From: Patescibacteria group bacterium
GTDB taxonomy: Bacteria; Patescibacteriota; Patescibacteriia; UBA1558; GWA2-36-10
Assembly (NCBI GenBank): GCA_041650755.1
Contig: JBAZKN010000001.1
Span: 4,387 to 68,386 of the forward strand
Reading direction: 5' to 3'
DNA length: 64,000 bases
Shown here: positions 1 to 64,000 of the stretch, piece by piece
Layout of the letters: every line of letters begins with the position of its first letter
How positions within the stretch are numbered: the first letter of the stretch is position 1
Notes under the pieces: model-generated
The model's input: the letters and a program-made list of their open reading frames with translations, nothing else
What the model was told of the DNA's origin: nothing
Databases searched by the model: none
Program-made: the position numbers and the translations under genes

Positions 1-222
1 AAGAAACCGATCATGTGATTTTGGAAAATCACTTAAAGACTTGTACGGCCAAAGCTATCAAAAGCGGCAAATCAAAATCAGCTGTCACTGAAGTGATGCA
101 AATTATCCGACGTTGGTCATAGCTGAGCTTAAAGTATCAAGTAAAAAGGGAAAAAGTATTAAAGTGGCTACCGGTCTAAACTTTATACTTTTTACTTTAC
201 ACTTTCTACTAATTTAATTTTA

Positions 223-2448
223 ATGTCTAAGAATATAAAAAACATTCCCATTGAAGGGATGCATTGTGCTTCCTGTGTTAGTTTGGTGGAGCGTGCTTTA
301 AAAAAAGTTTCAGGGGTGGCTTCTGCTGATGTCAATCTATCAACCGAAATTGCTACTATTACTTATGACCCAAGTGTCAAATGGGCCGATATATCGGCCG
401 CCGTATCAGCCGTTGGCTATCGAGCAGTTATTGGTGGTACCGAAAAGTCCTGGCAGGCCAGTCAGCTCGGTAAATATAGGCAGCTAAAAAGATTAAAAGT
501 TAAAGTGGCCATTAGTTTGTTTTTGGGTGGTCTGATTTTGTGGGGCAGCTTTCCTGGTCTGGCTTTAATTGCCCCAAATTTGCTTAAGAATTTTTATGTG
601 CAGTTGTTTTTGGCTGTGCCTGTACAGTTTTGGGCGGCCTCTGATTTTTATAAAGCAGCCTGGTCATCTTTAAAGAGATTGAGAGCCAATATGGATACGC
701 TGGTAGTTTTGGGGACCATGGCAGCTTTTATTTATTCTCTGGTTATTACTTTAGCGCCAAAATTGATAATGGACAGCGGCATTGAGCCTATGCCGTATTT
801 TGACGCTTCGACATTAATTATCGCCTTGATTTTATTGGGGAGATATCTGGAGAATAGGGCAAAATTAAATACCTCAGAAGCCATAAATAAATTAATTGGG
901 TTGCAAGCCAAGACAGCCAGAATAATTAGGGATAACCAAGAGCTGGATATTCCACTGGAGCAGGTCAGGGTCAATGATATTATTTTGGTCAGGCCAGGAG
1001 AGAAGGTTCCAGTTGACGGAGAAATTATTGCTGGCCAATCGGCCATTGATGAATCAATGGTTACCGGCGAGAGCTTGCCAGTTGATAAAAAAGTTGGTGA
1101 TAAAGTCATAGGATCGACCATTAATAAATTAGGCAGTTTTAGTTTTCGGGTTACCAAAGTGGGTGACGATACTGTATTGTCGCAGATTATAAAATTAGTA
1201 TCAGATGCGCAGGGCAGCAAAGCACCAATTCAAAGATTGGCAGACATTATTTCGGCTTATTTTGTGCCAATTGTTTTAGTCTTAGCAAGCATTACCTTTG
1301 TAATCTGGTATTTTTTTGGTCCGGAACCTGCTTTGACCAAGGCATTGATCAACACAGTAACAGTTTTAATAATTGCTTGTCCTTGCGCCATGGGTTTAGC
1401 CACGCCTACGGCCATTATGGTCGGTACTGGTCGCGGAGCTGGCATGGGTATATTGATTAAAGATGCTAGTAGTTTAGAGATAGCCCACAAAGTTAGAGTT
1501 GTAGTTTTTGATAAGACTGGCACTTTGACCAAGGGGCAGCCGGAAGTTACTGATGTTTTGCCTCTGGCAGAAATTGATGGTAATAAAATTTTGCAGCTAG
1601 CCGCATCTTTGGAAAAGAATTCGGAGCATGCTTTGGCCAACAGTATTATACATAAGGCCCTGGATAATAATTTGGAATTTTTGGCGGTTGAAAAATTTTT
1701 GGCTGTGCCGGGCCAGGGGGTTCGTGGCCTGATTGACAAAAAGAGTATTCTTTTAGGTAACAAAAAAATGATGCTGGCCGCTAAAGTGGATATAGCCGAA
1801 GATGAAATTAATCATTTAGAAAAACAAGGCAAGACAATAATGATTTTGGCGATGGATAAAAAGGCCATTGGTTTGATTGCGGTCGCTGATGTCATCAAAG
1901 ATACAGCTAGGCGGGCTATAGCTGATTTACATAATTTAGGCATTGAGACGGTTATGTTGACGGGTGATAATCAGATAACAGCTGAGTATATAGCCTCTTA
2001 TATCGGGATTAAGCAGGTTATTGCTGAAGTAATGCCGGCTGATAAAGTACAGGCGATTAAAGCCCTACAAGCTAAAGGAAAAATCGTGGCTATGGTCGGT
2101 GATGGTATAAATGATGCGCCGGCCTTAGCAGCGTCTGATCTTGGTATTGCTATGGGGTCTGGCACCGATATAGCTATGGAGTCAGCCAATATCACTTTAG
2201 TTAATAAGGATTTACACTCCGTAGTGGCAGCCCTAGCTTTGTCTAAAAAAACCATGACCACCATCAAGATGAATCTGTTCTGGGCTTTTGGCTATAATAT
2301 TATTTTGATACCGGTGGCCATGGGCGCGCTTTATCCTATCTGGGGCATTTTGCTTAACCCTATTTTTGCATCAGCCGCCATGGCTTTGAGTTCAGTTTCG
2401 GTTGTCGCTAATTCTTTGCGTTTAAAAAAAGTGTCAGCCAGAGGTTGA
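223..2448 (+). CDS. copA: Copper-translocating P1B-type ATPase
   Basis: N-terminal HMA motif GMHCASC, CPC transmembrane motif, DKTGTLT phosphorylation site, GDGINDAP hinge; 741 aa. Confidence 0.95.
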
Positions 2449-2486
2449 CCGCCCCTTGGGCGGAAAATTAAGCAGATAAAAAATTT

Positions 2487-3473
2487 ATGAATAATATAAA
2501 TTTACTTACTATTTTTTTTACCGGGTTGCTGACCGGTGGTTTGAGCTGTTTGGCTGTCCAGGGCGGATTGCTGGCCACAGCCATTGCTCAGCGTCAAGGT
2601 GATGATCAGGAGGAAAAAAAGCGCAAAGCCTTTCCTATAGTAGTATTTTTGTTGGCTAAATTAGCTGCCTATACGATTTTAGGGTTTTTGTTAGGATGGT
2701 TTGGCTCGCTTTTTTCCTTATCTTTATCAGTCAGGGTCATATTACAATTTGTTATTGCTATTTTCATGATTGGTACTGGTCTCAGTCTGCTCAATATCCA
2801 TCCATTGTTTCGCTATTTTATCATCCAGCCACCGAAGTTTTTGACTCGCTGGGTGCGCGGGCGTTCCAAAAGCGCCGATATATTTAGTCCGGCTATTCTT
2901 GGCTTGATGACCATATTTATACCTTGCGGTGTTACCCAAGCCATGATGGCTCTGGCCATTGGTTCGGGTCAGGCCTGGACTGGTCTGGTTATTATGTTTG
3001 TTTTTGTGCTGGGTACAATACCTTTATTTTTTATCCTAGGCTATACCGCTAATTCTTTAAGCGGTAAGGCTAGCCAGCATTTTTATCGAATAGCCGGGGT
3101 AGCTGTGATTATTTTAGCTTTATATTCAATGATTGGCGTATTTAATTTAGCTGGTGCCACCTGGAATTTGCCTCAAGACAAATCAGCCATTGTCTCCGCG
3201 ACGAAACAGGAAGCCACTATCAATATACAAAATAGCGGATATTATCCAAATAGTATTACAGTCAAAGCCGGTGAACCCGTGACTCTGCATTTGGTTAATG
3301 ATAAAGCTTATAGCTGCGCCCAGGCCTTTACTATTCCAAGCTTAGGCATAGAGAAAATAGTTCGACCCGGGACCACTGAAACAATTCAATTTACTGCGCC
3401 CAGTGACGTTACGCGTATTGCCTATACTTGCAGTATGGGCATGTACCGAGGGGTGCTTAACGTAGTTAAATAA
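2487..3473 (+). CDS. DsbD_2/COG2836-like permease with paired Cys motifs (LSCLAVQGG, IPCGVTQAMM) fused to C-terminal cupredoxin-like domain
   Basis: Multi-TM hydrophobic N-terminal 230 aa with two conserved Cys-containing half-repeats; C-terminal ~90 aa beta-rich segment ending YTCSMGMYRGV resembling cupredoxin-like copper site region; sits between copA and copZ. Confidence 0.65.
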   Translation: MNNINLLTIFFTGLLTGGLSCLAVQGGLLATAIAQRQGDDQEEKKRKAFPIVVFLLAKLAAYTILGFLLGWFGSLFSLSLSVRVILQFVIAIFMIGTGLSLLNIHPLFRYFIIQPPKFLTRWVRGRSKSADIFSPAILGLMTIFIPCGVTQAMMALAIGSGQAWTGLVIMFVFVLGTIPLFFILGYTANSLSGKASQHFYRIAGVAVIILALYSMIGVFNLAGATWNLPQDKSAIVSATKQEATINIQNSGYYPNSITVKAGEPVTLHLVNDKAYSCAQAFTIPSLGIEKIVRPGTTETIQFTAPSDVTRIAYTCSMGMYRGVLNVVK

Positions 3474-3474
3474 T

Positions 3475-3687
3475 ATGCAAAAAGAAATTATTTTAAAAAT
3501 AACAGGGATGCATTGCACGGCCTGCGCTATGAATATTGACGGCGCATTGGAAGATGCCGGAGTGCAAGAGGCCAGGACTAATTTTGCCAAAAGCGAAACT
3601 AAGATAAAATTTGATGAAAATAAAATAAAGGTAGTCGAGATACAAAAAATAATAGAACAAGAGGGCTACCAGTCAGAATTAATATAA
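3475..3687 (+). CDS. copZ: Heavy-metal-associated copper chaperone
   Basis: 70 aa, GMHCTACAMNI MxCxxC metal-binding motif; 1-nt gap after upstream gene. Confidence 0.85.
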   Translation: MQKEIILKITGMHCTACAMNIDGALEDAGVQEARTNFAKSETKIKFDENKIKVVEIQKIIEQEGYQSELI

Positions 3688-3692
3688 ATTTT

Positions 3693-5438
3693 ATGAAATT
3701 ATTATGGCAATATTTATTTAATTATAAAAAATTATTGGCTTATTCTTTAATTTTGGCGGCCATTAATCAACTTTTTTCTTTATTAGATCCGCAGATTTTT
3801 CGCTTGATGATTGATCGTTATGCTTCGCGTTTTGGCGAATTAAGCCAGCAGCAATTTTTGCTAGGTATCACCTGGCTGGTTTTGGCTTATATGGGCGTTG
3901 CTTTGATTTCACGCATTGCTAAAAATTTTCAGGATTACTATGTCAACGTCATTGCTCAGCGGGTTGGTGCCAAGCTTTATTCAGATAGCGTGCAGCATTC
4001 TTTTTCTTTGCCTTTTTTGAGTTTTGAGGATCAGCGCTCTGGTGAGCTGCTGCAAAAAATGCAAAAGGCCCGTAATGACTCGCAAGAGCTTATTAATCAA
4101 TTGATCAACTTAGTTTTTATCTCTTTGATTGGCATTATTTTTGTTTTAATTTACGCCTTTATAGTGCATTGGGTAGTTGGTTTGATTTATTTTCTCTTAT
4201 TACCAATTTTGGGTTTTAGCACTTTCTTCTTGAGCAAAAGAATAAAAGAGGCCCAAAAACAAATTGTCACACAGCAGGCTGATTTAGCCGGGTCAACCAC
4301 GGAGACCTTGCGCAATGTAGAATTGGTCAAATCTTTGGGTCTGGATCAGCAGGAGATTGATCGTTTGAATAATGTTAATGAGGAGATTTTAAAGTTGGAA
4401 TTGAAAAAAGTAAAGATTGTCAGGACATTTTCTTTTTGGCAGGGTACCATATTGAATACCATGCGCGCTTTGCTGATCGGGGTTATGATGTATTTGATTT
4501 TTAGTCAGAGTATTACTTTAGGCCAATTTTTTTCTTTATTTATTTATTCTTTTTTTATTTTTACACCCTTAGTACAGTTCGGCCAGGTGGCTTCACAATA
4601 CCAACAAACTACGGCCAGCATGGAGAAATTGGAGGAAATATTAAAGCAAGAGCCAGAAAAAAGGCCAGAGCGGGCCGTGATCTTGGGCGCTTTGCAGCAA
4701 ATTAATTTTGATAAAGTTAGTTTTAAATATAATTCAGCTGACGTGACAGCGGTGCACGGATTGTCAGCTACTATCAAGGCCGGTCAGACGGTGGCTTTTG
4801 TCGGGCCCTCTGGTTCAGGCAAAACAACATTGATAAAAATGCTGGTAGGTTTATACCAGCCGACTGAAGGTAAATTGGAGTATAATGGCGTGCCTAGCGC
4901 AGCTATTGATTTAGGGCAACTGCGCCAAAGGATTGGTTTAGTGGCCCAGGAAACGCAGCTATTTGCCGGCACCATTAGAGAGAATTTGCTTTTTGTTAAA
5001 GCTGATGCCTCAGATCAGGATTGCCTTGATGTTTTGCACTTAGCCGCGGCTAGCAGTGTTTTGTCGAGAGCGGAAAAAGGTTTGGATACCAAAATAGGCG
5101 AAGGGGGCTTGAAGCTATCTGGTGGCGAAAGACAGCGCTTGGCTATTGCGCGCGCGCTGTTACGCAACCCGGATTTGATAATTTTTGATGAGGCCACTAG
5201 TAGTTTGGACTCTTTGACCGAAAAAGAAATTACCGAAACTATTAAAAATATAGAGAAAGAGCGGCCGCAGCTTATTACTATTATTATTGCTCATAGATTA
5301 TCGACTGTAGCGCACGCTCACAAGATATTTGTTTTGGAAAAAGGGCGTTTGTCAGAGTCCGGTTCGCACCATGAGCTTCTGAAAAAAAGCGGTTTATATG
5401 CCGCCTTGTGGAGAGAGCAGGTTGGGGTGTATAATTAG
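3693..5438 (+). CDS. ABC transporter, fused permease/ATP-binding exporter
   Basis: N-terminal 6-TM domain, Walker A GPSGSGKTT, ABC signature LSGGERQR, Walker B IIFDEATSSLD. Confidence 0.9.
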   Translation: MKLLWQYLFNYKKLLAYSLILAAINQLFSLLDPQIFRLMIDRYASRFGELSQQQFLLGITWLVLAYMGVALISRIAKNFQDYYVNVIAQRVGAKLYSDSVQHSFSLPFLSFEDQRSGELLQKMQKARNDSQELINQLINLVFISLIGIIFVLIYAFIVHWVVGLIYFLLLPILGFSTFFLSKRIKEAQKQIVTQQADLAGSTTETLRNVELVKSLGLDQQEIDRLNNVNEEILKLELKKVKIVRTFSFWQGTILNTMRALLIGVMMYLIFSQSITLGQFFSLFIYSFFIFTPLVQFGQVASQYQQTTASMEKLEEILKQEPEKRPERAVILGALQQINFDKVSFKYNSADVTAVHGLSATIKAGQTVAFVGPSGSGKTTLIKMLVGLYQPTEGKLEYNGVPSAAIDLGQLRQRIGLVAQETQLFAGTIRENLLFVKADASDQDCLDVLHLAAASSVLSRAEKGLDTKIGEGGLKLSGGERQRLAIARALLRNPDLIIFDEATSSLDSLTEKEITETIKNIEKERPQLITIIIAHRLSTVAHAHKIFVLEKGRLSESGSHHELLKKSGLYAALWREQVGVYN

Positions 5439-5539
5439 CCTATGAAAAAAATTAGCCTTCAGCACAGTTGCCCACGATCGATGTTTTTTTGTTGAATCTA
5501 GTTTTGTATTATAATAGAATTATTAATTAATCAATAATT

Positions 5540-7357
5540 ATGGACATCCAAAATAACGTGCCCCTGCCATCCAATCCATTACCCAAGCCGCAAAAAGCCA
5601 CTAATGTAATTTTAATGATCATAGTGGTTGTTTTATTGTTAGCCAATGGCGTAACTTTGTACTTTTTATTCAAAAAGCCAGCTTCACTGCCGGTCAACAC
5701 TAATATAGTGATCGATGTGAATGAGAATTTGAATGTTGAAAACGCAAACACCAACACAACTAGTAGTAGTGATTTAAATTTACCGCCAATTGATTTGGGT
5801 CAGAAAGTAATTAAAGTATCATGGCAAGATAACCCAACGCCAGTAGCAGTCGATAAATTTTTTGACATAGCAACAATACAAGCTAAACTAAAAACTGCGG
5901 GATATAAATATGGATCGGAAAGTGAAACTGATTTTATCAAAGAATTGGACGGTACTTATAAGATTTGGAAGGTGGGGACTGTGGCTGAAGGACAACCCAT
6001 AATAAATGCCGACGTTTATTTGGTGGGCACCATTGAGATGAATTATTCATTTAAGAGAGTCATAAAACAGGGCGATAGTCTAGTTGTTCTGGGCAAGCAG
6101 TCCAATTTTTATGATGGGCCAATATCCAATTATACGGCATCACTTGATTCGGCATTATTTAATTTGGACAATAATGCAATGATTGGTAATTTGGATTTGC
6201 CTGATACAATTAGCGTTCCGAATACGAAGTATCGTTTGCTAAAATTTGAGCAAAGTTGGCAATTATTTAGTGATTATAGCAATGCCCAGAAATTGTTTGC
6301 TTATTCTACTGGTCAATATTTATATAAGGATTCTAATAGCGATTGCTATATTGCGCGAGCTGGCGATGGTACTGCCTGGAAATATTATTTAGATTTAAGT
6401 TCGCTTGATACCAATACCAATGTAAATTACGCTAATAATTCCGGTTCAATATTATTAAATATTCCATCAGTGTTGGATAATAAGGATTATCAATCAAGAG
6501 GCGGGTGTAGTTTATGTTATGAATTTGCTGATTATATTACTAGTTTGACTCAACTTACTAAAATTGGTACAAATTCAAAAGGAGAGTCTTTTTATACCTT
6601 TAAAGATGTGAATCAAAAATCGGATCCCAAAGAAACAAAGAGCGTGTTGAGATCCATGTATGATGCGTATTATGTGCCGGGACTAGGCGATAATTCAGGA
6701 AAACTTTCATATGATGAGTTTCTTAAACAGTACCCAATTGTTATTTGGCGTGACCCATTGGACAGTTTCGTTATTTTTAGAAATGGAAGTTTGGGGCCAG
6801 TGGCCGAATGTGGTAAGCCGGTTATTTACCTATACCCCACCAAAACTACAGACGTATCGGTAAAAGTCAACCCGACGGGTGGGTTTAAGTTTACCGACCC
6901 AGATTATGGCACTGGTTGGCTAGTCAAAGCTGAACCCAATGGCAATCTGTATAATTATGCCAACAAGACCAATTATCCTTATCTATTCTGGGAAGGATAT
7001 GGATTAAATTATCAAATACCAAAACAAGGTTTTGTGGTTGCCAAAGCAGATGTAGAAAAATTCTTACAAGAAAAACTAGCCCAGCAAGGTTTGATAGTCA
7101 AAGAATATTCAGAATTTATTGATTTTTGGTTGCCCAAGATGCAAAGTGATCCTTACTATTTTATCACCTTTGTGCCACAAGCTGAATTTGATAAACTAGC
7201 GCCACTGCAAATCAATCCCAAGCCAGACACTGTCATTCGTGTATTCATGGACTACAAAGGATTAGACAAACCAATGCCAGTGGCACCGCAGATTTTAGCT
7301 ACACCAAAACGTGTTGGCTTTACCGTGGTTGAATGGGGTGGAGCCATACATAAATAA
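5540..7357 (+). CDS. Hypothetical membrane-anchored extracellular protein
   Basis: 605 aa ORF; single N-terminal TM helix (ILMIIVVVLLLANGVTLYFLF) then Asn/Thr-rich extracellular region; preceded by TTGAAT-17-TATAAT promoter. Confidence 0.6.
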   Translation: MDIQNNVPLPSNPLPKPQKATNVILMIIVVVLLLANGVTLYFLFKKPASLPVNTNIVIDVNENLNVENANTNTTSSSDLNLPPIDLGQKVIKVSWQDNPTPVAVDKFFDIATIQAKLKTAGYKYGSESETDFIKELDGTYKIWKVGTVAEGQPIINADVYLVGTIEMNYSFKRVIKQGDSLVVLGKQSNFYDGPISNYTASLDSALFNLDNNAMIGNLDLPDTISVPNTKYRLLKFEQSWQLFSDYSNAQKLFAYSTGQYLYKDSNSDCYIARAGDGTAWKYYLDLSSLDTNTNVNYANNSGSILLNIPSVLDNKDYQSRGGCSLCYEFADYITSLTQLTKIGTNSKGESFYTFKDVNQKSDPKETKSVLRSMYDAYYVPGLGDNSGKLSYDEFLKQYPIVIWRDPLDSFVIFRNGSLGPVAECGKPVIYLYPTKTTDVSVKVNPTGGFKFTDPDYGTGWLVKAEPNGNLYNYANKTNYPYLFWEGYGLNYQIPKQGFVVAKADVEKFLQEKLAQQGLIVKEYSEFIDFWLPKMQSDPYYFITFVPQAEFDKLAPLQINPKPDTVIRVFMDYKGLDKPMPVAPQILATPKRVGFTVVEWGGAIHK

Positions 7358-7360
7358 TAA

Positions 7361-9205
7361 ATGTATTTCAGAACCAGACAATTAGTAATCTTAATTTTAG
7401 TCCTGCTTGCTATTCAAGTAGGACTAAGTTTTCTGGTCTTAAATAAAACAAATTATCAGCCGGTCCGTTCCGCAGTATCAGGCAGACTAGATGAAAATTA
7501 TGCCATTCAGCGCGCATATTTTATGTCAGCTGATTTTTATGATGAGGCCTATAATCAAGCTGATAAAAATTTTGTTTATGATGATAAAGTCAAGGTGGGC
7601 ATTTTGCCCCATCATCTTATGGTCAAAGGTAAGATCGCCACTTTTTTTGCGGGTTTGAAAAATCAAGATATAAAAACCGTAGTTTTGGTCAGTCCCAATC
7701 ACTTTGAACAGGGCGGAAGCAACATTACTTTATCTAGCGCCAAATGGCAGACGCCTTTTGGTGATCTATTGCCCGACACGAAACTAATAAAGAATTTAAT
7801 AAAGCAAGAAAGGGTGGTAGTCAATGAACAGCCCTTTGGCAATGAGCACGGCATCTCTGGTTTAGTGGCCTTTATCAAAAAAAGTTTGCCGGAAAGTAAA
7901 ATTGTGCCGATTATTTTAAAAAATAAAACTAGTCAGGTAGAAATAACTGCTCTAGTTGCTAATATAAAAAAATATAGTAGTGATGATACATTGGTACTGG
8001 CTAGTGTAGATTTTTCCCACTATCAGCCAGCTGGTGTAGCAGACTTTCATGATGACAAAAGCCGCAGTGTGATTGAGGCCTTAGATACAAATAGAGTTTG
8101 GGGTTTAGAAGTGGATTCACCAGCTTCTTTGGCTGTAGCCTTGCAATACGCCGCAGATAATGATGCGCAAAAAGCAAATTTGTTATGGCAGACAAATTCC
8201 AGTCGTTTGATAAATAGCTTGGACACTCCGGGCACCAGTCATCAGTTTTTCTATTTTACTAAGGGCGAGCCAAAAAAAACCAAGGTAATTGATTTTTTAT
8301 TTTTTGGCGACATCATGCTAGATAGAAATGTCGGAGCTAAAATTGCCAAGAGTGGAGTGGCGCCATTATTTGACCAGCTGGCCGGTGAAGAAAAAAGATT
8401 CTTTATGGGGCCTGATATAATTTCTGCTAATCTTGAAGGTGCGGTGACTAATGGGGGCGAGCATTATGCGCCGGTAGCTAGTAATGATTTTGCTTTTAGT
8501 CCGGAGATCGTAGGTGAGCTAAAAAAATATAATTTTAATTTTTTTAATATTGCCCAAAATCATCTGACCGACCAAGGAGCCAAAGGCGTCAAGGAAACAC
8601 TGGAGAATTTGCAGGCCTTGGGTTTTGATTTTTCCGGTTGTAGCGATGCTGAAGTGGGGGAGTGTAGTAGTAAAATTGTAGATATCGACGGCAGTAAAAT
8701 AGCTATGATTGGCTTGTCTATGGTTTATCATCATTTCGATCTAGAGCTAGCCAAAAAAATAATAAGTGATTTAAAAAAACAAAGTGATCTGGTGGTAGTG
8801 AATATCCACTGGGGAGTAGAATACGATCATGAATATAATACGACACAACAGACAATCGCCCATGCCATAGTAGATTCTGGTGCTGACATTATTATTGGTC
8901 ATCATCCGCATGTGGTACAGGGCTTGGAAATTTATAATAATAAGCCGATTTTTTACTCACTGGGCAATTTTATTTTTGATCAGTATTTTTCTGCTGATAC
9001 CCAAACCGGCTTGGCTCTAGGCGTGAGCGTTGACCTCAAAAATCGGTCAGAGAATATCTATTTATTGCCCATTGAGTCACAAGCTTCGCAAGTCAGGCTG
9101 ATGACCGAGCAAAACAAGATAAATTTTTTTAAAAAAATGGTTAGCTGGTCAAAGGCAGCCGACAAATACCAAAATATGATTCTGAGTGGTAAAATATCAT
9201 TATAA
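7361..9205 (+). CDS. Fusion protein: MEMO1/AmmeMemoRadiSam-B-like domain + CapA (poly-gamma-glutamate synthesis / metallophosphatase-like) domain
   Basis: N-half has MEMO-family motifs (ILPHH..., EHGISGLVAF, ASVDFSHYQP); C-half has CapA-family blocks (FFGDIMLDRNV, NLEGAVT, IAQNHLTDQGAKGV, VNIHWGVEYDHE, IIIGHHPHVVQG, SLGNFIFDQ). Confidence 0.8.
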   Translation: MYFRTRQLVILILVLLAIQVGLSFLVLNKTNYQPVRSAVSGRLDENYAIQRAYFMSADFYDEAYNQADKNFVYDDKVKVGILPHHLMVKGKIATFFAGLKNQDIKTVVLVSPNHFEQGGSNITLSSAKWQTPFGDLLPDTKLIKNLIKQERVVVNEQPFGNEHGISGLVAFIKKSLPESKIVPIILKNKTSQVEITALVANIKKYSSDDTLVLASVDFSHYQPAGVADFHDDKSRSVIEALDTNRVWGLEVDSPASLAVALQYAADNDAQKANLLWQTNSSRLINSLDTPGTSHQFFYFTKGEPKKTKVIDFLFFGDIMLDRNVGAKIAKSGVAPLFDQLAGEEKRFFMGPDIISANLEGAVTNGGEHYAPVASNDFAFSPEIVGELKKYNFNFFNIAQNHLTDQGAKGVKETLENLQALGFDFSGCSDAEVGECSSKIVDIDGSKIAMIGLSMVYHHFDLELAKKIISDLKKQSDLVVVNIHWGVEYDHEYNTTQQTIAHAIVDSGADIIIGHHPHVVQGLEIYNNKPIFYSLGNFIFDQYFSADTQTGLALGVSVDLKNRSENIYLLPIESQASQVRLMTEQNKINFFKKMVSWSKAADKYQNMILSGKISL

Positions 9206-9245
9206 TTTCAGTAAAATTTTTATTAATTATTAAGCTATAAATAAG

Positions 9246-9575
9246 ATGAAAGCATTTATTGTTTGGCTGATTATTATTATTTTATTTTTTGCAGTTTTAT
9301 TTAGGTATTTAGATAGTCGTAGTCGCTTGGCTGGCTTCAATGATATTATTAATAACTTTATAAACAACCGACCGAAAATTTCTTGCGTGGAAGATGCTGA
9401 TTGCCATTTGACGCAGATTGATTGCAGTCCTTGTTCTTGTGGTTTTGCGGCCAACCGAGCTTGGCAGCCATATTGTCCCTTCCAGAAAAAGCAAGTATTA
9501 TGTGAACCTTGCGAGCAGTTTCCCAAAGAAGAAAATATTAAGTGCATAAATACCGAGTGCCAGATCGTTTATTGA
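9246..9575 (+). CDS. Small Cys-rich membrane-anchored/secreted protein (11 Cys in C-terminal 60 aa)
   Basis: N-terminal TM helix followed by CVEDADCHLTQIDCSPCSCG...CEPCEQF...CINTEC; immediately upstream of ABC-2 exporter pair. Confidence 0.5.
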   Translation: MKAFIVWLIIIILFFAVLFRYLDSRSRLAGFNDIINNFINNRPKISCVEDADCHLTQIDCSPCSCGFAANRAWQPYCPFQKKQVLCEPCEQFPKEENIKCINTECQIVY

Positions 9576-9683
9576 TTTGCCAGCCTTTTTAATCATAAAA
9601 ATTTTTTTCTTGTTTGGCCATATTATCATAATGTGTTATTATTAGTTCCCAGCAATATTAAAAAGTTTGATATTTTTTTATTT

Positions 9684-10481
9684 ATGCCCAATATTATCGA
9701 AGTGAAAAATTTGACCAAGAAATTTGGTCATTTTGTAGCTGTGGATGATGTTTCATTTTCCGTAGCCAAAGGAGAGATTTTTGCCTTTTTGGGGCCAAAC
9801 GGCGCCGGTAAATCAACCACGATCAAAATTCTGACTACTCTACTGAATCCTAGTCGCGGGCAGATCAGCCTCAATGGTTTCGACCCCATCAAGCAAGCTA
9901 GCAAAGTCCGTCGGTCTTTTGGCATTGTTTTTCAAGACCCAAGCTTAGACGATGAGCTGACTGCTTATGAAAATATGGAGTTTCATGGTGTTTTATACGG
10001 TATTCCCAAAAAATTATGCAGCGAAAGGACAGCTAGTCTGCTTAAGTTTGTTGATCTATGGGATAGGCGTAATAGCCTGGTTAAAGAATTTTCCGGCGGC
10101 ATGAAGCGGCGCTTGGAAATAGCCAGAGGCTTGCTGCATCATCCGGAAGTGATGTTTTTGGATGAGCCAACCCTTGGCCTTGATCCGCAGACCAGAAATC
10201 ACATGTGGAATTATCTGCAGGAATTAAATCAGACCAATGGCACCACAGTTTTTTTCACCACCCATTATATGGAAGAAGCAGAAAAGATAGCTCAGCGCAT
10301 TGCTATCATTGATCATGGTAAAATAGTGGCCATCGGCACAGCCGCAGAGTTAAAAGAAAAAACCAAGACTGTATCGCTTGAAGAAGCATTTTTAAACCTG
10401 ACAGGCAAATCAATTCGCGAAGAAGAAGCTAGCAATATAGATAAACTGCGCATGAGACGACATCTTTTTACTAAAAAATAA
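9684..10481 (+). CDS. ABC transporter ATP-binding protein (ABC-2/DrrA-like)
   Basis: Walker A GPNGAGKST, signature FSGGMKRRLEIA, Walker B MFLDEPTLGLD; start moved to MPNIIEVKNL (track ORF begins 9633). Confidence 0.9.
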   Translation: MPNIIEVKNLTKKFGHFVAVDDVSFSVAKGEIFAFLGPNGAGKSTTIKILTTLLNPSRGQISLNGFDPIKQASKVRRSFGIVFQDPSLDDELTAYENMEFHGVLYGIPKKLCSERTASLLKFVDLWDRRNSLVKEFSGGMKRRLEIARGLLHHPEVMFLDEPTLGLDPQTRNHMWNYLQELNQTNGTTVFFTTHYMEEAEKIAQRIAIIDHGKIVAIGTAAELKEKTKTVSLEEAFLNLTGKSIREEEASNIDKLRMRRHLFTKK

Positions 10482-10482
10482 T

Positions 10483-11229
10483 ATGAGAACAATTTATATT
10501 TTATGGCTACGCCAACTTAAGCGTTATGTGCGCTCTCGATCAAGGATGATAGGCTCATTAGCCCAACCTTTACTTTTTTTAGTTTCGCTAGGCTATGGTT
10601 TTGGAGCGGTTTTTCAAAAAGCTGGCGAAGGTAGCTATATCAATTTTTTGGCACCTGGCATCATTGGCATGAGCATTATTTTTACTTCTATTTTTTCTGG
10701 CATGGAAATTATCTGGGATAGACAATTTGGTTTTTTGAAAGAAACTTTGGTGGCGCCAGTGCCTAGGTTTCATATTATGATCGGGCGCACTTTGGGCGGG
10801 GCAACAGTGGCCGCTTTGCAGGGCGTCATAGTCTTTTTGGTTTCTCTGTTGGCCGGCTTTCATCCGGCTAATTGGTATCTGCTTTTACCGGCTATACTGA
10901 TGATATTTTTAATTGCTTTATTGTTTACAGCCCTGGGAATATTGATTGCCTCTCGACTTGATGATATTCAAGGTTTTCAGCTGATCATCAATTTTTTAGT
11001 TATGCCCTTATTTTTCTTATCGGGTGCGCTTTTTCCGCTCAAAGACGTCCCTCAAGTTCTAGCAACTATTGCCCGTTTTAATCCTTTGGCTTATGGTATT
11101 GATGCTTTGCGGGAATTACTTATCAACGTCCAACATTTCGGCCTAAGTTTGGATATATTAGTATTGTCAATAGTGACTTTATTGTTTTTATCACTCGGCA
11201 GCTATTTTTTCTCTAAAATTGAGATTTAA
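10483..11229 (+). CDS. ABC-2 family transporter permease
   Basis: 6 predicted TM helices, 2-nt gap after ATPase gene. Confidence 0.85.
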   Translation: MRTIYILWLRQLKRYVRSRSRMIGSLAQPLLFLVSLGYGFGAVFQKAGEGSYINFLAPGIIGMSIIFTSIFSGMEIIWDRQFGFLKETLVAPVPRFHIMIGRTLGGATVAALQGVIVFLVSLLAGFHPANWYLLLPAILMIFLIALLFTALGILIASRLDDIQGFQLIINFLVMPLFFLSGALFPLKDVPQVLATIARFNPLAYGIDALRELLINVQHFGLSLDILVLSIVTLLFLSLGSYFFSKIEI

Positions 11230-11249
11230 ATTTTTACGCCAAATAAACA

Positions 11250-11277
11250 TTGACAGTTTGTTTATTTTTGTTAAGAT
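11250..11277 (+). promoter_or_regulatory. Sigma70-like promoter (TTGACA-16-TAAGAT)
   Basis: Hexamers read directly at 11250-11255 and 11272-11277. Confidence 0.5.
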
Positions 11278-11323
11278 GTCAATGGTTTTTTGACGTGGCT
11301 CTTTCGCGTGAAGGGAGGCAGAT

Positions 11324-11467
11324 ATGGAGACCAGTCCATCGCCGTCAAGGCCGAAACTGACCGGCTGGCGCCTGTATTGGCATTGCTTCTGGGGATTACT
11401 AGTCTTCCTGTTACTGTTCGGCGTCGCGTTCGTGATCTTGTTCCCGAGTCTGTTCTTCCACGAATGA
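11324..11467 (+). CDS. Small hydrophobic peptide (47 aa), GC-rich
   Basis: GGAGG Shine-Dalgarno 7 nt upstream of ATG; METSPSPSRPKLTGWRLYWHCFWGLLVFLLLFGVAFVILFPSLFFHE; followed directly by intrinsic terminator; local GC far above flanks. Confidence 0.4.
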   Translation: METSPSPSRPKLTGWRLYWHCFWGLLVFLLLFGVAFVILFPSLFFHE

Positions 11468-11468
11468 T

Positions 11469-11498
11469 CCACCGCTGGTTCGAGGCGGTGGTTTTTTA
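11469..11498 (+). terminator. Rho-independent terminator
   Basis: CCACCGC-loop-GCGGTGG followed by TTTTTTATTT. Confidence 0.7.
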
Positions 11499-11584
11499 TT
11501 TGACGAAAACCGGGTAAAAACCTATACTAACAGTATAAGATACAGCAAGTTTTGGTTAGATAATTTTGTCATAATTTCAATATT

Positions 11585-11782
11585 ATGCTACAGAATTCGA
11601 AAACTTGCCCACACTGCAGGCAGACTGTGCCGTATCAGGCAAAATATTGCTCTAATTGCGGCGCCAAGTTTATTGCCCCTACGCCAGACATACTATTGAA
11701 GAGCACACCGCCAGCACCCAAGATCAGTACGGATGAAGCTAAAAAACTTGAAGATGAATCTGACCGCTTTCAAGTGGGCTAA
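11585..11782 (+). CDS. Zinc-ribbon domain protein
   Basis: CPHC...CSNCG double Cys pairs in N-terminal 25 aa. Confidence 0.55.
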   Translation: MLQNSKTCPHCRQTVPYQAKYCSNCGAKFIAPTPDILLKSTPPAPKISTDEAKKLEDESDRFQVG

Positions 11783-11913
11783 GAACCAAAAAAACTTTTC
11801 AGCTAGCTAAACCAGATTTTACCGGCCGTGTTATTGACTGCTCAATTTTTCCCTCAAAATATAATTAAAGTTGATTTTTTATTTTTACAGCTAATTATTA
11901 ATTTTATAAAAAT

Positions 11914-12654
11914 ATGCAATTAGATAAGAAAGTAGCTATTGTCACCGGCGCTTCATCTGGCATCGGCTTGGCAATTGCAGAAAAGTTCTTAAGCGAAGGT
12001 GCCAAAGTAGTCTTGGCTGACATTTCTGATGCCGGCCAGGCAGCCGCTAAAAAATATGGCGATCAAGCCATATTTGTTAAGTGCGACGTGTCAAAATCTT
12101 CAGAAGTCGATGCTTTGCTTAAAGCGGCTCTGGATAAATTTGGCACTTTAGACATCATGATAAATAATGCTGGTATTGCCACCTCGGGCAGTGCCAGTGA
12201 TACGACTGATGAGGTTTGGCATAAGACTATAGAAATAAATTTGTCCGGAGTTTTTTATGGTACTAGGGCAGCGGCCAAAGTAATGCTAAAAAACAAGACA
12301 GCCGGCTCTATTATCAACATGGCTTCTATAGCTGGTTTGGTGGGATTTCAGGGTTCTTTAGCTTATTGCGCCTCCAAAGGGGGCATTATCCAATTGACCA
12401 GAGCGGCCGCGCTTGATTTAGCAGCCGCCCATATCAGGGTCAATGCGATTGCTCCGGGCGTGATTACCACCAATATGACCAAAGATTATTTGGCTGATCC
12501 TGGCTTTCAGAAAATGGTGCAGGCCATGACACCTTTAGGCCATGTTGGCGAAGTGAAAAATATTGCCGATGCTGCTTTGTATTTATCATCAGAAATGTCC
12601 TCATATGTTACGGGCCAGGTTTTGGCTGTTGATGGTGGCTGGGTAGCCAAATAA
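11914..12654 (+). CDS. SDR-family oxidoreductase (FabG-like)
   Basis: TGASSGIG cofactor motif, NNAG, catalytic YxxxK (YCASK), PG motif. Confidence 0.9.
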   Translation: MQLDKKVAIVTGASSGIGLAIAEKFLSEGAKVVLADISDAGQAAAKKYGDQAIFVKCDVSKSSEVDALLKAALDKFGTLDIMINNAGIATSGSASDTTDEVWHKTIEINLSGVFYGTRAAAKVMLKNKTAGSIINMASIAGLVGFQGSLAYCASKGGIIQLTRAAALDLAAAHIRVNAIAPGVITTNMTKDYLADPGFQKMVQAMTPLGHVGEVKNIADAALYLSSEMSSYVTGQVLAVDGGWVAK

Positions 12655-12727
12655 ATTGTAACAGCAATACATAATCAGTGTATATTATATTAGTTGAGTA
12701 ATCTTAATTAATATAAAATAAAAAATT

Positions 12728-13228
12728 ATGAAAAAATTTGCAATTTTTTTAAGCGTTTTTGCCCTTTTGGCTTTTGTGGGTGGCGCAGTCTTGGCTGAGA
12801 ATCGTGGCAATAATCCGCCAAAGAAAGAGGAAAATAAATTTAATTGGCAGCAGTTTAGGGTTTCCACTTCCACCATTCCTCTATATGCCACCACTACGCC
12901 AGCAGAAAATTTGGCTTGCCTGCAGGCTACAGTAGCTACTCGTGAGGCCAGTATAGATACGGCTTATGATACCATGTCAGCCGCTATTAAATCAGCCTTA
13001 GCCACACGTAAGACCGAGCTTAATACTGCTTGGGGTATAGTTGTCAATAAAGACAGGCGAACAGCCATTAAAGCTGCCTGGACAAAATTTAATAAGGCAA
13101 ACCGCGATGCTCGCAGCGTCTATAAAACAGCAGTCAGGGCTGCTTGGAAGAAATTTAATACTGATTCCAAGAGTTGCAATGTACCCTGGCGTCTGTACGA
13201 AGCCCAAGGCACAGATGTAAGTTTATAA
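12728..13228 (+). CDS. Hypothetical secreted protein
   Basis: N-terminal signal peptide MKKFAIFLSVFALLAFVGGAVLA; Ala/Thr-rich helical repeats. Confidence 0.6.
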   Translation: MKKFAIFLSVFALLAFVGGAVLAENRGNNPPKKEENKFNWQQFRVSTSTIPLYATTTPAENLACLQATVATREASIDTAYDTMSAAIKSALATRKTELNTAWGIVVNKDRRTAIKAAWTKFNKANRDARSVYKTAVRAAWKKFNTDSKSCNVPWRLYEAQGTDVSL

Positions 13229-13306
13229 ATATAATTCAAAATGCCTCCCTTGTCGGAGGTGTTTTGAATATGTTAAAATTAAAATCTAAGTATTAAATAA
13301 AGTATT

Positions 13307-13906
13307 ATGTCTAGGCACGAAATACCACAAGGTCCTAAACCGACAGATGTTTGGTTGGACCAATATTCTATACTATTAAAACAATTGGAAGCAGACCCCA
13401 ACAATGCTACTTTATTGGCCCAAAAAGCAGACATGGAAAAAGCCATGAAGGCCTCCCAGGCAATTGATATTGATAGTACGTTGGATTCTTTGAATACAAG
13501 CCGAGCTTCTACTACTGGAGAAATGGCCACTCCAGAATTGACCGCAGATCGACCATATAGTGATCAGAGAAATCAAGAAATTTGGGACAAACAATTAAAG
13601 AAATTTTCCGATGATTCATCTGGAAGCATCAGTACTTGGTTTATGTCTTTAGGTGATAGTATCAGAGAATATAAGGAAGATATAGAAAAATTGATAGTAG
13701 TTTTTGGAAAAACTAAACAAGATTATTATAGGGGGCAAGTAGCTGATTTGGATCGCGCATTAAAGGAATTGCTGGATCAAAGAAAGCCAGATAGTAGTTT
13801 AGCGGTACTGAAGAGGGTAAAGAATGAATCTCTGGAATTATTTAGAGAATATATGGCATTGCATTATTCCTGCGGTAATGATGCTACTAAAAAAAGTCGG
13901 ATATAA
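13307..13906 (+). CDS. Hypothetical protein
   Basis: 199 aa ORF, normal AT-rich codon use, own terminator downstream. Confidence 0.55.
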   Translation: MSRHEIPQGPKPTDVWLDQYSILLKQLEADPNNATLLAQKADMEKAMKASQAIDIDSTLDSLNTSRASTTGEMATPELTADRPYSDQRNQEIWDKQLKKFSDDSSGSISTWFMSLGDSIREYKEDIEKLIVVFGKTKQDYYRGQVADLDRALKELLDQRKPDSSLAVLKRVKNESLELFREYMALHYSCGNDATKKSRI

Positions 13907-13923
13907 AAATTTTATTAGAATTT

Positions 13924-13956
13924 AAAACACCCATTCAAAAAATGGGTGTTTTTGGT
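13924..13956 (+). terminator. Rho-independent terminator
   Basis: ACACCCA-loop-TGGGTGT followed by TTTTT. Confidence 0.7.
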
Positions 13957-13962
13957 TAGCTA

Positions 13963-13991
13963 TTGACATTAAATAACTTTTGTGTTACAGT
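13963..13991 (+). promoter_or_regulatory. Sigma70-like promoter (TTGACA-17-TACAGT) for structured RNA
   Basis: Hexamers at 13963-13968 and 13986-13991. Confidence 0.45.
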
Positions 13992-13997
13992 ACTCAA

Positions 13998-14385
13998 TTA
14001 GTAGTACATTCGGAGGGCTCCCTTAAGGGACCATGAAGCCAAAGGCAGCTCTCTGCCCAAGCTACTTGGGTCTTTTTGACCCTCCTTGACTCTTGTAGCC
14101 CAGGGCCATGGTTTGATGGTCCGAAAGCTGCAAGACCTGGCGTATCGCCAGGTTAATTTGGCTTGGGGGTGGGTCCCAAGTCAATGGCGTGGCCTTCCCG
14201 GCCGTAAGTGGGAAGTGCGCCTGGTACAGCGTCAGCGCTGCTCTCGGAGCTCCCAAGAGACCTCTGGGGCAGTTGCACAGCGGTTATAGGATGCCGCAAA
14301 GGACGCCCTGGCCAAAAGGGTGGCGTCATACCCGAGGCGGTGGGTTTGTCATCATCAAGCTGATGCTGACACCCACCGTTTTTTC
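13998..14385 (+). ncRNA. rnpB: GC-rich structured RNA, candidate RNase P RNA
   Basis: ~390 nt with GC far above genome background, no credible ORF, bounded by promoter and strong terminator (CGGTGGGT...ACCCACCG + T-run). Collinear weak matches to bacterial RNase P blocks: GCCAGGUUAAU..UGGGGGUGGG (cf. CCAGGUAACGCCUGGGGGGG), GUAAGUGGGAAGUGCGCC (cf. GUAAGGGUGAAAGGGUGCGG), UGGUACAGCGUCAG (cf. UGGUAACAGUCCG), CUCGGAGC (cf. CCCGGAGCAAGG), ACAGCGGUUAUAGG (cf. ACAGAACCCGGCUUAU). Confidence 0.5.
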
Positions 14386-14421
14386 ATTATGGCAAAATAT
14401 GGTAAAATATATACACCATAA

Positions 14422-15438
<1,017 letters not shown>

Positions 15439-15441
15439 GCT

Positions 15442-16416
15442 ATGGCTGAAATAATAGAAAAATTAAAAGCAGCTAATCTGCTTGGCCGTGGTGGGGCCTC
15501 GTTTCCTACTTGGCAAAAGTGGGAAATTGTCAAAAACTGTAAAGCTGATAAAAAATATATTGTTGCCAACGGCTCCGAAGGCGAGCCAGCCACCTTCAAA
15601 GATGGTTATATTTTGGAGCATTATCCCGCGGATTTGATCAATGGATTAAAAATAGCCTTAGACATCATAGATCATGCCGAGGCTTTTATTTTTTTGAATA
15701 AAAAATATTATGAGCAATACAAGAGTCGGCTAGAGAGCTTGATCGGCGATTTGCCTATCAAAGTTTTTAAGGAAAGCGGCGGCTATTTATCCGGCGAAGA
15801 GACCATGGTTTGTCAGGAAATTGAAAAAGGATTATTGCGGCCGCGACAAAAGCCGCCCTTTACTGCTCAAGTTGGTATTTTTGGCAAGCCCACTTTGATC
15901 AATAATATTGAAACCTTTTATTATGTGGCCAAAATAGCCCAAGACGATTATAAACAAACTAGGTTTTATTCTATCTCTGGTCATGTCAAGCACCCCGGGG
16001 TTTATGAATTACCGGTAGCTTATGATATCAACAAAGTTTTATTGGAAAGTGATAATTGGCCGGTGGGAGATTTTTTTGTGCAAGCGGGCGGCGGAGCTAG
16101 CGGCGAGATATTGTTGCCGCAGGAGCTGCATGTTCCTACACCAGGCGGCGGAGTGATAGTAGTTTATGACCGCAAAAAAACTGATCCATATAAACTATTA
16201 GTTCAGTGGGCAGACTTTTTCATTGCCGAAAATTGTGACAAATGTACGCCCTGCCGAGAAGGCATTTATCGCCTACGAGAAATGTTTAGAAAAAGAAAGA
16301 TAGATAAGGGAGTACTGGATGACATGATTTTCGTTTTAGAAAATACCAGTTTTTGTCCTTTGGGTAAGATGGCTGCTTTGCCCTGCAAATCTTTGATCAA
16401 GAAATTATCTTTATGA
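15442..16416 (+). CDS. NuoF-like NADH-binding flavoprotein (hydrogenase HydB-like subunit, short form)
   Basis: GRGGASFPTWQKW FMN/NADH motif; C-terminal CDKCTPCREG Fe-S motif; 324 aa (shorter than canonical NuoF). Confidence 0.8.
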   Translation: MAEIIEKLKAANLLGRGGASFPTWQKWEIVKNCKADKKYIVANGSEGEPATFKDGYILEHYPADLINGLKIALDIIDHAEAFIFLNKKYYEQYKSRLESLIGDLPIKVFKESGGYLSGEETMVCQEIEKGLLRPRQKPPFTAQVGIFGKPTLINNIETFYYVAKIAQDDYKQTRFYSISGHVKHPGVYELPVAYDINKVLLESDNWPVGDFFVQAGGGASGEILLPQELHVPTPGGGVIVVYDRKKTDPYKLLVQWADFFIAENCDKCTPCREGIYRLREMFRKRKIDKGVLDDMIFVLENTSFCPLGKMAALPCKSLIKKLSL

Positions 16417-18146
16417 ATAAAACTACAGACACTATCAAAATTACTATTGATGGTCTGGCCTTGACTGCTCAAAAAGGCGAGACTATTTTGTCTGTTGCTC
16501 AAAAAAATAAAATTTACATTCCTGCTCTTTGTCATCACCCGGATGTCAAAATTCAAGCTAGTTGCCGCTTGTGCAGTGTAGAGATAAAAGGTAGGCCAGG
16601 GCTGGTGACAGCTTGCTCTACTGAAGTCGTTGACGGCATGGAGATTGTGACTGATTCGCCTTCCATCAGATTATCTAGGCTAGTAAATCTACAGCTGATT
16701 TTCACGGAACATTGTGAAGAATGCAATGATTGCATCTTAAAACGCAATTGCTTAATCAAAGATTTAGCCCAAAAATATCAAGTGCCAATTACCCGTTTTG
16801 TTGACAGAAAACAGGGTTTTCCGGTGCACGAGTTTGGTAAAAGCTTGATTTTTCAAAGCTCAAAATGTATAGACTGCGGGCTGTGCGTAGACGTTTGCCA
16901 TCAAGAAGGAGTAGACTTTTTGGAATATAAAAAAGTAGGTGATTTTTGGCAAGTCTGCCCTTCGGCAGATAAAAACAAAGACTGTATTTATTGCGGACAA
17001 TGCTTGGTCCATTGTCCGGTGGGTGCTTTTGAGGCAGTGGGAGAGTTTGAAGATATAGCCAAACCTTTGCAGGAAAAAAATAAGATTGTGGTTTTTCAAT
17101 TCGCTCCGTCAATTCGGGCGGCCATCGGTGAAGAGTTTGATTTACCGCACGGTACTATAGTCACCGGCCAATTGGTGGCCGGCATTCATCGTTTGGGCAT
17201 CAAATATGTTTTTGATGTCAGTGTTGGTGCGGATGTGACTACTATGGAAGAAGCTAGTGAGCTGGTTGAGCGTATTAAAAATGGAGGCCGACTGCCTATG
17301 TTTACGGCCTGTTGTCCGGCTTGGGTAAAATACGTAGAATTTTTTACTCCCGAATTAGTGCCAAATATGACTACCGTGCGCTCACCGCAGATTATCATGG
17401 GCGGACTCATCAAGACATATTGGGCCAAAAAGCAAAAAATCAATCCCAAGGATATAGTAGTGGTGTCAGTCATGCCTTGTGTGGCCAAAAAATATGAAAA
17501 AGAAAAGCCAGAGCTTAAAATCAATGGTTTAAAACCAGTTGATTATGTTATGACCACCAGAGAGTTGGCTTGGCTGTTCAAGGCCAATAATATTGATTTA
17601 AAGAATTTACCATCTGAAGAGGCTGATCCGGCTTTGGGCATACCGACTGGTGCGGGGGTGATTTATGGTGCTTCTGGCGGAGTGATGGAATCAGCCTTGC
17701 GCACGGCTTATTACAAATTGACTGGTCAGCATTTGCGGCAGCTTGATTTTAAAGAAGTCAGGGGCTTGCAAGGTTTCAAGCGGGCAGCTATAAAAATTGG
17801 CGATAGAACTTTACGCGTAGCCGTAGTCAATCAATTGACCAATGGCCAGAAAATAATCGAAGAGCTCAAAAAAAATCCCCAAAGCTATGATTATGTCGAG
17901 GTGATGGCCTGTCCAGGTGGCTGTATTGGTGGTGGTGGGCAACCGGTGCCAGTCAACACCGAGATCAGGCGCAAGCGGGCAGAGTCTTTGTATAGAATTG
18001 ATGCTAAAAAAGAAATTCGAGCCGCCGAAGATAGTGATATAGTAAAGACCATCTATGGCGAGTTTATGAATGACAAGCAAAACGCCGAGAAAGTGGCTCA
18101 TACCAAATATCGTCGCAGAAATAAAGAAGTTTACCCAGTTAAATAG
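16413..18146 (+). CDS. hydA: [FeFe]-hydrogenase catalytic subunit
   Basis: N-terminal 2Fe-2S ferredoxin-like domain, multiple CxxCxxC clusters, H-cluster motifs L1 FTACCPAW, L2 MPCVAKKYE, L3 EVMACPGGCIGGGGQP; 4-nt overlap with upstream gene. Confidence 0.9.
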   Translation: MNKTTDTIKITIDGLALTAQKGETILSVAQKNKIYIPALCHHPDVKIQASCRLCSVEIKGRPGLVTACSTEVVDGMEIVTDSPSIRLSRLVNLQLIFTEHCEECNDCILKRNCLIKDLAQKYQVPITRFVDRKQGFPVHEFGKSLIFQSSKCIDCGLCVDVCHQEGVDFLEYKKVGDFWQVCPSADKNKDCIYCGQCLVHCPVGAFEAVGEFEDIAKPLQEKNKIVVFQFAPSIRAAIGEEFDLPHGTIVTGQLVAGIHRLGIKYVFDVSVGADVTTMEEASELVERIKNGGRLPMFTACCPAWVKYVEFFTPELVPNMTTVRSPQIIMGGLIKTYWAKKQKINPKDIVVVSVMPCVAKKYEKEKPELKINGLKPVDYVMTTRELAWLFKANNIDLKNLPSEEADPALGIPTGAGVIYGASGGVMESALRTAYYKLTGQHLRQLDFKEVRGLQGFKRAAIKIGDRTLRVAVVNQLTNGQKIIEELKKNPQSYDYVEVMACPGGCIGGGGQPVPVNTEIRRKRAESLYRIDAKKEIRAAEDSDIVKTIYGEFMNDKQNAEKVAHTKYRRRNKEVYPVK

Positions 18147-18224
18147 ATTCAAATTAATTTTATTAATTTGAATTTAGAATTTAAGCCCTGCTTAAATTCT
18201 ATTTAACGGGGTAAATCCTAAAAG

Positions 18225-18749
18225 ATGAAATATATGGCTGAAGCAGAAGCCGAAGTGCAAGACAGAGCGAAAACAAATAGTTTGGCTATTTGGTTGGCCA
18301 TCATGGGTCTTGCCTTGATAGTACCTTTATTTCCTTTACAACAGGTGACCGGGCCGATTATCAATGCTTTGCTTTTTATTGCCGTAGTTATTTTAGGTTT
18401 GCGGCAGGCATTGGTTATTTGTTTTGTGCCAAGCTTGATGGCTCTGTCAGCCGGCCTATTGTTGCCAATTTTAGCCCCTATAGTGCCATTTATTATGGTC
18501 AGTAATGTGATATTGGTGGTGACTTTTAATTATTTGTGGAGGATAAATTTTGCTTGGGGCGTTGTAATAGCCAGCCTATTAAAATTTATTTTCATTTGGA
18601 GCACTACTTCAGCCACGGCTAATTTATTTATAAAAAATCAAATCGCTATCAAAACAGTGGCCAACATGATGAGTTGGCCGCAGCTAGTCAGTGCTTTGGC
18701 CGGCGGTGTATTAGCCTATGGCTTTTTGAAATTTATAAAAAGAATTTGA
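18225..18749 (+). CDS. Integral membrane protein (possibly ECF-type S-component-like)
   Basis: 174 aa, 5-6 predicted TM helices. Confidence 0.55.
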   Translation: MKYMAEAEAEVQDRAKTNSLAIWLAIMGLALIVPLFPLQQVTGPIINALLFIAVVILGLRQALVICFVPSLMALSAGLLLPILAPIVPFIMVSNVILVVTFNYLWRINFAWGVVIASLLKFIFIWSTTSATANLFIKNQIAIKTVANMMSWPQLVSALAGGVLAYGFLKFIKRI

Positions 18750-18857
18750 GTATTTTTACCCCGTCAAGAAATCACTAGATATTATATTGGGGCAAAATCC
18801 AGTGGTCGGATATAAATTTTGCACATCACTCGTAAAATTGTCGAGTGATTTTTTGAC

Positions 18858-18898
18858 GGGATAAAAAAGCCGCCGAAAGCAAGTCGATACTGCTTGGC
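18858..18898 (-). terminator. Rho-independent terminator (minus strand)
   Basis: rc reads GGCCGCCAAGCAG...CTTGCTTTCGGCGGC followed by TTTTTT, directly downstream of minus-strand 68-aa gene. Confidence 0.65.
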
Positions 18899-18901
18899 GG
18901 C

Positions 18902-19108
18902 CTAGAGCGGAGTGGCGCGGCGGATGATGATCATCTGACCGGCTGTTTCGATGTTGTAGCCATCGATGGCTGGTAAGTCCATTGGCTTTGATAGCCGTAG
19001 ACTGATCTGGCCATCTTGATCGAGTTTACCGATCAGGTGGTGGATGACCTGTGGTGAGTATCCGTAAGACCTAAGAAACGGGACCACTGGGTGGTCGGGA
19101 CCCATCAT
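18902..19108 (-). CDS. GC-rich small protein (68 aa) with one copy of a ~30-aa repeat
   Basis: Strong GGGGGTGA SD; shares GQ(A/M)M(T/I)VVI..RR repeat with upstream gene; GC far above flanks. Confidence 0.55.
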   Translation of the reverse strand: MMGPDHPVVPFLRSYGYSPQVIHHLIGKLDQDGQISLRLSKPMDLPAIDGYNIETAGQMIIIRRATPL

Positions 19109-19120
19109 AGGATCACCCCC

Positions 19121-19450
19121 TTAACGTCGTCCGACAACGACAGTCATGGCTTGACCAAGGTGGTCGCGGATTACGTAATCACCCAGCATGATCTCGGGTA
19201 GCGTAATAGCGACTTCACTCTCCTCATAGTTTGGCACTAGCGTGCCGTTTCGAGTAGGTCGTTGCTCAATGACCACAGTCATAATTGAGCCATCGGCCGG
19301 GCGCATCAGGCAATCAGATAGACGAATCTCCGGCAGCTCAATAGTAGCCGCACCATTTTCGTAAATCTGATCAATGATGGCCCTGATCCATGATTGTTCC
19401 CAGCCGCACTGTTGCAAGGTCACCAACAGGACGGTGTCATATAGGTGCAT
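19121..19450 (-). CDS. GC-rich protein (109 aa) with two tandem ~30-aa repeats (I.LPEI.L.D...R...G..MTVV...R)
   Basis: Repeat TIELPEIRLSDCLMRPADGSIMTVVIEQR / AITLPEIMLGDYVIRDHLGQAMTVVVGRR; 12-nt gap to downstream gene. Confidence 0.6.
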   Translation of the reverse strand: MHLYDTVLLVTLQQCGWEQSWIRAIIDQIYENGAATIELPEIRLSDCLMRPADGSIMTVVIEQRPTRNGTLVPNYEESEVAITLPEIMLGDYVIRDHLGQAMTVVVGRR

Positions 19451-19580
19451 ACTCCACTCCTTTGGCTGAAGTATAGAAGGACAAAGAGGACGTTAATATT
19501 AAAACATCAAATTTGTTTTGGGTCAAATGACTTGAAAAAAAAGCCAATTTTAGGTATTATTTACGTATAAAATAATTATT

Positions 19581-20870
19581 ATGCAAGCAATATTACTTAA
19601 AGATTTAGCTAAATTTGTCGGCCAAGAAGTAGAAATCAAAGCTTGGGTTTATAATTTTCGCTCCTCGGGCAAGATTATGTTCTGGCAATTAAGAGATGGT
19701 TCTGATTTTTCCCAGGCCATAGTCAATGCCGATGATTTGCCGAAAAAAAAGTGGGAGCTGGCTCAGAAAGTCTCTTTAGAGTCTTCAGTGAAAATAATCG
19801 GCACGGTCAACAAGCATCCCAAAAAAGAGGAGTATGAAATTTTGGTCAAAGATTTTGATTTTTTCCAGATAGCCGAAGAGTACCCTATAGCCAAAAAAGA
19901 TCATGGCATAGATTTCCTTATGGACCATAGGCATTTGTGGTTGCGATCCAGGCGTCAGTGGGCCATCCAAAGAGTCAGAGACACACTTGTCCAGGCAACT
20001 TATGAATACATGAGCGAAAATAATTTTATTAAAATTGATTCGCCGATTTTGACGCCCAGCGCTTGCGAGGGTACGACCGATTTGTTTGCCGTGAAGTATT
20101 TTGATGAAACAGCTTATCTTTCGCAGAGTGGCCAGCTTTATCTGGAGGCAGCTATTTTTGCTCACGGTCGTGTTTATGATTTTGGCCCTACCTTTAGAGC
20201 GGAAAAGTCAAAGACCAGAAGGCATCTGACAGAATTTTGGATGATGGATGCGGAAATGGCCTTTTGTGATTTAACACAAAACATGGATGTTCAGGAAAGC
20301 TTGATTCGCTTTATGGTAAAAAGGGTTTTGGAGAAAAATAAAGCGGAGTTGGAAATTTTAGAACGCGACACAAAAGTTTTGCAAAACATTGATAAGCCAT
20401 TTTATCGGCTTAGCTATTCGGAAGTTATTAAAAAATTGCAAAAACTGGGTTCGGATATCAAAGATGGCGATGATTTTGGCGCTGATGACGAGACAATGCT
20501 CACCAAAGAATACGATAATCCGATTTTTGTCACCAACTATCCAGCCAAAATCAAGGCTTTTTACATGAAGCATGATGTCAAGGATAAAGATAAAGCATCT
20601 TGCAGTGATTTATTGGCACCAGAAGGCTATGGCGAGATTATCGGCGGTTCACAGCGCGAAGATGATTATGACGCTTTATTGAAGCGCATCAAAGAGTATA
20701 AATTGCCGGTCAAAGAATTTGAGTGGTATTTGGATTTGAGAAAATATGGTAGCGTGCCGCATGGCGGTTTTGGCTTTGGCTTGGAGCGCATTGTGGCTTG
20801 GGTTTGCGGCTTGGAGCACGTCAGAGAGACTATACCTTTTCCTAGGACGATTTATCGTTTGAGACCGTAG
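19581..20870 (+). CDS. asnS: Asparaginyl-tRNA synthetase
   Basis: Class II motifs; FGPTFRAEKSKTRRHLTEFWMMDAEMAF closely matches AsnRS motif 2; GGSQRE, GFGFGLER motif 3. Confidence 0.9.
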   Translation: MQAILLKDLAKFVGQEVEIKAWVYNFRSSGKIMFWQLRDGSDFSQAIVNADDLPKKKWELAQKVSLESSVKIIGTVNKHPKKEEYEILVKDFDFFQIAEEYPIAKKDHGIDFLMDHRHLWLRSRRQWAIQRVRDTLVQATYEYMSENNFIKIDSPILTPSACEGTTDLFAVKYFDETAYLSQSGQLYLEAAIFAHGRVYDFGPTFRAEKSKTRRHLTEFWMMDAEMAFCDLTQNMDVQESLIRFMVKRVLEKNKAELEILERDTKVLQNIDKPFYRLSYSEVIKKLQKLGSDIKDGDDFGADDETMLTKEYDNPIFVTNYPAKIKAFYMKHDVKDKDKASCSDLLAPEGYGEIIGGSQREDDYDALLKRIKEYKLPVKEFEWYLDLRKYGSVPHGGFGFGLERIVAWVCGLEHVRETIPFPRTIYRLRP

Positions 20871-20871
20871 T

Positions 20872-21198
20872 ATGGGCAATCCATTTTTAGTACAAGCTTG
20901 TTTACGATTGGACGATGCGCAAATTCCCAAGCCATTGGAATTTAGCGAAGAGTATCATTTTAAAAAAATCGGTCACAGATTATATCAGATAAATGTCCCA
21001 ATGGATTTACGAACTCGTGATTGGAAATTTTTGGCCAGAATAGTGATAACAGAATATACGATTGGTAAAAATAGGACAGAGGGCACCTTTATTTTGGTAA
21101 AAGATTTCTCTGAAGCGGAAAAAGAAATAATCAGCAAAACATTTGTTGATGATAAGGAAGTCGAAAATATAGTAGCAAATTTGGAGAAAAATAAGTAA
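20872..21198 (+). CDS. Hypothetical protein
   Basis: 108 aa ORF starting 2 nt after asnS stop. Confidence 0.5.
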   Translation: MGNPFLVQACLRLDDAQIPKPLEFSEEYHFKKIGHRLYQINVPMDLRTRDWKFLARIVITEYTIGKNRTEGTFILVKDFSEAEKEIISKTFVDDKEVENIVANLEKNK

Positions 21199-21273
21199 TA
21201 TATCATAATTTGCCATTCTAGCCTCCTCCTACGTTCCTGTAGAGCTTCGGCGGACAGGCAACTGGCAGAATAT

Positions 21274-21349
21274 GCCGAGATAGCTCAGTTGGTAGAGCAG
21301 CGGTATCGTAAACCGCGGGTCGCAGGTTCGACTCCTGTTCTCGGCTCCA
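21274..21349 (+). tRNA. tRNA-Thr (anticodon CGU)
   Basis: 76 nt cloverleaf: acceptor GCCGAGA/TCTCGGC, D-arm GCTCAGTTGGTAGAGC, anticodon loop ATCGTAA, T-arm GCAGGTTCGACTCCTGT, encoded CCA. Confidence 0.9.
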
Positions 21350-21393
21350 CTCGACTCGTCGTCGTTTTACTCCTCCTCGTGAGACGAGACGAG

Positions 21394-21444
21394 TGTCCCG
21401 AACAGAGTCCTCGAGCGAAGTCGAGAGGGCGTAGTCGAGGGACA
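21394..21444 (+). repeat. 51-nt tRNA-trailer element, copy 1 (identical to 29129-29179)
   Basis: TGTCCCGAACAGAGTCCTCGAGCGAAGTCGAGAGGGCGTAGTCGAGGGACA; internally palindromic (GTCCC...GGGAC; CTCGA...TCGAG). Confidence 0.85.
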
Positions 21445-21504
21445 TTATCATAAAATTTTATTTACCCCGTTAGAAATTTACATTTTATTTCTAAAAGGGG
21501 TATA

Positions 21505-22965
21505 ATGTTTATAGATAAGCTTAATTTTTTAATTTCTAACAGGGTGATAAGAACAAAAACAATTGATACCGTAGGCCAAGTCGGGCAGATGGTAAACGTC
21601 AAGGGCTGGGTCAATACGCGGCGCAATATGGGCAAAATCGTTTTTCTTGATGTCCGTGATCGCTGGGGTTTGCTGCAAGTTGTCTGTGTGCCCTTTGATT
21701 TGTCTGCTGATTCTCAAGAAATAGTCAAAGAAATTAGACCAGAGTACATAATCAGCATCGAGGGTGTGGTGCAAAAGCGAGGAGATAAGCAGATCAATAA
21801 AGATTTGGCTACCGGCGAGGTAGAGCTTTTGGCCAAAAAGATACAGATTTTATCTGCTGCCGAAACACCGCCTTTTGAGATTGATGATGAAGATCACCAA
21901 GCTAATGAAGAATTACGTTTGAAATATCGTTATCTAGATTTACGTCACCAACGTATGAAGCATAATTTGGAGATACGCGATAAAGTGCTTAGTTTTTTTA
22001 GAGATTATCTACATGGTGAAGATTTTATAGAAATCCAAACACCGATCTTGTCAAAATCTACGCCTGAAGGTGCTAGAGACTACCTGGTGCCATCCCGCCT
22101 GCATCCGGGTAAATTTTTTGCCTTGCCGCAGGCGCCCCAGCAATATAAGCAGCTGTTGATGGTAGCTGGCTTTGACAGATATTTTCAGGTTGCTCCTTGT
22201 TTCAGAGATGAAGACGCCAGATCAGACAGAAGTCCGGGAGAATTTTATCAGCTAGACATGGAAATGTCCTTTGTCAAACAAGAGGAGATTTTGGATTTGG
22301 TAGAGGGCATGTTTAGCAAAATGGTCAAAAAGCTTTTTCCAGAGAAAAAAATCAGCCATGAACCCTGGCCACGCTTGAATTATGAAGAAGTAATGAAAAA
22401 ATACGGCAGCGATAAACCGGATTTAAGGAAGGATAAACATGATCCAAATGAGCTGGCTTTTGTCTGGGTAGTTAATTTCCCACTATTTACTCCTCAGACA
22501 GAGGAAGACAAATTTGTCGGCGCTGGCGACACTTGGGGGCCGACGCATAATATGTTTACCGCTCCCAAAGAAGAGGACTTGCACTTTTTAGATAAAGATC
22601 CCGGGAAAGCAAGATCATACCAGCACGACTTGGTATTAAATGGCTTTGAAGTTGGCGGGGGTGCCATTCGTATTCATGACATGAAAGTCCAAGAAAAGAT
22701 CTGGGATTTAATTGGTTTTACCAAAAAACAAAAAGAAGAGTTTAAACATTATTTTGAAGCTTTCAAATATGGCGTGCCTCCGCATGGCGGCATTGCCCCG
22801 GGTATAGATAGATTATTGATGGTATTATTGGCGGAAAAGAACCTAAAAGAAGTGACAGCTTTTCCGCTCACGTCCGATGGGCGTGATCCAATGATGGATT
22901 CTCCTTCAGAAGTCAGTAAAGAACAGCTAGACGAATTAGATCTGCAGATTAAGAAAAGACATTGA
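21505..22965 (+). CDS. aspS: Aspartyl-tRNA synthetase, bacterial-type but short (no GAD insertion)
   Basis: LPQAPQQYKQLLMVAGFDRYFQVAPCFRDEDARSDRSPGEFYQLDMEMSF matches bacterial AspRS motif 2 region; 486 aa vs ~590 typical. Confidence 0.9.
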   Translation: MFIDKLNFLISNRVIRTKTIDTVGQVGQMVNVKGWVNTRRNMGKIVFLDVRDRWGLLQVVCVPFDLSADSQEIVKEIRPEYIISIEGVVQKRGDKQINKDLATGEVELLAKKIQILSAAETPPFEIDDEDHQANEELRLKYRYLDLRHQRMKHNLEIRDKVLSFFRDYLHGEDFIEIQTPILSKSTPEGARDYLVPSRLHPGKFFALPQAPQQYKQLLMVAGFDRYFQVAPCFRDEDARSDRSPGEFYQLDMEMSFVKQEEILDLVEGMFSKMVKKLFPEKKISHEPWPRLNYEEVMKKYGSDKPDLRKDKHDPNELAFVWVVNFPLFTPQTEEDKFVGAGDTWGPTHNMFTAPKEEDLHFLDKDPGKARSYQHDLVLNGFEVGGGAIRIHDMKVQEKIWDLIGFTKKQKEEFKHYFEAFKYGVPPHGGIAPGIDRLLMVLLAEKNLKEVTAFPLTSDGRDPMMDSPSEVSKEQLDELDLQIKKRH

Positions 22966-22990
22966 CAAAATTTTATTTTTACTATATAGT
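22963..22990 (+). promoter_or_regulatory. Sigma70-like promoter (TTGACA-16-TATAGT)
   Basis: Hexamers read at 22963-22968 and 22985-22990. Confidence 0.45.
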
Positions 22991-22996
22991 GGATAG

Positions 22997-23127
22997 TCAA
23001 CCTGTTCCCCTCGTATACAGTGCTATGCAATAGCGCTGGCCGTCAGGGAGGGGTGTACTCCCTCCAAACCCCCAAACCTCTTCCTGCGGCTGAGGTCCCG
23101 GGTGCCTTTTGGCCCGGGACTTTTTTT
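22997..23127 (+). ncRNA. Candidate small RNA 1 (~130 nt, GC-rich)
   Basis: No ORF; nested hairpins; ends in terminator GTCCCGGG-loop-GCCCGGGAC + T7; lies in 460-nt gap between aspS and scpA. Confidence 0.45.
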
Positions 23128-23134
23128 GTTTACC

Positions 23135-23163
23135 TTGACATATTATAAGTTTTAGTTTATAAT
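23135..23163 (+). promoter_or_regulatory. Sigma70 consensus promoter (TTGACA-17-TATAAT)
   Basis: Perfect hexamers at 23135-23140 and 23158-23163. Confidence 0.6.
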
Positions 23164-23169
23164 ATAGAA

Positions 23170-23356
23170 AATTATGTTTCTTGGACTCGCCCACCTGGTA
23201 GCACCCTGCCAGGTGGCAAGGACCGGCTGCCAGTAGAACGCGCCCTTAGGCGTTCTCAAGCCGGTCTAATGCCGGAAAGGGGCTTTTTGCTCTCAAGCCT
23301 CCCCCCTTTTCGGCGTCCGGGGACCCGTTGCCTGTGCGGCGGGTCCTCATTTTTTG
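23170..23356 (+). ncRNA. Candidate small RNA 2 (~185 nt, GC-rich; size compatible with 6S or SRP-like RNA)
   Basis: Hairpins CCACCTGG...CCAGGTGG, GACCGGC...GCCGGTC, GAACGCGCC...GGCGTTC; terminator GGACCCG-loop-CGGGTCC + T-run; no ORF with RBS. Confidence 0.45.
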
Positions 23357-23427
23357 TTTTAAAAAATTTGGAAAAATTGCAGTCAAATGATATAATATGG
23401 GGGCTATTTTTATATTTAGAGTTAGTA

Positions 23428-24135
23428 ATGCGGCAAATTACTTTAGAAAAATTTGAAGGCCCCCTGGATCTGTTATTGCAGCTGATTGAAAAAAATAAGC
23501 TCAATATTACAGAAATTTCCTTGACCAAAGTCACAGACCAGTATTTGGTCTATATCGAGGAAAACAAAAATATTGCCTCTGAAGAAGTGGCTGATTTTTT
23601 GGTGATTGCCGCCAAATTGATTTATCTAAAATCCAGATATTTGTTGCCCGACCTGTCTGTCAGCGAAGAGGACGATGGCTTGTCTTTGGCCAGACAGCTC
23701 AAGATTTATCGTCAGTATTACTTAGCCAGTAAAGACATAAATAAATTGTGGCTTGATAGAAAATTAAAATCTTATAGCCGCAGTGGCGATTATAGAAATT
23801 TTATTGAGGTTGGCTTTGTGCCACCGCAAAAGATAAAACCCCAGGACTTGCGTGACTGGTGGCTAGAAATTTTACAGCGTCTCGATCAGATTGTAAATTT
23901 GCCCAAAGTAGTCATGGCCAAGGCTGTTTCTATTGCCGAAAAAATCAGACACATTAAAGATTTGATAGCCAATGCTGCTGAACTAAAGTTTAGTCAGTTG
24001 ATTGACGCTAAAAACAGCAAAACAGATGTGGTTGTCAGTTTTTTGGCAATTTTGGAGCTGGTCAAGCAAAGAGATATTGTCGTCCAGCAGGACAATATAT
24101 TTTCAGATTTTAATATTTATAAAAATAATCACTAA
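23428..24135 (+). CDS. scpA: Segregation and condensation protein A
   Basis: N-terminal LEKFEGPLDLLLQLIEKNKL ScpA signature; start moved to MRQITLEKF (track ORF extends upstream through the sRNA region). Confidence 0.85.
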   Translation: MRQITLEKFEGPLDLLLQLIEKNKLNITEISLTKVTDQYLVYIEENKNIASEEVADFLVIAAKLIYLKSRYLLPDLSVSEEDDGLSLARQLKIYRQYYLASKDINKLWLDRKLKSYSRSGDYRNFIEVGFVPPQKIKPQDLRDWWLEILQRLDQIVNLPKVVMAKAVSIAEKIRHIKDLIANAAELKFSQLIDAKNSKTDVVVSFLAILELVKQRDIVVQQDNIFSDFNIYKNNH

Positions 24136-24140
24136 GTGTT

Positions 24141-24707
24141 ATGGCAAAAAATATTTCCTGTTTAGAAAGTTTATTGTTGGTGACAGCTAAGCCATTGAGC
24201 TTTAGAGAACTGGCTAATTTTTTGAAAGTTTCCGAAAATGAAATCAAAGACCTAGTTATCAGTTTGGAAAATAAATACAATCAAGCAGACAGCGGCATTC
24301 ATTTGGCAGTCAACAACAAAAAAGTCCAGTTTATCACTAATCCAAGTAATGCCCAGATTTTGCGTGATTATTTTAAAGATGAGCTTAGCGGTGAATTGAC
24401 CAATGCCTCTTTGGAAACCTTGACTATTATTGCTTATCGTCAGCCAATAGCCAAAGAAGAATTGGAGCAAATCAGAGGCGTAAATTGTAGTTTAATTTTG
24501 CGTAATTTACTGATTCGCGGCCTTGTAGAGGTACAAGAAGAAAAGGCGGATTTGAGCCCCAAATATGCAGTAACCATGGATTTTATCAAGCACTTGGGCA
24601 TAAATTCTGTGACCGAACTACCGGATTATGAAAAGCTCAATAGTGATGCTAATTTAGAAAAATTATTGGCCGTGACTGAAGATTTGGCCGAAGCCAAAAA
24701 AGATTAG
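24141..24707 (+). CDS. scpB: Segregation and condensation protein B
   Basis: 188 aa, tandem winged-helix ScpB-like (LLLVTAKPLSFRELANFLKVSENEI...; IIAYRQPIAKEELEQIRGV). Confidence 0.85.
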   Translation: MAKNISCLESLLLVTAKPLSFRELANFLKVSENEIKDLVISLENKYNQADSGIHLAVNNKKVQFITNPSNAQILRDYFKDELSGELTNASLETLTIIAYRQPIAKEELEQIRGVNCSLILRNLLIRGLVEVQEEKADLSPKYAVTMDFIKHLGINSVTELPDYEKLNSDANLEKLLAVTEDLAEAKKD

Positions 24708-24710
24708 TTT

Positions 24711-25406
24711 ATGTCCCAAGAAGACGGTTTAATTAGATTATCTAGATTTTTGTCCGATAGCGGCTCGGCTTCGCGTCGGCAAGCAGACAAGCTGATTAAG
24801 GCTGGTCAGGTGACAGTCAACGGTGTCAAAGTAATGTCACTGGGGACAAAGATCAACCCTCGTTTGGTCAAAGTTTCTTGTCGGGGCAAACTGGTTAGAT
24901 CAGCCACTAAAGTTTATTATTTACTCAATAAGCCAGTTGGCTATATTTGTTCGGTGCGTGATCCGCACAACCCAAAGACAGTCTTGACTTTAGTGCCGCC
25001 ACAACCAAAGGTTTGGCCAGTCGGTCGTCTAGATATGGACTCATCCGGGCTTTTATTGCTGACCAATGATGGCGATTTGACATTCCAATTGACTCATCCA
25101 AAATTTTCTGTGGTCAAGACGTACTTAGTCAAAGTAGATAAGCAAGTAAGATCAACTGATTTGATAAAATTAAAACAGGGCATTAGATTAACTGAGGGGC
25201 TAGCTAAAGCTGATCAAGTAAGTATCCAGGGCCAAAAAGCATTATCATTAAGCATTCATCAGGGCTGGAAAAGACAAATCCGGCGGATGTTAGCAGGTCT
25301 GGGCTATAATGTCGTATCCCTGACCAGAGTGCAAGAGGGCAATTTGTCTTTGGGGAATTTAGCAGTCGGTAAATATAAAATTTTACAAAGAAAAGATATT
25401 AAATAA
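24711..25406 (+). CDS. rluB: Pseudouridine synthase, RsuA/RluB family
   Basis: N-terminal S4 domain (RLSRFLSDSGSASRRQADKLIKAGQVTVNG) and catalytic GRLDMDSSGLLLLTNDG. Confidence 0.9.
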   Translation: MSQEDGLIRLSRFLSDSGSASRRQADKLIKAGQVTVNGVKVMSLGTKINPRLVKVSCRGKLVRSATKVYYLLNKPVGYICSVRDPHNPKTVLTLVPPQPKVWPVGRLDMDSSGLLLLTNDGDLTFQLTHPKFSVVKTYLVKVDKQVRSTDLIKLKQGIRLTEGLAKADQVSIQGQKALSLSIHQGWKRQIRRMLAGLGYNVVSLTRVQEGNLSLGNLAVGKYKILQRKDIK

Positions 25407-25415
25407 ATTTTACAG

Positions 25416-26339
25416 ATGAATATTTGGGCGTTGCTTGCTAGTTTAATAATATCTTGGGATTTGACAGCCAAGGTGATTTATCATTTACCGACAGTTATTT
25501 TGGAAAATCATAATGAAAGGCCAACAGCAACTTTGGTTGATCAGGCGTTAGATGATAATAAGATTGTGCCCCACAAAAAAGATAATAATTCCTGGGGAGT
25601 AAAAATCAGCGCTCAAGCCTCAGCGGTAATGGATGAAGGTTCGGGAGTGATTTTGTGGCAAAAAAATGCTGATGAAATAAGGTCGCTGGCCAGTATTACT
25701 AAATTAATGACGGCATTAGTTTTTTTGGAGAAAAATCCTGGTTGGGATAAGCTGATTACTATGCAGGCTGTGGATGAAACCGGAGAGAATAGCCCAAATA
25801 TTTTGCGAAGCGAGACAGTCACAGTCAAAGATTTATTTTATGTTAGCCTGATTGCTTCGGATAATAATACTACCAAGGCCTTGGTGCGCAGCACCGGTTT
25901 GTCAGATAATGATTTTGTGAAGCTGATGAATCAAAAAGCTAAGGACTTGGGGTTGAGCCAGACTACTTTTGTTGATGTCACGGGCCTGGATGACAATGAT
26001 CATTCAACTGCTTTGGATATTATCCATTTAGCTAAAGTTGCCTTTGATCAGGCCGACATTGTTCAGGCTACCAGTCAAGCCAGCTATAATTTAACTACGC
26101 AAGCCGGTCGAAGTAAAAAAATTAATTCAACCAATAATTTATTACGCAGTTATTTGACCATTAAGGCTGGTAAAACCGGATCAACTAATGCGGCTGGCTA
26201 TTGTTTGGTGGCCAGGATAGAAAACAAAACCGGTCAAAATATTATCGGCGTAGTTTTGGGTTCAGCCAACCACGAACAGCGTTTTCAAGATTTAAAAATA
26301 CTGCTGGCCTGGATTTTGGATAATTTTTCTTGGTCTTAG
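25416..26339 (+). CDS. D-alanyl-D-alanine carboxypeptidase (serine-type, PBP5-like)
   Basis: SxxK (SITKLMT), SDN (ASDNN), KTG (GKTGST) motifs; N-terminal hydrophobic segment. Confidence 0.85.
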   Translation: MNIWALLASLIISWDLTAKVIYHLPTVILENHNERPTATLVDQALDDNKIVPHKKDNNSWGVKISAQASAVMDEGSGVILWQKNADEIRSLASITKLMTALVFLEKNPGWDKLITMQAVDETGENSPNILRSETVTVKDLFYVSLIASDNNTTKALVRSTGLSDNDFVKLMNQKAKDLGLSQTTFVDVTGLDDNDHSTALDIIHLAKVAFDQADIVQATSQASYNLTTQAGRSKKINSTNNLLRSYLTIKAGKTGSTNAAGYCLVARIENKTGQNIIGVVLGSANHEQRFQDLKILLAWILDNFSWS

Positions 26340-26401
26340 TGGTTAACTGTTCAATATCCATCAAAAGGTGGTATCATATATGTAAGTATGAATTTATTTT
26401 T

Positions 26402-27163
26402 ATGCCAGAATACAAAATAATAGTAGCCAACTGGAAAATGCAGCTGACTGTGTCTGAGGCCAAACAGCAGGCGCTTAATTTAAAAAAATTATTAGGCAAA
26501 AGTAAAATTGATAAAAATATCGAGATTGTTATTTGTCCAGATTTTTTGAGTCTGGTCGAGGTAGCTGATATTTTTAAAGGCAGCCGGGTAAAAATTGGCG
26601 CTCAAGATGGCTTTTATGAAGAGGCCGGGGCTTACACTGGCCAGATATCTTTATCTGATCTTAAAGCTAGTGGTTGCCAGTATGTGATCTTGGGGCATTC
26701 AGAAAAGCGGAATTTAGGCGAGACTGACATTGTGATAAACAAAAAAGTAAGGGCTGCTTTGGCCCACGGTTTGACACCAATTATTTGTGTGGGCGAGACT
26801 TTTGAAGAAAGAAAGGAGGGCCAAAAAGACCTGGTAGTCATGCACCAAGTTTATCAGGCCTTGCACGAAGTCAGGCTCAAGCCAAAACAGAAGATAGTGA
26901 TAGCCTATGAGCCAGTTTGGGTGATAGGCAGTGGCCAAGCTATAGGTAGCGCTGACGCTTATGACGCCGCCTTGGTTATTGGGCAGAGTACTTTGGATGT
27001 TTTTGAGAAAGAAAGCCATGGATCAGTCTCGATAATTTATGGTGGCAGCGTTAATCCGGAAAACATCAAAGATTTTACTGGTTTGCCTAACATTTCCGGA
27101 GCCTTGGTGGGTGGCGCCAGCCTGGACGCCAAAACTTTTGTTTCTATTATAAAAAATATTTAA
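26402..27163 (+). CDS. tpiA: Triosephosphate isomerase
   Basis: ANWKM, ILGHSEKR, VGETFEER, AYEPVWVIGSG motifs; start moved to MPEYKIIVANWKM. Confidence 0.92.
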   Translation: MPEYKIIVANWKMQLTVSEAKQQALNLKKLLGKSKIDKNIEIVICPDFLSLVEVADIFKGSRVKIGAQDGFYEEAGAYTGQISLSDLKASGCQYVILGHSEKRNLGETDIVINKKVRAALAHGLTPIICVGETFEERKEGQKDLVVMHQVYQALHEVRLKPKQKIVIAYEPVWVIGSGQAIGSADAYDAALVIGQSTLDVFEKESHGSVSIIYGGSVNPENIKDFTGLPNISGALVGGASLDAKTFVSIIKNI

Positions 27164-27180
27164 GCTGGTTAAATAAATCT

Positions 27181-28050
27181 ATGCTAGTATCAATGCAAAA
27201 AATTATTAGCCGAGCAGAACGAGGCAGATATGCCGTTGGTGCGTTTAATACCTCCAATTTGGAAATTACTTTAGCGATAGTGCGGGCGGCTGTTAGGTTG
27301 AAATCTCCCGTTATTATTCAAACTTCCGAATCAGCCATAAAATACTCAAACCTAGAGACCATCTATAATCTTATTAAAACTTTAGCCAATACTGCAGGTT
27401 GTCAGGTGCCGATAGCTATTCATTTGGATCATGGCAAAGACCTCTCCATAATCAAAAATTGTCTAAGAATAGGCTATAATTCAGTGCATATTGATGCCTC
27501 TGAATATGATTTTGCCAAAAATATTCGTTTGACCAAGCAGGTAGTTGCTTTGGCTAAAAAGAAACACACTTGGGTGCAGGCAGAATTAGGGGCGATTTTT
27601 GGTGCCGAAGGTTTGGTCAAACTGCAAAAAGGCACAATAAAAATGGCAGATTATATGACTGACCCCGGGCAAGCCAAAAAATTTGTTAAAACAACGGGAG
27701 TGGATACCCTGGCAGTATCAGTTGGTACTATTCATGGGCGTTTTGTCGGCATAGAAAAAGTTGATCAAAAGCGTTTACGAGCCATTAGACAAGAGACCAA
27801 AATTCCGCTAGTATTGCATGGCGGTTCAGGATTGTCTCCTCGAGAATTTCAACAGGCCATCAAAAATGGCGTTCGCATTATAAATATTGATACTAATTTG
27901 CGGTTAAAATTCAAACAGGGGGTAGCCGGGGGCTTAAGGCAGCCAGCTAAAATTATTGATCCGCGAGCGATTTTGCATCCAGCTATTGATCTGATGCAGC
28001 GGGAAGTGGAGCGACTAATCAAGGTTTTTGGCAGTGCTAATAAGGCTTAA
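27181..28050 (+). CDS. fba: Class II fructose/tagatose-bisphosphate aldolase
   Basis: AVGAFN, IHLDHG, LHGGSG motifs typical of class II aldolases. Confidence 0.88.
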   Translation: MLVSMQKIISRAERGRYAVGAFNTSNLEITLAIVRAAVRLKSPVIIQTSESAIKYSNLETIYNLIKTLANTAGCQVPIAIHLDHGKDLSIIKNCLRIGYNSVHIDASEYDFAKNIRLTKQVVALAKKKHTWVQAELGAIFGAEGLVKLQKGTIKMADYMTDPGQAKKFVKTTGVDTLAVSVGTIHGRFVGIEKVDQKRLRAIRQETKIPLVLHGGSGLSPREFQQAIKNGVRIINIDTNLRLKFKQGVAGGLRQPAKIIDPRAILHPAIDLMQREVERLIKVFGSANKA

Positions 28051-28053
28051 GCT

Positions 28054-28941
28054 ATGCTTGATATAATTTTAATTATCATCGCCGTTGTCGCTGGATTTTT
28101 TATAATCCGCTTGCTAGTGAGAAAATTTCCTTATCTAGCTAATATTAATGTTAATAATTTACCAGAGGTGAAGGCCAATCGGCAAAAGCAGCTGATTTTA
28201 CAAAATCGTTTGTATCGTTTGGCCAATGAATTTTGGGTAAAAATAAAAGAGCTGGTAGAGCCGTGGCAGGACCAAGTAAATAGCCGTTTTAAAAATTATT
28301 ACCAAAGGCTCAAGGTTATAGAAAAAGATTTACAACGTCGCGGACAAGAACGCTTGAGCTCGGCCATCAGTAAATCACAAACATTGGACGAAATGTTGAC
28401 GCAAGCTAGGCAGCAGATCAATGACGAGGATTATCAGGCAGCCGAAAATTTATTGATAGATGTTTTGAGTTTGGATAATCACAATGTTGAGGCTTATAAG
28501 CTTTTGGCTGAGGTTTATCGCGCTCGCAAGGAGTATGAACAAGCTCGCGAGACATTGGAGTATTTATTGAAATTGACGCACGAATCCGACCCAGCAGTTT
28601 ACTTTTCTTTGGCTGATATTGCCAAGCAGCGGGGCAATTTAAAACAAGCAGAGGAGGATTATTTGAAATCAATTTCTTTGTCGGATGATAATTATTTATA
28701 TTTTCTTTCATTAGCCGAGGTTTATCTGGATTTAGATCAATCAGAAAAAGCCTTATCAACGGCTCAGCGAGCCTTAATTTTGTCTCCCAATAACCCCAAA
28801 ATTCTTGACTTTTTGATAAATCTTAGTATAATTATCCAAGACCAAGAATTGGCCAAGCAATATTTAAATAAATTACGCGAGGTAAATCCAGAAAATAATA
28901 AGTTGATAGAGTTTGGTGAACAGATTGATGCTTTGAAATAG
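28054..28941 (+). CDS. TPR-repeat protein with N-terminal membrane anchor
   Basis: N-terminal TM helix; repeated 34-aa Ala/Tyr/Leu-rich TPR-like units. Confidence 0.7.
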   Translation: MLDIILIIIAVVAGFFIIRLLVRKFPYLANINVNNLPEVKANRQKQLILQNRLYRLANEFWVKIKELVEPWQDQVNSRFKNYYQRLKVIEKDLQRRGQERLSSAISKSQTLDEMLTQARQQINDEDYQAAENLLIDVLSLDNHNVEAYKLLAEVYRARKEYEQARETLEYLLKLTHESDPAVYFSLADIAKQRGNLKQAEEDYLKSISLSDDNYLYFLSLAEVYLDLDQSEKALSTAQRALILSPNNPKILDFLINLSIIIQDQELAKQYLNKLREVNPENNKLIEFGEQIDALK

Positions 28942-28962
28942 GTGGCCAAATTTTTTATTTAA

Positions 28963-29048
28963 GGGTCGGTACCGAAGCGGTCAAACGGGGCAGACTGTAA
29001 ATCTGCTGGCATTAGCCTTCGGCGGTTCGAATCCGTCCCGGCCCACCA
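28963..29048 (+). tRNA. tRNA-Tyr (anticodon GUA), long variable arm
   Basis: 86 nt; acceptor GGGTCGG/CCGGCCC, anticodon stem GCAGA/TCTGC with loop CTGTAAA, variable stem-loop GGCATTAGCC, T-loop TTCGAAT, CCA. Confidence 0.85.
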
Positions 29049-29128
29049 CTCGACTCCCCTGCACCATATGGTGTAGGGTCGCTCATAGTCTTCGACCACT
29101 CTATTGTATATCAGTGTATGAAGTCGAA

Positions 29129-29179
29129 TGTCCCGAACAGAGTCCTCGAGCGAAGTCGAGAGGGCGTAGTCGAGGGACA
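29129..29179 (+). repeat. 51-nt tRNA-trailer element, copy 2 (identical to 21394-21444)
   Basis: Exact 51/51 identity by eye. Confidence 0.85.
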
Positions 29180-29204
29180 CGAGATATTTCATATTAATTT
29201 ATAT

Positions 29205-29280
29205 GCCGTCTTAGCTCAGTTGGTAGAGCAACGCCATGGTAAGGCGTAGGTCCGCGGTTCAAGCCCGCGAGACGGCTCCA
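29205..29280 (+). tRNA. tRNA-Thr (anticodon GGU); integration target of island
   Basis: 76 nt; acceptor GCCGTCT/AGACGGC, anticodon loop ATGGTAA, T-arm CGCGGTTCAAGCCCGCG, CCA; 3' 46 nt duplicated at 43514-43559. Confidence 0.9.
29235..29280 (+). repeat. attL: 46-bp direct repeat (tRNA-Thr 3' portion)
   Basis: CATGGTAAGGCGTAGGTCCGCGGTTCAAGCCCGCGAGACGGCTCCA identical to 43514-43559. Confidence 0.85.
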
Positions 29281-29309
29281 TAAATACTGCAACTAATGTT
29301 GGAGTATTT

Positions 29310-30206
29310 TTGTTTATGAAAATCAGTCTACTTTTACAAGAGTTTTGTGATTATTCCCAGTATATTAGGGGATACGCGACTACTACAATAGGCCGTTATA
29401 GGAGAGTAGTATTGTTGTTTTGTAAATACGCCGGCATAGAAGACATAGAGGAGATAAATGAAAGTAATGTCAGGAACTTCTTTTTTAATGGTCGTACAGC
29501 CAAAAGTTGGTCTTCTAACACCTTTGTTTGCTATCACAAGACACTGGTGGTGTTTTTTCGTTGGTGCGTAAAGGAGGGGCATATGGTGGCTAATTTGGCC
29601 CAAGACGTAGAAACTCCCAGAATAGAGAAGAGATTGCCTCCCAAACTCACAAAACAGCAGGCGCTTAGGCTTCTAGAGGTCGTATATAATTATCCTTATC
29701 AATACAAGTTTTTGCATTTTAGAAACCATGCTATTTTTGCCACCTTTTTATTTACCGGTATCAGAAGAAAAGAACTATTAAACTTGAAATATACTGACAT
29801 TGATCTTGAGAATCTGACGCTTTATGTAAGGCAGGGCAAGGGCAGTAAGGACAGGATTGTGCCACTAAATTATAAACTAGCTTCAATACTCCAGAAATAC
29901 AACCAGGAACGCTCTAGACTCAATAAGACATGTCCAGAGTTTTTTACTTCCCTAAACCGTAATATGGGGTTTAAGCAGATCGGTTTAAGGCGTTTGGTTG
30001 AGCAAGTTAGAAAGGTTTCTGGTATTAGTTTTAACGTCCATCGCCTAAGACATACTTTTGCTACCCTAATGTTAGAAGGTGGCTGTGATATTTATAGTTT
30101 ATCAAGGATAATGGGCCATAGCGACATTAAAACAACAACTATATATTTGGCGGCTAGTGGGGAGCATTTGAGACAACAAATAATAAAGAATCCTCTCGAA
30201 ATTTGA
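29310..30206 (+). CDS. int: Tyrosine-type site-specific integrase (XerC/D family)
   Basis: C-terminal catalytic RxxR...HRLRHTFA...LMGHSDIKTTTIY pattern (R-H-R-Y). Confidence 0.9.
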   Translation: MFMKISLLLQEFCDYSQYIRGYATTTIGRYRRVVLLFCKYAGIEDIEEINESNVRNFFFNGRTAKSWSSNTFVCYHKTLVVFFRWCVKEGHMVANLAQDVETPRIEKRLPPKLTKQQALRLLEVVYNYPYQYKFLHFRNHAIFATFLFTGIRRKELLNLKYTDIDLENLTLYVRQGKGSKDRIVPLNYKLASILQKYNQERSRLNKTCPEFFTSLNRNMGFKQIGLRRLVEQVRKVSGISFNVHRLRHTFATLMLEGGCDIYSLSRIMGHSDIKTTTIYLAASGEHLRQQIIKNPLEI

Positions 30207-30267
30207 ACCATAGACACTTATTGACTAACTCTCTTTTTAGGGCCATAATTAAAGCAAAATCTTTATT

Positions 30268-30909
30268 ATGGCAGTACCAATACCTCCACCAGATACATCT
30301 CAAACAACTTCCCTTATTGAGATACTAAAGCAGTTGGTTGGTTTAATTTTGGGATTATTGGGTGGAATTACTATTGAATCTACGTTGCATATCAGTCAAA
30401 AAATTATAAATAAAAATAGAATTAATTCGAAATCTAAAACAGGAGACCATAGTCCAGTAACGAATGTAGGCGTAACCGGGAATGATAATCAAGTTACTGT
30501 GAACACTAACAATGGTTTAGATAACAATGATCAAATAGATCAGGAAAAACTTTTTATCGGGAATGAAATAGATAAAATACTTATTTATAGAAAAATTAAC
30601 TTATTTTTTAGTCCTTGGTATAGGCAGGCTTACGTACAGTTAAATAAACATCTAGTATGTGCATCTGCTGCAGAATTTGCTAGGGCATTTTCAATAATCA
30701 AAGGGATATTTCTTGATCAGAATACTTATGACGGAGTTTTTGATCAAGAGGCACTTTCAATGATGGAGCACTCTTTTAATGAAATTGATAAATTCGTAAT
30801 TGATCAATCTAGTGACGAAAAACTGCTGTGTGGCATTATTAAAAATTTTGAAGCCGCTTTTTTTAGGTTAAAGAAGAATATAAATTATGAACCAGATAGA
30901 GTTACATAA
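30268..30909 (+). CDS. Hypothetical protein with N-terminal TM segment
   Basis: 213 aa; TM LIEILKQLVGLILGLLGGITI; end overlaps next ORF start. Confidence 0.55.
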   Translation: MAVPIPPPDTSQTTSLIEILKQLVGLILGLLGGITIESTLHISQKIINKNRINSKSKTGDHSPVTNVGVTGNDNQVTVNTNNGLDNNDQIDQEKLFIGNEIDKILIYRKINLFFSPWYRQAYVQLNKHLVCASAAEFARAFSIIKGIFLDQNTYDGVFDQEALSMMEHSFNEIDKFVIDQSSDEKLLCGIIKNFEAAFFRLKKNINYEPDRVT

Positions 30910-33868
30910 TAAAATATTAAAGATTTTAGCGGGTAATATTGGGGAAACAGATGCTGATGAGATTAAAAGCATAATTTCAACCAACGATGATGCTAGAAGA
31001 TATTTTTTCAGTAAGGCCGATGAAAAATGGCTTGTTTGGTTGTGGCAAAATGGGTTCATGGATGCCATTAAAGAAAAAATAAAAGATTCTTCATCGTATG
31101 CATATGCTAGCTCAGAACTAAATTATTTAGTAAAGGTAGCTGAAAAAGTTCCTGACGAAACAGCAAAAATTATATTGGAAGTGCCTGTTGAAGAAGGCTT
31201 TAACTCGGAAGTGGTAGATAGATTTTTATGGATTTGTAGTACAATGCCTGCACCGCAGCTTTCTAGGATAGTGCCAAAAATTCTAAATGAAAATTGGGTG
31301 ATTTTGATGAGCAGATTTAGAGATTGGGGGTTTGAATACGATAAAATGTTTCAGATCCTCGAAGGTGCTAAAGATTATGAAAGTATATTATTATTGGCCG
31401 AAGCTGTTCTATCAGTTAAGTCTCAAGAGGAATATCAAAGAGATGGTGTTTCGAGAGAGAGTCCATTTTATATAGAAAAATTATTCTACACAAAAGTTTT
31501 TGAACATCTTGTCAAATTACCAGTTAGCCATATAGAAAGAGCTTTGTCTTTAATAAATAAAACGATATTAAAAATTTCACTTATTAATTCGGAAGATAGT
31601 AGTAGCACTTTTTCAATTATTGATACTTTTTCTTATGGTATAGATTTTTTTTCTTTGAATCTTGGGGAGAATAAGCATGATCGATTTGGTGGAGATGTTC
31701 AAAATTTAATCGCTGCACTAAAACTGTTTTTAGAACGTTTCGTAAAAGATTGTATCAACAAAAGTGAAATTGAAAGGATTTATAATGAGTATATTTTTAC
31801 TTTACCTTCTTGTGAAGCAATGTGGCGTTTTCGATTATTCGCGCTTAATTTATCTTCTGAAATCTTCCAGAATAGTATAAAAGAGGAACTATTTTCTCTT
31901 TTCAATGGGAATCCATATGATAAATTGATTATTGAGTATCAAAAGTTATTAGGCTTGAATTTTTCCAATATGGCAGAAGTTGACAAGCGTAGTTACGTCG
32001 CTCAAGTTTTCGAATTTTTCGGAGCAAAAGTGGCAGATAAGAAAGAGCTTAAGTGGAATAAACAACGCGGATTAGAACTTTTGTCAAATATTTGTCGATA
32101 CTTAACTGATGAAGAGCTTTCAAAATGTGAAGATGTATTTGAAAAACAATGTATTCTTGACTATAAACCCGAGCCACTATTTCGCAAATTTTTCGCTGGA
32201 ACCGTAACTCCGATAGGTCCAATTAGCGCCGAAGAATTCACAAAATTTTCTATAAAAGAGATTGCGGAGAATTTGCGAAATAATTGGAGTCCGAAAAATT
32301 TATATAATAAATATAAAAATGATGATTTCCTAAAACCACGTAATGCTGAAGGAGTAGGTGAAATCTTAAAAAGTGATATATCTAAAAGATTGCAAGATTA
32401 TGTCTCAAATGCGGATTTATTTTTTGATCCTCAGTCTTTAGCGCCGCATTATTCTTATTCATTCTTTAGAGGTATTGAAACGGCAATAAAGGATAATATA
32501 GATACTGCAAAAAAAGTAGACTGGAGTATTTTAATTTCATTTTTAATTCGTATAAGAGGATTAGGTCAAGAAAATTTATCGAATGACGAAAAAGAAGAGA
32601 GAGAAGAATTTGATTCATGGTTAGCTGGATGGGATTCGGTGCATTCAGCTATAGTGGATGTTATACAGATTTTGATTGGTGAAGGAGAGGAAAAACATAT
32701 CATAAATTTTCCTAAGTATAGAGAGAAATTAATTCAGATTATAAGTTATTTACTTGAATATAAAGATCCAGTGCCCTCTGACGAAAATATTGAGACTGCC
32801 AAAATGAAAACTAGTGGAAGAGGCTCCAAAGATTACTTTGTAAGCGATCCATATTCGATGGCCATAAATACTGTTCGTGGAAGAGCATTTCAAGCACTTG
32901 TACTTTTTGTATATAGAGACGGCAAAGAGATAAGTAAAGATATAAAAAAAGAATACGAAACTGTTTTGAAAGACGAAAATACTCGCGCATTAATGTTTAT
33001 GTTCGGGAGATTTTTGCCATCCTTTTATCTAAGAGATAAACAATGGATTAAGGGTTTGTTGGAATTTATTTTTCCAATTGACCCAAGCAAGAATAATCTA
33101 TATTTGGCAGCATGGGAAGGCTATTTGACTGGCCCATTGTATGAACAAATTTTTGGAGATGAAGATTTTCAAAAACTATATTATAGAGGTTTGAGTGCAA
33201 ATAGTGGTCAGGATACTCATAGAAAATACGTGAAAGCGCCGGAAGAAGGGATAGCCGATCATTTGGCATTGGCATTCATGCATTATGAAAAGTTTGGATT
33301 TAGGAACAACTTATTTCGTGAATTTTGGAAAAGGCAGAACACCCGACGTGATGAATTCATCAGGTATTTGGGCAGCTTGTATATATCTGGTAGTAATGAT
33401 AATGCTGATAAACTACTAATTAAAAATCCTTTAGCTAAAAAAAGACTTGAAAAAATATGGGATTATGTACTTCAAAACTTTGAAGATCCAAAATTGTTTG
33501 AAAATTTTGGTTTTTGGATGAACATTGAAAAGAATGTGTTTGATGAAAAGTGGCTGGCAAAAAATATTGCAAAGACTCTAGAGAAGTCAAAAGGATCAAT
33601 TACGTGGGATTATGGGTTAACAAAATCTATAACTAGGTTAGCAGAGATTGCTCCAGAAGATTCACTTTTAATAACAAGATATTTCTTCTTTGAAGGAATG
33701 AAAGAAGAAAAGCGTAGGCCATTTTATTTAGATGATGAATGGATACAAACGTTCAAAATTTTATATAAAAATCCGATTACAAAACAGGGTACATACAAAC
33801 TTATAGATGACCTTATTCGTGAAGGTGGTAGCGTTTTTTGGAAGTTAGAAGATTTATTCAATTTATAA
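30887..33868 (+). CDS. Large hypothetical protein (993 aa), predicted all-alpha, no recognisable catalytic motif
   Basis: Long uninterrupted ORF, no Walker or nuclease motifs seen by eye; island cargo. Confidence 0.7.
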   Translation: MNQIELHNKILKILAGNIGETDADEIKSIISTNDDARRYFFSKADEKWLVWLWQNGFMDAIKEKIKDSSSYAYASSELNYLVKVAEKVPDETAKIILEVPVEEGFNSEVVDRFLWICSTMPAPQLSRIVPKILNENWVILMSRFRDWGFEYDKMFQILEGAKDYESILLLAEAVLSVKSQEEYQRDGVSRESPFYIEKLFYTKVFEHLVKLPVSHIERALSLINKTILKISLINSEDSSSTFSIIDTFSYGIDFFSLNLGENKHDRFGGDVQNLIAALKLFLERFVKDCINKSEIERIYNEYIFTLPSCEAMWRFRLFALNLSSEIFQNSIKEELFSLFNGNPYDKLIIEYQKLLGLNFSNMAEVDKRSYVAQVFEFFGAKVADKKELKWNKQRGLELLSNICRYLTDEELSKCEDVFEKQCILDYKPEPLFRKFFAGTVTPIGPISAEEFTKFSIKEIAENLRNNWSPKNLYNKYKNDDFLKPRNAEGVGEILKSDISKRLQDYVSNADLFFDPQSLAPHYSYSFFRGIETAIKDNIDTAKKVDWSILISFLIRIRGLGQENLSNDEKEEREEFDSWLAGWDSVHSAIVDVIQILIGEGEEKHIINFPKYREKLIQIISYLLEYKDPVPSDENIETAKMKTSGRGSKDYFVSDPYSMAINTVRGRAFQALVLFVYRDGKEISKDIKKEYETVLKDENTRALMFMFGRFLPSFYLRDKQWIKGLLEFIFPIDPSKNNLYLAAWEGYLTGPLYEQIFGDEDFQKLYYRGLSANSGQDTHRKYVKAPEEGIADHLALAFMHYEKFGFRNNLFREFWKRQNTRRDEFIRYLGSLYISGSNDNADKLLIKNPLAKKRLEKIWDYVLQNFEDPKLFENFGFWMNIEKNVFDEKWLAKNIAKTLEKSKGSITWDYGLTKSITRLAEIAPEDSLLITRYFFFEGMKEEKRRPFYLDDEWIQTFKILYKNPITKQGTYKLIDDLIREGGSVFWKLEDLFNL

Positions 33869-33912
33869 GATTATTATACGAAAGATAACTTGCATATTCT
33901 TTTATTTGTAAT

Positions 33913-34476
33913 ATGGTTGCCGCCAAAATTAAAGATCTAGCTAAAAAATTATTGGCCGAAAAAGATTTTGAAAATATCTTAAAGTTGATAGAAGATTTTA
34001 ATCAGCCACAATGTAGAAGAAGAGCCAGAGATGAATTAATGGCATTTGTTGGCGTCGTGCCAAAGAGACCATTGTATTATGTCGTCGCCAATATTATTCA
34101 TCTGCCTGATTTTGGAACTAGAGATATAATCCGTTATTTAGGAGATTATATTGACCAGATAGTTAGGTTTACCCTGGAAGAAAAAAATTTTTTGTCGAGA
34201 TGGTCGAAGAGGCCGCTCGGACCAAACATCATAAAATTAAAAAAATATATAGACAATGACCTTTATGAATGTTTGTGTTTATTTAATTTGATATATACGC
34301 AAGCAAAACATGACTTTAATCATTATAAAGACGAAAGCCTATTTGATTACAAGGACGCAATTTATGTGATATTTATTACTAAGCGATTAGCAAATAGATT
34401 ACTGCCCCTCTCTGAAAAAGCGAGAGATTATAATAATAGTGGTAAAACTCTTTATAAATACGATCCAGTGGAATAA
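33913..34476 (+). CDS. Hypothetical protein (187 aa)
   Basis: ORF with terminator-like hairpin downstream (AAATCGCCTAAATGGGCGATTT + T-run). Confidence 0.55.
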   Translation: MVAAKIKDLAKKLLAEKDFENILKLIEDFNQPQCRRRARDELMAFVGVVPKRPLYYVVANIIHLPDFGTRDIIRYLGDYIDQIVRFTLEEKNFLSRWSKRPLGPNIIKLKKYIDNDLYECLCLFNLIYTQAKHDFNHYKDESLFDYKDAIYVIFITKRLANRLLPLSEKARDYNNSGKTLYKYDPVE

Positions 34477-34665
34477 AATAAATCGCCTAAATGGGCGATT
34501 TTTGGTTTTTATAATTTTCAGGATTATTCCGCATATCTATTTCAAGAAGTAGTTGAAAAAAATTGATGAACTGAGTTCCTTGGCTGTATGCTTCCTCGCG
34601 ACTGATTTCTTTTCCGTGTACTTCTTTATAAATTTTTTGATATTCACTTATACTATCTTTGGGAA

Positions 34666-35112
34666 TCATTTCCCAATGTATTCTTTTATTGCCTGTTTAT
34701 AACCATCTCGCATATTTAAGCCATCTATTTCATCTATTGATACCCATCTATATTCCGAGTATTCATTATTTTCCATAATTTTATTTTCGTGTGAAATGCA
34801 GATATAAATTTTAACAGTAAATTGATACTGTGTTGCATTTACTTCTGAAGAAAAATTCCATGGTTCCAAAGCTGTCTTGATTTCAAAATTTTCCCAGCCT
34901 AGCTCTTCTTTGAGCTCTCTTTTCAGTGTTTTTTCTGGAGTCTCATCGTTCTCCATACGTCCACCGGGCATCTCCCAGACGCCCTTATGATCCTTCACTA
35001 AAAGGATTTTTTTATCCTCCTCAAATAGTGCTTTTACTGTGGTTTTTTCTATTTTTTTAGTCAAATTCATACATTGACATAGTAAACGTTTTCTGGTATT
35101 TTGTAAAGTCAA
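34666..35112 (-). CDS. NUDIX hydrolase
   Basis: Nudix box PGGRMENDETPEKTLKRELKEELGW (GGx5Ex7REuxEExGu); track start is TTG at 35112, alternative ATG at 35070. Confidence 0.85.
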   Translation of the reverse strand: MTLQNTRKRLLCQCMNLTKKIEKTTVKALFEEDKKILLVKDHKGVWEMPGGRMENDETPEKTLKRELKEELGWENFEIKTALEPWNFSSEVNATQYQFTVKIYICISHENKIMENNEYSEYRWVSIDEIDGLNMRDGYKQAIKEYIGK

Positions 35113-35151
35113 AGTCGTTTGACCATGTACCTTAACAAGGAGTAGATAGAC

Positions 35152-35958
35152 ATGAGGATCAAATATAGTGATCCGCAGGTCCAGTACGGGACTGCCCGTA
35201 ATCTACTCAACAGAGAGCTTGCTTGGGATAAATACGGCGTCGGCGCTGGTAAATATGGCATAGACTTCATCAACTTCGAGGGAAATGAGCTGGTACTTGA
35301 TGCCGGTTCAGGAACTGGAAGGGACGTTGCCATAATTAGCCAACGGCTGAACAAAGGCGGAAAAGTCTTTGCCGTAGACATCTCGCAAGCACTGTTGAGT
35401 ATCACCTGTCAGAGGGCTTGTAACACAATCACCACACCCCTGTGCGCTATTGCGTCAATTGAGAGTCTGCCTTTCGGCGATGGTCAATTTGATGTAGTAG
35501 TCGCCAAGCACGTCCTTAACCATGTCGATGATCTTGAGCGTGGAATGAGAGAAACACAGCGAGTAGTGAAGAGGAGGGGAAAAGTAGTAGTCACGACTGG
35601 CGTTAAGACGCCCGATGACGATCTGCTGAGAGTGTGCCACCAAGAAGCAATATCGCGTGTTGGCATCGAAACCACTGTGCGTCTTTCTCGTTCTCCTTTC
35701 CATTGTGGAAACGCTAGAGAGTACCTCAGTAGTCTCTTCGGAGACGTGAGATATCACTTCTACGGTTTCCAGATGGCGTTCCCTGACGTGGGTAGCTTCA
35801 TGTTGTATTACACGACACTGCCAAGCTTTCAGGAGTCCACCAGCGATCCGGCAACAAAATCTACTCTGGCGGCAGAAATGAGAAGCTTACTGGCCAGTAG
35901 AGAAATGCCGATCGTCTTGGATCGGTCACGCGGAACTTTCGTCTGCACCAAAATCTAG
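35152..35958 (+). CDS. Class I SAM-dependent methyltransferase
   Basis: Motif I VLDAGSGTGRD, acidic loop, motif LPFGDGQFDVVVAKHVLNHV; GC-rich; AAGGAG SD. Confidence 0.85.
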   Translation: MRIKYSDPQVQYGTARNLLNRELAWDKYGVGAGKYGIDFINFEGNELVLDAGSGTGRDVAIISQRLNKGGKVFAVDISQALLSITCQRACNTITTPLCAIASIESLPFGDGQFDVVVAKHVLNHVDDLERGMRETQRVVKRRGKVVVTTGVKTPDDDLLRVCHQEAISRVGIETTVRLSRSPFHCGNAREYLSSLFGDVRYHFYGFQMAFPDVGSFMLYYTTLPSFQESTSDPATKSTLAAEMRSLLASREMPIVLDRSRGTFVCTKI

Positions 35959-35970
35959 GAGGAGAGAGCG

Positions 35971-37053
35971 ATGTCAGTAAGAATCGGCATCGTCGGTGCA
36001 GGCGTGATGCTCAAGTACCAAGTAAACGGATTCCGTTTAGCTGGTGCTGAGATAACCTGCATTGCCGATCCAGACCAAGCTGCTGCCCAAAAGGCGGCTA
36101 CTCAGTGGGAGATTCCTCGGACCTTCACCTCTCTTGAGACAATGTTAGAGTCAGCATCTTCGGATGTTGACGCTATCAGCGTTCTCACGCCGCCGGTGTG
36201 CCACATGAACCTTGCAATCCAAGCTCTTCGAGCTGGAAAGCACGTGTTTTGCGAAAAGCCGCCGGCCATGAACGCTGGGCAGGTTCGAGAGATGGCAGAG
36301 GTAGCTCAGGCTTCAGGTCTTCATCTTCTGTTTGATTTCAACAATAGAGCGCGACCGGAAGCAGAGGAGATCATCCGACGTATTAACGAGGGATTCTTCG
36401 GGCGAATCAACTCCGCTCAAGCCGTTTGGGTTCGTAGATCAGGTATTCCGGCTTTCGGAAGCTGGTTTACAATCCGGGAGAAAGCTGGGGGCGGTGCGTT
36501 GATTGATCTGATGCACATGCTCGATTTGGCTCTGTACTTCATGGGTTACCCCAAGCCGAAACACGTGTTGGGTCAAACTTTTAATGACTTCATGGACGAC
36601 CCTTCACGCCGGGGAACCTACGGAGTAGCCAAGAGAGACGGTGCTGCAGATGTTGAGTCGAGTGCTCACGCCTTCATCACCTTCCAAACCGGACAAGTTC
36701 TTACAGTCCACACTTCATGGGCTGAGATGGTCCGAGAAGAGCAGTGCTTCGTAGTTCTCCAAGGTCAGAAACTCGGAGCTAAGGTTTCAAGGCTGTTTCA
36801 AAGCAATACCTGTGATAGCATCACCGGTACTTGCGAGCTGTACTCTCAGGAGTCAGGACAGCCGAGAAACCAAGGCATTACGGTGCCTTTCGACGGTTCA
36901 ATGGGACGCGTAGCTGCTGCAAGCAACTTCGTGGAAACTCTGCAAAGACAGGCTGAACCGCTGACTACTCCCTTTGAAGCCTGCAGGCTGATGAGCATCG
37001 TCGATGCCATCTATATGTCGGCTAAAAAGGGGGGGCCGGTGGAACTCGACTGA
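35971..37053 (+). CDS. Gfo/Idh/MocA-family NAD(P)-dependent sugar oxidoreductase
   Basis: N-terminal Rossmann IGIVGAGVM, conserved EKP motif (FCEKPPAMN); GGAGG SD. Confidence 0.9.
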   Translation: MSVRIGIVGAGVMLKYQVNGFRLAGAEITCIADPDQAAAQKAATQWEIPRTFTSLETMLESASSDVDAISVLTPPVCHMNLAIQALRAGKHVFCEKPPAMNAGQVREMAEVAQASGLHLLFDFNNRARPEAEEIIRRINEGFFGRINSAQAVWVRRSGIPAFGSWFTIREKAGGGALIDLMHMLDLALYFMGYPKPKHVLGQTFNDFMDDPSRRGTYGVAKRDGAADVESSAHAFITFQTGQVLTVHTSWAEMVREEQCFVVLQGQKLGAKVSRLFQSNTCDSITGTCELYSQESGQPRNQGITVPFDGSMGRVAAASNFVETLQRQAEPLTTPFEACRLMSIVDAIYMSAKKGGPVELD

Positions 37054-37073
37054 AAAGTCGGAAAGGAACTACG

Positions 37074-38249
37074 ATGTTTCGACGCATCATTATCTTAGTG
37101 ATGGATAGCGTCGGCATCGGCGCTCAGCCTGACGCAGCAGACTACAAGAGCGTTGGCGCTAATACCTTCCATCACGCAGCTGAAGCACACCAGGATTTCA
37201 GGGTTCCCAACCTTGAGAAACTGGGTTTCGGTAACATCGTCGGAGTAAGTTGTATCCCGACCGTTCATCGACCTCTTGCGCACTTCGGGCGCATGATGGA
37301 AACGACGTCGGGAAATGACACCTTCGCCGGCATCTGGGAAATGGCAGGCGTTACTTTTACAGAACGATTCGCATCGTTCTACCCCAAGATGTCGCTTGAC
37401 TTGGTGCAGCAAATGCAACAGGCCATAGGCACCCTTACGCTCTGTAACGCCTACATCTCTGGTTTCAAGGTGTTTGACGAATACGCCGACCAACACTTCG
37501 CAACAGGTCAGCCTATTGTCTACACCTGTGACGATGGGGTGGTCTTAGTAGCAGCTCACGAAGGTGTTGTTCCACCAGCTAGGCTACATGAGATTGCCCG
37601 GAAGATGTCTCGTTTCTTTATCGGGAAGAACGTCACGAGAATCATCGCCCGAGCTTTTATCGGTGAAAAGGATAACTTCGTCCGCACCGAGAATCGGGCC
37701 GATATTATCGTGCCGCTTAATAAGAGTTGTGAACACCTATTCCAACGGATTCGAGAAGTCGGAATGCCTTTTACGGCTACTGAACACCTCGCTTCGGTGA
37801 TAGGCAGTGAGTTCGTCACCGAAGTAATACCTGGGATTATGGATTCGGCTGGTGTTATGGATTCTGTCCTGGAATACCTGAGAGTTGGTAAAGATGGCGT
37901 GGCTATGTTCGTTGTGCCAGACTTTGATATGTCTGGCCATGCTCGTAAACCCCGTCAATACGCTCTCGACCTTATGTACTTCGATCAGAGACTTGGCGAG
38001 GTTTTGCCGATGATCAACTGCGATGACCTTCTGTTGATTGTGGCTGATCATGGCTGTGATCCGGTTATAGCAATTCGGGGGCATACTCGAGAGTACGTGC
38101 CACTTCTAGTACTGGATGGCAACGGTGGTTCTAGCTCAGACCTGGGAACCAGGACGAGCTTTGCCGATCTAGGCCAGACTATCTGTGGTTTGATAGGAGC
38201 CAATCCCATTCCTCTTGGCGAAAGCTTCGCCGGCATCCTTAAGGAGTGA
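37074..38249 (+). CDS. Phosphopentomutase-like (DeoB family, alkaline-phosphatase superfamily) phosphosugar mutase
   Basis: N-terminal IILVMDSVGIGAQPDA...GANTFHH matches DeoB N-terminus (VLDSFGIGA...GADTLGH); 391 aa. Confidence 0.8.
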   Translation: MFRRIIILVMDSVGIGAQPDAADYKSVGANTFHHAAEAHQDFRVPNLEKLGFGNIVGVSCIPTVHRPLAHFGRMMETTSGNDTFAGIWEMAGVTFTERFASFYPKMSLDLVQQMQQAIGTLTLCNAYISGFKVFDEYADQHFATGQPIVYTCDDGVVLVAAHEGVVPPARLHEIARKMSRFFIGKNVTRIIARAFIGEKDNFVRTENRADIIVPLNKSCEHLFQRIREVGMPFTATEHLASVIGSEFVTEVIPGIMDSAGVMDSVLEYLRVGKDGVAMFVVPDFDMSGHARKPRQYALDLMYFDQRLGEVLPMINCDDLLLIVADHGCDPVIAIRGHTREYVPLLVLDGNGGSSSDLGTRTSFADLGQTICGLIGANPIPLGESFAGILKE

Positions 38250-38251
38250 TC

Positions 38252-39403
38252 ATGCACGAAGAACCTTTGCTGGCAATAAACGGTGGAAAAGCCGTTTATC
38301 CAGGAAGCCTCAAACGAGGTCGGGTCTTCGGTGAAGAAGAGCGGCAGGCCGTCTGGGAGGTAATGGGAAAGGGCGTAGTCTCAAAAGCTGGCATGGGTGA
38401 AATGGTGCAACGGTTTGAATGGGAATTCGCCGCTTATCACCAGATGCCCTACGCCATAGCGACCACGTCCGGTACCAGTGCCCTTCACACGGCTGTCGAC
38501 GCTTTGCAGATAGGCCCGGGAGACGAAGTCATTGTCCCTGACTTGACCTTCGTTTCCACAGCTTCAGTAGCTTTACAAGCGGGAGCGAAAGTCGTCTTCT
38601 GTGACATTGACCTCGACACCTTCAACCTGTCCGTGACTGATCTCAAAGCGAAGATAACCCCCCGTACCAAAGCAGTGATCGTGGTACATCTGTACGGCAG
38701 ACCCGCCGATATGGACCAGATCCTGCAACTGACAACAAAACACGGTATTCGTCTGATCGAAGACTGTGCTCAGGCCCATGGAGCCACCATCTGCGGGCAA
38801 CTCGTAGGAACGTTCGGTGACTTGGCTTGCTACAGCTTCTATCAGACGAAGAACATGAGCTGTGGAGAAGGGGGAATGGTCATTACCGCTAATGAGGAGC
38901 TGGCTCAAAGATGCAGGTCTTTGACCCGACACGGACTTATCGGCGATGACTTGGGTGTCTACAACTACGATAAGCTTGGCTACAACTACGCAATGACTGA
39001 GCTTCAGGCGGCAATTGGTATTGTGCAGTTGCGTAAACTCGCAACTCTCAACCATTACCGTCGTCAGAATGCCAAGCTCTACCGTGAAGGGTTGGACACT
39101 CTCCCGTTGCACTTCCAGGAAGACGCGGATGGTCACGTGGACCACTGCTTGACTGCAGTTCTTCCAGCTGAACTATCGCGTGAATGGTTTCTTAAGGCTG
39201 TGAGAGCTGAAGGGGCAATGGTCAACTGCCTTTATCCGTTAGCATTGTCGAGAACAGCGATATTTGTCGGCTCCAATCAGCCTACAGTATCGCATCGAGT
39301 CGCGACGTCACTGTTCAACCTTTACACCAACCCTGACGTGTCCTACGCCTTCGTAGAAGTGTGTTGCACAGCCATACGCAAGGTGTTGGGCTACGGGAGG
39401 TGA
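38252..39403 (+). CDS. DegT/DnrJ/EryC1/StrS-family PLP-dependent sugar aminotransferase
   Basis: TSGTSALH, DEVIVPDLTFVST, PLP-lysine context SFYQTKNMSCGEGGMV; start codon overlaps upstream stop (AGGAGTGATCATG). Confidence 0.9.
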   Translation: MHEEPLLAINGGKAVYPGSLKRGRVFGEEERQAVWEVMGKGVVSKAGMGEMVQRFEWEFAAYHQMPYAIATTSGTSALHTAVDALQIGPGDEVIVPDLTFVSTASVALQAGAKVVFCDIDLDTFNLSVTDLKAKITPRTKAVIVVHLYGRPADMDQILQLTTKHGIRLIEDCAQAHGATICGQLVGTFGDLACYSFYQTKNMSCGEGGMVITANEELAQRCRSLTRHGLIGDDLGVYNYDKLGYNYAMTELQAAIGIVQLRKLATLNHYRRQNAKLYREGLDTLPLHFQEDADGHVDHCLTAVLPAELSREWFLKAVRAEGAMVNCLYPLALSRTAIFVGSNQPTVSHRVATSLFNLYTNPDVSYAFVEVCCTAIRKVLGYGR

Positions 39404-39406
39404 GTC

Positions 39407-40321
39407 ATGAAGCACTTGTCCTATGTTGAGGCTGCTGATATGGCACACCTCTTGGCCCTCAAACAAGAGCGTCAGATCACGATCAGTTTAGCTCTCCCCG
39501 TCAGAAACGAGGAGGCGACCATTGGTCGTGTCATCGAGTGTGCCAGATCGTGCCAGCCGTTAGTTGACGAGATTATCGTCTTGGACAGCGGTTCTACCGA
39601 CAACACGCGGGAGGTGTGTTCAAGGTTAGGACTGGATGCGATCCCTGACGAACAGTTGGCCAAGGCCATGTCTATCCCTCTAGCCAGAGGAAAAGGATGG
39701 AATCTGTGGAGCAGTGTCTACTTCACGCGCGGTGATGTCATCGCCTGGATTGACACTGACATAGAGAACATCCATCCGCGCTTCATCCAAGGAATCGTCG
39801 CTCCTTTCCTGATGGATCCCGAGGTGATCTTTGCCAAAGGTTACTACAAGCGACCCAAGGGTGATGCCCGGGTGACCGAGATTCTTGCTCGGCCTTTCCT
39901 CAACATGCTGTTTCCCGAAGCTGCGAGTTTCATACAACCGTTGGCGGGGGAATACGCTGGGACTCGCGAGTTCCTCGAGAAAGCCACTTTCTACTCCGGG
40001 TATAGTGTAGAGGTGGCTATTCTGCTCCAAGCAGTACTTGAGTATGGACCGGAGAGAATCACCCAAGTGTTCCTCGACCAGCGGGTACATCCGCTTCAAG
40101 ATGTCCCGTCGCTTGGCAGGATGGCAGGTAGCATCCTGTACACTCTCCTGCATCTAGCTGAGCACTACAAGCGATTGACGCTTCAAGTGGATGTTCAGCA
40201 GGAAATGAGGGTGTTCAACGCCACCATCGATGGCGACAAGAACATCACCTCGGAAACGCTCAACGTCGCAGACACCGCTCTTCCTCGTGTGGTTGACCTT
40301 CCCAACTACCGGGAGAGGTAG
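39407..40321 (+). CDS. Family 2 glycosyltransferase (glucosyl-3-phosphoglycerate synthase-like)
   Basis: ISLALPVRNEE...EIIVLDSGSTDNT and DTD motif; GGAGGTGAGTCATG coupling to upstream gene. Confidence 0.85.
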   Translation: MKHLSYVEAADMAHLLALKQERQITISLALPVRNEEATIGRVIECARSCQPLVDEIIVLDSGSTDNTREVCSRLGLDAIPDEQLAKAMSIPLARGKGWNLWSSVYFTRGDVIAWIDTDIENIHPRFIQGIVAPFLMDPEVIFAKGYYKRPKGDARVTEILARPFLNMLFPEAASFIQPLAGEYAGTREFLEKATFYSGYSVEVAILLQAVLEYGPERITQVFLDQRVHPLQDVPSLGRMAGSILYTLLHLAEHYKRLTLQVDVQQEMRVFNATIDGDKNITSETLNVADTALPRVVDLPNYRER

Positions 40322-40336
40322 TCTGCACAGACAAAA

Positions 40337-40385
40337 GGGCCCGATGAACGAACATAACATTCTGACATCCGGGCCCTTTGAATTT
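40337..40385 (+). terminator. Rho-independent terminator ending GC-rich operon
   Basis: GGGCCCG-loop-CGGGCCC followed by TTTGAATTT. Confidence 0.7.
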
Positions 40386-40394
40386 GATAAAAAA

Positions 40395-40949
40395 TTATCT
40401 AAGTTCTCTATAATAATCGAAACTATTTTTAGTTAAAGATAAATTGAGTGGTAATTGCTCATTTTTTTGTTTATCATCTAATTCGGCTCGCATTTTCCCA
40501 AAATCCATACATCTACGCAGGTAATGTGGGATAGATGGGTCGATTTTTATAATTGCGGAGTATAAATTTTTTCTAGAAAAACTATTTAATCTGTTTTTTA
40601 CTATTAAGTTTGTCAGTTTTGGCACTAAATGGGGATTACCTAGCCGACATATGATATACGCTCCAACAGTGATATCCTCACCTAGAATAATGGTGGCCTC
40701 AAATAAGTGATCTGCTTTTTGGTATATGTCACTTTTTGGTACTTTATTCCAAACAAAACTAGCCATTTCATATTCATCAACTGGATTAATATCAAAGTTA
40801 ATGTTAAATGTTTTTGGTCTAGGCGTGCCAACAAAGCCAACGTCATCTTGATAATTGCTGGTAAAATAAGCCGGCATGGCTCTTTCGGCACTTGTAATTA
40901 AATCGTATATGGATGTAATTACAATTTTTTTCTTATTTGGCCAAAGCAT
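40395..40949 (-). CDS. Hypothetical protein (184 aa)
   Basis: AT-rich ORF within island. Confidence 0.55.
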   Translation of the reverse strand: MLWPNKKKIVITSIYDLITSAERAMPAYFTSNYQDDVGFVGTPRPKTFNINFDINPVDEYEMASFVWNKVPKSDIYQKADHLFEATIILGEDITVGAYIICRLGNPHLVPKLTNLIVKNRLNSFSRKNLYSAIIKIDPSIPHYLRRCMDFGKMRAELDDKQKNEQLPLNLSLTKNSFDYYRELR

Positions 40950-40957
40950 AATAAAAA

Positions 40958-41170
40958 TTATTTTCTAGTGTAATAAAGGATAACTGTAGTATTCAAAAAC
41001 ATCATTAGAATTACTCCTATAAACATTAAACCACCAGATGGTACTTGTGCCAAGGAAAGGAACCAAAATTCTCCAAATTCGAAAATAACAAACAAGAATC
41101 CGCCAATTAAAATCAAATTAATTAAAGTGTACAAGATGATACTTAACTTGGCTGTTTTCTCTTTAGTCAT
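40958..41170 (-). CDS. Small membrane protein (70 aa, 2 TM)
   Basis: Two hydrophobic helices; 8-nt gap to downstream gene. Confidence 0.5.
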   Translation of the reverse strand: MTKEKTAKLSIILYTLINLILIGGFLFVIFEFGEFWFLSLAQVPSGGLMFIGVILMMFLNTTVILYYTRK

Positions 41171-41411
41171 AAATTTGAATTAATGATACAAAAAAGGCCT
41201 CGCGCCAGTTGGCAACCCCTTGCGGTGTTACCACTACGCCCTTTCAGGCATAGACCTATCCTACAAGTACCGGTCACGAGACCATCTCTGTGTAGGATAG
41301 GTATTTGAAGCCATGCTCCAAAAATGGAGTTTAGGCCTTTTAATTGTAAGTTGAGTTTATCAAAAAAGAGCTATTTATTCAAGCTGGCGACTTGTTTATC
41401 AATAATATAAG

Positions 41412-42071
41412 GTGTATGATTTTATTAGTTATATGAATCAGATAGAGTGTACAATTAACGTCATGAATCTTCTTCTTTCTCAGTGGATGTTTTTTGATCA
41501 AATTAGTAATCCATTTTTTTATATTGATATAGATATATTTGCTGATGCCGCTGGTGGCCGCGCTAATCTGGTGAAAATAATTGAGGATTTTGAAAGGAGG
41601 AAGTGCGTAAAAAATGTTAGAGGGGTTAATGATACTTCAGAGTGGCGTACCATAATTTTATCTAACGGCGATAGATTGTCACTAAATATAATGCAAGATA
41701 ATTTAGAATATTATAGAGAAGTTTTGAAGAAAAATATCGCTAATAAAAATATCAGTTTAAGTAATTTTGATATTTCTTATGATGAAGATAGAAAAATATT
41801 AATAATTGGTAATGAGGAAATTTTGATAGATAATTCAACCAACCAAGATTATTTATGTAAAATCATGTTTAAGAGGGGGGTTGGTGTGCCAGTATATTGG
41901 GTGGATATATATGAAGCAATTCAAGGTGGGCACGAGCCAGAGAATGATAAAAAATGTAAGAAGATAATAGAAGATACGGTTTATATGGTTAACAATAAAG
42001 TCAGGGGGCTTATAGGAACCAATGATTTGTTATTTCGCAGTAACAAGGGCTATATAATAAGACAATATTGA
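41412..42071 (+). CDS. Hypothetical protein (219 aa)
   Basis: AT-rich ORF within island. Confidence 0.55.
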   Translation: MYDFISYMNQIECTINVMNLLLSQWMFFDQISNPFFYIDIDIFADAAGGRANLVKIIEDFERRKCVKNVRGVNDTSEWRTIILSNGDRLSLNIMQDNLEYYREVLKKNIANKNISLSNFDISYDEDRKILIIGNEEILIDNSTNQDYLCKIMFKRGVGVPVYWVDIYEAIQGGHEPENDKKCKKIIEDTVYMVNNKVRGLIGTNDLLFRSNKGYIIRQY

Positions 42072-42386
42072 TAAAATACGATCCGTAAGTGGGCCGTATA
42101 GAGCTGTTTTATAGTTAAAGTGATTATACTTTAACTTTTTTGTTTTTGTTGGAGTTCTATTAAAAACGTCCTAATAACAGGGGGTGAAGTACTAAAAATA
42201 AAAAATCTTAGTATTAATACCCCCACTACATATTAGTGTTTTTGTAAAAGTTGAAAATAAAACGGTATTAAGCAGAGGGAGTGATGCCTTGCACTCAATT
42301 TATTGTTCATTTGATACAAATTTAACAGGGTGCGACATGTAAGATATATAGGTTTTAATAGGCGAAAACGTATTTTATGGCTCAAA

Positions 42387-43373
42387 ATGCCAAAATACAA
42401 AAAGTACGTAAATGACACAAATTATATGGTTGAAATTAAGGAAATAATAAGCAAATTTATGGATCAGAAGGAATTTGCTGAAGATCGCTCAAAAGCCACG
42501 ATAGATAATTATCATTGGGTTTTTAAGCATTTATTACAATTAATGCCTGAAATCAAAGTCTTGAATGACATTAATCATGACAATGTGGTCGAATTTTTGA
42601 AAAGAGTCAGTACTAGAGAGAAAACCGTGGGCCATGAAAAGGTAGTGGGTATAAGCACCAGTACTAAAAGGACTTATATTAGTAAATTAAATACTTTCTG
42701 CGTGTGGTTGAATAGGAATGGTTATAAAAGAGATAATCCTATGGATAAGGAGAGTATGCCGCGCCCAAAGATTATATATAAAAATAGGAAATACTTGGAT
42801 TTAGATCAGGTAAGAAGGATATTGGTAGCCATTAGTCATAATATACGTTGGAGCAGTAATTTTATTAAAGCCAGAAATGAATTGATAATAGTTTTGGCCA
42901 TTACTTGTGGTTTGAGAAGATCTGAGTTATTAGGCATAACTTTGTCAGACATAGATTTAGATAATCGTAAAATTACTATTAGAGGGGTGACATCAAAGAG
43001 TAAAAAAACTAGATTTTTACACATTAATGCTTGGTGTATGGATATATTAAAAAAGTATCTATTGGAGAGGCGTAATAAACATTATAAAAATCCACATTTG
43101 TTTGTTTCTGATATGGTTGATAGGCCCTTTACGACACATGGGTTAAAGCACATGTTGAAAAAGGTAGAGAATACCTCTGGCATTGATTTTCACATGCACA
43201 ATTTCAGGCACACGTTTGCCTATATTTTGAAAAAAAACAACACAAACACTTCTTCGATACAGAATTTGTTGGGGCACAGTGCCGTGCAACATACTCAAAA
43301 ATATCTAGAAAATTTTCCAGATGACGAAAATGATAAATATATTGATCAAGTCACCCTTCAAAATCTTAAATAA
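42387..43373 (+). CDS. int: Tyrosine-type site-specific integrase (second copy)
   Basis: C-terminal HNFRHTFAYIL...LLGHSAVQHTQKY (R-H-R-Y catalytic pattern); start taken at MPKYKKY, track start 42330. Confidence 0.85.
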   Translation: MPKYKKYVNDTNYMVEIKEIISKFMDQKEFAEDRSKATIDNYHWVFKHLLQLMPEIKVLNDINHDNVVEFLKRVSTREKTVGHEKVVGISTSTKRTYISKLNTFCVWLNRNGYKRDNPMDKESMPRPKIIYKNRKYLDLDQVRRILVAISHNIRWSSNFIKARNELIIVLAITCGLRRSELLGITLSDIDLDNRKITIRGVTSKSKKTRFLHINAWCMDILKKYLLERRNKHYKNPHLFVSDMVDRPFTTHGLKHMLKKVENTSGIDFHMHNFRHTFAYILKKNNTNTSSIQNLLGHSAVQHTQKYLENFPDDENDKYIDQVTLQNLK

Positions 43374-43513
43374 TTGTGCTAATATGATAATAGAAATAAT
43401 TAAAATTAGTTGTAGTGTAAACGGGTCATTGCCACGGCATAAAAATTTTAATAGTTTTTCCAAATTATTCCCTAAGATTAGCTGAGGACAATAGAATCAG
43501 CACAGCGACCATT

Positions 43514-43559
43514 CATGGTAAGGCGTAGGTCCGCGGTTCAAGCCCGCGAGACGGCTCCA
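43514..43559 (+). repeat. attR: 46-bp direct repeat of tRNA-Thr(GGU) 3' end
   Basis: Identical to 29235-29280. Confidence 0.85.
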
Positions 43560-43857
43560 TTCGACTCCATCCCGCTTTGCGTGACTTCGCTCGTGGTCTA
43601 CGTTCTCGGCTTTGCCTTGAACTCCGACCACCATAAAGAGGCGAGTGTCACGAGTGAATTAAGCGCATCGAGGGGCACGAGATAAAATAATAAGTGGAAT
43701 AAAAATCAGCACTGTTAGCTGGTTTTTTAATATTTATCCCCAAGTTTGCGGGTGTTTTTTTATTTTTTTATGATGACTATGGTATAATATAATATATAAA
43801 AGTTGATTGCTTGACAATTTTTTGTAATTATACTATAATATAAAATTAAGATTAATT

Positions 43858-45447
43858 ATGCCAGAATTTTTCCTCGACAAAAAAAATTTTCCCGATGATA
43901 ACAATGTGGGGAGCACTGATTATTCTGGTCCCCATTTTTTTCATAAATTATTCATTCCTAGCCAACACAATAATTATAAACCGCATGCTTTGCACGGTAA
44001 GCGTCTAGCTTTTTATTCTTTGGCGGCAATTTTAATCAAGGCTTTGGTAGTGGCCTTAGCCTTATCTTTTCCTATTCAGGCTTGGTTGACACCGGATTTA
44101 CTTTCAGAAGAAAGCGGACGAATAGTAGAATTGACCAATAATTTACGCATCAGATTAAACATTAGCCCGTTGCGTAACAATGAAGTTTTGCAGCAGGCGG
44201 CTTTAGCTAAAGCCGAGGACATGTTGGTCAACCAATATTTTGCTCACGTCAGTCCAGATAAAAAAGGTTTGAAACATTGGCTGCAGATTTATCGCTATAA
44301 TTATAGTGTGGCTGGTGAAAATTTGGCCTTGGGTTTTTCTAGCCCGGAAGCGGTAGTGCAAGCTTGGGAAACAAGCCCTACCCACTATGCTAATTTAATC
44401 GATTCGGACTATAAAGATATCGGCGTAGCTATGATCGCCGGCACTTATCAGGGTTTTGATACCACTTTAGTGGCTCAATATTTTGGTACTCTAAAAAATG
44501 AGCCCAGCATAGAGACATCAACATCGATTTTTGGTCCTGAAAATACTTTGACACCAACTAGCACTAGTCAAACCAGCACCAATGCAGTTTTGTCCAGCAA
44601 AGATTTACCAGAGACAAGCGCAAGCTTGCCAGTTGTTCCTGTTGGCAAGCCGGTCTTGGCTAACCCGCGCCTGATGTCGCCTGCAGATAATTTTTTGACC
44701 AAGGATAGTAAAATTCATCTTGTGATCAGCGCTCCGCGGGCCGAGGGCTTGACTGTTTGGGTCAATAAGCAGGCCAAGTGGCAGGGTCAGGTCGATTTTG
44801 ATAAAGCCGAGACCGACCTAATTTTGCCAGAAGGCGAAAATAAAATTATCTTGCAAGCTGATGGATTGGAGCAGACAGTTTATTCTACTATTTATACCAT
44901 AAAAGTTGACATGGCCGCTCCTCAAGTGGATCAGGAACGTACTCACATCTCTGCTTTGCAGCCCAGTGGCCAAGACCAAGTGGTTATAAAAGCGGAAGTT
45001 TACATGAGCGCAGATACTAGGCTAGCCACTATCAAAATAGATAAATATAATATAGATTTGCAGCAAGATAGTTTTGATAAACAAAAATGGACCGGACATC
45101 TGATTATTAGTGAAGAAGAAAACGAGCAGTTATCCAATCCAGTCGTGCCAGCCAGTATTAGCTCTGTGGATTTGGCGGGCAATACAGCTATTGAGGATAT
45201 TAGTTGGGGTGCGGTTATACCAAAGGAAACCACTCCCTTGAGCCAATATTTATTTTTGAAGCAAAACCAAACAAATTATACAGCTCCGCTGTTTGACATT
45301 AGCTCGATATATTATAAATTTATTTTGGTTTTAGCTTGCCTGGCGCTTTTGTTGAATATTTTTATTGAAATAAAAAAACAACACCCCAAAACCATTGCTT
45401 CAACCATGTGTTTCATTGCTTTGTTGGTTATTTTGATTCTGATTTAA
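43858..45447 (+). CDS. CAP/SCP (YkwD-like) domain surface protein with N- and C-terminal TM helices
   Basis: CAP-domain blocks (AAEDMLVNQYFAHVSP..., HYANLIDSDYKDIGVA); TM after residue ~50 and at extreme C-terminus. Confidence 0.8.
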   Translation: MPEFFLDKKNFPDDNNVGSTDYSGPHFFHKLFIPSQHNNYKPHALHGKRLAFYSLAAILIKALVVALALSFPIQAWLTPDLLSEESGRIVELTNNLRIRLNISPLRNNEVLQQAALAKAEDMLVNQYFAHVSPDKKGLKHWLQIYRYNYSVAGENLALGFSSPEAVVQAWETSPTHYANLIDSDYKDIGVAMIAGTYQGFDTTLVAQYFGTLKNEPSIETSTSIFGPENTLTPTSTSQTSTNAVLSSKDLPETSASLPVVPVGKPVLANPRLMSPADNFLTKDSKIHLVISAPRAEGLTVWVNKQAKWQGQVDFDKAETDLILPEGENKIILQADGLEQTVYSTIYTIKVDMAAPQVDQERTHISALQPSGQDQVVIKAEVYMSADTRLATIKIDKYNIDLQQDSFDKQKWTGHLIISEEENEQLSNPVVPASISSVDLAGNTAIEDISWGAVIPKETTPLSQYLFLKQNQTNYTAPLFDISSIYYKFILVLACLALLLNIFIEIKKQHPKTIASTMCFIALLVILILI

Positions 45448-45536
45448 TTATTGTTTTATCTATTGACAAAAGTTTGAAATTGTGTAAAGGTATGGCAAGA
45501 AACACAGGTTTTTTAATTAATAATTTATTAATAGTT

Positions 45537-47072
45537 ATGAGTAAAAATTTAACCAAATTTCTGGCTTTATTGATTGCCTTGAGCGTTTCTGCTTTGAATT
45601 CCGGCCTATTTAGCTATAGCTACAATGTAGCTTTGGCTGCCAGTGAAGAAGGATTGGAAGAAAGTTTAACATTGCCAATTCGCGAGCAAAGCCGCAATAA
45701 GCAAGAAGTGACCCCAGATCAAACCCAAGAAACAAACACAGTAGAGCAAGTGCAGTCAATCGCCCCCAAGGGTGATGGTGCCAGCAAGGTGACTATCTGT
45801 CATTTGACCGCAGGTAATCCAAATAATGCTCACACCATTGAAGTAAGCGTCAATGCTCTCGAGGCCCATTTGGCGCACGGCGATACTATGGGTGTATGCT
45901 CCGCGCCAGTGGATCATTGTGCCGCCCTAATGCAAAACATCAAGAATTTTCAGGGTGTACATGCCAATATCAAGAATGGCACTTATGATGCCGCTTTTGA
46001 TTTAGACGCCGATGACGCAATTAATTTATCTGATGTGGTAATTGCTACTGCCGCTCAACCATCTGCTGATGTCAATGGCGATGGTGTTGTCAATTTGACC
46101 GATGTAGTTTTAGCTGCCCAGTGTGTAAATTCTGATCCAGTGCATCAATATTGCAGTGTCTTGGTACAAAACATCAAGAATTTTCAGGGTGTACATGCCA
46201 ATATCAAGAATGGCACTTATGATGCCGCTTTTGATTTAGACGCCGATGGTGCAATTAATTTATCTGATGTGGTAATTGCTACTGCCGCTCAACCATCTGC
46301 TGATGTCAATGGCGATGGTGTTGTCAATTTGACCGATGTAGTTTTAGCTGCTCAATGTCATTTTGAAGTGCCGCAATTAGAGCAGCCGCAGATTCAAAAT
46401 CCCCCCAGAAATAACCCGGAGATTAATAATGTCGCTATCATTCCACCAACCGAAGAGCAATGTCATGCCTTGATTGCTGATATGGAAATGGTGCAAAGCG
46501 CTGATCATTCTCTGCCCGGCGATCTAAATGGCGATCATGCAGTCAATTTGACCGATACAGTTTTATTGGCTGAGTTGGACCGAGGTGGTCAGAATGGTGT
46601 TACTGATAAAGTGATTAATTTAACCGACGTGGTGTTGTTGGCTCAATTCTGCCACGATTTTATTCCTGCCGAGAACCCCGTTGCCTTAACAGAAACTACA
46701 CCAGCTAATCCCGGCAATAGTAGTGGTAGTTCTGACAGCTATATAGTTCCTACACCGACCTTGCAGCCGCAAGTTTTATCTGAACAAGTTAACGCTAGTA
46801 ATTGCAAAGTTGATAAAGATGTGGCCAATAAAACAAAGTTCGCTAATGGTACTTTATTGCGAGCTTGCAACGCTAAGATATATTTGATTAAGGATGGACA
46901 GAAGTTATATATTGAGAATTTGGCTACTCTCAAGAAGTATGCCGGCAAGAGAATCTATAATGTCAGTCAAGATGTTTTGGATTCATACCCTGATTGGACG
47001 CCGAAGGTTTCAGCTATCAAGCCAAAGCCCGCTAATCAAATAGTTAAGTCATCAATCAAGTCAAGTAAATAA
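45537..47072 (+). CDS. Secreted protein with dockerin-like Ca-binding repeats and conserved C-terminal domain
   Basis: Signal peptide MSKNLTKFLALLIALSVSAL; repeated DVNGDGVVNLTDVVLAAQC / DLNGDHAVNLTDTVLLAEL motifs; two near-identical 78-aa tandem units; C-terminal domain shared with next gene. Confidence 0.8.
   Translation: MSKNLTKFLALLIALSVSALNSGLFSYSYNVALAASEEGLEESLTLPIREQSRNKQEVTPDQTQETNTVEQVQSIAPKGDGASKVTICHLTAGNPNNAHTIEVSVNALEAHLAHGDTMGVCSAPVDHCAALMQNIKNFQGVHANIKNGTYDAAFDLDADDAINLSDVVIATAAQPSADVNGDGVVNLTDVVLAAQCVNSDPVHQYCSVLVQNIKNFQGVHANIKNGTYDAAFDLDADGAINLSDVVIATAAQPSADVNGDGVVNLTDVVLAAQCHFEVPQLEQPQIQNPPRNNPEINNVAIIPPTEEQCHALIADMEMVQSADHSLPGDLNGDHAVNLTDTVLLAELDRGGQNGVTDKVINLTDVVLLAQFCHDFIPAENPVALTETTPANPGNSSGSSDSYIVPTPTLQPQVLSEQVNASNCKVDKDVANKTKFANGTLLRACNAKIYLIKDGQKLYIENLATLKKYAGKRIYNVSQDVLDSYPDWTPKVSAIKPKPANQIVKSSIKSSK
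45931..46362 (+). repeat. Tandem duplication, 2 x 234 bp, near-identical, within CDS
   Basis: Unit LMQNIKNFQGVHANIKNGTYDAAFDLDADDAINLSDVVIATAAQPSADVNGDGVVNLTDVVLAAQC repeated with 2 aa changes. Confidence 0.85.
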
Positions 47073-47077
47073 AATTC

Positions 47078-47112
47078 ATAGCCCAAGCTCACAAGGCTTG
47101 GGCTATTTGATT
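47078..47112 (+). terminator. Rho-independent terminator
   Basis: TAGCCCAAGC-loop-GCTTGGGCTA + TTTGATT. Confidence 0.65.
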
Positions 47113-47271
47113 GTACGACATTAAATTTATATTTTGTCAAGCCGTTGACAATTGTAAGTAGCGTGTTGTATATTTAAAGGTCAATTGACATTTCTAAAGT
47201 GATTCTTATATACTTAAAATATTAGTAATATTTTTATATATATTTTTTATTAATTATCTTATTTCAAGCCT

Positions 47272-48759
47272 ATGAGTAATAAAATTTTTAAGTATTCAAC
47301 TTGGCTGGTTTTTGTGACAGTTTTGGTGTGGTCCATCAGTTTTGGCTCGCAACAAATTATCAAAGCCCAAGCCCAAGAAGCTGGCGAATTACCTCTTGAG
47401 ATACCTTTGCTTATCAATGAGGAAAAACCAAACCCCGACCCAGTACCAGTGCCGCTGGCCATGCCGGCGCCAACTACGCATGGTGCTTGGTGCAGTGCCT
47501 TGTTAGGCATGATGTCCTCGACGGCCCATCATGATAATCAGGTTATTAACATCGATGATTTGGGCGGTGTGAATTTGACCGATACAGTGATGCTAGACGA
47601 TTGGTATAATACCGGCAACAATGATGCCTGCTATTCCCGTTTTGAGCCAAGTCCCGGTAATTTTAACTTTAACCAAAGCAACTATCAAAATATTGATTGG
47701 TGTTTGGGTTTAAAGCAAGGGATTACTGACGGTACCGGCTCAAGTACCGGAGACCCCAATTTTTCCCCGATATTTGATTTGAATGACGATGGTACTATTA
47801 ATCTTACAGACGTAGTTTTAATGGCTCAATTAGTCGGGGCTGATGATCAGGCAGCTTGTTATTTGCACTATGTGCCGCCTATGCCTAGCTGGCCAGAGCC
47901 AGACACAGTGCCGCCAGTTATCACTTTGTTGGGTTCTAACCCGGTAGATATTTATGTTGGCGATAGCTATACTGATGCAGGCGCAACTGCCTCAGATGAT
48001 ATAGATGGTGATATTAGTGCTAATATTGTTTTATCTGGCACAGTAAATACTAGCACGGTTGGCGCTTATATTTTGACTTATGATGTATCTGATGCCGCTG
48101 GCAATCCAGCCGTACCAGTCACCAGGACTGTCAATGTGGCTGCCCAGCCAACTCCACCACCTCCAGCTCCAAGTGGCGGTGGCGGCGGTGGCGGCTATAT
48201 GCCGATCAGCATTTTTAATGTTCAAGTGACACCTGGTACAGATAAAGCCACTATTACTTGGCAGACCTCCAGAGATTCTTTGACTTGGATGTTCTATGGC
48301 TTGGATACTTATTTGGAGACAGAGTCAAAAGATGATGTCTATAAACCAACGCATAAAATAGATTTGACTGGCCTTAAACCAAATACCACTTATCATTATC
48401 AATTGCGGGCCAGAGATAGCGGTGGTAATACGGTTTATGACACTGAACACACTTTTACCACCCTGACGGTTGGCGGTTTGGTACCCCAAGTCTTGGGCGT
48501 CAAAGAAGATGCCAATGCCTGCGTGCCCAAGATTGATCAAGACATAAAGAATGTGAAAACTTTTGCCAACGGTAAATTGATCAGAAGTTGCGGCCCAGAA
48601 GTATATCTCATTGTACAGGGCAAAAAGTTTCATATCATGAGCTGGCAGATTTTGCACGACAATTTCTTTGGCAAGAGAATTTATAATGTCAGCCAAGAGG
48701 TATTGGCCTCTTATCAGAATTTTCAAGGCACAGTCAGCGGTCTGAAAATAAAACAATAA
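47272..48759 (+). CDS. Secreted multi-domain protein (dockerin-like motifs, Ig-like and FN3-like domains, shared C-terminal domain)
   Basis: Signal peptide; [19 protein letters not shown]; Ig-like [36 protein letters not shown]...; Pro-rich linker; C-terminal [14 protein letters not shown] domain homologous to end of 45537-47072 product. Confidence 0.8.
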
Positions 48760-48773
48760 CTCTTTAATTTTCC

Positions 48774-48828
48774 GCGTCCCCATTTTTCAAGCCGTAGGGC
48801 TTAGATGAATGGGGACGTTTTGGTTTTT
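48774..48828 (+). terminator. Rho-independent terminator
   Basis: GCGTCCCCA-long loop-TGGGGACG + TTTTGGTTTTT; supports mutM start at 48856. Confidence 0.6.
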
Positions 48829-48855
48829 CTAAAAACTTATGTTATAGTTTGTGAT

Positions 48856-49716
48856 ATGCCGGAATTACCAGAAGTAGAGACAATTAGGCGGGGATTGGCG
48901 AATAAAATTTTGGATAAACCCATAGTCGGTGTGGTGGTGCGCACCAAATCGCTGGTCAAGAGTGATTTTAAATTTTTTAAAAAAAATTTACAGCATAATA
49001 AATTTACCGACATCAAGCGCCTGGGTAAATTGTTGATCTGGCGACTGTCCCGGGGCGAGCATTATCTGTTGGTGCATTTGAAGATGACCGGTCAGTTGAT
49101 TTATGTGTTGGGTGATAGCATCATTGCCGGCGGGCACAATCTGCCGAATTTAGGTAAGCTGCCTAATAAATATTCTCATATCATTATCAAGTTTGCCGAC
49201 GGCTCGCGTTTATTTTTTAATGATCTGCGGCAATTCGGATATTTTAAGTTGCATCCCAAAAAATATCATCAGCAGATAGCCGGCCAATTTGGCATTGAGC
49301 CTTTGACCCCAGATTTTACGCTGATTAATTTTACCAAAGCCTTGGCTAAGAGGCGGATCAGTATCAAAGCTGTTTTATTGAACCAGAAATTAATTGCCGG
49401 CCTGGGCAATATCTATGTTGATGAAATTTGTTTTCGCAGTCAGGTCAGACCAACTAGAATAGTGGCTAGCTTAAAAGCGGCGGAAATAAAAAGATTATAT
49501 TTGGCTTGTCTTTATATTATCAAAAAAGCAATCAAACATCGCGGCACGACTTTTAGCGATTATCTTGATACTGATGGCAGGGTTGGCAACTATGAAAAAT
49601 ACCTCAAAGTCTATGGCCGGGCAGGGGAAATGTGCAGTCGTTGTCATCGGGCCAGCATAAAAAAAATAAAATTAGCTGGCCGAGGTACTCATTATTGCCC
49701 GAATTGTCAATTTTAA
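48856..49716 (+). CDS. mutM: Formamidopyrimidine-DNA glycosylase
   Basis: N-terminal MPELPEVE catalytic Pro2/Glu3, H2TH region, C-terminal zinc finger CSRCH...CPNCQ. Confidence 0.9.
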   Translation: MPELPEVETIRRGLANKILDKPIVGVVVRTKSLVKSDFKFFKKNLQHNKFTDIKRLGKLLIWRLSRGEHYLLVHLKMTGQLIYVLGDSIIAGGHNLPNLGKLPNKYSHIIIKFADGSRLFFNDLRQFGYFKLHPKKYHQQIAGQFGIEPLTPDFTLINFTKALAKRRISIKAVLLNQKLIAGLGNIYVDEICFRSQVRPTRIVASLKAAEIKRLYLACLYIIKKAIKHRGTTFSDYLDTDGRVGNYEKYLKVYGRAGEMCSRCHRASIKKIKLAGRGTHYCPNCQF

Positions 49717-49899
49717 ACTCTAAGCAAAAAAAATTGTTTTTTAGCCCTTAAATTGGGTGTTTTTTGTTAACTATTGACTTTTTTCTAAATATATGATTTA
49801 ATATAATGTTAGCCAAAGATCGTATGGTCTTTGGCCAGCGATCTTTGAAATTGGGAGTTAACCAAGTTCCTGGGCTTTGAATAGAAGGGACGGTGCGTC

Positions 49900-51372
49900 A
49901 TGTTCGATTGGATTTCTTTGCACAATGGGGTTGCGGCTATACTAGCCGCGATCCTGACTTTCGGAGGCGTGCTGATTTCGGCCATTTGGCCCACCCAGGT
50001 CAAGTGGTCGAGGACTACCAAGATCATCACGACGGTCATCACGACTATCGTGATCCTGGTGGTCTGCGGCCTGGTTCTGAATCATGCTGGCGTGGATGTC
50101 CTGAGCGTCTTCGGCGACTCCAAGTCTGCCGAGACGGACAGCGGACAGCCGGCCAAGGGATTTCCTTGGTTGCGCATCATCATCGCTCTGGCTTGGGCAG
50201 TCTACTTTGGGTACATGACTAAGAGTACCATTGAACCCAAGGAGTGGTCCATTGAGAAGGACGAAGATGGCAACATCATTAAGCCGGCGCGTGTGCGCTG
50301 GTCCAGTGTGTTGTCGTGCGTACTTCTCGGGCTATTCGGATCCCTCACTATCCTCGGAGTGCATCTAGGTAAGCTTTGGTGGTTCTGCTTGGCGGCGCTG
50401 GTGTTTGACTGTCTATACATCGTGCCATTTCTCCACACCTATGCCATTTTCGTTCTTCAGCATCAGGTGGCGTTCTGGCAGAGGGGGTTTCGTTTCGGCT
50501 TTCCCAGTTTCTTCAAGTCTGGCGTGTGGCAGATTTGGAATCTGTCGCGGGCCAAGATTGAAGCGAACTTCCCCACTCAGCAACTGCCGACCGGCGATAC
50601 GCCCTTGATGATCAAGGCGACTGCCAAGGCGACTGGTGATCCAACTTCGGAAGATGAGACCCTGAGCAGTACTATTTCACTGGAGAACTGGGTCTTGTTC
50701 TGGACCAACTGGTGGCCCTGGAAATTTATCAGGTACTCCAGGACGGACAGGGAGCAGATCAAGACCATCGTGTTCAATATCATTGAAGCGATGGAGACCG
50801 AGCTGCTCCTAGAGATGCCGTTCATGATTGCCCGACAACTGAAGAAGTACTTCATCACCAACGTCGACCTTCAGCATGCAGCTGACCAGGCCGGCCTGGG
50901 TGGACTGTGCGAAACTCTAATTAAGAGCGATGCTCCGGAGAGCGACTTTCTGCATCTCGCTTCTAGGGTGTTTCGTCACAACAAAACGCAGATGGATCTC
51001 TACAAGCGCTTTCTGGAGCTCCGCAAGCGCGTGTTGGTCTTGATCGGGTGCTACATCGAAGACATCCGAGTCAAGGATCGCAATGCGCCTCCGGACATCG
51101 AGGCGGCCATTAACAGTGTCACCTTGGCTAGGCTGGCCCTCCAGAAGGCCTTGATCAACGTTCAGATCCTGGGGGCTGATGGTAACGCCATCAGCGCTCG
51201 GGATGCCAACTCCCTGAAGGGCGTGCTGACTCTTCTCAAGGAGGATGACAACGCTAGCCTTCTGCTCGCTTGGACCGAATTCAAGCGGGCCACGGAGAAC
51301 AGGAATATCAGCATCAACCCGGGCGGCATTGATCTGCAGAAGATCTTGGCTGCCTTGGTTGCAAGGGCCTAA
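49900..51372 (+). CDS. GC-rich hypothetical membrane protein (490 aa)
   Basis: Several N-terminal TM helices then soluble domain; GC far above flanks; strong terminator downstream. Confidence 0.7.
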   Translation: MFDWISLHNGVAAILAAILTFGGVLISAIWPTQVKWSRTTKIITTVITTIVILVVCGLVLNHAGVDVLSVFGDSKSAETDSGQPAKGFPWLRIIIALAWAVYFGYMTKSTIEPKEWSIEKDEDGNIIKPARVRWSSVLSCVLLGLFGSLTILGVHLGKLWWFCLAALVFDCLYIVPFLHTYAIFVLQHQVAFWQRGFRFGFPSFFKSGVWQIWNLSRAKIEANFPTQQLPTGDTPLMIKATAKATGDPTSEDETLSSTISLENWVLFWTNWWPWKFIRYSRTDREQIKTIVFNIIEAMETELLLEMPFMIARQLKKYFITNVDLQHAADQAGLGGLCETLIKSDAPESDFLHLASRVFRHNKTQMDLYKRFLELRKRVLVLIGCYIEDIRVKDRNAPPDIEAAINSVTLARLALQKALINVQILGADGNAISARDANSLKGVLTLLKEDDNASLLLAWTEFKRATENRNISINPGGIDLQKILAALVARA

Positions 51373-51407
51373 CTCCCAACTCCTCGTGCCCATTGCGTGG
51401 CGCGGGA

Positions 51408-51456
51408 ACCCCGTCTAGCTGCTGGCAACAGTCAGCTGGACGGGGTTGTTTTTTTT
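51408..51456 (+). terminator. Rho-independent terminator
   Basis: AACCCCGTC-loop-GACGGGGTT followed by T8. Confidence 0.75.
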
Positions 51457-51583
51457 GGAAATAAATGCCATAATATTAGTAGTTAAAATTATTATTAAAA
51501 CAAAAATATTTACCCCGTTAGATATATACAATAAATCGAATCGGGGTTAATATAATAACAAAATAAAAAATTATTAATTTTTT

Positions 51584-51949
51584 ATGAACATGAAAAATCC
51601 AAATATTTCTAATGGGGCGGAAGACATAATCCAAAATTTTGCCCTGGATTTATTGAAACAAGCCGGCATTGATAATATGCCTGAAGAATTTAAAAAAGAA
51701 TACTTGGAAAAATTGGCCATAGAAGCGGAAAGACGTTTAGGCGTAATGGCCATGGAAGAATTAGACGCCAAAGGCCTAGAAGAGTTTGAGGCTTTCATGA
51801 GCACGCGAGAGGCTCCAAAATCAGAGGAATTTTTGGAGTTTTTTAATAGCCACATTAGTGATTTTTCTGCCAAAGCTAATCAGACTTTGCAGGATTTTGC
51901 TAAAGAATTTTTGTCTAGCGCAGCCGACTTAAAGAGCGCCAAAATATAG
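51584..51949 (+). CDS. Hypothetical acidic protein (121 aa)
   Basis: ORF preceded by ACCCCG...CGGGGT hairpin motif and TAATATAAT. Confidence 0.55.
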   Translation: MNMKNPNISNGAEDIIQNFALDLLKQAGIDNMPEEFKKEYLEKLAIEAERRLGVMAMEELDAKGLEEFEAFMSTREAPKSEEFLEFFNSHISDFSAKANQTLQDFAKEFLSSAADLKSAKI

Positions 51950-51961
51950 AAATAGACTTTT

Positions 51962-52129
51962 ATGACCAATCAGGAAAAAATTGAACGCTTTCGTCAAATT
52001 TTTGCTGATTTTTTGGCTACCCTAAACAAACTAAAAAAAGTGGTGGCTGATAGATCAGCTAATCGAGTCAAGGCGCAAGAAAAAGCAAAAATTGATGAGT
52101 TATTAGCTAAAATAAATAAGGATTATTAA
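51962..52129 (+). CDS. Small hypothetical protein (55 aa), translationally coupled to giant gene
   Basis: MTNQEKIERFRQIFADFLATLNKLKK...; stop TAA overlaps ATG of next gene (TAATATG); not in ORF track because under 60 aa. Confidence 0.4.
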   Translation: MTNQEKIERFRQIFADFLATLNKLKKVVADRSANRVKAQEKAKIDELLAKINKDY

Positions 52130-52130
52130 T

Positions 52131-55100
52131 ATGCCAGAAGACAAAAAACCAGTAGGCGGCCAGGAAGTCCCCCAACAAGCAGGCGAGGTCGTGCCGGTCG
52201 AAGCAGGCCCAGAATTTGTGGCCAAAGAACAGGCTAATACCCATCGTCAAATAGAAGGTGCTTTGGCAGATTTTACAGAATTATTGACAGCGGATAGCGC
52301 TAATCGAACTGAAGTTGCTCAAGGACAAGCTGCTGCGGAAACCGCTCACACTGAAGTAGATAGAGTGGCTGCCGAGCCGGCGACTATAGGGCCGGCAATG
52401 GTCGGCGAAAGAGAGGAAAGTGAGACAGGAGCACCGACTTTATCACCAGAGCTTACGCTTGAGTTATTAAAATCCCTGGGTATTGATCTTCTTTTGCAAT
52501 CAGTTATTTGGAAAAATTTAAAACCAGAAGATCAGCGGGCATTGCGCAATTTAGTGGCAGCCGGCGATAATAGTAAAATTATTGATTTTTATAGGACAAA
52601 GCAGGCCGAGATACAAAAAGAAAGAGCTGTTCAACGGGAGGCCTTGGTTGAAAGGATTAAAGCATTAAGAGTTGGAGATGTTATTGTTTCAAAGTCTGGC
52701 ACTCGCCGTAAAGTTTTAAACATAGGGCCAGAAGTTGTTACGTTTGAAAGGACTGCTCCAGGCAAAGCTCCTGAACAAGAAGATATGAATATTGCCTCAC
52801 AATTATTATATGATAATAGTTGGATTGATAAAATAGAAGACGTGCAAATAAAAGGCATGGCGACAGAGTCTCCTGAGCCGGCAAAAGCAGAGAAGCGCTA
52901 TGCAAAATTAGAGCATGATCCTCGTTATGTCGAGCTTTTAGAACGGCAGTGTCTGCTATATTTGATGACCAAGGATCCAAACAAGGACATATTTTTATCC
53001 AAATACAGCGGTCAGTGCAATGATGATGGCTTTCTTTTGGATAAAGAAGGAAAATCAACTCAAGTTTTGCCAAGCCAGTGTATTGGCGAAGAGGGCTTAG
53101 CTGAAGCCGGGAGATTAGCTAAGCAAGAATTTATTAATTTATATATAGAAAAAGACCTAGGCTATTTGGATATTGATCCAAAAGCAATTTGGGAGAAATT
53201 GACACCAGAGGATATCAAAGTTTTGCAGGATTTGATGCAGAATGGCGACACTGCAAAACTGGAAGAATTTTACAAGACAAAGATCAAAGATGTTTTAACA
53301 GAACAACAAAAAGATGCGGCTAATAATGAGCAGCTATTGCAAGAGTCAGCTGCATCTATCAATGCCATTATTCAAGAAACCGTCGAATTTGAGGCCCAGA
53401 GGGCATTATTAAAAAGCGGCGCCAAAGGCAAGGGTGCTATGGTTGCTAAATTGGCTGTCAATGCGGCTATAATGGCCGGTGCTTCTTTTATGATTGGAAC
53501 CCTAGGTATTGCTACGGGTGGCATAGGGGTAGTTGGTGCGGCTGGAGCTATGGCCGGAGTCAGACTTTTATCTAGGAAAATAAATGAAAGACAGGAGAGA
53601 AAAAATGCAGTCCAGCGCCAAAAAGATTATGAAGATGACTTAGCTAAAGAAAAATCAGAGGCTCTAAAAAATTTATTTAGTCAGAACAATATAGAAAAGT
53701 TGCGCTGCCAATTAAGTGGCCACATTGCCAATGTTTTGCGGGAGCAGACCAGTGAGCAGGCTTTGCAAGCTCTGCGGGGGTATAAGCAGGCTGGTGGCGA
53801 AGGCGAGGCAGAAGTTCTAGACGCTAGATTGCGCGATGTAGAAAAGGAGCTTTATTTGAATGCTTTGACTAAAGTAAAAGCCGAATATCCAGAATCCAGT
53901 ATAGAGCAGCAGAAAAATATGGCCCTGACTATGGCTTTGACTTTAGGGCAGCATGAAAGGACGGAAAATGACGCTCGACAAAGGCTAGAAGCCATTAGGC
54001 AATCAAAACCAGCCTTGTATAAAGTCATTGAGAAATATAATTTATTGAGTGCTGGTCGGCCAGACAGGAAACCAGCCGGCATGACATCTCAAGAAGAAAG
54101 CGTTTGGCGCAAATCAAAGTATGAATTAATGAGTCTTGGCATTGGTACAGCTGTCGGTGTGGCTGTCAGAACCTCTGGTATAGGCAGAATAGCTATGGGC
54201 GCAGTGGTAGGCGCTGGTATTGGCTATAAAGTTGGCGAAGCTATAGAGAAAAAGGCAGAGCAAAAGGCTTTGGCAGAAATTGCCAAAATGGTAGATGAGG
54301 GCGAAGCAATGATTCGAGATATTGAATTACCCTCAGATCAAATAGCTGATTTAAAAGACAACAGTATTTTTGTAAAAAGTAAACTAGATTTGGGTTTATT
54401 GGATAATGATCCGCTTTTGTATAGTCGGGCAGAAAATTTTGTTCATCAGGTGCAAAAATTGGAGCTAGCCAATCAGGAGTCTTTGCAGAAATTATTATCC
54501 AGTTTAAGTGAGCGGACGGATAAGCGTGCTAAACAAGTGGAAGATGACTTACAAATAATTGGCGGCAAGATCAAGAATCGACGCCTCTGGACAACTATCG
54601 GTGGTGCTGTGGTCGGCGGAGCACTGGCCTGGGCAGCCGGGGAGCTGACTCATAAAAAACCAGAGCAGGATAATACTCATCCAGTTGGGCAAAAAGAGCC
54701 GCCAACTGCCGGAGCAGAACAAACAGTGGTACCGCCAGCTGAACAAGCTCCGCAAATACCCATGGAGTCCGAAGTACAGAGTGGTGATTCTGTTTGGAAA
54801 TTAGCCAAAGAGCAGCTGGAACAGCGCTATGGCCATGATAGGTGGGAAACTTTTGGTGAAGCTAGACAAACCCACATGATTGATGAAATTAAAGATCAGG
54901 TAGCAGCTCATCCCGAGGCCTATGGCCTGCACCATGATATAGACGAGCTGCGTGTAGGAGAAAAAGTTGATTTTTCACCCTCATTTAGTAAACCAGACGC
55001 CCTGGCGCAATTGGAATTGCATGCCGATCAACACAGCGCAGCCGAATTACAAAATATTATCCACACCAATGCTGATTTGCGAGCAGCGGCTGATCATGGA

Positions 55101-56321
55101 GTGCATTTGACCAATGAAAATGTTGACCAAGTGGCAGCTGCTGTCAGACAGCACGGTGTTGATTATTTGAGCCAGGATGGCTCGGTGCATGATTGGGCTT
55201 GGCATGGCCAGGCAGTAGATAGAATGCCAAATGGAGATTTTGTGGTAGTTGATTCGGGCCAACATTTACAGACTCCAGATTTGGCAGAGACAATAAATCA
55301 AGGATCTCAAAAAGACTCAGAAGTGGTTGCTCAAGAAACTGCTACCCAAGCGGCTGCTGCTCAAGAAACGGTTGCACAGACAGCCCAACAGCCAGTTGAG
55401 CAATTTTTGGCTAGTAGTGATCCCCAGCACTACAACCACGATGTTTATTTGACGGCCAAGGGCAACGGGCAGCTGGATCAAATATTCATGAAGGCCGCAG
55501 AATCAAAAGATCAAGTGGTAATGGAACGCTTTATCCGTGATTGGGCGGGCGATCATGAAATATCGCAAAATCAGCAAGATATATTTTTAGCCACATTAAG
55601 AGATAATGATCGTATTGATTTGACCTTAGCTGGCCGGCTGGAAGTCAAAAATTTAGAAGTTTTGCAGCAAAACTATGAAGCCTTTAAGCACAATCTTTTG
55701 GATAGCTATCATGATGTAAAACACATGCCAGCCGGTGAATGGCACCCAGTCCAAGCGGGCAATGAATATGCTTTGGTGCAAAAATACCACACTTCTGTTT
55801 GGCCAATAAGACGGGATCATTGGCTGATAGATACGGATGGCAATACGGAGGTTGATATTGTTGCTACAGACGATGCGGCCATGAAATCAATCTTTGCTAA
55901 ACATAGTTTCTTAACGCACACTGACAATTCTAGGCCACTAGCCTCGGCTGATTCATTTAATGGAGCTTCTGATTCTATGACCGGCCAGCCCGAGATGGAT
56001 TTAGATCAATTGAATAGAAATATATTTGCCTTGGACAAATTTTTAGATAGCCACTTAAGCCAGGAAAACCGCTTGAGCGCTTTGGCTGCAGAAATACCGG
56101 CTGGCGGAAAAGTAAATATTGGTGGCATTGTTTTGTCGGGCGAAAATGACAAAATACTGTGGCACATCGGCAATCGGCCGCCTATAGAAATTAATGCCGA
56201 AAATATAGACAGAGTTTCGAAGGCGATTTTAATAATTCAAGATAAGATAGCCAATGTTCCCCAAAAAGACTGGGCCGATGAAATAAAGCGCGCCCTGAGA
56301 GATGCAAAAATAGAAAAATAA
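52131..56321 (+). CDS. Giant hypothetical protein (1396 aa) with coiled-coil regions and three Gly-zipper TM segments
   Basis: Long ORF; TM-like AMVAKLAVNAAIMAGASFMIGTLGIATGGIGVVGAAGAMAG, LGIGTAVGVAVRTSGIGRIAMGAVVGAGIG, LWTTIGGAVVGGALAWAAG; acidic/Gln-rich repeats. Confidence 0.8.
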   Translation: MPEDKKPVGGQEVPQQAGEVVPVEAGPEFVAKEQANTHRQIEGALADFTELLTADSANRTEVAQGQAAAETAHTEVDRVAAEPATIGPAMVGEREESETGAPTLSPELTLELLKSLGIDLLLQSVIWKNLKPEDQRALRNLVAAGDNSKIIDFYRTKQAEIQKERAVQREALVERIKALRVGDVIVSKSGTRRKVLNIGPEVVTFERTAPGKAPEQEDMNIASQLLYDNSWIDKIEDVQIKGMATESPEPAKAEKRYAKLEHDPRYVELLERQCLLYLMTKDPNKDIFLSKYSGQCNDDGFLLDKEGKSTQVLPSQCIGEEGLAEAGRLAKQEFINLYIEKDLGYLDIDPKAIWEKLTPEDIKVLQDLMQNGDTAKLEEFYKTKIKDVLTEQQKDAANNEQLLQESAASINAIIQETVEFEAQRALLKSGAKGKGAMVAKLAVNAAIMAGASFMIGTLGIATGGIGVVGAAGAMAGVRLLSRKINERQERKNAVQRQKDYEDDLAKEKSEALKNLFSQNNIEKLRCQLSGHIANVLREQTSEQALQALRGYKQAGGEGEAEVLDARLRDVEKELYLNALTKVKAEYPESSIEQQKNMALTMALTLGQHERTENDARQRLEAIRQSKPALYKVIEKYNLLSAGRPDRKPAGMTSQEESVWRKSKYELMSLGIGTAVGVAVRTSGIGRIAMGAVVGAGIGYKVGEAIEKKAEQKALAEIAKMVDEGEAMIRDIELPSDQIADLKDNSIFVKSKLDLGLLDNDPLLYSRAENFVHQVQKLELANQESLQKLLSSLSERTDKRAKQVEDDLQIIGGKIKNRRLWTTIGGAVVGGALAWAAGELTHKKPEQDNTHPVGQKEPPTAGAEQTVVPPAEQAPQIPMESEVQSGDSVWKLAKEQLEQRYGHDRWETFGEARQTHMIDEIKDQVAAHPEAYGLHHDIDELRVGEKVDFSPSFSKPDALAQLELHADQHSAAELQNIIHTNADLRAAADHGVHLTNENVDQVAAAVRQHGVDYLSQDGSVHDWAWHGQAVDRMPNGDFVVVDSGQHLQTPDLAETINQGSQKDSEVVAQETATQAAAAQETVAQTAQQPVEQFLASSDPQHYNHDVYLTAKGNGQLDQIFMKAAESKDQVVMERFIRDWAGDHEISQNQQDIFLATLRDNDRIDLTLAGRLEVKNLEVLQQNYEAFKHNLLDSYHDVKHMPAGEWHPVQAGNEYALVQKYHTSVWPIRRDHWLIDTDGNTEVDIVATDDAAMKSIFAKHSFLTHTDNSRPLASADSFNGASDSMTGQPEMDLDQLNRNIFALDKFLDSHLSQENRLSALAAEIPAGGKVNIGGIVLSGENDKILWHIGNRPPIEINAENIDRVSKAILIIQDKIANVPQKDWADEIKRALRDAKIEK

Positions 56322-56326
56322 TTTTT

Positions 56327-56372
56327 AAAATCCAAGCGTAGGTGATTATTATTTAGCTTGGATTTTATATTT
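56327..56372. terminator. Bidirectional terminator between convergent genes
   Basis: AAAATCCAAGC-loop-GCTTGGATTTT, A-run and T-run on either side. Confidence 0.65.
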
Positions 56373-57336
56373 GAGAAAATATTTTTCTGACATCCTTGGG
56401 GCTGTCAACAGCCACCAATTTTTTTCGCAAGTTAGAGGCTTGGGGGTGCCCCCGGACATAAAACAATAAATGTTTGCGCATTTCCTTAAATCCTGAAGCG
56501 CTTTTACTTTCATACAAGAGATCGGCGTGCTGGATAGCGACTTTTTTGATTTCCGGCCAAGTTATTTCTTGATATTGGCCAGTATTGATATAGTCACGTA
56601 TTTGCTTGAAAAGCCAAGGCCGACCATAGAGAGAACGAGATAGGGCAATGCCATCGGCGCCGGTGTGTTTTAAGTCAGCCACCACCGATTCTACTGTTTG
56701 GAAAGATCCGTTGATTAAAAAAACGCCGGTTTTAAATTTACTTTTTATTGATTTTAGCATCTCCAAATCAACCGGCCCGGTAAATGGCGTTTCATAGGTG
56801 CGCCCATGAATTATTAGAGCCGCTATAGGGAATTCAGCTAGGGCATCTACTAGATCTAGGGCAGTAATATTGCCTTTATCGGGGTGCCCTTTTATAGTAT
56901 TAATGCTAATGCGGCTTTTGATAGAAATTGGTATGTCAACTGCCGCGATAGTATTGGCAACTATTTTTTTGACCGTTGGCATATCGCGTAGCAAGCAAAT
57001 GCCGCCGCCGTGTCCAGCAACTTTTTTTGCTGGACAGCCAAAATTTATATCTAAGCCAGCCACACCCAAAGAAGCTACTAGTTTGGCAGCCTTGGGGTAG
57101 AGCTCGGCTCTTTTGCCGAAAATTTGGGCTACTACCGGTTGTTCGCCGGCTTTAAACTCTAGAAGTTTCAGGCTTTTCTGGCTATCATAATACAAAGCGT
57201 CGACCGAAACAAATTCAGTATGGACTACTTGTGCGCCCCAGGCCTTACACATTTGCCGCCAAGCCGAATCGGTAATGCCGGCCATAGGCGTAGTTGTTAA
57301 GATTGGTTTTTCTAGTTTTTCCCAAAAGTTAACCAT
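56365..57336 (-). CDS. dus: tRNA-dihydrouridine synthase
   Basis: N-terminal PMAGITDSAWRQMCKAWGA, TIM-barrel FMN motifs, catalytic Cys in NFGCPAKKV. Confidence 0.9.
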   Translation of the reverse strand: MVNFWEKLEKPILTTTPMAGITDSAWRQMCKAWGAQVVHTEFVSVDALYYDSQKSLKLLEFKAGEQPVVAQIFGKRAELYPKAAKLVASLGVAGLDINFGCPAKKVAGHGGGICLLRDMPTVKKIVANTIAAVDIPISIKSRISINTIKGHPDKGNITALDLVDALAEFPIAALIIHGRTYETPFTGPVDLEMLKSIKSKFKTGVFLINGSFQTVESVVADLKHTGADGIALSRSLYGRPWLFKQIRDYINTGQYQEITWPEIKKVAIQHADLLYESKSASGFKEMRKHLLFYVRGHPQASNLRKKLVAVDSPKDVRKIFSQI

Positions 57337-57428
57337 GACGTTGTGGCTTATGACTTATAGCTAATAGTAAATAGCTTATAGAAAAAATAAAAAGCCGGAT
57401 AACTCTAGGCCATAAGCTATAAGCCATT

Positions 57429-58352
57429 TTAAAGCCAGTCTTTTTTCTTGAAGTATCCTACCAGGCTGAGCATCAATATTATCATGATAGAAAAAATAAT
57501 ATAAAAGTCGTAGTTGGAACCTATGATGGGCGTATAGTGTGTTTCCATGCCAAAGGTGACGGCTATTAAATTAGCTGGCAGCAGGATTACAGAAATAATA
57601 GTCAGGATGCGCATGATCTCATTGAGTTTGAATGATATCAACGATTCATTGGCTTCATGAAAAGCCACTATATTTTCTTTTTGGGTCTCTAAGATATCCC
57701 AGATGTCTTTTGTCCGGTCCAAGATGTTGGCAAAGTATACATCGGCATTATCGGGCATAAAAGATTTTTGGTTGGTCCCTATCAGTTTTTTGATGATGTT
57801 TTTGTGAGCCTGCATGATTTTGCGCAAGTTGACGATATTCCGTTTGATGTTGAGGATTTCCTTGGCAATAATTTTTTCTTTGCCAGAAAATATTTCGTGT
57901 TCGATATTTTCTATGTCTTGATTGACATGATCCAGCATGGGCATAGTATAATTTTGCAAACGATGCAAAATTTCATATAGTAAAAGAGCGGGATGATTGG
58001 CTTGCATGTATTGCTCCTGGCTATAATCATTACGTTTCATTTCTCGGAAGAAATTATTGACAGTCGGTACCAAGCCGTCGCTGATAGTCACCAGATATTT
58101 TGGGCCAACAAAAAAATCCATCTCACTAGATTCTATGGTTCTGGTCTTGCGGTCATAAAATGGCCAAGTCAAAATAAAGAAAATATAGTGCGGATATTCG
58201 CTGATTTGCGGCCGTTGGATTTTTACCAGACAATCTTCCAAGTCCAAAGGATGGAAGCCATATTCTTCTTTGAGCTGGTCAAGATCTTTCGGGCTAGGCT
58301 GGCTGATATGCAGCCATAATAAATTTTTTGTTTTTATTCTTTCGATGGCCAT
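57429..58352 (-). CDS. corA: CorA-family divalent-cation transporter
   Basis: Soluble N-domain plus two C-terminal TM helices with GMN-type motif variant (VTFGMETHY). Confidence 0.75.
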   Translation of the reverse strand: MAIERIKTKNLLWLHISQPSPKDLDQLKEEYGFHPLDLEDCLVKIQRPQISEYPHYIFFILTWPFYDRKTRTIESSEMDFFVGPKYLVTISDGLVPTVNNFFREMKRNDYSQEQYMQANHPALLLYEILHRLQNYTMPMLDHVNQDIENIEHEIFSGKEKIIAKEILNIKRNIVNLRKIMQAHKNIIKKLIGTNQKSFMPDNADVYFANILDRTKDIWDILETQKENIVAFHEANESLISFKLNEIMRILTIISVILLPANLIAVTFGMETHYTPIIGSNYDFYIIFSIMIILMLSLVGYFKKKDWL

Positions 58353-58447
58353 AGAGCTTTTTATATATTATAATACTTTTTTGCTTTTAAGGCAAAAGAT
58401 TTTGGTAAAAAGCGACTTTGTGGTATAATTGTCCTAGTAATTAATGA

Positions 58448-58834
58448 TTGTTGATGGTAAAAAATAACCACGACTTAAAACAAATATGGCACTCTAATTT
58501 TTTTACCATTTTTTTATTGGTGCTATTGATTTTTTCTTTGGTAAAAGTAGGCAAAGAGGCCTTGTTGCGCTATGAAATTAAACAAGAGATCAATAATCTG
58601 GAGGCTAAATTATCGGATGTTCAGGGTAAGACCGATAAGATGAATCAATTGATTGATTATCTAAAAACTGATGAATATGTAGAAAAGCAAGCCAGAGAAA
58701 AGTTAAATTTAGGTGCGCCAGGCGAAAAACAGGTAAATTTGGCAAACGAAGACAGCGATGCTGCCGCGCCTGTTATTGATAATGGCCCCAGTGCCAATAA
58801 TATTGTTAAATGGTTTAATTATTTTTTTAATTAA
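58448..58834 (+). CDS. Septum-formation initiator FtsB/DivIC-like
   Basis: N-terminal TM helix then coiled coil (EINNLEAKLSDVQGKTDKMNQLIDYLK). Confidence 0.55.
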   Translation: MLMVKNNHDLKQIWHSNFFTIFLLVLLIFSLVKVGKEALLRYEIKQEINNLEAKLSDVQGKTDKMNQLIDYLKTDEYVEKQAREKLNLGAPGEKQVNLANEDSDAAAPVIDNGPSANNIVKWFNYFFN

Positions 58835-58836
58835 AT

Positions 58837-59775
58837 ATGAAAAAAATAAGATTATCCCTAACCAAAATACCTAAGCCGAATAAAAAATGGCTGGTCGCAG
58901 TTGTGATTATTATTTTATTGGCCGCTAGTCAGTGGTGGTCAATTCGTATGATTTATAATCAACAATTTAAAGGCCAAACCGCTTTGTGGTTAGCCAGGGT
59001 TTATCATTTATCAGCCGGGCAAGCCATCAAAGATGAAAAGCAGATAAAAGTCGTCCTGTATGATTATCTGATTAATAAAGATTTGGGCCAGCGCTACGTG
59101 GCTCAGCAGTTGGCCAGTGGGATGAAGCCAGGAGAAGTATTGTCAGATGAAAATATCGGTGACGCAGCTTGGCAGAAGATTTTGAAAGAGGCTTGGCTGC
59201 AAGAGATTGCCAAACAGCACGGCATTAAGGTGACCGATCAAGATGTGGCAGAATATTTGAAAGGTGTTGATGATTTGGAGGCGATGAAACAAAGCGTTAC
59301 CAATGGTCTAAAAGTCTCCTTTTCGGTTTACCAGAAATTTATTATCAAACCATTAGTGTTGGAGGCTAAAGTTTACCAATATATGCTAGAGAATTTTAAC
59401 GATATGGATGGTATAAAAAAAGCCCAGGCCGCTTATGACGCTTTAGTCAAGGAAAAAAGAGATTTCAAGGAAGTGGCCCAAGAATATTCAGACGATATGC
59501 AGTATATAGGTAACAGTTTGTTTTTAAAAGAGAGCCAGCTAAGCAATTTTGATGAACCAATAAAAAGTTTGGAGCCGGGCGGCTATAGCAGAATAGTGAT
59601 TTTGCCAGGCGATCCTGGCGCTTATGTTATTTGGCGGCTGGAGACCAAAACTACCGATCCTGAGACCCAGGAAAATATTTATGAGTTGAGGGGTATTGCA
59701 GTTGCCGCCAAAAGTATAGGCGCATTTTTCAATGATTATTTGAGTGGCGCCCAGATTAACCGATGGTATAAATGA
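58837..59775 (+). CDS. Parvulin/PpiC-type peptidyl-prolyl isomerase-like protein (PrsA/SurA-like)
   Basis: N-terminal TM anchor; C-terminal FKEVAQEYSDD...G..G parvulin-like segment. Confidence 0.5.
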   Translation: MKKIRLSLTKIPKPNKKWLVAVVIIILLAASQWWSIRMIYNQQFKGQTALWLARVYHLSAGQAIKDEKQIKVVLYDYLINKDLGQRYVAQQLASGMKPGEVLSDENIGDAAWQKILKEAWLQEIAKQHGIKVTDQDVAEYLKGVDDLEAMKQSVTNGLKVSFSVYQKFIIKPLVLEAKVYQYMLENFNDMDGIKKAQAAYDALVKEKRDFKEVAQEYSDDMQYIGNSLFLKESQLSNFDEPIKSLEPGGYSRIVILPGDPGAYVIWRLETKTTDPETQENIYELRGIAVAAKSIGAFFNDYLSGAQINRWYK

Positions 59776-60737
59776 AAAAATTCGTTCGCTTAATATTTTT
59801 ATTGTTTATCTTTTGTTTGTTCTGGCCAACGGGCAGTCAAGCAGAGTTGGAAGTGATTAATACCGATTTTTTCCATACTTTGACCAAAAACGGCATTACT
59901 ATAGATTTGGTGTCGTTTGCGCCTAGTATTAATCAATGGGTGGTGGTGATGGATGAGGTGGATGGCTATCAACAAATCGGCATTTATCCCAATAATCAGC
60001 CAGTTAGCTATACCATTAGAGCTAAGCTCGCTCTTGAATATCAGCCGTTAGACGCAGTGGAGTGGTTGGCTGCCGATGGAGTTATTATCCAGGATAAACA
60101 GATCAGGGTGCGGCCAGCGCCGATAGCCAAACAATGGGCGCAATCAGACGACGGCCAAGTAGTTTTAAATATCAAGCCAGATCAGGCCGCGATAGAATTG
60201 TTTACCGTAGACACAAGCGACCAAATTGGCTTAGCATCCGAGGTTTATAAGATTAGTAGCCAAGTGCTAAATTACCAGATAAAATTTTATTATCAGGCTG
60301 ATGACAGCATAGCTAGAACTTTATATAGCTATGATCAGGTGGGCGGAGTTTGGCAGCCGCTAAAATCTTATCATAATCCCGAAGAGAATTTTTTGACTTT
60401 AGACATCAAAAATCAGGCACAGGATTTGATTATAGCGATTGTGGCTGATGGAGAAGCTTATGATGGAGTGGCCAGCTTTTATAATCAGGCTCGTTATCGC
60501 GCCTTTAATTATAAAAATGGTAATTTCGCGGCTTCAACTATCTATCCCAAAGGCACCAAGCTGAAAGTGACCCGCATTTTGACCGGCCAATCAGTAGTGG
60601 TGACCGTCAATGATTATGGCCCAGAGTCAAGGACCGGCCGCCTGATAGATCTTGATATATCTGCCTTTAAAAAAATCGGCTCAACTAGAGCCGGAATAAT
60701 ATATGTGAGAGTGGAACCCTATGATCAAGCTAAATAA
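59772..60737 (+). CDS. RlpA-like double-psi beta-barrel (DPBB) domain protein
   Basis: C-terminal ASFYNQ...GTKLKVTRILTGQSVVVTVNDYGPESRTGRLIDLDISAFKKIG resembles RlpA DPBB. Confidence 0.7.
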   Translation: MKKFVRLIFLLFIFCLFWPTGSQAELEVINTDFFHTLTKNGITIDLVSFAPSINQWVVVMDEVDGYQQIGIYPNNQPVSYTIRAKLALEYQPLDAVEWLAADGVIIQDKQIRVRPAPIAKQWAQSDDGQVVLNIKPDQAAIELFTVDTSDQIGLASEVYKISSQVLNYQIKFYYQADDSIARTLYSYDQVGGVWQPLKSYHNPEENFLTLDIKNQAQDLIIAIVADGEAYDGVASFYNQARYRAFNYKNGNFAASTIYPKGTKLKVTRILTGQSVVVTVNDYGPESRTGRLIDLDISAFKKIGSTRAGIIYVRVEPYDQAK

Positions 60738-61401
60738 TTTATCCAAAGTCTATAAAAAGAACATTCAGGCTTTGCGCGATATCAATCTGCACATCAAGCC
60801 GGGCGAATTTGTATCAGTGGTCGGCCAAAGTGGATCAGGCAAATCTACCTTGATCAAGCTTATCATTGCTGAAGAAAAGCCAAGTTCAGGGACTATAGTA
60901 ATTGGCGGCTGGGACACTACTCATATCAAAGATAGAGAAATACCCACTCTGCGCCGGCAGCTGGGCGTGATTTTTCAGGATTTTAAACTTTTGCCCAAAA
61001 AGACAGTCTATGAAAATATAGCTTTTGCTATGGAGGTTTGCGGTTTCAAGTCAGTTGAGATCAAAAAGATTGTGCCACAAATGATGTCCTTGGTAGGGCT
61101 AAAAGACAAGGCTGATCGTTATCCGCATCAGCTGTCTGGTGGTGAACAACAACGGGTAGCCATTGCGCGCAGCCTGGTTCACAAGCCAAAATTATTGGTA
61201 GCCGATGAGCCAACAGGGAACCTAGATTCTATAAATACTCGGGAGATTATTGACTTGCTTAAAAAAATAAATAATCTAGGAACAACAGTGTTACTGGTCA
61301 CTCACAATCGAGAGGTGGTCAATAGTCTGCGCAGTCGGGTGATCACCTTAGATAGCGGATATATTATTAGTGATCAAGTTCAGGGTCGTTATCTCTTGTA
61401 G
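60721..61401 (+). CDS. ftsE: Cell-division ABC transporter ATP-binding protein
   Basis: Walker A GQSGSGKST, signature LSGGEQQRVAIARSL, Walker B LLVADEPTGNLD; followed by ftsX. Confidence 0.9.
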   Translation: MIKLNNLSKVYKKNIQALRDINLHIKPGEFVSVVGQSGSGKSTLIKLIIAEEKPSSGTIVIGGWDTTHIKDREIPTLRRQLGVIFQDFKLLPKKTVYENIAFAMEVCGFKSVEIKKIVPQMMSLVGLKDKADRYPHQLSGGEQQRVAIARSLVHKPKLLVADEPTGNLDSINTREIIDLLKKINNLGTTVLLVTHNREVVNSLRSRVITLDSGYIISDQVQGRYLL

Positions 61402-61421
61402 AAAAAAATAAAATAAAATAT

Positions 61422-62339
61422 ATGCACAGCATTGTTCGGATTATAAAATTCGCCCTGCAGGGTGTAGCCAGAAATTTTTGGTTGTCGATTGTGACTGTGA
61501 CCATGATGTTGATGGCCTTGTTTTCTGTCACCTTGCTTTTGGGTATTGATTATATCAAGCAGGCTACTATCAAGGGCATGGAGCAAAAAGTGGATATTTT
61601 GATTTCCCTGAAGCCAAATATTGATAAGGCTCGCTTAGACATACTCTATGATGACTTGAAATATTTGCCCGAAGTGCAAAAAGTCACCATCATCACTCCG
61701 GAAGAAAATAAAGCTTTGTTTGAAAAAAATAACGCCGATAGCCGCGTGCGCAAAGCGCTGGAGGTTTTTGATGCCAACGAAAACCCCTTCAGTTATTCTT
61801 TGGCGGTCAATGCTTATAATTTGGATCAATACCAAAAAATATTAGATTTTGTGAAACAAGACAAATACCAAGATTTGGTGGAGGATAGCGCCTTTCGTGA
61901 CTATGAGAGCTTTGTCAACAAGATAGATAATATTTCCAAGGCAGTGAATCGCTATAGCTGGTATATTATCTTGATATTTTTATTGATTTCGGTAGTGGTG
62001 ATTTTCAACACTATTCGTATGAGCATCTACACCCGTCGAGACGAAATTGTCATCATGAGACTAGTGGGGGCCAGCAGTTGGTTTGTGCGGGCGCCATTTT
62101 TGCTAGAAAGCATTTTGTATGCCTTGGCGGCCACACTGATATTGGTTGGCGTTGTTTATTCGGTAGTTAATTTATTACAACCATCACTCAATACCTATTT
62201 TCAGGGCGAGGCAGTAATAAATCTTTTGCAATATTTCCAGAGTAATTTCTGGTTTATCTTTGGCGGCGAGTTTATTGTTTTGGTATTTTTAAATATTGTC
62301 AGTACAGCCCTAGCTATTAGAAAATATCTTAAAGTTTAG
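61422..62339 (+). CDS. ftsX: Cell-division permease
   Basis: 4-TM topology with large extracellular loop; adjacent to ftsE. Confidence 0.85.
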   Translation: MHSIVRIIKFALQGVARNFWLSIVTVTMMLMALFSVTLLLGIDYIKQATIKGMEQKVDILISLKPNIDKARLDILYDDLKYLPEVQKVTIITPEENKALFEKNNADSRVRKALEVFDANENPFSYSLAVNAYNLDQYQKILDFVKQDKYQDLVEDSAFRDYESFVNKIDNISKAVNRYSWYIILIFLLISVVVIFNTIRMSIYTRRDEIVIMRLVGASSWFVRAPFLLESILYALAATLILVGVVYSVVNLLQPSLNTYFQGEAVINLLQYFQSNFWFIFGGEFIVLVFLNIVSTALAIRKYLKV

Positions 62340-62343
62340 AAAC

Positions 62344-62384
62344 AAAAAACCAGCCCTTAAGTTTTTGGGGCTGATTTTTTATTT
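62344..62384. terminator. Bidirectional rho-independent terminator
   Basis: CAGCCC-loop-GGGCTG flanked by A-run and T-run; between ftsX (+) and rpmA (-). Confidence 0.7.
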
Positions 62385-62386
62385 TA

Positions 62387-62665
62387 TTATTGAGGAATGA
62401 CGTCTATATAACGGGCGGTTTTTAGGGCAGAGTCAAAACGTCTTTTCTTCAAGCTGCGAAACTTGACTACTCCAGTTATTTTAGCAAATAAAGTATCGTC
62501 TTTTCCGCGTTTGACATTTAAACCAGCTTTAAACTTGGTGCCGCGTTGGCGTACCAAAATTGAGCCAGCCTTAGCTTTTTGACCAGCAAAAAGCTTGACG
62601 CCTAAGCGCTGACTTTGTGAATCTCGGCCTAAACTTGTAGAACCCTGTTGCTTCTTATGTGCCAT
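62387..62665 (-). CDS. rpmA: 50S ribosomal protein L27
   Basis: [29 protein letters not shown] matches L27 N-terminus. Confidence 0.92.
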
Positions 62666-62755
62666 ATGGTTGGATTATTTTTACTAAAAACAGTGTTTAC
62701 CATGATACTAAAAAAAGTCCATTATGTCAATAGAAGAGAGGCTTTGGGCTATATT

Positions 62756-62902
62756 TTAAAGAGTTTTCCAGGTTTGTTTTTTGGGTACAAAATTGAGGTA
62801 TTTAAAATAGCTCATTTTGCGGGCGTATTTTCGCAAAAGTTCGTCTTCTTTATTTAAGCGCAAACGTCTATACCAATATTTTATTTTTCTTTTTGATGTC
62901 AT
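62756..62902 (-). CDS. Small basic protein (48 aa, K/R-rich), immediately downstream of lexA
   Basis: MTSKRKIKYWYRRLRLNKEDELLRKYARKMSYFKYLNFVPKKQTWKTL; ATG 5 nt after lexA stop; not in ORF track. Confidence 0.3.
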   Translation of the reverse strand: MTSKRKIKYWYRRLRLNKEDELLRKYARKMSYFKYLNFVPKKQTWKTL

Positions 62903-62907
62903 AATTT

Positions 62908-63507
62908 TTAGGCAAAGGTCCTTAAAATACCGCGTACAATACCCTGAATAGCCGGATTTTTGTCATAAATGGGCCTCATGTTATGATTGGCTGGCTGCAA
63001 GCGAATCCGATTTTTTTCGCGGTAATATTTTTTGAGGGTAGCATAGGTATTGTCTAAAAGCGCCACTACTACGTCGCCATTTTGGGGGTAATAATTTCTT
63101 TCAACAATCACATAATCGCCATCCAAGATGCCATCCTCGATCATGGAATCTCCGCGGACTTTGAGCACAAAGCTGTTTTCATCTCGTACCATGTTTTGGG
63201 GTATGGCGATGGTTTCATGCTCTTCAATGGCTTCAATTGGTTCACCGGCGGTGATTAAGCCGGCTAATGGTAACTCAATGGCCTTGCCAAAACGAAAGCT
63301 GGTGATCTCCAGAGAGCGAGCGGCTTTGTGAGTGCTGCTGATCAGGCCCTTGTCTTCCAAAGCCTTGATGTGCTCATGCACAGTAGCGGTAGAGGACAGA
63401 CCAAAGTATTCGGCAATTTCTCGATAGCTAGGTGCAAAGCCTTGGGTATTGATAAATTCTGTGACATAGTCCAGAATTTGTTTTTGTTTTTTAGTGAGGT
63501 GCGGCAT
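62908..63507 (-). CDS. lexA: LexA repressor (S24 peptidase)
   Basis: N-terminal wHTH (EIAEYFGLSSTATVHEHIKALEDKGLI), cleavage site AG, catalytic Ser in VRGDSM and Lys in C-terminal domain. Confidence 0.92.
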   Translation of the reverse strand: MPHLTKKQKQILDYVTEFINTQGFAPSYREIAEYFGLSSTATVHEHIKALEDKGLISSTHKAARSLEITSFRFGKAIELPLAGLITAGEPIEAIEEHETIAIPQNMVRDENSFVLKVRGDSMIEDGILDGDYVIVERNYYPQNGDVVVALLDNTYATLKKYYREKNRIRLQPANHNMRPIYDKNPAIQGIVRGILRTFA

Positions 63508-63578
63508 ATGTTTTGGCTTATGGCTTGTATCTTATAGTTAATAGTTTGTGGCTTATGGCTTGTGGTAGCTTGTGGCAA

Positions 63579-63619
63579 ATAGCCTATAGGTGAAATACAG
63601 GCTTATCACCATAGGCTAT
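63579..63619. promoter_or_regulatory. Imperfect palindrome ATAGCCTATAGGTGA-N12-TCACCATAGGCTAT in lexA upstream region
   Basis: 14/15-nt inverted repeat read directly; no adjacent T-run, so more likely an operator than a terminator. Confidence 0.4.
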
Positions 63620-63736
63620 ATGCCATTTGCTATAATCTAATTATATACCGAACAAAAACCGAACGTCAAGGATATGGTTGTGGATAAGTTTTTTATAATA
63701 AAAAAACCGCTAGAATCAGCAGCTTTTAAAAATATA

Positions 63737-63970
63737 TTATTGTATTGTCAGATAAAAATTTTCTTCAGGTGTCAGCACAAAAAGCCTGTCTCCCTTTTTA
63801 TTAAAAAGATAATATTTTTTCAATTGGTTATTCAAAAGCTCAATAGTGTTTCTCTGGTCGCGGCCGTCAATTTCTATCAAATAGGTTTGGCCATTGATTT
63901 CATCTATAAAATAACTGCCGTTGGGGTGCCAGAAGACATCGCTGACAACTTGGGAAGAGCGATCAACCAA
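63737..63970 (-). CDS. Hypothetical protein (77 aa, may extend beyond called start)
   Basis: Minus-strand ORF with plausible composition; overlapping plus-strand ORF looks spurious. Confidence 0.35.
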   Translation of the reverse strand: MVDRSSQVVSDVFWHPNGSYFIDEINGQTYLIEIDGRDQRNTIELLNNQLKKYYLFNKKGDRLFVLTPEENFYLTIQ

Positions 63971-64000
63971 GCTTTGCCAGTTATTTTTATAGTCATATAA

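Follow-up and report, generated by a model that had tools for sequence, protein, structure and literature searches.

A family of palindromic elements at the CCA ends of tRNA and tmRNA genes, associated with genes for small GIY-YIG nucleases

The window, by which we mean the whole stretch of 64,000 nucleotides analysed here, comes from a Patescibacteria group bacterium and carries GC-rich elements directly 3' of the encoded CCA of its tRNA genes. Three copies lie in the window (T1, T2 and T3) and a fourth, T0, is found on the same contig behind tRNA-Lys(UUU), some 6 kb upstream of the window (L010 4016-4190); the four are 95-170 nt long. T0 begins with CTCGACTCGTCGTCG and contains a 51-nt repeat of the window with two substitutions, followed by the tail CACGAGATA. 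After the CCA, the parts of the element run in the order X, hp1, TCGCTC plus R, hp2, a linker, X', TG and hp3, the hp parts being hairpins. The tRNA genes, the elements with their parts, and an integrated island are placed as follows.

21274-21349, + strand: tRNA-Thr(CGU), found by ARAGORN and the Rfam tRNA model; its CCA (21347-21349) abuts element T1.
21350-21444, + strand: element T1, delimited from sequence, a deletion derivative with two deletions when aligned to T0.
21350-21357, + strand: start motif X of T1, CTCGACTC.
21354-21370 and 21379-21394, + strand: hairpin arms of T1.
21386-21393, + strand: X' of T1, GAGACGAG, then TG.
21394-21444, + strand: the 51-mer of T1, which is hairpin module hp3 by exact repetition, fold and homology to hp3 of the family; its stem is GTCCC/GGGAC and its loop strands are GAACAGAG (5') and GCGTAGTCGAG (3').
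21408-21428, + strand: hairpin nested inside the 51-mer, TCCTCGAGCGAAGTCGAGAGG.
28963-29048, + strand: tRNA-Tyr(GUA), found by ARAGORN; its CCA abuts element T2.
29049-29186, + strand: element T2, in which every part of the full architecture is present: X 29049-29056, hp1 29057-29078, TCGCTC 29079-29084, hp2 about 29085-29100, X' (GAAGTCGAA) 29120-29128, the 51-mer as hp3 29129-29179, and the tail CACGAGATA 29178-29186.
29205-29280, + strand: tRNA-Thr(GGU), found by ARAGORN; the island now stands behind it in place of an element.
29235-29281 and 43514-43560: att direct repeats of the island, 47 nt, exact.
29281-43513, + strand: the integrated island, which is context only and lies outside the element family.
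29310-30206: integrase ORF, the first gene of the island.
43514-43559, + strand: displaced original 3' part of tRNA-Thr(GGU), now attR, recognised by the 47-nt exact direct repeat.
43560-43684, + strand: element T3, a diverged copy pushed away from tRNA-Thr(GGU) by the island: X (TTCGACTC) 43560-43567, TCGCTC 43587-43592, hp2 43593-43631, X' (GAGGCGAG) 43638-43645, a short hp3-like module 43646-43677, and the tail CACGAGATA 43676-43684.

The original prediction was that three tRNA contexts share a trailer starting YTCGACTC, and that two of these trailers end in one identical 51-nt sequence. Both statements hold: the string CCA plus YTCGACTC is present at 21347, 29046 and 43557 (three matches against none in 100 shuffles), and the 51-mer is exact at 21394-21444 and 29129-29179 (two occurrences against none expected), within a longer stretch of similarity, 58 nt at 97%. 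What stands at 43560 did originally flank tRNA-Thr(GGU), as predicted, because a 47-nt perfect repeat brackets a 14.2-kb island between the gene and its former trailer, and that third trailer does end in a diverged version of the repeat, a short hp3-like module. Flanks were read 10 kb past the window (the contig is ENA ERZ27247363 k141_2241731). Over about 104 kb of contig, an element follows each of the four tRNA 3' ends, and no full element was found away from a tRNA 3' end in the same 104 kb. T0 and T1 are near-identical when aligned except for the two deletions, by which T1 is without the TCGCTC/hp2 centre, while T0 and T3 have long hp2 hairpins.

The architecture can be written as a set of paired strands. 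X is YTCGACTC(G), and X' is (C)GAG(N)CGA plus R, then TG; hp1 is a hypervariable, near-perfect GC hairpin, and hp2 takes the form (R)TGG...CCA(Y). The last part, hp3, has a 4-6 bp stem (NCC-Y / R-GGN) around GAGCGA, a mini-hairpin hp4, and GAGTCGA, where hp4 may be a long variable hairpin or else GCGNAGC, in which A..U can take the place of G..C. The basic module is therefore a short GC stem (NCC-Y...R-GGN) with purine-rich strands GAGCGA and GAGTCGA and a variable mini-hairpin between them. In the window, the 51-mer is an hp3 in which another hairpin of the same type (TCCTCGAGCGAAGTCGAGAGG) occupies the place of hp4. Since the left domain, CCA-Y-TCGAC...GCTC-R-TGG, is approximately the reverse complement of hp3, NCC-Y-GAGC...GTCGA-R-GGN, the whole element amounts to two copies of one palindromic module in opposite orientation, an inverted doublet. 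The bottom-strand module abuts the tRNA and has TGG, the complement of CCA, in its stem; the top-strand module is hp3; and the two are separated by the small hairpin hp2 and the linker. At one locus (L115) the left and right arms are exact complements over 22 nt.

Pairing in this architecture is maintained by compensatory change. It had been proposed that AGTCGAG in the 51-mer pairs back to the leading CTCGACT; that complementarity is real, but a better-supported partner for X lies just 5' of the 51-mer (GAGACGAG, GAAGTCGAA and GAGGCGAG in T1, T2 and T3). In the resulting helix, (C)CA+X with X'+TG, 80% of cells are paired, versus 28-35% when the partner is slid along, and there are 44 double-sided changes versus 20 in shuffles, a count that none of 500 shuffles reaches. 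Past the fixed 8 nt the sequence of the helix differs between copies (GGTCGC/GCGACC, GGCCTGCG/CGCAGGCC, GCGCG/CGCGC). Covariation links nucleotide 1 of the element to the R behind TCGCTC (TA 72, CG 12, other 4) and to the last base of X' (TA 35, CG 8, other 2), whereas the closing Y and R of hp3 vary together as a pair of their own (TA 38, CG 5, other 2). Selection acts on the structure of the family. Two tmRNA loci and the relative L006 have a variant, with AAUUUUUUGC as X and GCAAAAAAUU as X', that keeps the CCA:UGG bracket and has hp3 behind it, which argues that the conserved feature is the architecture and that the likeness of X to a tRNA T-loop is incidental. A segment of the Tyr trailer, CTCGACTCCCCTGCACCA, had been read as resembling a T-loop and tRNA 3' end; it resolves into the conserved start plus one hairpin arm (CCCTGCACC/GGTGTAGGG) and is no tRNA remnant. 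We also considered, and set aside, the idea that the start of the trailer is a leftover T-loop and 3' half of a tRNA, or part of a permuted tRNA. The start at one locus, L013, does read like a T-loop, stem, acceptor and GCCA, but the acceptor mismatches that of the adjacent tRNA, there is no 5' half downstream, and a variant with an A/U-only start has the same architecture.

How far does this element extend beyond one genome? The junction pattern GGTTCGANTCC-N11-CCA-YTCGACTC matches at least 120 contigs in JGI metagenomes, from GC-rich bacteria, and also one phage tRNA cluster. Among the matches listed, the gene in front of the element is a tmRNA gene in at least six cases and otherwise a tRNA gene, with at least 14 isotypes represented. 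Among the same matches TCGCTCRTGG lies within 120 nt in 87 of the 116 trailers with enough sequence, and the hp3 module is present in 53 of the 116. Because the junction pattern fixes the first 8 nt of the element, this sample is biased toward one subtype. In 622 kb of loci, 87 of 96 occurrences of TCGCTCRTGG fall within an element that starts right after CCA, and most of the other nine are extra tandem copies. The suggestion that the trailers are conserved structures tied to tRNA 3' ends thus stands, whereas its lineage-specific part does not, since at least 120 metagenome contigs have the same architecture behind tRNA or tmRNA genes. The family to which the trailers of the window belong is modular, palindromic and widespread, and it is specific to the 3' ends of tRNA and tmRNA genes.

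Single modules have a wider distribution than the whole element. An exact 24-mer of the 51-mer, searched for in a collection of one genome per species from which the host species is absent, was found only in two solitary modules of other AT-rich MAGs, neither of them beside a tRNA. Modules stand alone at L001, L002 and L012, form arrays at L079 and L129, and are nested in the 51-mer of the window; an apparent opposite-strand copy in L079 was rejected as an artefact of a palindromic array. The copies from AT-rich genomes (T0, T2, T3 and L018) terminate in CACGAGAYA. A BLAST search of plasmid and phage collections with the element matched only a tmRNA end. Rfam 15 gave no family for the trailers or for 20 related loci, returning only tRNA, tmRNA and unrelated families, and in Rfam and the literature searched we found no description of the link to tRNA ends, the Ssn paper discussed below being the sole relevant one. 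Membership in a known IS or MITE family had been named as an outcome that would undo the original prediction; what we see comes close to such a family, but it is itself tRNA-associated and was not found catalogued.

A second association is with a gene. Among the matches listed, about one element in five is followed by a gene for a single-domain GIY-YIG protein; an HMM built from these ORFs places one of 81-116 aa just downstream, on the same strand, at about 22 of the junction loci listed. The ORFs match Pfam PF01541 only, no NCBIfam model matches the proteins, and their best solved relatives are the UPF0213 proteins BH0048 and EF2693 (E about 1e-14). The 168 homologues have named sources that include Deltaproteobacteria, Candidatus Binatia and gammaproteobacterial MAGs. 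To escape the bias of the DNA junction pattern we also searched from the protein, and all four independent loci examined in this way lie 100-130 nt behind a tRNA-Ala (two) or a tmRNA (two), with an element between. Arrays of three or four modules can stand between the tRNA and the nuclease gene, and at several loci hp3 ends 4-30 nt before the GIY-YIG start codon. The family is statistically tied to small GIY-YIG nuclease genes. No such gene is present in the window or in 20 kb of its flanks (about 104 kb of host genome read).

The host genome offers a view of how the elements arrived. Homologues of the aspartyl-tRNA synthetase (AspRS) that adjoins the elements place the host among Patescibacteria, close to Candidatus Komeilibacteria. 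Gene order is conserved in three relatives (AspRS 76-80% identical), and there the same tRNAs have AT-rich DNA directly after the CCA. The comparison of tRNA flanks in related genomes proposed earlier therefore identifies the trailers as insertions in the host lineage. In the relatives L006-L008, tRNA-Tyr and tRNA-Thr(GGU) have a small GIY-YIG ORF between them, and in L006 it is preceded by a short hairpin akin to the 51-mer. T1 and T2 have the exact 51-mer in common and differ in other parts; together with the near-identity of T0 (Lys) and T1 (Thr(CGU)), this points to recent copying or gene conversion between different tRNA genes, and we conclude that elements were copied recently within the host genome. 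Neither a target-site duplication nor a clean empty/filled pair at close evolutionary distance was found.

Does the element act as DNA or as RNA? In a sample of 45 elements compared by strand and folding, the RNAfold structure joins the left and right arms in 32 cases and X to X' in 10. Folding energy of the whole element is equal in the sense and antisense strands (-52.1 vs -52.6 kcal/mol). The halves behave in opposite ways: of the 45 elements, 40 have a left domain that folds more stably as the bottom strand and 37 an hp3 that does so as the top strand, with hp1 favouring the bottom strand 24 to 11 and hp4 the top strand 13 to 1. This asymmetry could partly be a by-product of a left arm that complements a purine-rich right arm in one long hairpin. 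These results favour a single-stranded DNA structure with one module per strand over a single RNA, and the solitary, arrayed and nested modules, together with presence and absence between relatives, fit the behaviour of a repeat element.

An RNA-level role would instead make the element a co-transcribed trailer acting in cis, with the CCA paired (CCA:UGG plus X:X') and hp3 behind it. Its task would lie in processing or protecting the 3' end, in termination or in insulation; in front of a GIY-YIG gene it could be a structured leader that separates tRNA from mRNA or controls translation. We consider this reading rather unlikely, despite several observations that speak for it. The element is always on the tRNA strand, from the first nucleotide after CCA, and is presumably co-transcribed; its helices show compensatory changes and tolerate X' variants compatible with tandem G.A pairs, such as GGAGAA; the trailers, folded as had been proposed, fold better than shuffles (z -1.9 to -2.6); hp3 ends close to the GIY-YIG start codon at several loci, with GAAGG in its 3' strand a few nucleotides before that codon; and theta ribozymes that stand right after tRNAs provide a precedent (PMC10879173). 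Against it, the sense strand has no advantage in folding energy, hp1 and the whole left domain fold better as antisense, solitary modules occur away from tRNAs, the hairpins have no U-tract behind them, and Rfam gives no match. Moreover, close relatives have no element behind these tRNAs, which makes it dispensable for tRNA maturation. A more specific RNA-level idea is a new self-cleaving ribozyme, akin to the HDV-like theta ribozymes, that cuts at its own 5' end and frees the tRNA-CCA. P1 would open with the nucleotide that follows CCA, and TCGCTCR would pair with YGAGCGA as the second helix of a pseudoknot. HDV-like P1 and P2 have the topology given by the order X, Y, X', Y'; nucleotide 1 is paired and covarying; and the element occupies the same position as theta ribozymes do. 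We nevertheless regard a ribozyme as highly improbable. Ribozyme families gave no match even at E<=10; nucleotide 1 is C or U, not G; a conserved L3/P1.1 is absent and no J4/2 cytosine can be identified; the X' pairing crosses the putative cleavage site into the CCA; the TCGCTC strand is missing from the A/U-type variant and from the deletion copy T1; and the strand asymmetry is contrary. Threading L013, L030 and the window copies onto P1-P2-P3-P1.1-P4 also led us to reject membership among HDV-like or theta ribozymes, with P2 too short or misplaced and L3 not conserved. The hp2 loop is not conserved either.

The remaining alternative, also raised by the original prediction, is that the trailers are scars of earlier integrase-mediated integration, that is, att remnants or island ends. 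tRNA and tmRNA 3' ends are classical integration sites, the window itself has an island in tRNA-Thr(GGU), and a second, downstream copy of the tRNA 3' end exists at L019, L026, L120 and L128. Such repeats are found at 4-5 of 125 junctions only and look like ordinary islands that displace an element, as at T3; on the same count we rejected a target-site duplication of the tRNA 3' end made by the element itself, and T0, T1 and T2 have no direct repeat of a tRNA 3' segment. Decayed att sites also sit poorly with a start and architecture shared by many unrelated tRNAs (at least 14 isotypes) and tmRNA, a start that is not copied from the 3' end of the adjacent tRNA. No integrase is tied to the element, the only one in the window belonging to the separate island, and elements of just 80-180 nt yet keep compensatory structure. 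The att-scar reading is largely refuted, and we give it almost no credence. Integrase islands share an address with the family, tRNA and tmRNA 3' ends, but they duplicate part of the tRNA and carry an integrase, whereas the elements do neither and get displaced by islands, as T3 was.

Known repeat systems offer closer parallels to a DNA element, and of the systems described so far Ssn comes nearest. Ssn proteins are 94-aa single-domain GIY-YIG proteins (CDD cd10448) that bind NTS/SRM hairpin repeats only as ssDNA and in one orientation, cut a few nucleotides upstream, and cleave ssDNA but neither dsDNA nor RNA (Chenal et al. 2025, PMC11893778). SRM repeats flank the ssn gene and reach hundreds of copies, and the authors liken the system to REP/RAYT (PMC11893778). 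As at about 22 loci of our family and in the relatives L006-L008, though not in the window or its flanks, a single-domain GIY-YIG gene for about 90 aa lies beside hairpin repeats (20-50 nt for Ssn, and also elsewhere in the genome). In both systems the repeats are oriented by non-palindromic flanks, and sequence is conserved across phyla. The differences are substantial. That paper mentions tRNA or tmRNA zero times (PMC11893778), whereas here an inverted doublet takes in the CCA of the tRNA; the nuclease gene has repeats on its upstream side alone; copy number apparently follows the tRNA genes, not hundreds of dispersed sites; and the proteins, nearest UPF0213 among solved relatives, may fall outside cd10448, the class of the Ssn proteins. 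The SRM motif, HGTCWY N0-2 YYVSBRH N0-5 WNVSBRG N0-2 RNCYNB, had no match on either strand of the 45 elements, the three trailers or the whole window, while the NTS control matched.

REP, REPIN and BIME sequences resemble the family in being short imperfect palindromes whose inverted doublets fold into a longer hairpin, in their arrays, nested copies and strand-specific modules, and in consisting mostly of nuclease-less copies with an occasional associated single-domain nuclease gene. The doublet nature that defines REPINs is found here in the left domain that approximates the reverse complement of hp3, the arm-to-arm folds of 32 of 45 elements and the opposite strand preferences of the two halves. 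The enzyme differs, however, being GIY-YIG in our family and a Y1 HUH (IS200/IS605-like) tyrosine transposase in REP/RAYT systems; no transposase-like gene lies beside the elements in the annotated loci, where the associated ORFs are GIY-YIG. A 5' tetranucleotide of the GTAG type is also absent, and the sites are tRNA and tmRNA 3' ends only rather than general extragenic ones. We rejected an IS200/IS605-style logic of guide and cleavage site: the R-TGG at the hairpin foot does complement CCA-Y, yet the HUH enzyme is absent, leaving an analogy only.

Theta ribozymes (Kienbeck et al. 2024, PMC10879173) are likewise structured elements within about 1 nt of a tRNA 3' end with a first helix that starts at the junction, but the elements described here match HDV-like models in neither sequence nor structure. 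Only 4.5% of theta-associated tRNAs encode CCA, which the tRNAs here do, and the tRNA-associated theta ribozymes are from phage, with none found in bacterial genomes by that search, while our elements are in bacterial chromosomes (PMC10879173 for the ribozymes). The doublet and strand data here, moreover, point to DNA. Most copies of our family are without any ORF, which sets them apart from GIY-YIG genes of the Seg type, with which the family shares a position parked among or behind tRNA genes and the logic of a selfish gene. Free-standing GIY-YIG homing endonuclease genes sit in tRNA clusters, phage T4 SegB being an example. Seg proteins are larger and have DNA-binding domains, and we know of no palindromic repeat family associated with their genes. 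Free-standing GIY-YIG homing endonuclease genes in tRNA clusters are also described in one further source (PMC13096335).

On balance we favour, somewhat more than we doubt it, a DNA-level reading in which the family is a REP/REPIN-like or Ssn/SRM-like set of ssDNA hairpin repeats tied to GIY-YIG nucleases. The modules would act as ssDNA hairpins recognised by the small single-domain nucleases often encoded right behind them, and the nucleases probably spread or homogenise the modules; the pairs of REP/REPIN with RAYT transposases and of SRM hairpin repeats with Ssn nuclease are the parallels. The four host copies would be non-autonomous, because the roughly 104 kb read holds no nuclease gene. 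We speculate that the site right after CCA is used because the CCA may complete the stem of a module, and that a highly transcribed tRNA gene may expose the folded single strand and offer a harmless landing site. In a stronger version the family would be a mobile DNA element that is both active and site-specific: its target would be the CCA end of any tRNA or tmRNA gene, with the CCA forming part of the hairpin stem of the element, and a GIY-YIG single-strand nuclease of about 90 aa would move it. We put this version forward tentatively and hold it to be less probable than its opposite.

Hairpin repeats with a dedicated small nuclease are already known, as REP/RAYT and, since 2025, as SRM/Ssn; the new and testable part is the specificity for tRNA ends. 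In Rfam and the literature searched there is no description of a family at the CCA end across distant phyla that has the CCA in its stem and goes with a minimal GIY-YIG nuclease. For annotation, the practical consequence is that such trailers should not be called tRNA processing signals or att sites without evidence. If the link to the nuclease is functional, the family would be a simple, testable system in which a DNA hairpin and a 90-aa protein choose a site, might supply new nucleases that are specific for single strands and have defined targets, and would explain recurrent contig breaks and odd 'tRNA trailers' in metagenome-assembled genomes. If the mobile-element reading proves true, it would constitute a GIY-YIG counterpart of REP/RAYT with a universal, structure-defined target, and Ssn-like nucleases would gain a biological role across many phyla, the candidate phyla radiation among them.

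The element that follows tRNA-Thr(GGU) in the window (T3) is displaced by a 14.2-kb island, which is integrated into this tRNA gene and bounded by exact att repeats of 47 nt. Its base composition is mosaic, with flanks at about 32% GC and a core (35000-40400) at 47-53%. The main features of the island, in window positions, are:

29281-43513: the island, integrated into tRNA-Thr(GGU)
29310-30206: integrase ORF of the island
41211-41337, minus strand: match to the LOOT RNA (RF03000) within the island, scoring 70 bits vs a gathering score of 46.4

An integrase gene directly follows tRNA-Thr(GGU) in two relatives as well (L007 and L008), and in a third (L005) the same tRNA is followed only by a remnant resembling an island end, GAAATACTGCAAC... 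L007 also carries a fragment of tRNA-Thr(GGU) at 18537-18565. It spans the D-arm through the anticodon loop, ends in CATGGTAA, and lies just past the stop codon of the small GIY-YIG nuclease gene; the intact tRNA lies about 120 nt further downstream. Because this fragment ends where the att identity of the island starts, its sequence suggests an old rearrangement by the integrase of the island.

Repeated tRNA ends also occur among the metagenome junction loci. Four loci (L019, L026, L120 and L128) carry a duplicate tRNA or tmRNA 3' end, extending from the T-loop to CCA, downstream of either the element by itself or the pair of element and GIY-YIG gene; the upstream 'tRNA' is no more than a fragment in two of them (L120 and L128). 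These duplicates resemble the att repeats of ordinary islands, but in L019 and L026, where they are located as follows, the duplicated ends enclose only the element and the nuclease gene, a span of 460-590 nt.

L019, about 3131-3175: duplicate tRNA/tmRNA 3' end
L026, about 1236-1265: duplicate tRNA/tmRNA 3' end

Most GIY-YIG homologues lie on contigs of only 1-3 kb. In a near-identical strain, a contig assembled from SRR8542065 (Logan; L004) has its position 1 inside the 51-mer, the 3' hairpin module of the element, in the copy after tRNA-Thr(CGU), a start that fits with short-read assemblies being broken by the repeat.

Four further features of the window were recorded:

14158-14351: GC patch of 194 nt, above 62% GC
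21459-21482 and 51507-51530: second short repeat, TATTTACCCCGTTAGA(A/T)AT(T/A)TACA, two sites 92% identical
22966-23358: long GC-rich non-coding stretch between AspRS and scpA
45933-47820: dockerin-like repeats (DxNGDGxVNLTD), carried by large ORFs that lie downstream from the tRNA locus

A promoter or operator role is possible for the short repeat, as is membership of another repeat family; its copy at 21459 sits within a hairpin (CCCCGTTAGAAAT...ATTTCTAAAAGGGG), with TATAAT next and the AspRS gene just downstream. When the AspRS-scpA stretch was compared with the region downstream of AspRS in L005, L006 and L007, only a short block, (T)CCCTCCAA, and then a terminator-like hairpin were found to be kept across the four relatives. 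A small RNA carrying a CU-rich motif that resembles an anti-Shine-Dalgarno sequence is one possible reading. Rfam searches returned no match for the stretch, and none at E<=1 for the 194-nt GC patch. The dockerin-like repeats include a 192-nt tandem pair of 98% identity (45933-46124 and 46167-46358).

Two further sites carry a solitary module or a possible distant copy of the element:

L012 (window contig, about 8 kb past the 3' end of the window) 1945-1980, minus strand of L012: solitary short module, GCGGCTCGTCCCGAGCGTAGTCGAGGGACGAGCCGC
L013 (phage contig IMGVR_UViG_3300006875_000065) 3621-3738, minus strand: 118-nt spacer after tRNA-Ser(GCU) in a cluster of 21 tRNAs

The hairpin module also occurs alone in the window genome: the solitary copy has no tRNA near it and is placed like a terminator, flanked by two convergent genes. 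The phage spacer starts with TTCGACTCC and ends with GACACGAG; it lacks the TCGCTC motif and is similar to T3 in the 3' portion of that element (AGGCGGGTGTCGTGAGGTG... vs AGGCGAGTGTCACGAGTG...). It may be a distant member of the element family that is carried by a phage.

What the first reader, a model, noticed from the sequence alone, without database searches (positions are those of the whole stretch)
29205..43559. tRNA-Thr(GGU)-integrated ~14.3 kb island with two tyrosine integrases and mosaic cargo
The last 46 nt of the tRNA-Thr gene (29235-29280) recur exactly at 43514-43559. An integrase gene starts 30 nt after the tRNA, and a second integrase ends 140 nt before the repeat. Cargo has three compositional blocks:
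- AT-rich unknowns at 30268-34476.
- The GC-rich biosynthetic operon at 35152-40385.
- AT-rich unknowns at 40395-42071.

Two integrases suggest tandem accretion of two elements, or an integrase plus a recombination directionality partner.
Basis: seen in the sequence. Interest (0 to 1): 0.6.

Follow-up and report, generated by a model that had tools for sequence, protein, structure and literature searches.

The report
Two-integrase island in tRNA-Thr gene
A 14.3-kb mobile island sits in a threonine tRNA gene of an uncultured Patescibacteria bacterium; its two integrase genes are the hallmark of a widespread island family I found no description of, which also carries the orphan RNA LOOT.

Summary
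tRNA-Thr(GGU) lies at 29205-29280, and its last 46 nt (47 with the next base) recur exactly at 43514-43560. Intact tyrosine-recombinase genes sit just inside both ends.

Related Patescibacteria keep the same neighbourhood (TIM-FBA-TPR-tRNA-Tyr-tRNA-Thr). In two of them the CAP and dockerin genes follow the tRNA directly. In one, the intact tRNA is followed by the same trailer sequence that follows the repeat here. The 14.3 kb is therefore an insertion.

- There is no internal att copy.
- Int2 is a full, catalytically intact recombinase.
- The layout tRNA - Int1 - cargo - Int2 - tRNA fragment recurs in about a dozen unrelated metagenome islands.
- Other contigs carry the predicted excision-type junction, Int2 - tRNA fragment - Int1.
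- Int1 and Int2 divergence is correlated (Mantel r = 0.60, 0 of 2000 permutations).

Cargo in related islands is mostly defence genes. Here it is a HEAT-repeat protein family of unknown function, a GC-rich NUDIX plus five-gene sugar module that also occurs outside islands, and a LOOT RNA. LOOT-like RNAs recur inside these islands.

Verdict: a real island, and a new dual-recombinase variant of tRNA-integrating islands. How the two enzymes share the work is inferred, not shown.

The parts
29205..29280 (+). Intact tRNA-Thr(GGU) gene. Its 3' part is supplied by the island (attL).
   Evidence: ARAGORN; Rfam tRNA, 65.6 bits.
29235..29281 (+). attL copy of the 47-nt identity block. It runs from tRNA position 31 (anticodon loop) to the CCA end, plus 1 nt.
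   Evidence: Exact direct repeat D3; only 2 matches in the window and 0 in shuffles.
29284..29315 (+). Conserved hairpin/palindrome (ACTGCAA..TTGGAGT) plus a T-run, directly before the Int1 ATG. It is island DNA and looks like a terminator.
   Evidence: Sequence. In 14 islands, 5 of its 9 pairs keep pairing through changes on both sides.
29316..30206 (+). Int1: a Xer-like 'simple' tyrosine recombinase of 296 aa. The ORF extends back to TTG 29310.
   Evidence: PF00589 at 4.6e-30. Below the XerC/XerD/XerA equivalog cut-offs. More than 2256 homologues, the top 120 at 63-91% identity. R150, K175/K178, H242, R245, H268 and Y277 are invariant.
30268..30909 (+). Unknown 213-aa protein. It overlaps the start of the next gene and is probably its separated N-terminal module.
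   Evidence: No Pfam, PADLOC or PHROG hit. Many u993 homologues carry an extra 160-200 aa at the N-terminus.
30887..33868 (+). Unknown 993-aa all-alpha HEAT-like solenoid (u993). It belongs to a large uncharacterised family.
   Evidence: 1043 representatives at E<=1e-3. AF2 model with pLDDT 88.4. Only generic karyopherin-type matches, TM about 0.2. A homologue is cargo in island L102.
33913..34476 (+). Unknown 187-aa protein.
   Evidence: No family hit.
34487..34669 (-). 60-aa ORF, called as a gene in public annotation. Function unknown.
34666..35070 (-). NUDIX hydrolase, divergent from the operon and part of the travelling 5.7-kb module.
   Evidence: PF00293 at 4e-19; PADLOC PDC-S07 at 1e-18. 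The same gene sits next to the operon in L176 and L177.
35152..40321 (+). GC-rich five-gene operon: SAM methyltransferase, Gfo/Idh/MocA oxidoreductase, phosphopentomutase paralogue, DegT-type aminotransferase and a GpgS-like GT2 glycosyltransferase.
   Evidence: Pfam and NCBIfam. 79% nucleotide identity over 5.67 kb (34697-40345) to L176, where it is also GC-rich (0.51 against 0.36 in the flanks) and has no integrase nearby.
40395..40949 (-). Unknown 184-aa protein, second gene downstream of LOOT.
   Evidence: No family hit.
40958..41170 (-). 70-aa hydrophobic (probably membrane) protein (u70), the first gene after LOOT.
   Evidence: Homologues follow LOOT in L102 and L111.
41211..41337 (-). 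LOOT RNA (Rfam RF03000). It points into the cargo from the Int2 end.
   Evidence: Full-length match, 70 bits against a gathering score of 46.4. 19 further LOOT-like hits lie inside related islands.
41412..42071 (+). Unknown protein. The ORF is 219 aa; the public gene call is 41463-42071.
42426..43373 (+). Int2: a second Xer-like tyrosine recombinase of 315 aa, reading towards attR. The ORF extends back to GTG 42330.
   Evidence: PF00589 at 5e-31. 28% identical to Int1. 37% identical to the distal integrase of island L111, E 3e-73. R164, K191, H258, R261, H284 and Y293 are conserved.
43417..43427 (+). Conserved motif GTAAACGGGTC between Int2 and attR (consensus GGTAAACAGGTC). Role unknown.
   Evidence: Alignment of the Int2-to-attR spacers of 5 islands. 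The same motif flanks the tRNA-Lys fragments.
43514..43560 (+). attR: the displaced 3' fragment of tRNA-Thr, not a tRNA gene.
43560..43690 (+). Native host trailer of tRNA-Thr. This is outside the island and marks the original tRNA 3' flank.
   Evidence: It shares modules with the trailers after tRNA-Thr(CGU) and tRNA-Tyr. It also aligns with the trailer after the intact tRNA-Thr of L013.

Best explanation
Window 29235-43560 is one integrated genomic island of 14.3 kb in the chromosome of an uncultured Patescibacteria bacterium. It is neither a phage nor a conjugative element.

**How it got there.** It entered by site-specific recombination in the 3' part of the tRNA-Thr(GGU) gene. The island brings its own copy of tRNA positions 31-76, so the gene stays whole at the left end. 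The original 3' piece is left as a 47-nt repeat at the right end.

**What defines the family.** The hallmark is a pair of Xer-like tyrosine recombinases at opposite ends, both reading in the direction of the tRNA:
- Int1 starts about 36 nt after the tRNA, behind a conserved hairpin and T-run.
- Int2 ends 140 nt before the displaced fragment.

**What excision would produce.** Recombination between the two repeats would release a circle in which int2, attP and int1 lie next to each other.

**Inferred mechanism.** The two enzymes most likely work together on the tRNA site. The likeliest arrangement is a XerC/XerD-style hetero-tetramer in which each enzyme exchanges one pair of strands.

**Cargo.** What lies between the two genes is exchangeable. 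In relatives it is mostly defence genes. Here it is:
- a three-gene set built around a HEAT-repeat protein;
- a NUDIX gene plus a five-gene sugar-modifying module that also travels on its own;
- a LOOT RNA that heads a small gene pair.

**Status of each step.**
- Shown: the insertion, the conserved pair, the junction form in other contigs and the correlated divergence.
- Inferred: joint catalysis, the crossover position and present-day mobility.
For: **The segment is an insertion.**
- The 47-nt repeat is exact.
- The order FBA-TPR-tRNA-Tyr-tRNA-Thr is conserved in at least 10 related MAGs.
- In L003 and L013 the CAP homologue (46-47% identity) starts 300-470 nt after the tRNA, and the dockerin homologue follows it.
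- Window 43514-43700 aligns at nucleotide level with the intact tRNA 3' half plus trailer of L013.
- The DNA after attR carries the host's own tRNA-trailer modules. The DNA after the tRNA at attL does not.

**It is one element, not two.**
- There is no third att copy.

**The pair is conserved.**
- Int1 homologues sit about 36-56 nt after a tRNA-Thr 3' end, or about 100-127 nt after tRNA-Lys, in most of 80 metagenome loci.
- An Int2-like gene is present in about 38 of 83 Int1 loci.
- In the layout Int1 - cargo - Int2, a repeat of the tRNA 3' end lies 144-270 nt after Int2. Its longest exact stretch is 47 nt in the window, 41 in L111, 33 in L144 and 22 in L109, with shorter stretches in L102 and L175.

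**The predicted junction exists.**
- At least 11 contigs carry Int2, then about 210 nt, then a tRNA-Lys 3' fragment without a 5' half, then about 125 nt, then Int1.

**The two proteins behave as partners.**
- Their pairwise identities correlate (Mantel Spearman r 0.60, 0 of 2000 permutations).
- Both are more similar within a target-tRNA class than between classes.
- Both keep the full catalytic set.

**It is not a phage, ICE or IME.**
- PHROGs matches only the integrases.
- No close Int1 relative occurs in 2.9 million viral contigs.
- No capsid, relaxase, T4SS or replication family is among the 25 commonest Pfam families in 131 cargo ORFs, which are dominated by restriction-modification and other defence domains.
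Against: - No circular form or strain-level empty site was seen. The empty sites come from other species, with FBA about 66% identical.
- Joint action of the two enzymes is inference only.
- About half of the Int1 loci show no Int2 within the 10 kb available. One locus with a short distal repeat (L125) has no second recombinase.
- A third layout exists, with Int1 and Int2 convergent and adjacent in 6 loci. The simple model does not explain it.
- Int1 stays at 62-66% identity while host proteins drop to 27-63%. Long residence with strong constraint fits that as well as frequent transfer does.
- The junction contigs are long chromosomal pieces. They may be joints between tandem islands rather than free circles.
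- All junction examples are of the tRNA-Lys type, not the tRNA-Thr type.
Confidence: 0.75

Rival explanations
1. Division of labour rather than a joint enzyme. Int1 alone integrates and excises at the tRNA. Int2 serves a different reaction of the same element, such as resolving tandem islands or multimers, inverting or exchanging the cargo segment, or controlling direction.
For: - Int1 is far more conserved than Int2 (median 66% against 43% identity) and always sits next to the tRNA.
- The convergent Int1/Int2 layout in 6 loci looks like the product of an inversion.
- Some Int1 loci show no Int2 within reach.
- A distant Int2 relative sits in a trio of three recombinase genes.
Against: - Int2 holds a fixed position 144-270 nt from the displaced fragment, with a conserved spacer and motif.
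- Its sequence tracks the target-tRNA class as Int1's does. Both facts tie Int2 to the same att site.
- No second set of repeats that Int2 could act on was found in the island.
Confidence: 0.3
2. Tandem accretion. Two unrelated single-integrase elements inserted one after the other into the same tRNA, and the inner att site was later lost.
For: - Int1 has a host-like GC content (0.38) while Int2 and the AT-rich cargo are at 0.30-0.33.
- The two integrases are only 28% identical.
- Tandem arrays of islands at one tRNA are a known phenomenon (general knowledge).
Against: - There is no internal att relic.
- The same Int1...Int2 bracket bounded by one repeat pair recurs in at least six other islands with different cargo.
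- Divergence of the two proteins is correlated.
- Int2-fragment-Int1 junctions exist.
Confidence: 0.06
3. Int1 and Int2 are the cell's own XerC/XerD-type chromosome-dimer resolvases that happen to lie near a tRNA. The segment is a fixed chromosomal region.
For: - Both give their best NCBIfam matches to XerA, XerC and XerD.
- A published classification groups Xer-related recombinases of candidate phyla as a 'Cand' subgroup, listed among groups suggested to stand in for Xer (PMC8138268).
- Int1 is strongly conserved.
Against: - Scores are far below the equivalog cut-offs, for example 165 against 335 bits for XerC.
- Both genes lie inside an exact repeat of a tRNA end.
- Relatives lack both genes at this site.
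- The content between them changes from genome to genome.
- The genes occur at tRNA-Thr(GGU), tRNA-Thr(CGU) and tRNA-Lys.
Confidence: 0.05
4. The island is real but is now an immobile relic kept for its cargo.
For: - No circle or strain-level empty site was seen.
- The same chromosomal site is occupied across very divergent hosts.
- The attL copy of the repeat is protected by selection on the tRNA.
Against: - The attR copy is under no such selection, yet it is 47 of 47 identical.
- Both recombinase genes are intact with catalytic residues.
- Presence and absence vary between related genomes.
- Several MAG contigs break at or just after tRNA-Thr (L007 after tRNA-Tyr), and the Logan contigs break at the repeat or in tRNA-Tyr.
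Confidence: 0.2

Closest known systems
Classical tRNA-integrating genomic islands (Islander/TIGER type; Williams' anticodon-loop sublocation class)
   Same: - An intact tRNA at one end and a displaced 3' fragment as a direct repeat at the other.
- The identity block runs from the anticodon loop to the 3' end.
- A tyrosine integrase lies next to the tRNA.
- Cargo is variable, often defence genes.
   Different: - There are two recombinases, one at each end, both of the short Xer-like 'simple' type (296 and 315 aa) with no arm-binding domain.
- No Xis-like gene is present.
- The pair is conserved and its divergence is correlated across the family.
XerC/XerD-dif, and the mobile elements that exploit it (IMEX)
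   Same: - Two paralogous Xer-like tyrosine recombinases, plausibly acting on one asymmetric site.
- The best profile matches are to Xer families.
   Different: - The recombinases are encoded by the element itself, whereas IMEX elements borrow the host's.
- The target is a tRNA gene, not dif.
- Equivalog cut-offs are not met.
- Any FtsK link is unknown.
Multi-recombinase elements: Tn554 (TnpA plus TnpB), RIT 'recombinase in trio' elements, three-integrase GInt islands
   Same: - Mobile DNA that carries more than one tyrosine recombinase as a conserved set.
- A distant Int2 relative does sit in a trio of recombinase genes.
   Different: - In those elements the recombinase genes lie side by side at one end.
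- Here they are split to the two ends of the integrated element and become neighbours only across attP.
- The target here is the 3' end of a tRNA.
SCCmec with CcrA/CcrB
   Same: A non-conjugative, non-phage island that inserts at one conserved chromosomal site using two cooperating site-specific recombinases and carries swappable cargo.
   Different: - CcrA and CcrB are serine recombinases encoded side by side.
- The target is the end of the rlmH gene (orfX), not a tRNA gene.
LOOT RNA (Rfam RF03000)
   Same: The window copy is a full-length match at 70 bits.
   Different: - Rfam lists LOOT as a metagenome-based RNA (PMC7779021); I found no host or genomic context described for it.
- Here it has both: it lies inside dual-recombinase islands of Patescibacteria, at a cargo boundary, pointing inwards.

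Membership tests
tRNA-integrated genomic island (Islander criteria) | Intact tRNA gene at one end | tested here: met
   tRNA-Thr(GGT) at 29205-29280.
tRNA-integrated genomic island (Islander criteria) | Direct repeat of the tRNA 3' fragment at the other end, in the same orientation and not a second tRNA | tested here: met
   47 of 47 nt at 43514-43560; no tRNA is called there.
tRNA-integrated genomic island (Islander criteria) | Tyrosine integrase gene between the repeats | tested here: met
   Two PF00589 proteins, E about 1e-30.
tRNA-integrated genomic island (Islander criteria) | Absent from related genomes, with uninterrupted flanks (empty site) | tested here: met
   In L003 and L013 the CAP gene directly follows the tRNA. 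Nucleotide alignment with L013 supports this. The evidence is at species level only, not strain level.
tRNA-integrated genomic island (Islander criteria) | Excision to a circle carrying attP | not testable with these tools
   No read data were available. The attP pattern is absent from IMG/VR. Junction-type contigs exist only for relatives of the tRNA-Lys type.
XerC/XerD chromosome-dimer resolvases | Score above the NCBIfam equivalog cut-off | tested here: not met
   Int1 scores 165 bits for XerC (cut-off 335) and 159 for XerD (cut-off 330). Int2 scores 120 and 126.
XerC/XerD chromosome-dimer resolvases | Acts at a dif site near the terminus and depends on FtsK | not testable with these tools
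   Only 64 kb of the genome is in hand.
Prophage | Capsid, tail, terminase or lysis genes | tested here: not met
   PHROGs matches only the two integrases among the nine proteins scanned. There is no close Int1 relative in viral contigs.
ICE / IME | Relaxase, T4SS or oriT | tested here: not met
   No such Pfam family in the window's cargo, and none among the 25 commonest families in 131 cargo ORFs of related islands. oriT was not tested.
Integron | IntI-type integrase with attI and attC cassettes | tested here: not met
   The integron-integrase model scores 101 bits against a cut-off of 265. No attC-like repeat array was found.
RIT (recombinase in trio) | Three adjacent tyrosine recombinase genes | tested here: not met
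   There are only two, 12 kb apart, and no other recombinase in the window.
LOOT RNA (RF03000) | Covariance-model score above the gathering threshold over the full model | tested here: met
   70 bits against 46.4, model positions 1-121 of 121.

The most novel reading that the evidence does not exclude
Patescibacteria carry a phylum-wide family of self-contained 'shuttle' islands with these properties:
- They are driven by an element-encoded, XerC/XerD-like hetero-recombinase whose two genes straddle attP.
- Integration therefore splits the two genes to opposite ends, which could switch their expression.
- The backbone includes the so far orphan LOOT RNA as a leader or regulator of the cargo.
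- The islands are the main vehicle for defence genes in these reduced genomes.
- The 'Cand' Xer-like recombinases of candidate phyla would then be island integrases rather than Xer substitutes.
Probability: 0.35. Interest if true: 0.78.

Novelty: new variant of a known kind. Interest (0 to 1): 0.62.

Why it matters
**Gene exchange in Patescibacteria.** These bacteria have tiny genomes and few recognised mobile elements, and how they exchange genes is poorly known.
- This locus is an example of a large island family. More than 2000 Int1 homologues were found in the protein search, and more than 550 metagenome matches in the DNA scan.
- The islands sit at conserved tRNA sites and carry mostly defence cargo.
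- They use an unusual two-recombinase design.

**A testable mechanism.** The design gives a concrete model for element-encoded hetero-recombinases acting on a tRNA gene.

**Annotation.** Genes now labelled 'XerD' in thousands of candidate-phyla genomes may be island integrases.

**LOOT RNA.** The orphan LOOT RNA now has a host and a genomic context.

**This island's cargo.** A conserved sugar-modifying module and a large uncharacterised HEAT-repeat family are shown here to ride on such islands.

Tried and rejected
**Searches that found nothing**
- An internal third att site: pattern search with 3 mismatches and blastn-short.
- Int2 and u993 relatives in viral contigs.
- The attP junction in viral contigs.
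- Supplements of the 2017 Weinberg paper on candidate structured RNAs are not held, so the original LOOT description could not be read.
- Literature on two-recombinase tRNA islands in candidate phyla.

**Uninformative or inconclusive results**
- An exact look-up of Int1 from the TTG start failed. The ATG start at 29316 worked.
- Logan contigs of a second run break at the repeat (or in tRNA-Tyr), so they say nothing about an empty site.
- The promoter and terminator scan of the island was no richer than shuffled sequence.
- PADLOC matched only the NUDIX gene.
- The u993 structure search gave only generic HEAT-solenoid matches, so no function can be claimed.
- L125 has a short distal repeat but no second recombinase, so the pairing is not universal, or that repeat is a chance match.

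**Readings considered and rejected**
- A second tRNA gene at the right end: rejected.
- The GC-rich operon as a recent import from outside the phylum: rejected. Its close orthologues are all from Patescibacteria, and the module keeps its high GC in their genomes too.

Full report
**1. The observation**

ARAGORN finds three tRNA genes in the window: tRNA-Thr(CGT) at 21274-21349, tRNA-Tyr at 28963-29048 and tRNA-Thr(GGT) at 29205-29280. Rfam confirms the last two.

The 3' 46 nt of tRNA-Thr(GGT), plus the next base, recur exactly at 43514-43560 (D3). A 32-nt part of the block with up to three mismatches matches only these two places and never matches in shuffled sequence.

The second copy has no tRNA 5' half in front of it and is not called as a tRNA. 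The block starts at tRNA position 31, one base before the anticodon loop, and runs through the encoded CCA.

Two ORFs with the phage-integrase catalytic domain lie just inside the repeats:
- Int1: 29316-30206 from the ATG, with the ORF starting at TTG 29310.
- Int2: 42426-43373 from the ATG, with the ORF starting at GTG 42330.

The host is at 0.41 GC, Int1 at 0.38, the AT-rich genes at 0.30-0.33, the operon at 0.50-0.54 and Int2 at 0.32.

**2. Source and host**

The window is part of a 249,924-bp ENA metagenome contig, ERZ27247363 k141_2241731. Relatives of its aldolase in GTDB species genomes are Patescibacteria (Parcubacteria or Nomurabacteria type MAGs). The best is 74% identical. No same-species genome was available.

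**3. Is it an insertion?**

The order aldolase - TPR protein - tRNA-Tyr - tRNA-Thr(GGT) is kept in at least ten related MAGs. In L003 and L013, homologues of the window's CAP-domain gene (46-47% identity) begin 300-470 nt after tRNA-Thr and are followed by dockerin-gene homologues. In the window the CAP gene begins 298 nt after the right-hand repeat.

The tRNA 3' half of L013 is identical to the repeat. The DNA after it aligns with window 43560-43700 through shared blocks: CTCGTGGTCTACG, CGAGTGTC[C/A]CGAG and TCGA[A/G]GGGCACGAGATAA.

This trailer belongs to a host repeat family also found after tRNA-Thr(CGT) and tRNA-Tyr in the window, including an exact 51-nt repeat, 21394-21444 = 29129-29179. 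The DNA that now follows tRNA-Thr at 29281 has none of it.

The 14.3 kb is therefore an insertion exactly at the tRNA 3' end. Several MAG contigs end at or just after tRNA-Thr (L007 ends after tRNA-Tyr), and of two short-read contigs of a second run one starts inside the repeat and the other ends inside tRNA-Tyr. That is what a repeated or variable region produces in assembly.

**4. One element or two?**

No third copy or relic of the att block lies between the ends. The two integrases are only 28% identical, so neither is a recent duplicate of the other.

**5. The Int1 family**

Int1 has more than 2256 homologues at E <= 1e-20. The best 120 are 63-91% identical and almost all are 295-302 aa.

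In three independent look-ups the homologue lies at the same chromosomal place: TIM - FBA - TPR - tRNA-Thr(GGT) (tRNA-Tyr is detected before it only in L090/L091) - about 40 nt - Int1. The genes that follow differ each time:
- DNA methylases with an HNH nuclease;
- an MmeI/Eco57I-type enzyme with an SNF2 helicase and DruA;
- an M78 peptidase.

A scan of JGI metagenomes with an alignment of the family gave 557 confirmed matches, and 80 loci were fetched. ARAGORN places Int1 as follows:

| Position of Int1 | Loci |
|---|---|
| 25-60 nt after tRNA-Thr(GGT) | 13 |
| 25-60 nt after tRNA-Thr(CGT) | 2 |
| 100-127 nt after tRNA-Lys | 11 |

Another 29 loci have a tRNA-Thr-like T-arm and acceptor end 36-56 nt upstream, with the 5' half about 260-300 nt further up. 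These are tRNA-Thr genes with an insert of about 205 nt right after the anticodon, which ARAGORN and Rfam do not recognise.

The short spacer between the tRNA and Int1 holds a conserved hairpin or palindrome followed by a T-run. Five of its nine pairs keep pairing through changes on both sides in 14 islands.

Only generic relatives of about 28% identity (plus two short fragments near 50%) occur in 2.9 million viral contigs.

**6. The Int2 family and the paired design**

The word-indexed protein search found only ten Int2 relatives. Translated searches of the Int1 loci were more revealing. Using Int2 and two island-borne relatives as queries, they found an Int2-like gene in about 38 of 83 loci, in three layouts.

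*Layout 1: Int1, then 2-10 kb of cargo, then Int2 on the same strand.* This is the layout of the window and of about 13 other loci.
- Where sequence allows, a repeat of the tRNA 3' end lies 144-270 nt after Int2.
- The longest exact stretch is 47 nt in the window, 41 in L111, 33 in L144 (tRNA-Lys type) and 22 in L109, with shorter exact stretches in L102 and L175.
- L111 is a complete 7-kb example. It has Int1 (66% identical to the window's), a LOOT RNA, a KAP-NTPase protein, Int2 (37% identical, E 3e-73) and the repeat.
- The Int2-to-repeat spacers of five islands align. They share an AT-rich block, the motif GGTAAACAGGTC (window 43417-43427) and, about 85 nt further on, the tRNA sequence from the anticodon loop onward.

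*Layout 2: Int2, then about 365 nt, then Int1 in tandem.* At least 11 loci show this.
- The spacer holds a 3' fragment of tRNA-Lys that starts in the anticodon loop and has no 5' half.
- The fragment lies about 210 nt after Int2 and about 125 nt before Int1.
- These distances match those at the two ends of tRNA-Lys-type islands such as L144: 209 + 33 + 127 nt.
- This is the junction expected in an excised circle, or between two islands in tandem.

*Layout 3: Int1 and Int2 convergent and adjacent.* Six loci show this, and it is unexplained.

Across 28 pairs, the Int1 and Int2 identity matrices correlate (Mantel Spearman r = 0.60, 0 of 2000 permutations). Median identity is 66% for Int1 and 43% for Int2. 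Both proteins are more alike within a target-tRNA class than between classes: 0.70 against 0.65 for Int1, and 0.49 against 0.41 for Int2. Both keep the Arg-Lys-His-Arg-His-Tyr catalytic set.

The two integrases are therefore a conserved partner pair of one element type.

**7. Mechanism**

Shown:
- Integration is at the tRNA 3' part, and the element restores the gene.
- The pair brackets the cargo.
- The two genes become neighbours across the att site in junction-type contigs.

Inferred:
- The two short Xer-like enzymes, which have no arm-binding domain, act together on the tRNA site, as XerC and XerD do at dif.
- The position of the crossover. The identity block starts at the anticodon loop, which in Williams' scheme points to a crossover there. 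The T-arm, however, is the only clear inverted repeat inside the block, and many target tRNAs carry an insert in the anticodon loop. The T-loop therefore cannot be excluded.
- A consequence of the layout. In the integrated state int1 lies behind the tRNA and a terminator-like hairpin. In the circle it lies behind int2. Integration could thus change how the two genes are expressed.

**8. Cargo**

A census of 131 ORFs from 19 related islands is dominated by defence domains:
- nine DNA methylases and four ResIII helicases;
- R.HinP1I, Eco57I and AbiGi;
- a SMODS-type sensor domain, two reverse transcriptases and two KAP NTPases.

No capsid, conjugation or replication family is among the 25 commonest families shown.

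The window's cargo differs.

*The u213-u993-u187 set.*
- None has a Pfam, PADLOC or PHROG match.
- u993 belongs to a large uncharacterised family, with 1043 representatives at E <= 1e-3. Many carry an N-terminal extension the size of u213.
- It is also cargo in island L102.
- Its model (pLDDT 88) is an all-alpha HEAT-like solenoid with only generic matches.

*The NUDIX gene plus the five-gene operon.*
- The operon encodes a methyltransferase, a Gfo/Idh/MocA oxidoreductase, a phosphopentomutase paralogue, a DegT-type aminotransferase and a GpgS-like glycosyltransferase.
- Window 34697-40345 is 79% identical at nucleotide level over 5.67 kb to a module in another Patescibacteria genome, and 72% identical to one in a third genome.
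- In those genomes the module sits among housekeeping genes, with no integrase nearby.
- Its GC contrast is the same there: operon 0.51, NUDIX gene 0.33, flanks 0.36.
- The module is thus a travelling unit that this island has picked up. Its product is unknown. An amino- or methyl-sugar conjugate is a reasonable guess from the enzyme types.

**9. LOOT RNA**

Rfam's LOOT model matches 41211-41337 on the minus strand over its full length, at 70 bits against a gathering score of 46.4. Rfam hits also turned up in islands L111 and L101.

A covariance model built from the three copies found 19 hits outside the window among 93 sources:
- All are in Int1 loci, and all lie downstream of the Int1 start (binomial p = 3e-5).
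- None is in the six relatives without an island.
- The RNA lies either just after Int1 on the plus strand or 0.5-1.6 kb before Int2 on the minus strand. In both cases it points into the cargo.
- An ORF usually starts 38-100 nt after it, but the downstream genes differ between islands. The small hydrophobic (probably membrane) protein found in the window recurs in L102 and L111.

The Rfam 14 paper lists LOOT as a metagenome-based RNA (PMC7779021). I found no description of its host or context.

**10. Comparison with known systems**

The locus meets every testable criterion of a tRNA-integrated island. It fails the tests for prophage, ICE/IME, integron, RIT and canonical Xer (see the membership table).

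Its closest functional analogues are:
- XerC/XerD, for two cooperating Xer-like enzymes;
- SCCmec with CcrAB, for a two-recombinase, non-conjugative cargo island.

It is a member of neither. A published recombinase classification has a 'Cand' subgroup of Xer-related enzymes from candidate phyla, listed among groups that may compensate for Xer (PMC8138268). If Int1 belongs there, which was not tested, that reading would need revising.

I found no paper describing two-recombinase tRNA islands in these phyla. The library searched is incomplete.

**11. Verdict**

It is a single island of a large Patescibacteria family defined by a split pair of Xer-like recombinases and often a LOOT RNA.

I rate it a new variant of a known kind, with interest 0.62. 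The main open points are whether the element still moves, what each recombinase does, and what the convergent layout and the junction contigs represent.

Noticed in passing
window 21350-21445, 29049-29190, 43560-43690: The host tRNA genes are followed by related GC-rich 'trailers' of 100-140 nt. They start YTCGACTC and end GTCGAGGGRCA(CGAGATA), and include an exact 51-nt repeat, 21394-21444 = 29129-29179. Each folds somewhat better than shuffled sequence (z about -2.2). Relative L013 has the same trailer. The function is unknown: a processing signal, a terminator or a REP-like repeat.
   Followed up: partly
L102 9694-9962, and about 29 of the 80 Int1 loci (for example L111, L116, L119): The tRNA-Thr(GGT) gene next to the island carries an insert of about 205 nt directly after the anticodon. 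ARAGORN calls no tRNA, and Rfam finds nothing at E<=1. It may be an unrecognised tRNA intron. The displaced fragment at the far end of the island is of the insert-free type.
   Followed up: partly
L089 9719-9744; L090 9732-9768; L102 9534-9571: A 5' fragment of tRNA-Thr (positions 1-26 or 1-38, ending in the anticodon loop) lies about 150-170 nt upstream of the full tRNA-Thr. In L102 the stretch between them contains a GGAAACGGGCAC motif resembling the Int2-side motif. No model so far explains this. No such fragment occurs in the window.
   Followed up: no
L100, L124, L137, L147, L151, L170 (Int1 at about 10001 or as listed): A third arrangement: the Int2-like gene lies immediately after Int1 on the opposite strand (convergent). 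This might be an inversion product.
   Followed up: no
L094 105-4062: A distant Int2 relative (36% identical) sits in a row of three tyrosine recombinase genes of 337, 315 and 291 aa, like a 'recombinase in trio' element.
   Followed up: no
window 49900-51372: A 490-aa ORF with GC 0.52-0.56 in a 0.41 GC genome and no Pfam hit on record. It may be another foreign gene.
   Followed up: no
L176 7571-13235; L177 7646-13332: The NUDIX gene plus the five-gene GC-rich module occurs in two other Patescibacteria genomes, in different housekeeping neighbourhoods and without integrases. The module moves, or is retained, independently of the islands.
   Followed up: partly
window 43811-43839: A perfect sigma-70-type consensus (TTGACA, 17 nt, TATAAT) lies just upstream of the host CAP-domain gene, outside the island.
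   Followed up: no
window 41171-41210 (minus strand): Right after the LOOT match come GGCC and a run of six T. This can pair with AAAAGGCC just 5' of the motif, giving a terminator-like closing stem. The ATG of the 70-aa gene follows about 25 nt later.
   Followed up: no

What the first reader, a model, noticed from the sequence alone, without database searches (positions are those of the whole stretch)
35152..40385. Compositionally foreign five-gene operon (methyltransferase, Gfo/Idh/MocA dehydrogenase, phosphopentomutase-like, DegT aminotransferase, GT2) next to a Nudix hydrolase: candidate amino-sugar/aminonucleoside modification system
Seen in sequence:
- Five + strand genes are packed with overlapping or 3-20 nt junctions (TGA/ATG overlap at 38247-38254; GGAGGTGAGTCATG at 39391-39409).
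- Each has a strong GGAGG/AAGGAG Shine-Dalgarno.
- GC content rises sharply above the AT-rich flanks, beginning at ~35110 where the divergent AT-rich Nudix gene starts.
- The operon ends at a GGGCCCG/CGGGCCC terminator at 40337-40385.
- The whole block lies inside a tRNA-integrated island.

Established knowledge: a Gfo/Idh/MocA sugar dehydrogenase plus a DegT/DnrJ/EryC1 aminotransferase is the canonical two-step route to 3-amino (keto then amino) sugars. Examples are NtdC/NtdA for kanosamine and WbpB/WbpE. The same pair plus a Nudix pyrophosphatase (Pur10/Pur4/Pur7) and methyltransferases builds 3'-amino-3'-deoxyadenosine in puromycin-type pathways. DeoB-family mutases interconvert pentose 1- and 5-phosphates. 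GT2/GpgS-like enzymes transfer NDP-sugars.

Inference: the cassette makes a methylated amino-pentose or amino-hexose (phosphate/nucleotide) and attaches it to an acceptor. Candidates are a cell-surface glycoconjugate, a compatible solute or an aminonucleoside-type metabolite. It was acquired horizontally from a high-GC donor into a reduced-genome host.
Basis: partly seen in the sequence, partly recalled or inferred. Interest (0 to 1): 0.85.

Follow-up and report, generated by a model that had tools for sequence, protein, structure and literature searches.

The report
Mobile amino-sugar gene cassette in Patescibacteria
A GC-rich five-gene operon and its partner Nudix gene sit on a 14.3-kb element integrated at a tRNA-Thr gene of a Patescibacteria genome, and the same uncharacterised cassette recurs in other ultra-small bacteria, where it probably makes an aminated, methylated sugar compound whose identity is unknown.

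Summary
Five tightly packed + strand genes at 35152-40321 have 50-54% GC. The immediate flanks have 32% and the window 41%. All five named protein families are confirmed with intact catalytic motifs. A perfect 47-nt direct repeat (tRNA-Thr 3' end = 43514-43560) bounds a 14,279-bp island with two tyrosine recombinases.

The Nudix gene belongs to the system. A core of Nudix, a variant phosphopentomutase ("DeoB*"), a DegT aminotransferase and a GpgS-like glycosyltransferase recurs in about 25 loci, mostly labelled Patescibacteria. It comes in two gene orders, always with different flanks and often beside tRNA genes. The methyltransferase and the Gfo oxidoreductase are optional.

- DeoB* keeps the catalytic machinery but has a remodelled sugar pocket, and every such enzyme seen in context lies in this cassette.
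- The glycosyltransferase is 44% identical to a structurally solved mycobacterial GpgS homologue.
- The Gfo resembles glycoside 3-oxidoreductases (DgpA) and has its nearest non-CPR relatives in Verrucomicrobiota.

The product is unknown. My best guess (about 0.35) is an aminated, N-methylated glycosyl-(phospho)glycerate. The main rival (about 0.25) is a puromycin/ADG-like 3'-aminonucleoside route. I found no description in the literature available to me. This is a new variant of known chemistry, of moderate interest.

The parts
29205..29281 (+). tRNA-Thr(GGT). Its 3' 47 nt (29235-29281) form the left copy of the island's direct repeat (attL).
   Evidence: ARAGORN and Rfam; repeat D1 at 100% identity
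29310..30206 (+). Tyrosine recombinase/integrase at the left end of the island
   Evidence: Phage_integrase Pfam on record; PHROG integrase, 1.7e-50
30268..34669 (.). AT-rich island cargo of unknown function (213, 993, 187 and 60 aa). It is not conserved with the cassette elsewhere.
   Evidence: No Pfam, PADLOC or PHROG hit; absent from other cassette loci
34666..35112 (-). MutT-like Nudix hydrolase, transcribed divergently from the operon. It is a conserved member of the cassette. Gene callers start it at the ATG at 35070 (134 aa).
   Evidence: NUDIX, 4e-19; intact Nudix box at residues 51-72; present next to the cassette in all loci with intact 5' flanks; GC 0.33
35152..35958 (+). Class I SAM methyltransferase (accessory). 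Its nearest solved relatives include amine N-methyltransferases.
   Evidence: Methyltransf_11, 3e-19; PDB phosphoethanolamine and PE N-methyltransferases at weak E-values; present in only some cassettes
35971..37053 (+). Gfo/Idh/MocA NAD oxidoreductase (accessory), similar to the DgpA glycoside 3-oxidoreductase
   Evidence: Pfam N and C domains; PDB 9m3d DgpA1 at 1.6e-46 against about 1e-17 for the next class; EKP and GGGALxDxxH motifs; non-CPR relatives at 52-55% identity
37074..38249 (+). DeoB*, a phosphopentomutase-family enzyme. All metal ligands and the Thr nucleophile are kept, but the substrate pocket is remodelled.
   Evidence: NF003766 scores 308 bits against a cutoff of 256; TIGR01696 scores 281 against a cutoff of 341; PDB PPM at 3e-68; residue comparison
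38252..39403 (+). DegT/DnrJ/EryC1 PLP aminotransferase (catalytic Lys present)
   Evidence: PF01041, 6e-104; SFYQTK(202) and GEGG motifs; PDB hits; start codon
39407..40321 (+). GpgS-like (GT81-type) soluble GT-A glycosyltransferase
   Evidence: NF010496 scores 255.5 bits against a cutoff of 262; PDB GpgS/MpgS at 1e-43, with 43.7% identity over 231 aa; DTD and RVTE motifs
40334..40379 (+). Stable GC-rich hairpin after the last gene (terminator-like)
   Evidence: -22.3 kcal/mol, z = -4.4; not called by the consensus scan
42330..43373 (+). Second tyrosine recombinase, at the right end of the island
   Evidence: Phage_integrase; PHROG integrase, 1.7e-44
43514..43560 (+). Right copy of the 47-nt direct repeat (attR)
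   Evidence: 100% identical to 29235-29281; spacing 14,279 nt

Best explanation
The operon and the divergent Nudix gene form one mobile, self-contained metabolic cassette that circulates among Patescibacteria. Here it is carried on a 14.3-kb element integrated into tRNA-Thr.

Most likely it builds a small soluble amino-sugar conjugate on a glycerate-type acceptor, by these steps:
1. The GpgS-like transferase couples an NDP-hexose from the cell's pool to 3-phosphoglycerate or a close carboxylate analogue.
2. The DgpA-like Gfo enzyme oxidises the sugar's 3-hydroxyl.
3. DegT transaminates the ketone to a 3-amino sugar.
4. DeoB*, a phosphopentomutase relative, moves or removes the phosphate of the aminated intermediate. 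Its sugar pocket has gained two acidic residues.
5. The methyltransferase methylates the new amine.
6. The MutT-like Nudix hydrolyses a nucleotide by-product or a toxic nucleotide-linked intermediate.

Shown: the gene families, the intact catalytic motifs, the conserved co-occurrence and the mobility.

Inferred: the substrates, the order of steps, the product and the role of the Nudix.
For: Cassette and mobility:
- The core set recurs in two gene orders. Type A is Nudix<-|->[MT][Gfo]-DeoB*-DegT-GT. Type B is DegT-Gfo-DeoB*-GT-[DUF3419]-Nudix-unk25x. Identities are 38-90%, and the flanks differ in every locus.
- All 20 pocket-variant DeoB genes seen with context lie in the cassette. GT relatives at 43% identity or less have none of the partners.
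- The window copy is bounded by att repeats. In L088, imperfect direct repeats beside tRNA-Asn enclose exactly Nudix plus the operon. tRNA genes lie within 0.5 kb in four other loci.

Glycosyltransferase:
- It is 43.7% identical to a structurally solved mycobacterial GpgS homologue (M. avium paratuberculosis, PDB 3ckj) and scores 255.5 against the equivalog cutoff of 262.
- It keeps the DxD motif and the RVTE motif. In M. tuberculosis GpgS, the Val backbone N and the Thr side chain of that motif bind the 3-PGA carboxylate (PMC2581804).
- In L005 it is replaced by another mannosylglycerate-synthase-like GT2.

Gfo: its best solved relative is DgpA, a glycoside 3-oxidoreductase, at 1.6e-46.

DeoB*:
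- It retains D13, T85, D286, H291, D327, H328, H339, R193, R197 and R208.
- It changes S154C, A155D, S157G, G239E and K240H. Ser154 is a ribose-5-phosphate contact in the B. cereus enzyme (PMC11641776).

Methyltransferase: its nearest solved relatives include phosphoethanolamine and phosphatidylethanolamine N-methyltransferases.

No membrane glycosyltransferase, flippase or NDP-sugar synthase lies in any cassette.
Against: - Four of nine type A cassettes have no Gfo or other dehydrogenase nearby, yet DegT needs a carbonyl substrate.
- A Nudix has no known role in glucosylglycerate or kanosamine-type pathways. It is a hallmark of aminonucleoside clusters.
- DeoB* passes one phosphopentomutase equivalog model and keeps the distal arginines, which fits a pentose-phosphate mutase better than a GpgP-like phosphatase.
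- The GT falls just below the GpgS cutoff. Arg261, which contacts the UDP phosphates in GpgS, is Gln here.
- Nothing has been tested biochemically.
Confidence: 0.35

Rival explanations
1. A 3'-amino-3'-deoxynucleoside or nucleotide pathway related to puromycin and ADG. The steps would be:
1. Gfo (Pur10/AdgB-like) oxidises the 3'-OH of an NTP, or of ribose-5-phosphate.
2. DegT (Pur4/AdgC-like) aminates it.
3. The Nudix (Pur7/AdgD-like) converts the toxic 3'-amino-NTP to the NMP.
4. DeoB* handles 3-amino-3-deoxyribose phosphates, shifting 5-P to 1-P for base attachment by a nucleoside phosphorylase, or it replaces the Pur3 monophosphatase.
5. The methyltransferase N-methylates, as Pur5 does.

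The product would be a chain-terminating toxin or defence molecule.
For: - Gfo/Idh/MocA + DegT + Nudix (+ phosphatase) is exactly the proven minimal set for 3'-amino-3'-deoxyguanosine (adgB-E, shown by heterologous expression, PMC9239236). It is also the nucleoside core of the pur, ata and cst clusters (PMC11641026).
- The Nudix is small and MutT/NudI-like, that is, of the NTP-pyrophosphatase type, and it is universal in the cassette.
- DeoB* is a phosphopentomutase relative. New acidic residues sit next to the ribose contact Ser154, which could bind a sugar amine.
- The cassette sits on mobile elements.
Against: - A universal GpgS-like GT with its carboxylate-binding motif has no role in this scheme.
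- There is no Pur3-type monophosphatase, exporter or acetyltransferase.
- The type A Gfo resembles glycoside 3-oxidoreductases rather than known NTP dehydrogenases, although no Pur10 sequence was available for comparison.
- Gfo is missing from four cassettes.
- Orthology to Pur10, Pur4 and Pur7 was not testable here.
Confidence: 0.25
2. A sugar-phosphate or NDP-sugar route to an amino sugar, of the kanosamine type (NtdC/NtdA or RifL/RifK logic). The hexose-6-P or NDP-hexose is oxidised and aminated. DeoB* acts as a phospho-aminosugar mutase (6-P to 1-P). The Nudix cleaves the NDP-aminosugar to the sugar-1-P. The GT uses the activated amino sugar.
For: - The type B Gfo is most similar to UDP-GlcNAc 3-dehydrogenase and IolG models.
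- The DegT hits include AHBA synthase (RifK-type) and NtdA.
- The type B gene order DegT-Gfo-DeoB*-GT reads as a linear pathway.
- The acidic pocket changes in DeoB* fit an amino substrate.
Against: - No sugar-1-phosphate nucleotidylyltransferase is present in any cassette.
- The Nudix and the GT would compete for the same intermediate.
- The Gfo-less cassettes remain unexplained.
- DeoB-family enzymes are not known as hexose-phosphate mutases.
Confidence: 0.15
3. A salvage or catabolic module run in reverse. Amino-sugar or aminonucleoside material scavenged from the host is deaminated by DegT, reduced by Gfo and fed to central metabolism through DeoB*.
For: - Patescibacteria depend on scavenged nucleosides (established knowledge).
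- DeoB is a salvage enzyme.
- Aminotransferases and Gfo enzymes are reversible.
Against: - A retaining GpgS-like synthase and a SAM methyltransferase are anabolic.
- No transporter, kinase or nucleoside phosphorylase is conserved in the cassette.
Confidence: 0.08
4. A cell-surface glycan (LPS, capsule or S-layer) modification locus.
For: DegT, Gfo and GT2 families are common in such loci (established knowledge; NCBIfam hits to PseC, ArnB and WecE).
Against: - The GT is soluble and GT81/GpgS-like rather than membrane-bound or polyprenol-linked.
- There is no flippase, polymerase, ABC exporter, NDP-sugar synthase or dehydratase in any of about 25 loci.
- The cassette is found in unrelated contexts.
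Confidence: 0.05

Closest known systems
Glucosyl-3-phosphoglycerate synthase / phosphatase pathway (GpgS Rv1208 + GpgP Rv2419c of Mycobacterium; GT81)
   Same: - The GT is 43.7% identical to a solved mycobacterial GpgS homologue.
- It has the same DxD motif and the same RVTE carboxylate-binding motif.
- It scores within 7 bits of the NCBIfam equivalog cutoff.
- A second phosphoryl-transfer enzyme is encoded beside it.
   Different: - No HAD or histidine-phosphatase GpgP is present. A phosphopentomutase relative takes its place.
- The GT is always coupled to a DegT aminotransferase and a Nudix, and often to a Gfo oxidoreductase and a methyltransferase.
- The REHRNR loop reads RVHPLQ.
- Ordinary GpgS-like genes in metagenomes lack these partners.
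Aminonucleoside core of the puromycin / A201A / cystocin / ADG clusters (Pur10, Pur4, Pur7, Pur3; AdgB-E)
   Same: - The same three families occur together: a Gfo/Idh/MocA oxidoreductase, a DegT aminotransferase and a small Nudix.
- A methyltransferase is also present.
- The block is compositionally distinct.
   Different: - There is no Pur3 IMPase-type phosphatase, no exporter, no Pur6 and no acetyltransferase.
- Instead there are a phosphopentomutase relative and a GpgS-like GT, which those clusters lack.
- Gfo is optional here.
- Orthology was not tested.
Kanosamine / 3-amino-sugar routes (NtdC-NtdA-NtdB, RifL-RifK-RifM, WbpB-WbpE)
   Same: Oxidoreductase plus DegT-family aminotransferase logic for C3 amination (established knowledge; PDB hits to NtdA, WbpE and AHBA synthase).
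   Different: - Those pathways have no Nudix, no DeoB-family enzyme and no GpgS-like GT.
- The phosphatase types differ.
DgpA glycoside 3-oxidoreductase (C-/O-glycoside metabolism of gut bacteria)
   Same: It is the best solved relative of the window's Gfo over the full length, at 1.6e-46.
   Different: - DgpA works with DgpB/C lyases in catabolism.
- Here the partner is an aminotransferase.
- The substrate is untested.
Phosphopentomutase DeoB (Bacillus cereus PPM, alkaline-phosphatase superfamily)
   Same: - About 40% identity.
- All Mn ligands, the Thr85 nucleophile and Arg193/197/208 are kept.
- It passes NF003766.
   Different: - The pocket residues are changed in a clade-specific way: T86F, T87A, H89V/I, G126C, S154C, A155D, S157G, G239E, K240H, D243S and Y/F289S.
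- It fails the TIGR01696 cutoff.
- It is never found with deoD/deoC-type partners, only in this cassette.

Membership tests
tRNA-integrated genomic island | Direct repeat duplicating the tRNA 3' end at the far boundary | tested here: met
   47 nt, 100% identical, at 29235-29281 and 43514-43560
tRNA-integrated genomic island | Integrase adjacent to the att site, and composition unlike the host | tested here: met
   Tyrosine recombinases at 29310-30206 and 42330-43373. The island backbone has 32% GC and the operon 52%, against 41% for the window.
Phosphopentomutase (DeoB) | Catalytic core: two-metal ligands and Thr nucleophile | tested here: met
   D11, T83, D285, H289, D325, H326 and H337 are aligned to Bc D13, T85, D286, H291, D327, H328 and H339. 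They are invariant in 20 clade members.
Phosphopentomutase (DeoB) | Curated equivalog scores | tested here: inconclusive
   NF003766 scores 308 against a cutoff of 256 (pass). TIGR01696 scores 280.8 against a cutoff of 341.2 (fail).
Phosphopentomutase (DeoB) | Canonical substrate-pocket residues (Ser154, Gly239-Lys240, His89) | tested here: not met
   They read Cys, Glu-His and Val/Ile in all or nearly all clade members, against 82% S/GK/H in ordinary DeoB.
Glucosyl-3-phosphoglycerate synthase (GpgS, GT81) | Equivalog-level sequence score | tested here: inconclusive
   NF010496 scores 255.5 bits against a cutoff of 262. Identity to the solved mycobacterial GpgS homologue 3ckj (MAP2569c) is 43.7%.
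Glucosyl-3-phosphoglycerate synthase (GpgS, GT81) | DxD metal motif, His of the beta8-alpha9 loop, and the V-T carboxylate-binding pair | tested here: met
   DTD at 116-118, RVH at 226-228 and RVTE at 155-158. All are invariant in 10 cassette GTs.
Glucosyl-3-phosphoglycerate synthase (GpgS, GT81) | Activity: NDP-glucose + 3-PGA gives glucosyl-3-phosphoglycerate | not testable with these tools
   An enzyme assay is needed.
GpgS/GpgP glucosylglycerate pathway | Dedicated GpgP of the HAD or histidine-phosphatase type | tested here: not met
   No such gene occurs in the window island or in any cassette locus.
pur/adg aminonucleoside core | Co-located Gfo/Idh/MocA oxidoreductase, DegT aminotransferase and Nudix hydrolase | tested here: met
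   Met at family level in the window. Gfo is absent from 4 of 9 type A cassettes.
pur/adg aminonucleoside core | Orthology to Pur10/AdgB, Pur4/AdgC and Pur7/AdgD | not tested
   Reference sequences were not obtainable with these tools.
pur/adg aminonucleoside core | Pur3/AdgE-type monophosphatase and an exporter or resistance gene | tested here: not met
   None is present in the island. An Inositol_P-family gene lies beside one cassette only (L088).
Surface-polysaccharide (LPS/capsule) locus | Membrane or polyprenol-linked GTs, a flippase, polymerase or ABC exporter, and NDP-sugar synthases | tested here: not met
   Absent from all cassette loci.
Known anti-phage defence systems (PADLOC) | Match of the cassette proteins to a defined system | tested here: not met
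   There are only generic single-protein matches: the Nudix to candidate PDC-S07 and the MT to mad2.

The most novel reading that the evidence does not exclude
The cassette is a Patescibacteria-wide, horizontally mobile weapon or defence module. It would make a 3'-amino-3'-deoxy nucleoside or nucleotide, a polymerase chain terminator, by a previously unknown sugar-phosphate route: ribose-5-P is oxidised and aminated, the variant phosphopentomutase shifts it to the 1-phosphate, and a salvage nucleoside phosphorylase adds the base. The always-linked MutT-like Nudix would act as the producer's immunity enzyme, and the GpgS-like enzyme would mask or conjugate the product.
Probability: 0.12. Interest if true: 0.85.

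Novelty: new variant of a known kind. Interest (0 to 1): 0.55.

Why it matters
Patescibacteria have tiny genomes and are thought to have almost no biosynthetic capacity beyond the essentials. A multi-step small-molecule pathway that they keep, trade among themselves on integrative elements and maintain with intact active sites therefore probably matters for their epibiotic life, whether through stress protection, host interaction or warfare.

The cassette also defines a discrete phosphopentomutase subfamily with a remodelled, more acidic sugar pocket. That subfamily is found only with a GpgS-like transferase, a DegT aminotransferase and a Nudix, so it is a clean target for enzyme discovery.

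If the product is an aminoglycosyl-glycerate, it would be a new class of solute. If it is an aminonucleoside, it would be the first such antibiotic-type pathway in this radiation, and a new route to these compounds.

Tried and rejected
- **Genome-contig scan with the DeoB* alignment.** The back-translated patterns were shared with ordinary DeoB. Only 2 of 80 loci were clade members, so the scan was largely wasted. It did turn up the first type B loci (L008, L010).
- **L002.** This is a 14,292-bp contig from another sample and is identical to the island. I considered it as evidence for a circular excised form. I rejected that because its ends stop k-1 = 30 nt inside each repeat copy, which is a normal assembly break.
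- **E. coli YhfW/YhfS.** This is a DeoB-like mutase next to an aminotransferase, and I considered it a possible known analogue. I rejected it because YhfW keeps Gly-Lys at positions 239/240 and is only 25% identical.
- **Phage origin.** IMG/VR holds only ordinary GpgS-like GTs without the partner genes, and the island has no PHROG hits apart from the integrases.
- **Defence-system membership.** PADLOC gave only generic hits.
- **unk25x (type B only).** It has no Pfam, NCBIfam or PDB sequence match.
- **B. cereus PPM structural papers.** They were not held in the library, so only the secondary citation for the Ser154 and Arg193 contacts was usable.
- **Literature searches.** Searches combining Patescibacteria with GpgS, phosphopentomutase or DegT, and phosphopentomutase with Nudix, aminotransferase and GT, found no description of the cassette.
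- **Promoter scan.** The number of matches was not above chance.

Full report
**Observation**

The region contains five co-directional ORFs at 35152-35958, 35971-37053, 37074-38249, 38252-39403 (an alternative GTG start lies at 38246) and 39407-40321. They are separated by 12, 20, 2 and 3 nt. Four of them have AAGGAG or GGAGG at the right distance from the start codon. The third has a weaker AAAGGAA.

Gene GC is 0.50-0.54 and GC3 is 0.52-0.64. The genes on either side have GC 0.31-0.33, and the 64-kb window has 0.41. In 200-nt windows the composition switches within one step, at about 35100 and about 40380.

A hairpin at 40334-40379 follows the last stop codon. It has a free energy of -22.3 kcal/mol and z = -4.4 against shuffles. 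Its loop is long and its T-run poor, so the consensus terminator scan did not call it.

- Methyltransf_11.
- GFO_IDH_MocA, N and C domains.
- Metalloenzyme/phosphopentomutase. NF003766 scores 308 bits against a cutoff of 256.
- DegT_DnrJ_EryC1, at 348 bits.
- Glycos_transf_2. The best model is glucosyl-3-phosphoglycerate synthase, at 255.5 bits against a cutoff of 262.
- A NUDIX protein, divergently transcribed at 34666-35112.

The catalytic motifs are intact:
- MT: VLDAGSGTG.
- Gfo: EKP and GGGALxDxxH.
- DegT: SFYQTK(202), GEGG and DCAQA.
- GT: DTD, RVTE and RVH.
- Nudix: the Nudix box.

**The island**

A perfect 47-nt direct repeat links the 3' part of tRNA-Thr(GGT) (29235-29281) to 43514-43560, 14,279 nt away. 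Tyrosine recombinases lie just inside each end. The remaining cargo consists of AT-rich genes with no family match in Pfam, PADLOC or PHROGs, plus a LOOT RNA.

The host flanks carry ordinary Patescibacteria housekeeping genes: TIM, FBP aldolase, aminoacyl-tRNA synthetases, FtsEX, LexA and MurA. NCBI labels the source record 'Patescibacteria group bacterium'.

A contig from an independent sample is identical across the island. It breaks 30 nt inside each repeat, which is an assembly artefact and not evidence for a circular form.

**What the unit really is**

The phosphopentomutase-like protein belongs to a discrete clade of about 21 clusters at 54% identity or more, nearly all labelled Patescibacteria. 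Similarity then drops abruptly to about 41%. Gene contexts of clade members show a constant arrangement, which I call type A. A divergent Nudix is followed by DeoB*-DegT-GpgS-like GT, and the methyltransferase and/or the Gfo oxidoreductase are inserted between the Nudix and DeoB* in only some loci:
- Both MT and Gfo: the window, L003/L092 and L004.
- Gfo only: L086 and L088.
- MT only: L090.
- Neither: L005, L007 and L087.

The flanks differ every time. tRNA genes lie within 0.5 kb in L004 (Glu), L005 (Ser, with a recombinase), L086 (Gln) and L088 (Asn). In L088 an imperfect direct repeat of about 40 nt, starting at the tRNA-Asn 3' end, encloses exactly Nudix + Gfo + DeoB* + DegT + GT. The Nudix therefore belongs to the cassette, and the cassette moves as a unit.

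A second, more distant architecture, type B, appeared in further loci. Its gene order is DegT-Gfo-DeoB*-GT-[DUF3419 SAM enzyme]-Nudix-unk25x, all on one strand. Identity to the window proteins is 38-52%.

The type B Gfo belongs to a different Gfo/Idh/MocA subfamily. It is 24-25% identical to the type A Gfo and matches UDP-GlcNAc 3-dehydrogenase and IolG models best. The SAM enzyme is also a different family. So an oxidoreductase and a SAM enzyme have each been recruited in two non-orthologous forms. The Nudix, by contrast, is orthologous across both types (47-49% identity).

Metagenomic GT relatives at 43% identity or less, which are ordinary GpgS-like genes, have none of the partner genes. 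IMG/VR holds no copy of the cassette.

**Composition and origin**

Type A blocks are GC-richer than their flanks in all five type A loci profiled (0.445-0.514), except L005, where block and flanks match at about 0.46. Their Nudix gene is always AT-rich, at 0.31-0.37. Type B operons have the same composition as their AT-rich hosts.

The closest relatives of the core genes are other Patescibacteria. The type A Gfo, however, grades at 52-55% identity into a very large family from records labelled Verrucomicrobiota and Armatimonadota.

The 'high-GC donor' idea is thus plausible for the Gfo gene. For the core, the evidence points to circulation within Patescibacteria, which fits published surveys of gene transfer in this group (PMC12455944). 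I cannot explain the persistently AT-rich Nudix.

**Function: what is shown**

DeoB* retains every metal ligand, the Thr85 nucleophile and Arg193/197/208 of B. cereus PPM. It carries clade-specific pocket changes: T86F, T87A, H89V/I, G126C, S154C, A155D, S157G, G239E, K240H, D243S and Y/F289S. Type B enzymes share the F86/A87/V89/A154/D155/G157/E239/H240 signature. Ser154 is one of the ribose-5-phosphate contacts in the B. cereus enzyme (PMC11641776). All 20 signature-bearing DeoB genes seen with context lie in the cassette.

The GT is 43.7% identical over 231 residues to a structurally solved mycobacterial GpgS homologue (M. avium paratuberculosis, PDB 3ckj). It keeps the DxD motif, the loop His and the RVTE motif. 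In M. tuberculosis GpgS, the Val backbone N and the Thr side chain of that motif bind the carboxylate of 3-PGA (PMC2581804). Arg261, which contacts the UDP phosphates in GpgS, is Gln here. In L005 the GT is replaced by a different mannosylglycerate-synthase-like GT2.

The window's Gfo is far closer to DgpA glycoside 3-oxidoreductases (1.6e-46) than to any other solved class, the next being about 1e-17.

DegT is a bona fide aminotransferase with no clear subfamily. Its solved relatives include scyllo-inosose, Kdo8N, perosamine, QdtB, ArnB, WbpE, AHBA and NtdA enzymes, all at similar scores.

The Nudix is small and MutT/NudI-like. The nearest solved relatives of the MT include amine N-methyltransferases, at weak scores.

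**Function: inference**

Two readings each explain most of the parts, but neither explains all of them.

*Reading 1, preferred at about 0.35.* The GpgS-like enzyme makes a glycosyl-(3-phospho)glycerate. The Gfo enzyme oxidises the sugar C3 and DegT aminates it. DeoB* shifts or removes the phosphate of the aminated intermediate, and its new Asp and Glu residues would suit an ammonium group. The MT methylates the amine.
- This uses only in-cluster enzymes and pool metabolites.
- It fits the two most specific assignments, GpgS-like and DgpA-like.
- It leaves the Nudix without a clear role, and it does not explain the cassettes that lack Gfo.

*Reading 2, about 0.25.* This is the aminonucleoside logic. 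Gfo + DegT + Nudix (+ phosphatase) is the experimentally proven minimal set for 3'-amino-3'-deoxyguanosine in Photorhabdus (PMC9239236) and for the puromycin, A201A and cystocin nucleoside cores (PMC11641026).
- A pentose-phosphate mutase with an amine-friendly pocket fits naturally.
- The universal GpgS-like GT has no role in this scheme.
- No Pur3-type phosphatase, exporter or resistance gene is present.
- Orthology to the Pur proteins could not be tested.

Three further options are less likely: a kanosamine-type sugar-phosphate or NDP-sugar route, a reverse (salvage) direction, and a surface-glycan locus. The reasons are given under the rival explanations.

**Comparison and novelty**

Every protein belongs to a known family, and the chemistry (oxidise, transaminate, methylate, glycosyl transfer) is conventional. 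The combination is not. The cassette fails the defining features of:
- the GpgS/GpgP pathway, because it has no GpgP;
- the pur/adg core, because it has no Pur3 or exporter and has an extra GT and DeoB*;
- kanosamine pathways;
- surface-polysaccharide loci.

Full-text searches found no description of the cassette.

I classify it as a new variant of a known kind: an uncharacterised, mobile metabolic cassette, largely restricted to Patescibacteria, that contains a new phosphopentomutase subfamily. Two MAG labels differ from the rest (Gammaproteobacteria for L006 and Ignavibacteria for L010). These may be binning errors.

**Verdict**

The main corrections are these:
- The Nudix gene is part of the unit.
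- The MT and the Gfo are accessories.
- The donor pool is mainly other Patescibacteria.
- The cassette is recurrent, not unique to this genome.

Interest is moderate, at 0.55. The finding is real and testable and lies in an understudied group, but the product is unknown and the enzyme families are ordinary.

Noticed in passing
window 41211-41337 (-): A LOOT RNA (Rfam RF03000, 70 bits against a gathering score of 46.4) lies inside the island, between a 70-aa membrane-like ORF and a 219-aa unknown gene. It was not found in eight other cassette loci, so it belongs to this island's backbone rather than to the cassette.
   Followed up: partly
window 34666-35112; L003 7574-8014; L004 7652-8104; L005 9518-9898; L007 3023-3424: The cassette's Nudix gene is AT-rich (GC 0.31-0.37) in every type A locus, next to a block at 0.45-0.53 GC and whatever the flank GC. 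In type B operons the orthologous Nudix matches its neighbours. I have no explanation.
   Followed up: partly
L008 9480-10241; L097 8406-9164; L143 6048-6824; L144 12535-13305: A conserved protein of about 255 aa ends every type B operon. It has no Pfam, NCBIfam or PDB sequence match. By eye, its invariant K/R residues and its C-terminal EFS...FxDxD motif resemble an ATP-grasp or PPDK-N-like nucleotide-binding fold. This is unverified.
   Followed up: partly
L088 1222-1261 and 6808-6846: Imperfect direct repeats of about 40 nt, starting at the 3' end of tRNA-Asn, enclose exactly Nudix + Gfo + DeoB* + DegT + GT (5.6 kb) with no integrase inside. This looks like a minimal or decayed island.
   Followed up: yes
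window 30887-33868 (+): A 993-aa island protein, together with its 213-aa and 187-aa neighbours, has no match in Pfam, PADLOC or PHROGs. It is the largest cargo gene of the element.
   Followed up: no
window 49900-51372 (+): A second local GC spike (0.536 at 50001-51000) lies over a 490-aa ORF with no Pfam family on record.
   Followed up: no
L005 7857-8466: Several 18-nt exact duplications, two tRNA-Ser genes and a serine recombinase lie directly upstream of the cassette's Nudix. This suggests repeated integration events at tRNA-Ser.
   Followed up: no
L015, L022, L027, L030 and other Firmicutes loci, about 7000-7950: Canonical deoB genes of Clostridia and Bacillota are regularly preceded by a XerD-like tyrosine recombinase gene. 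This is a housekeeping neighbourhood unrelated to the island integrases here.
   Followed up: no
window 34666-35112 (-): The Nudix matches the PADLOC phage-defence candidate PDC-S07 over the full profile (1.2e-18). This may only reflect generic MutT-likeness.
   Followed up: no
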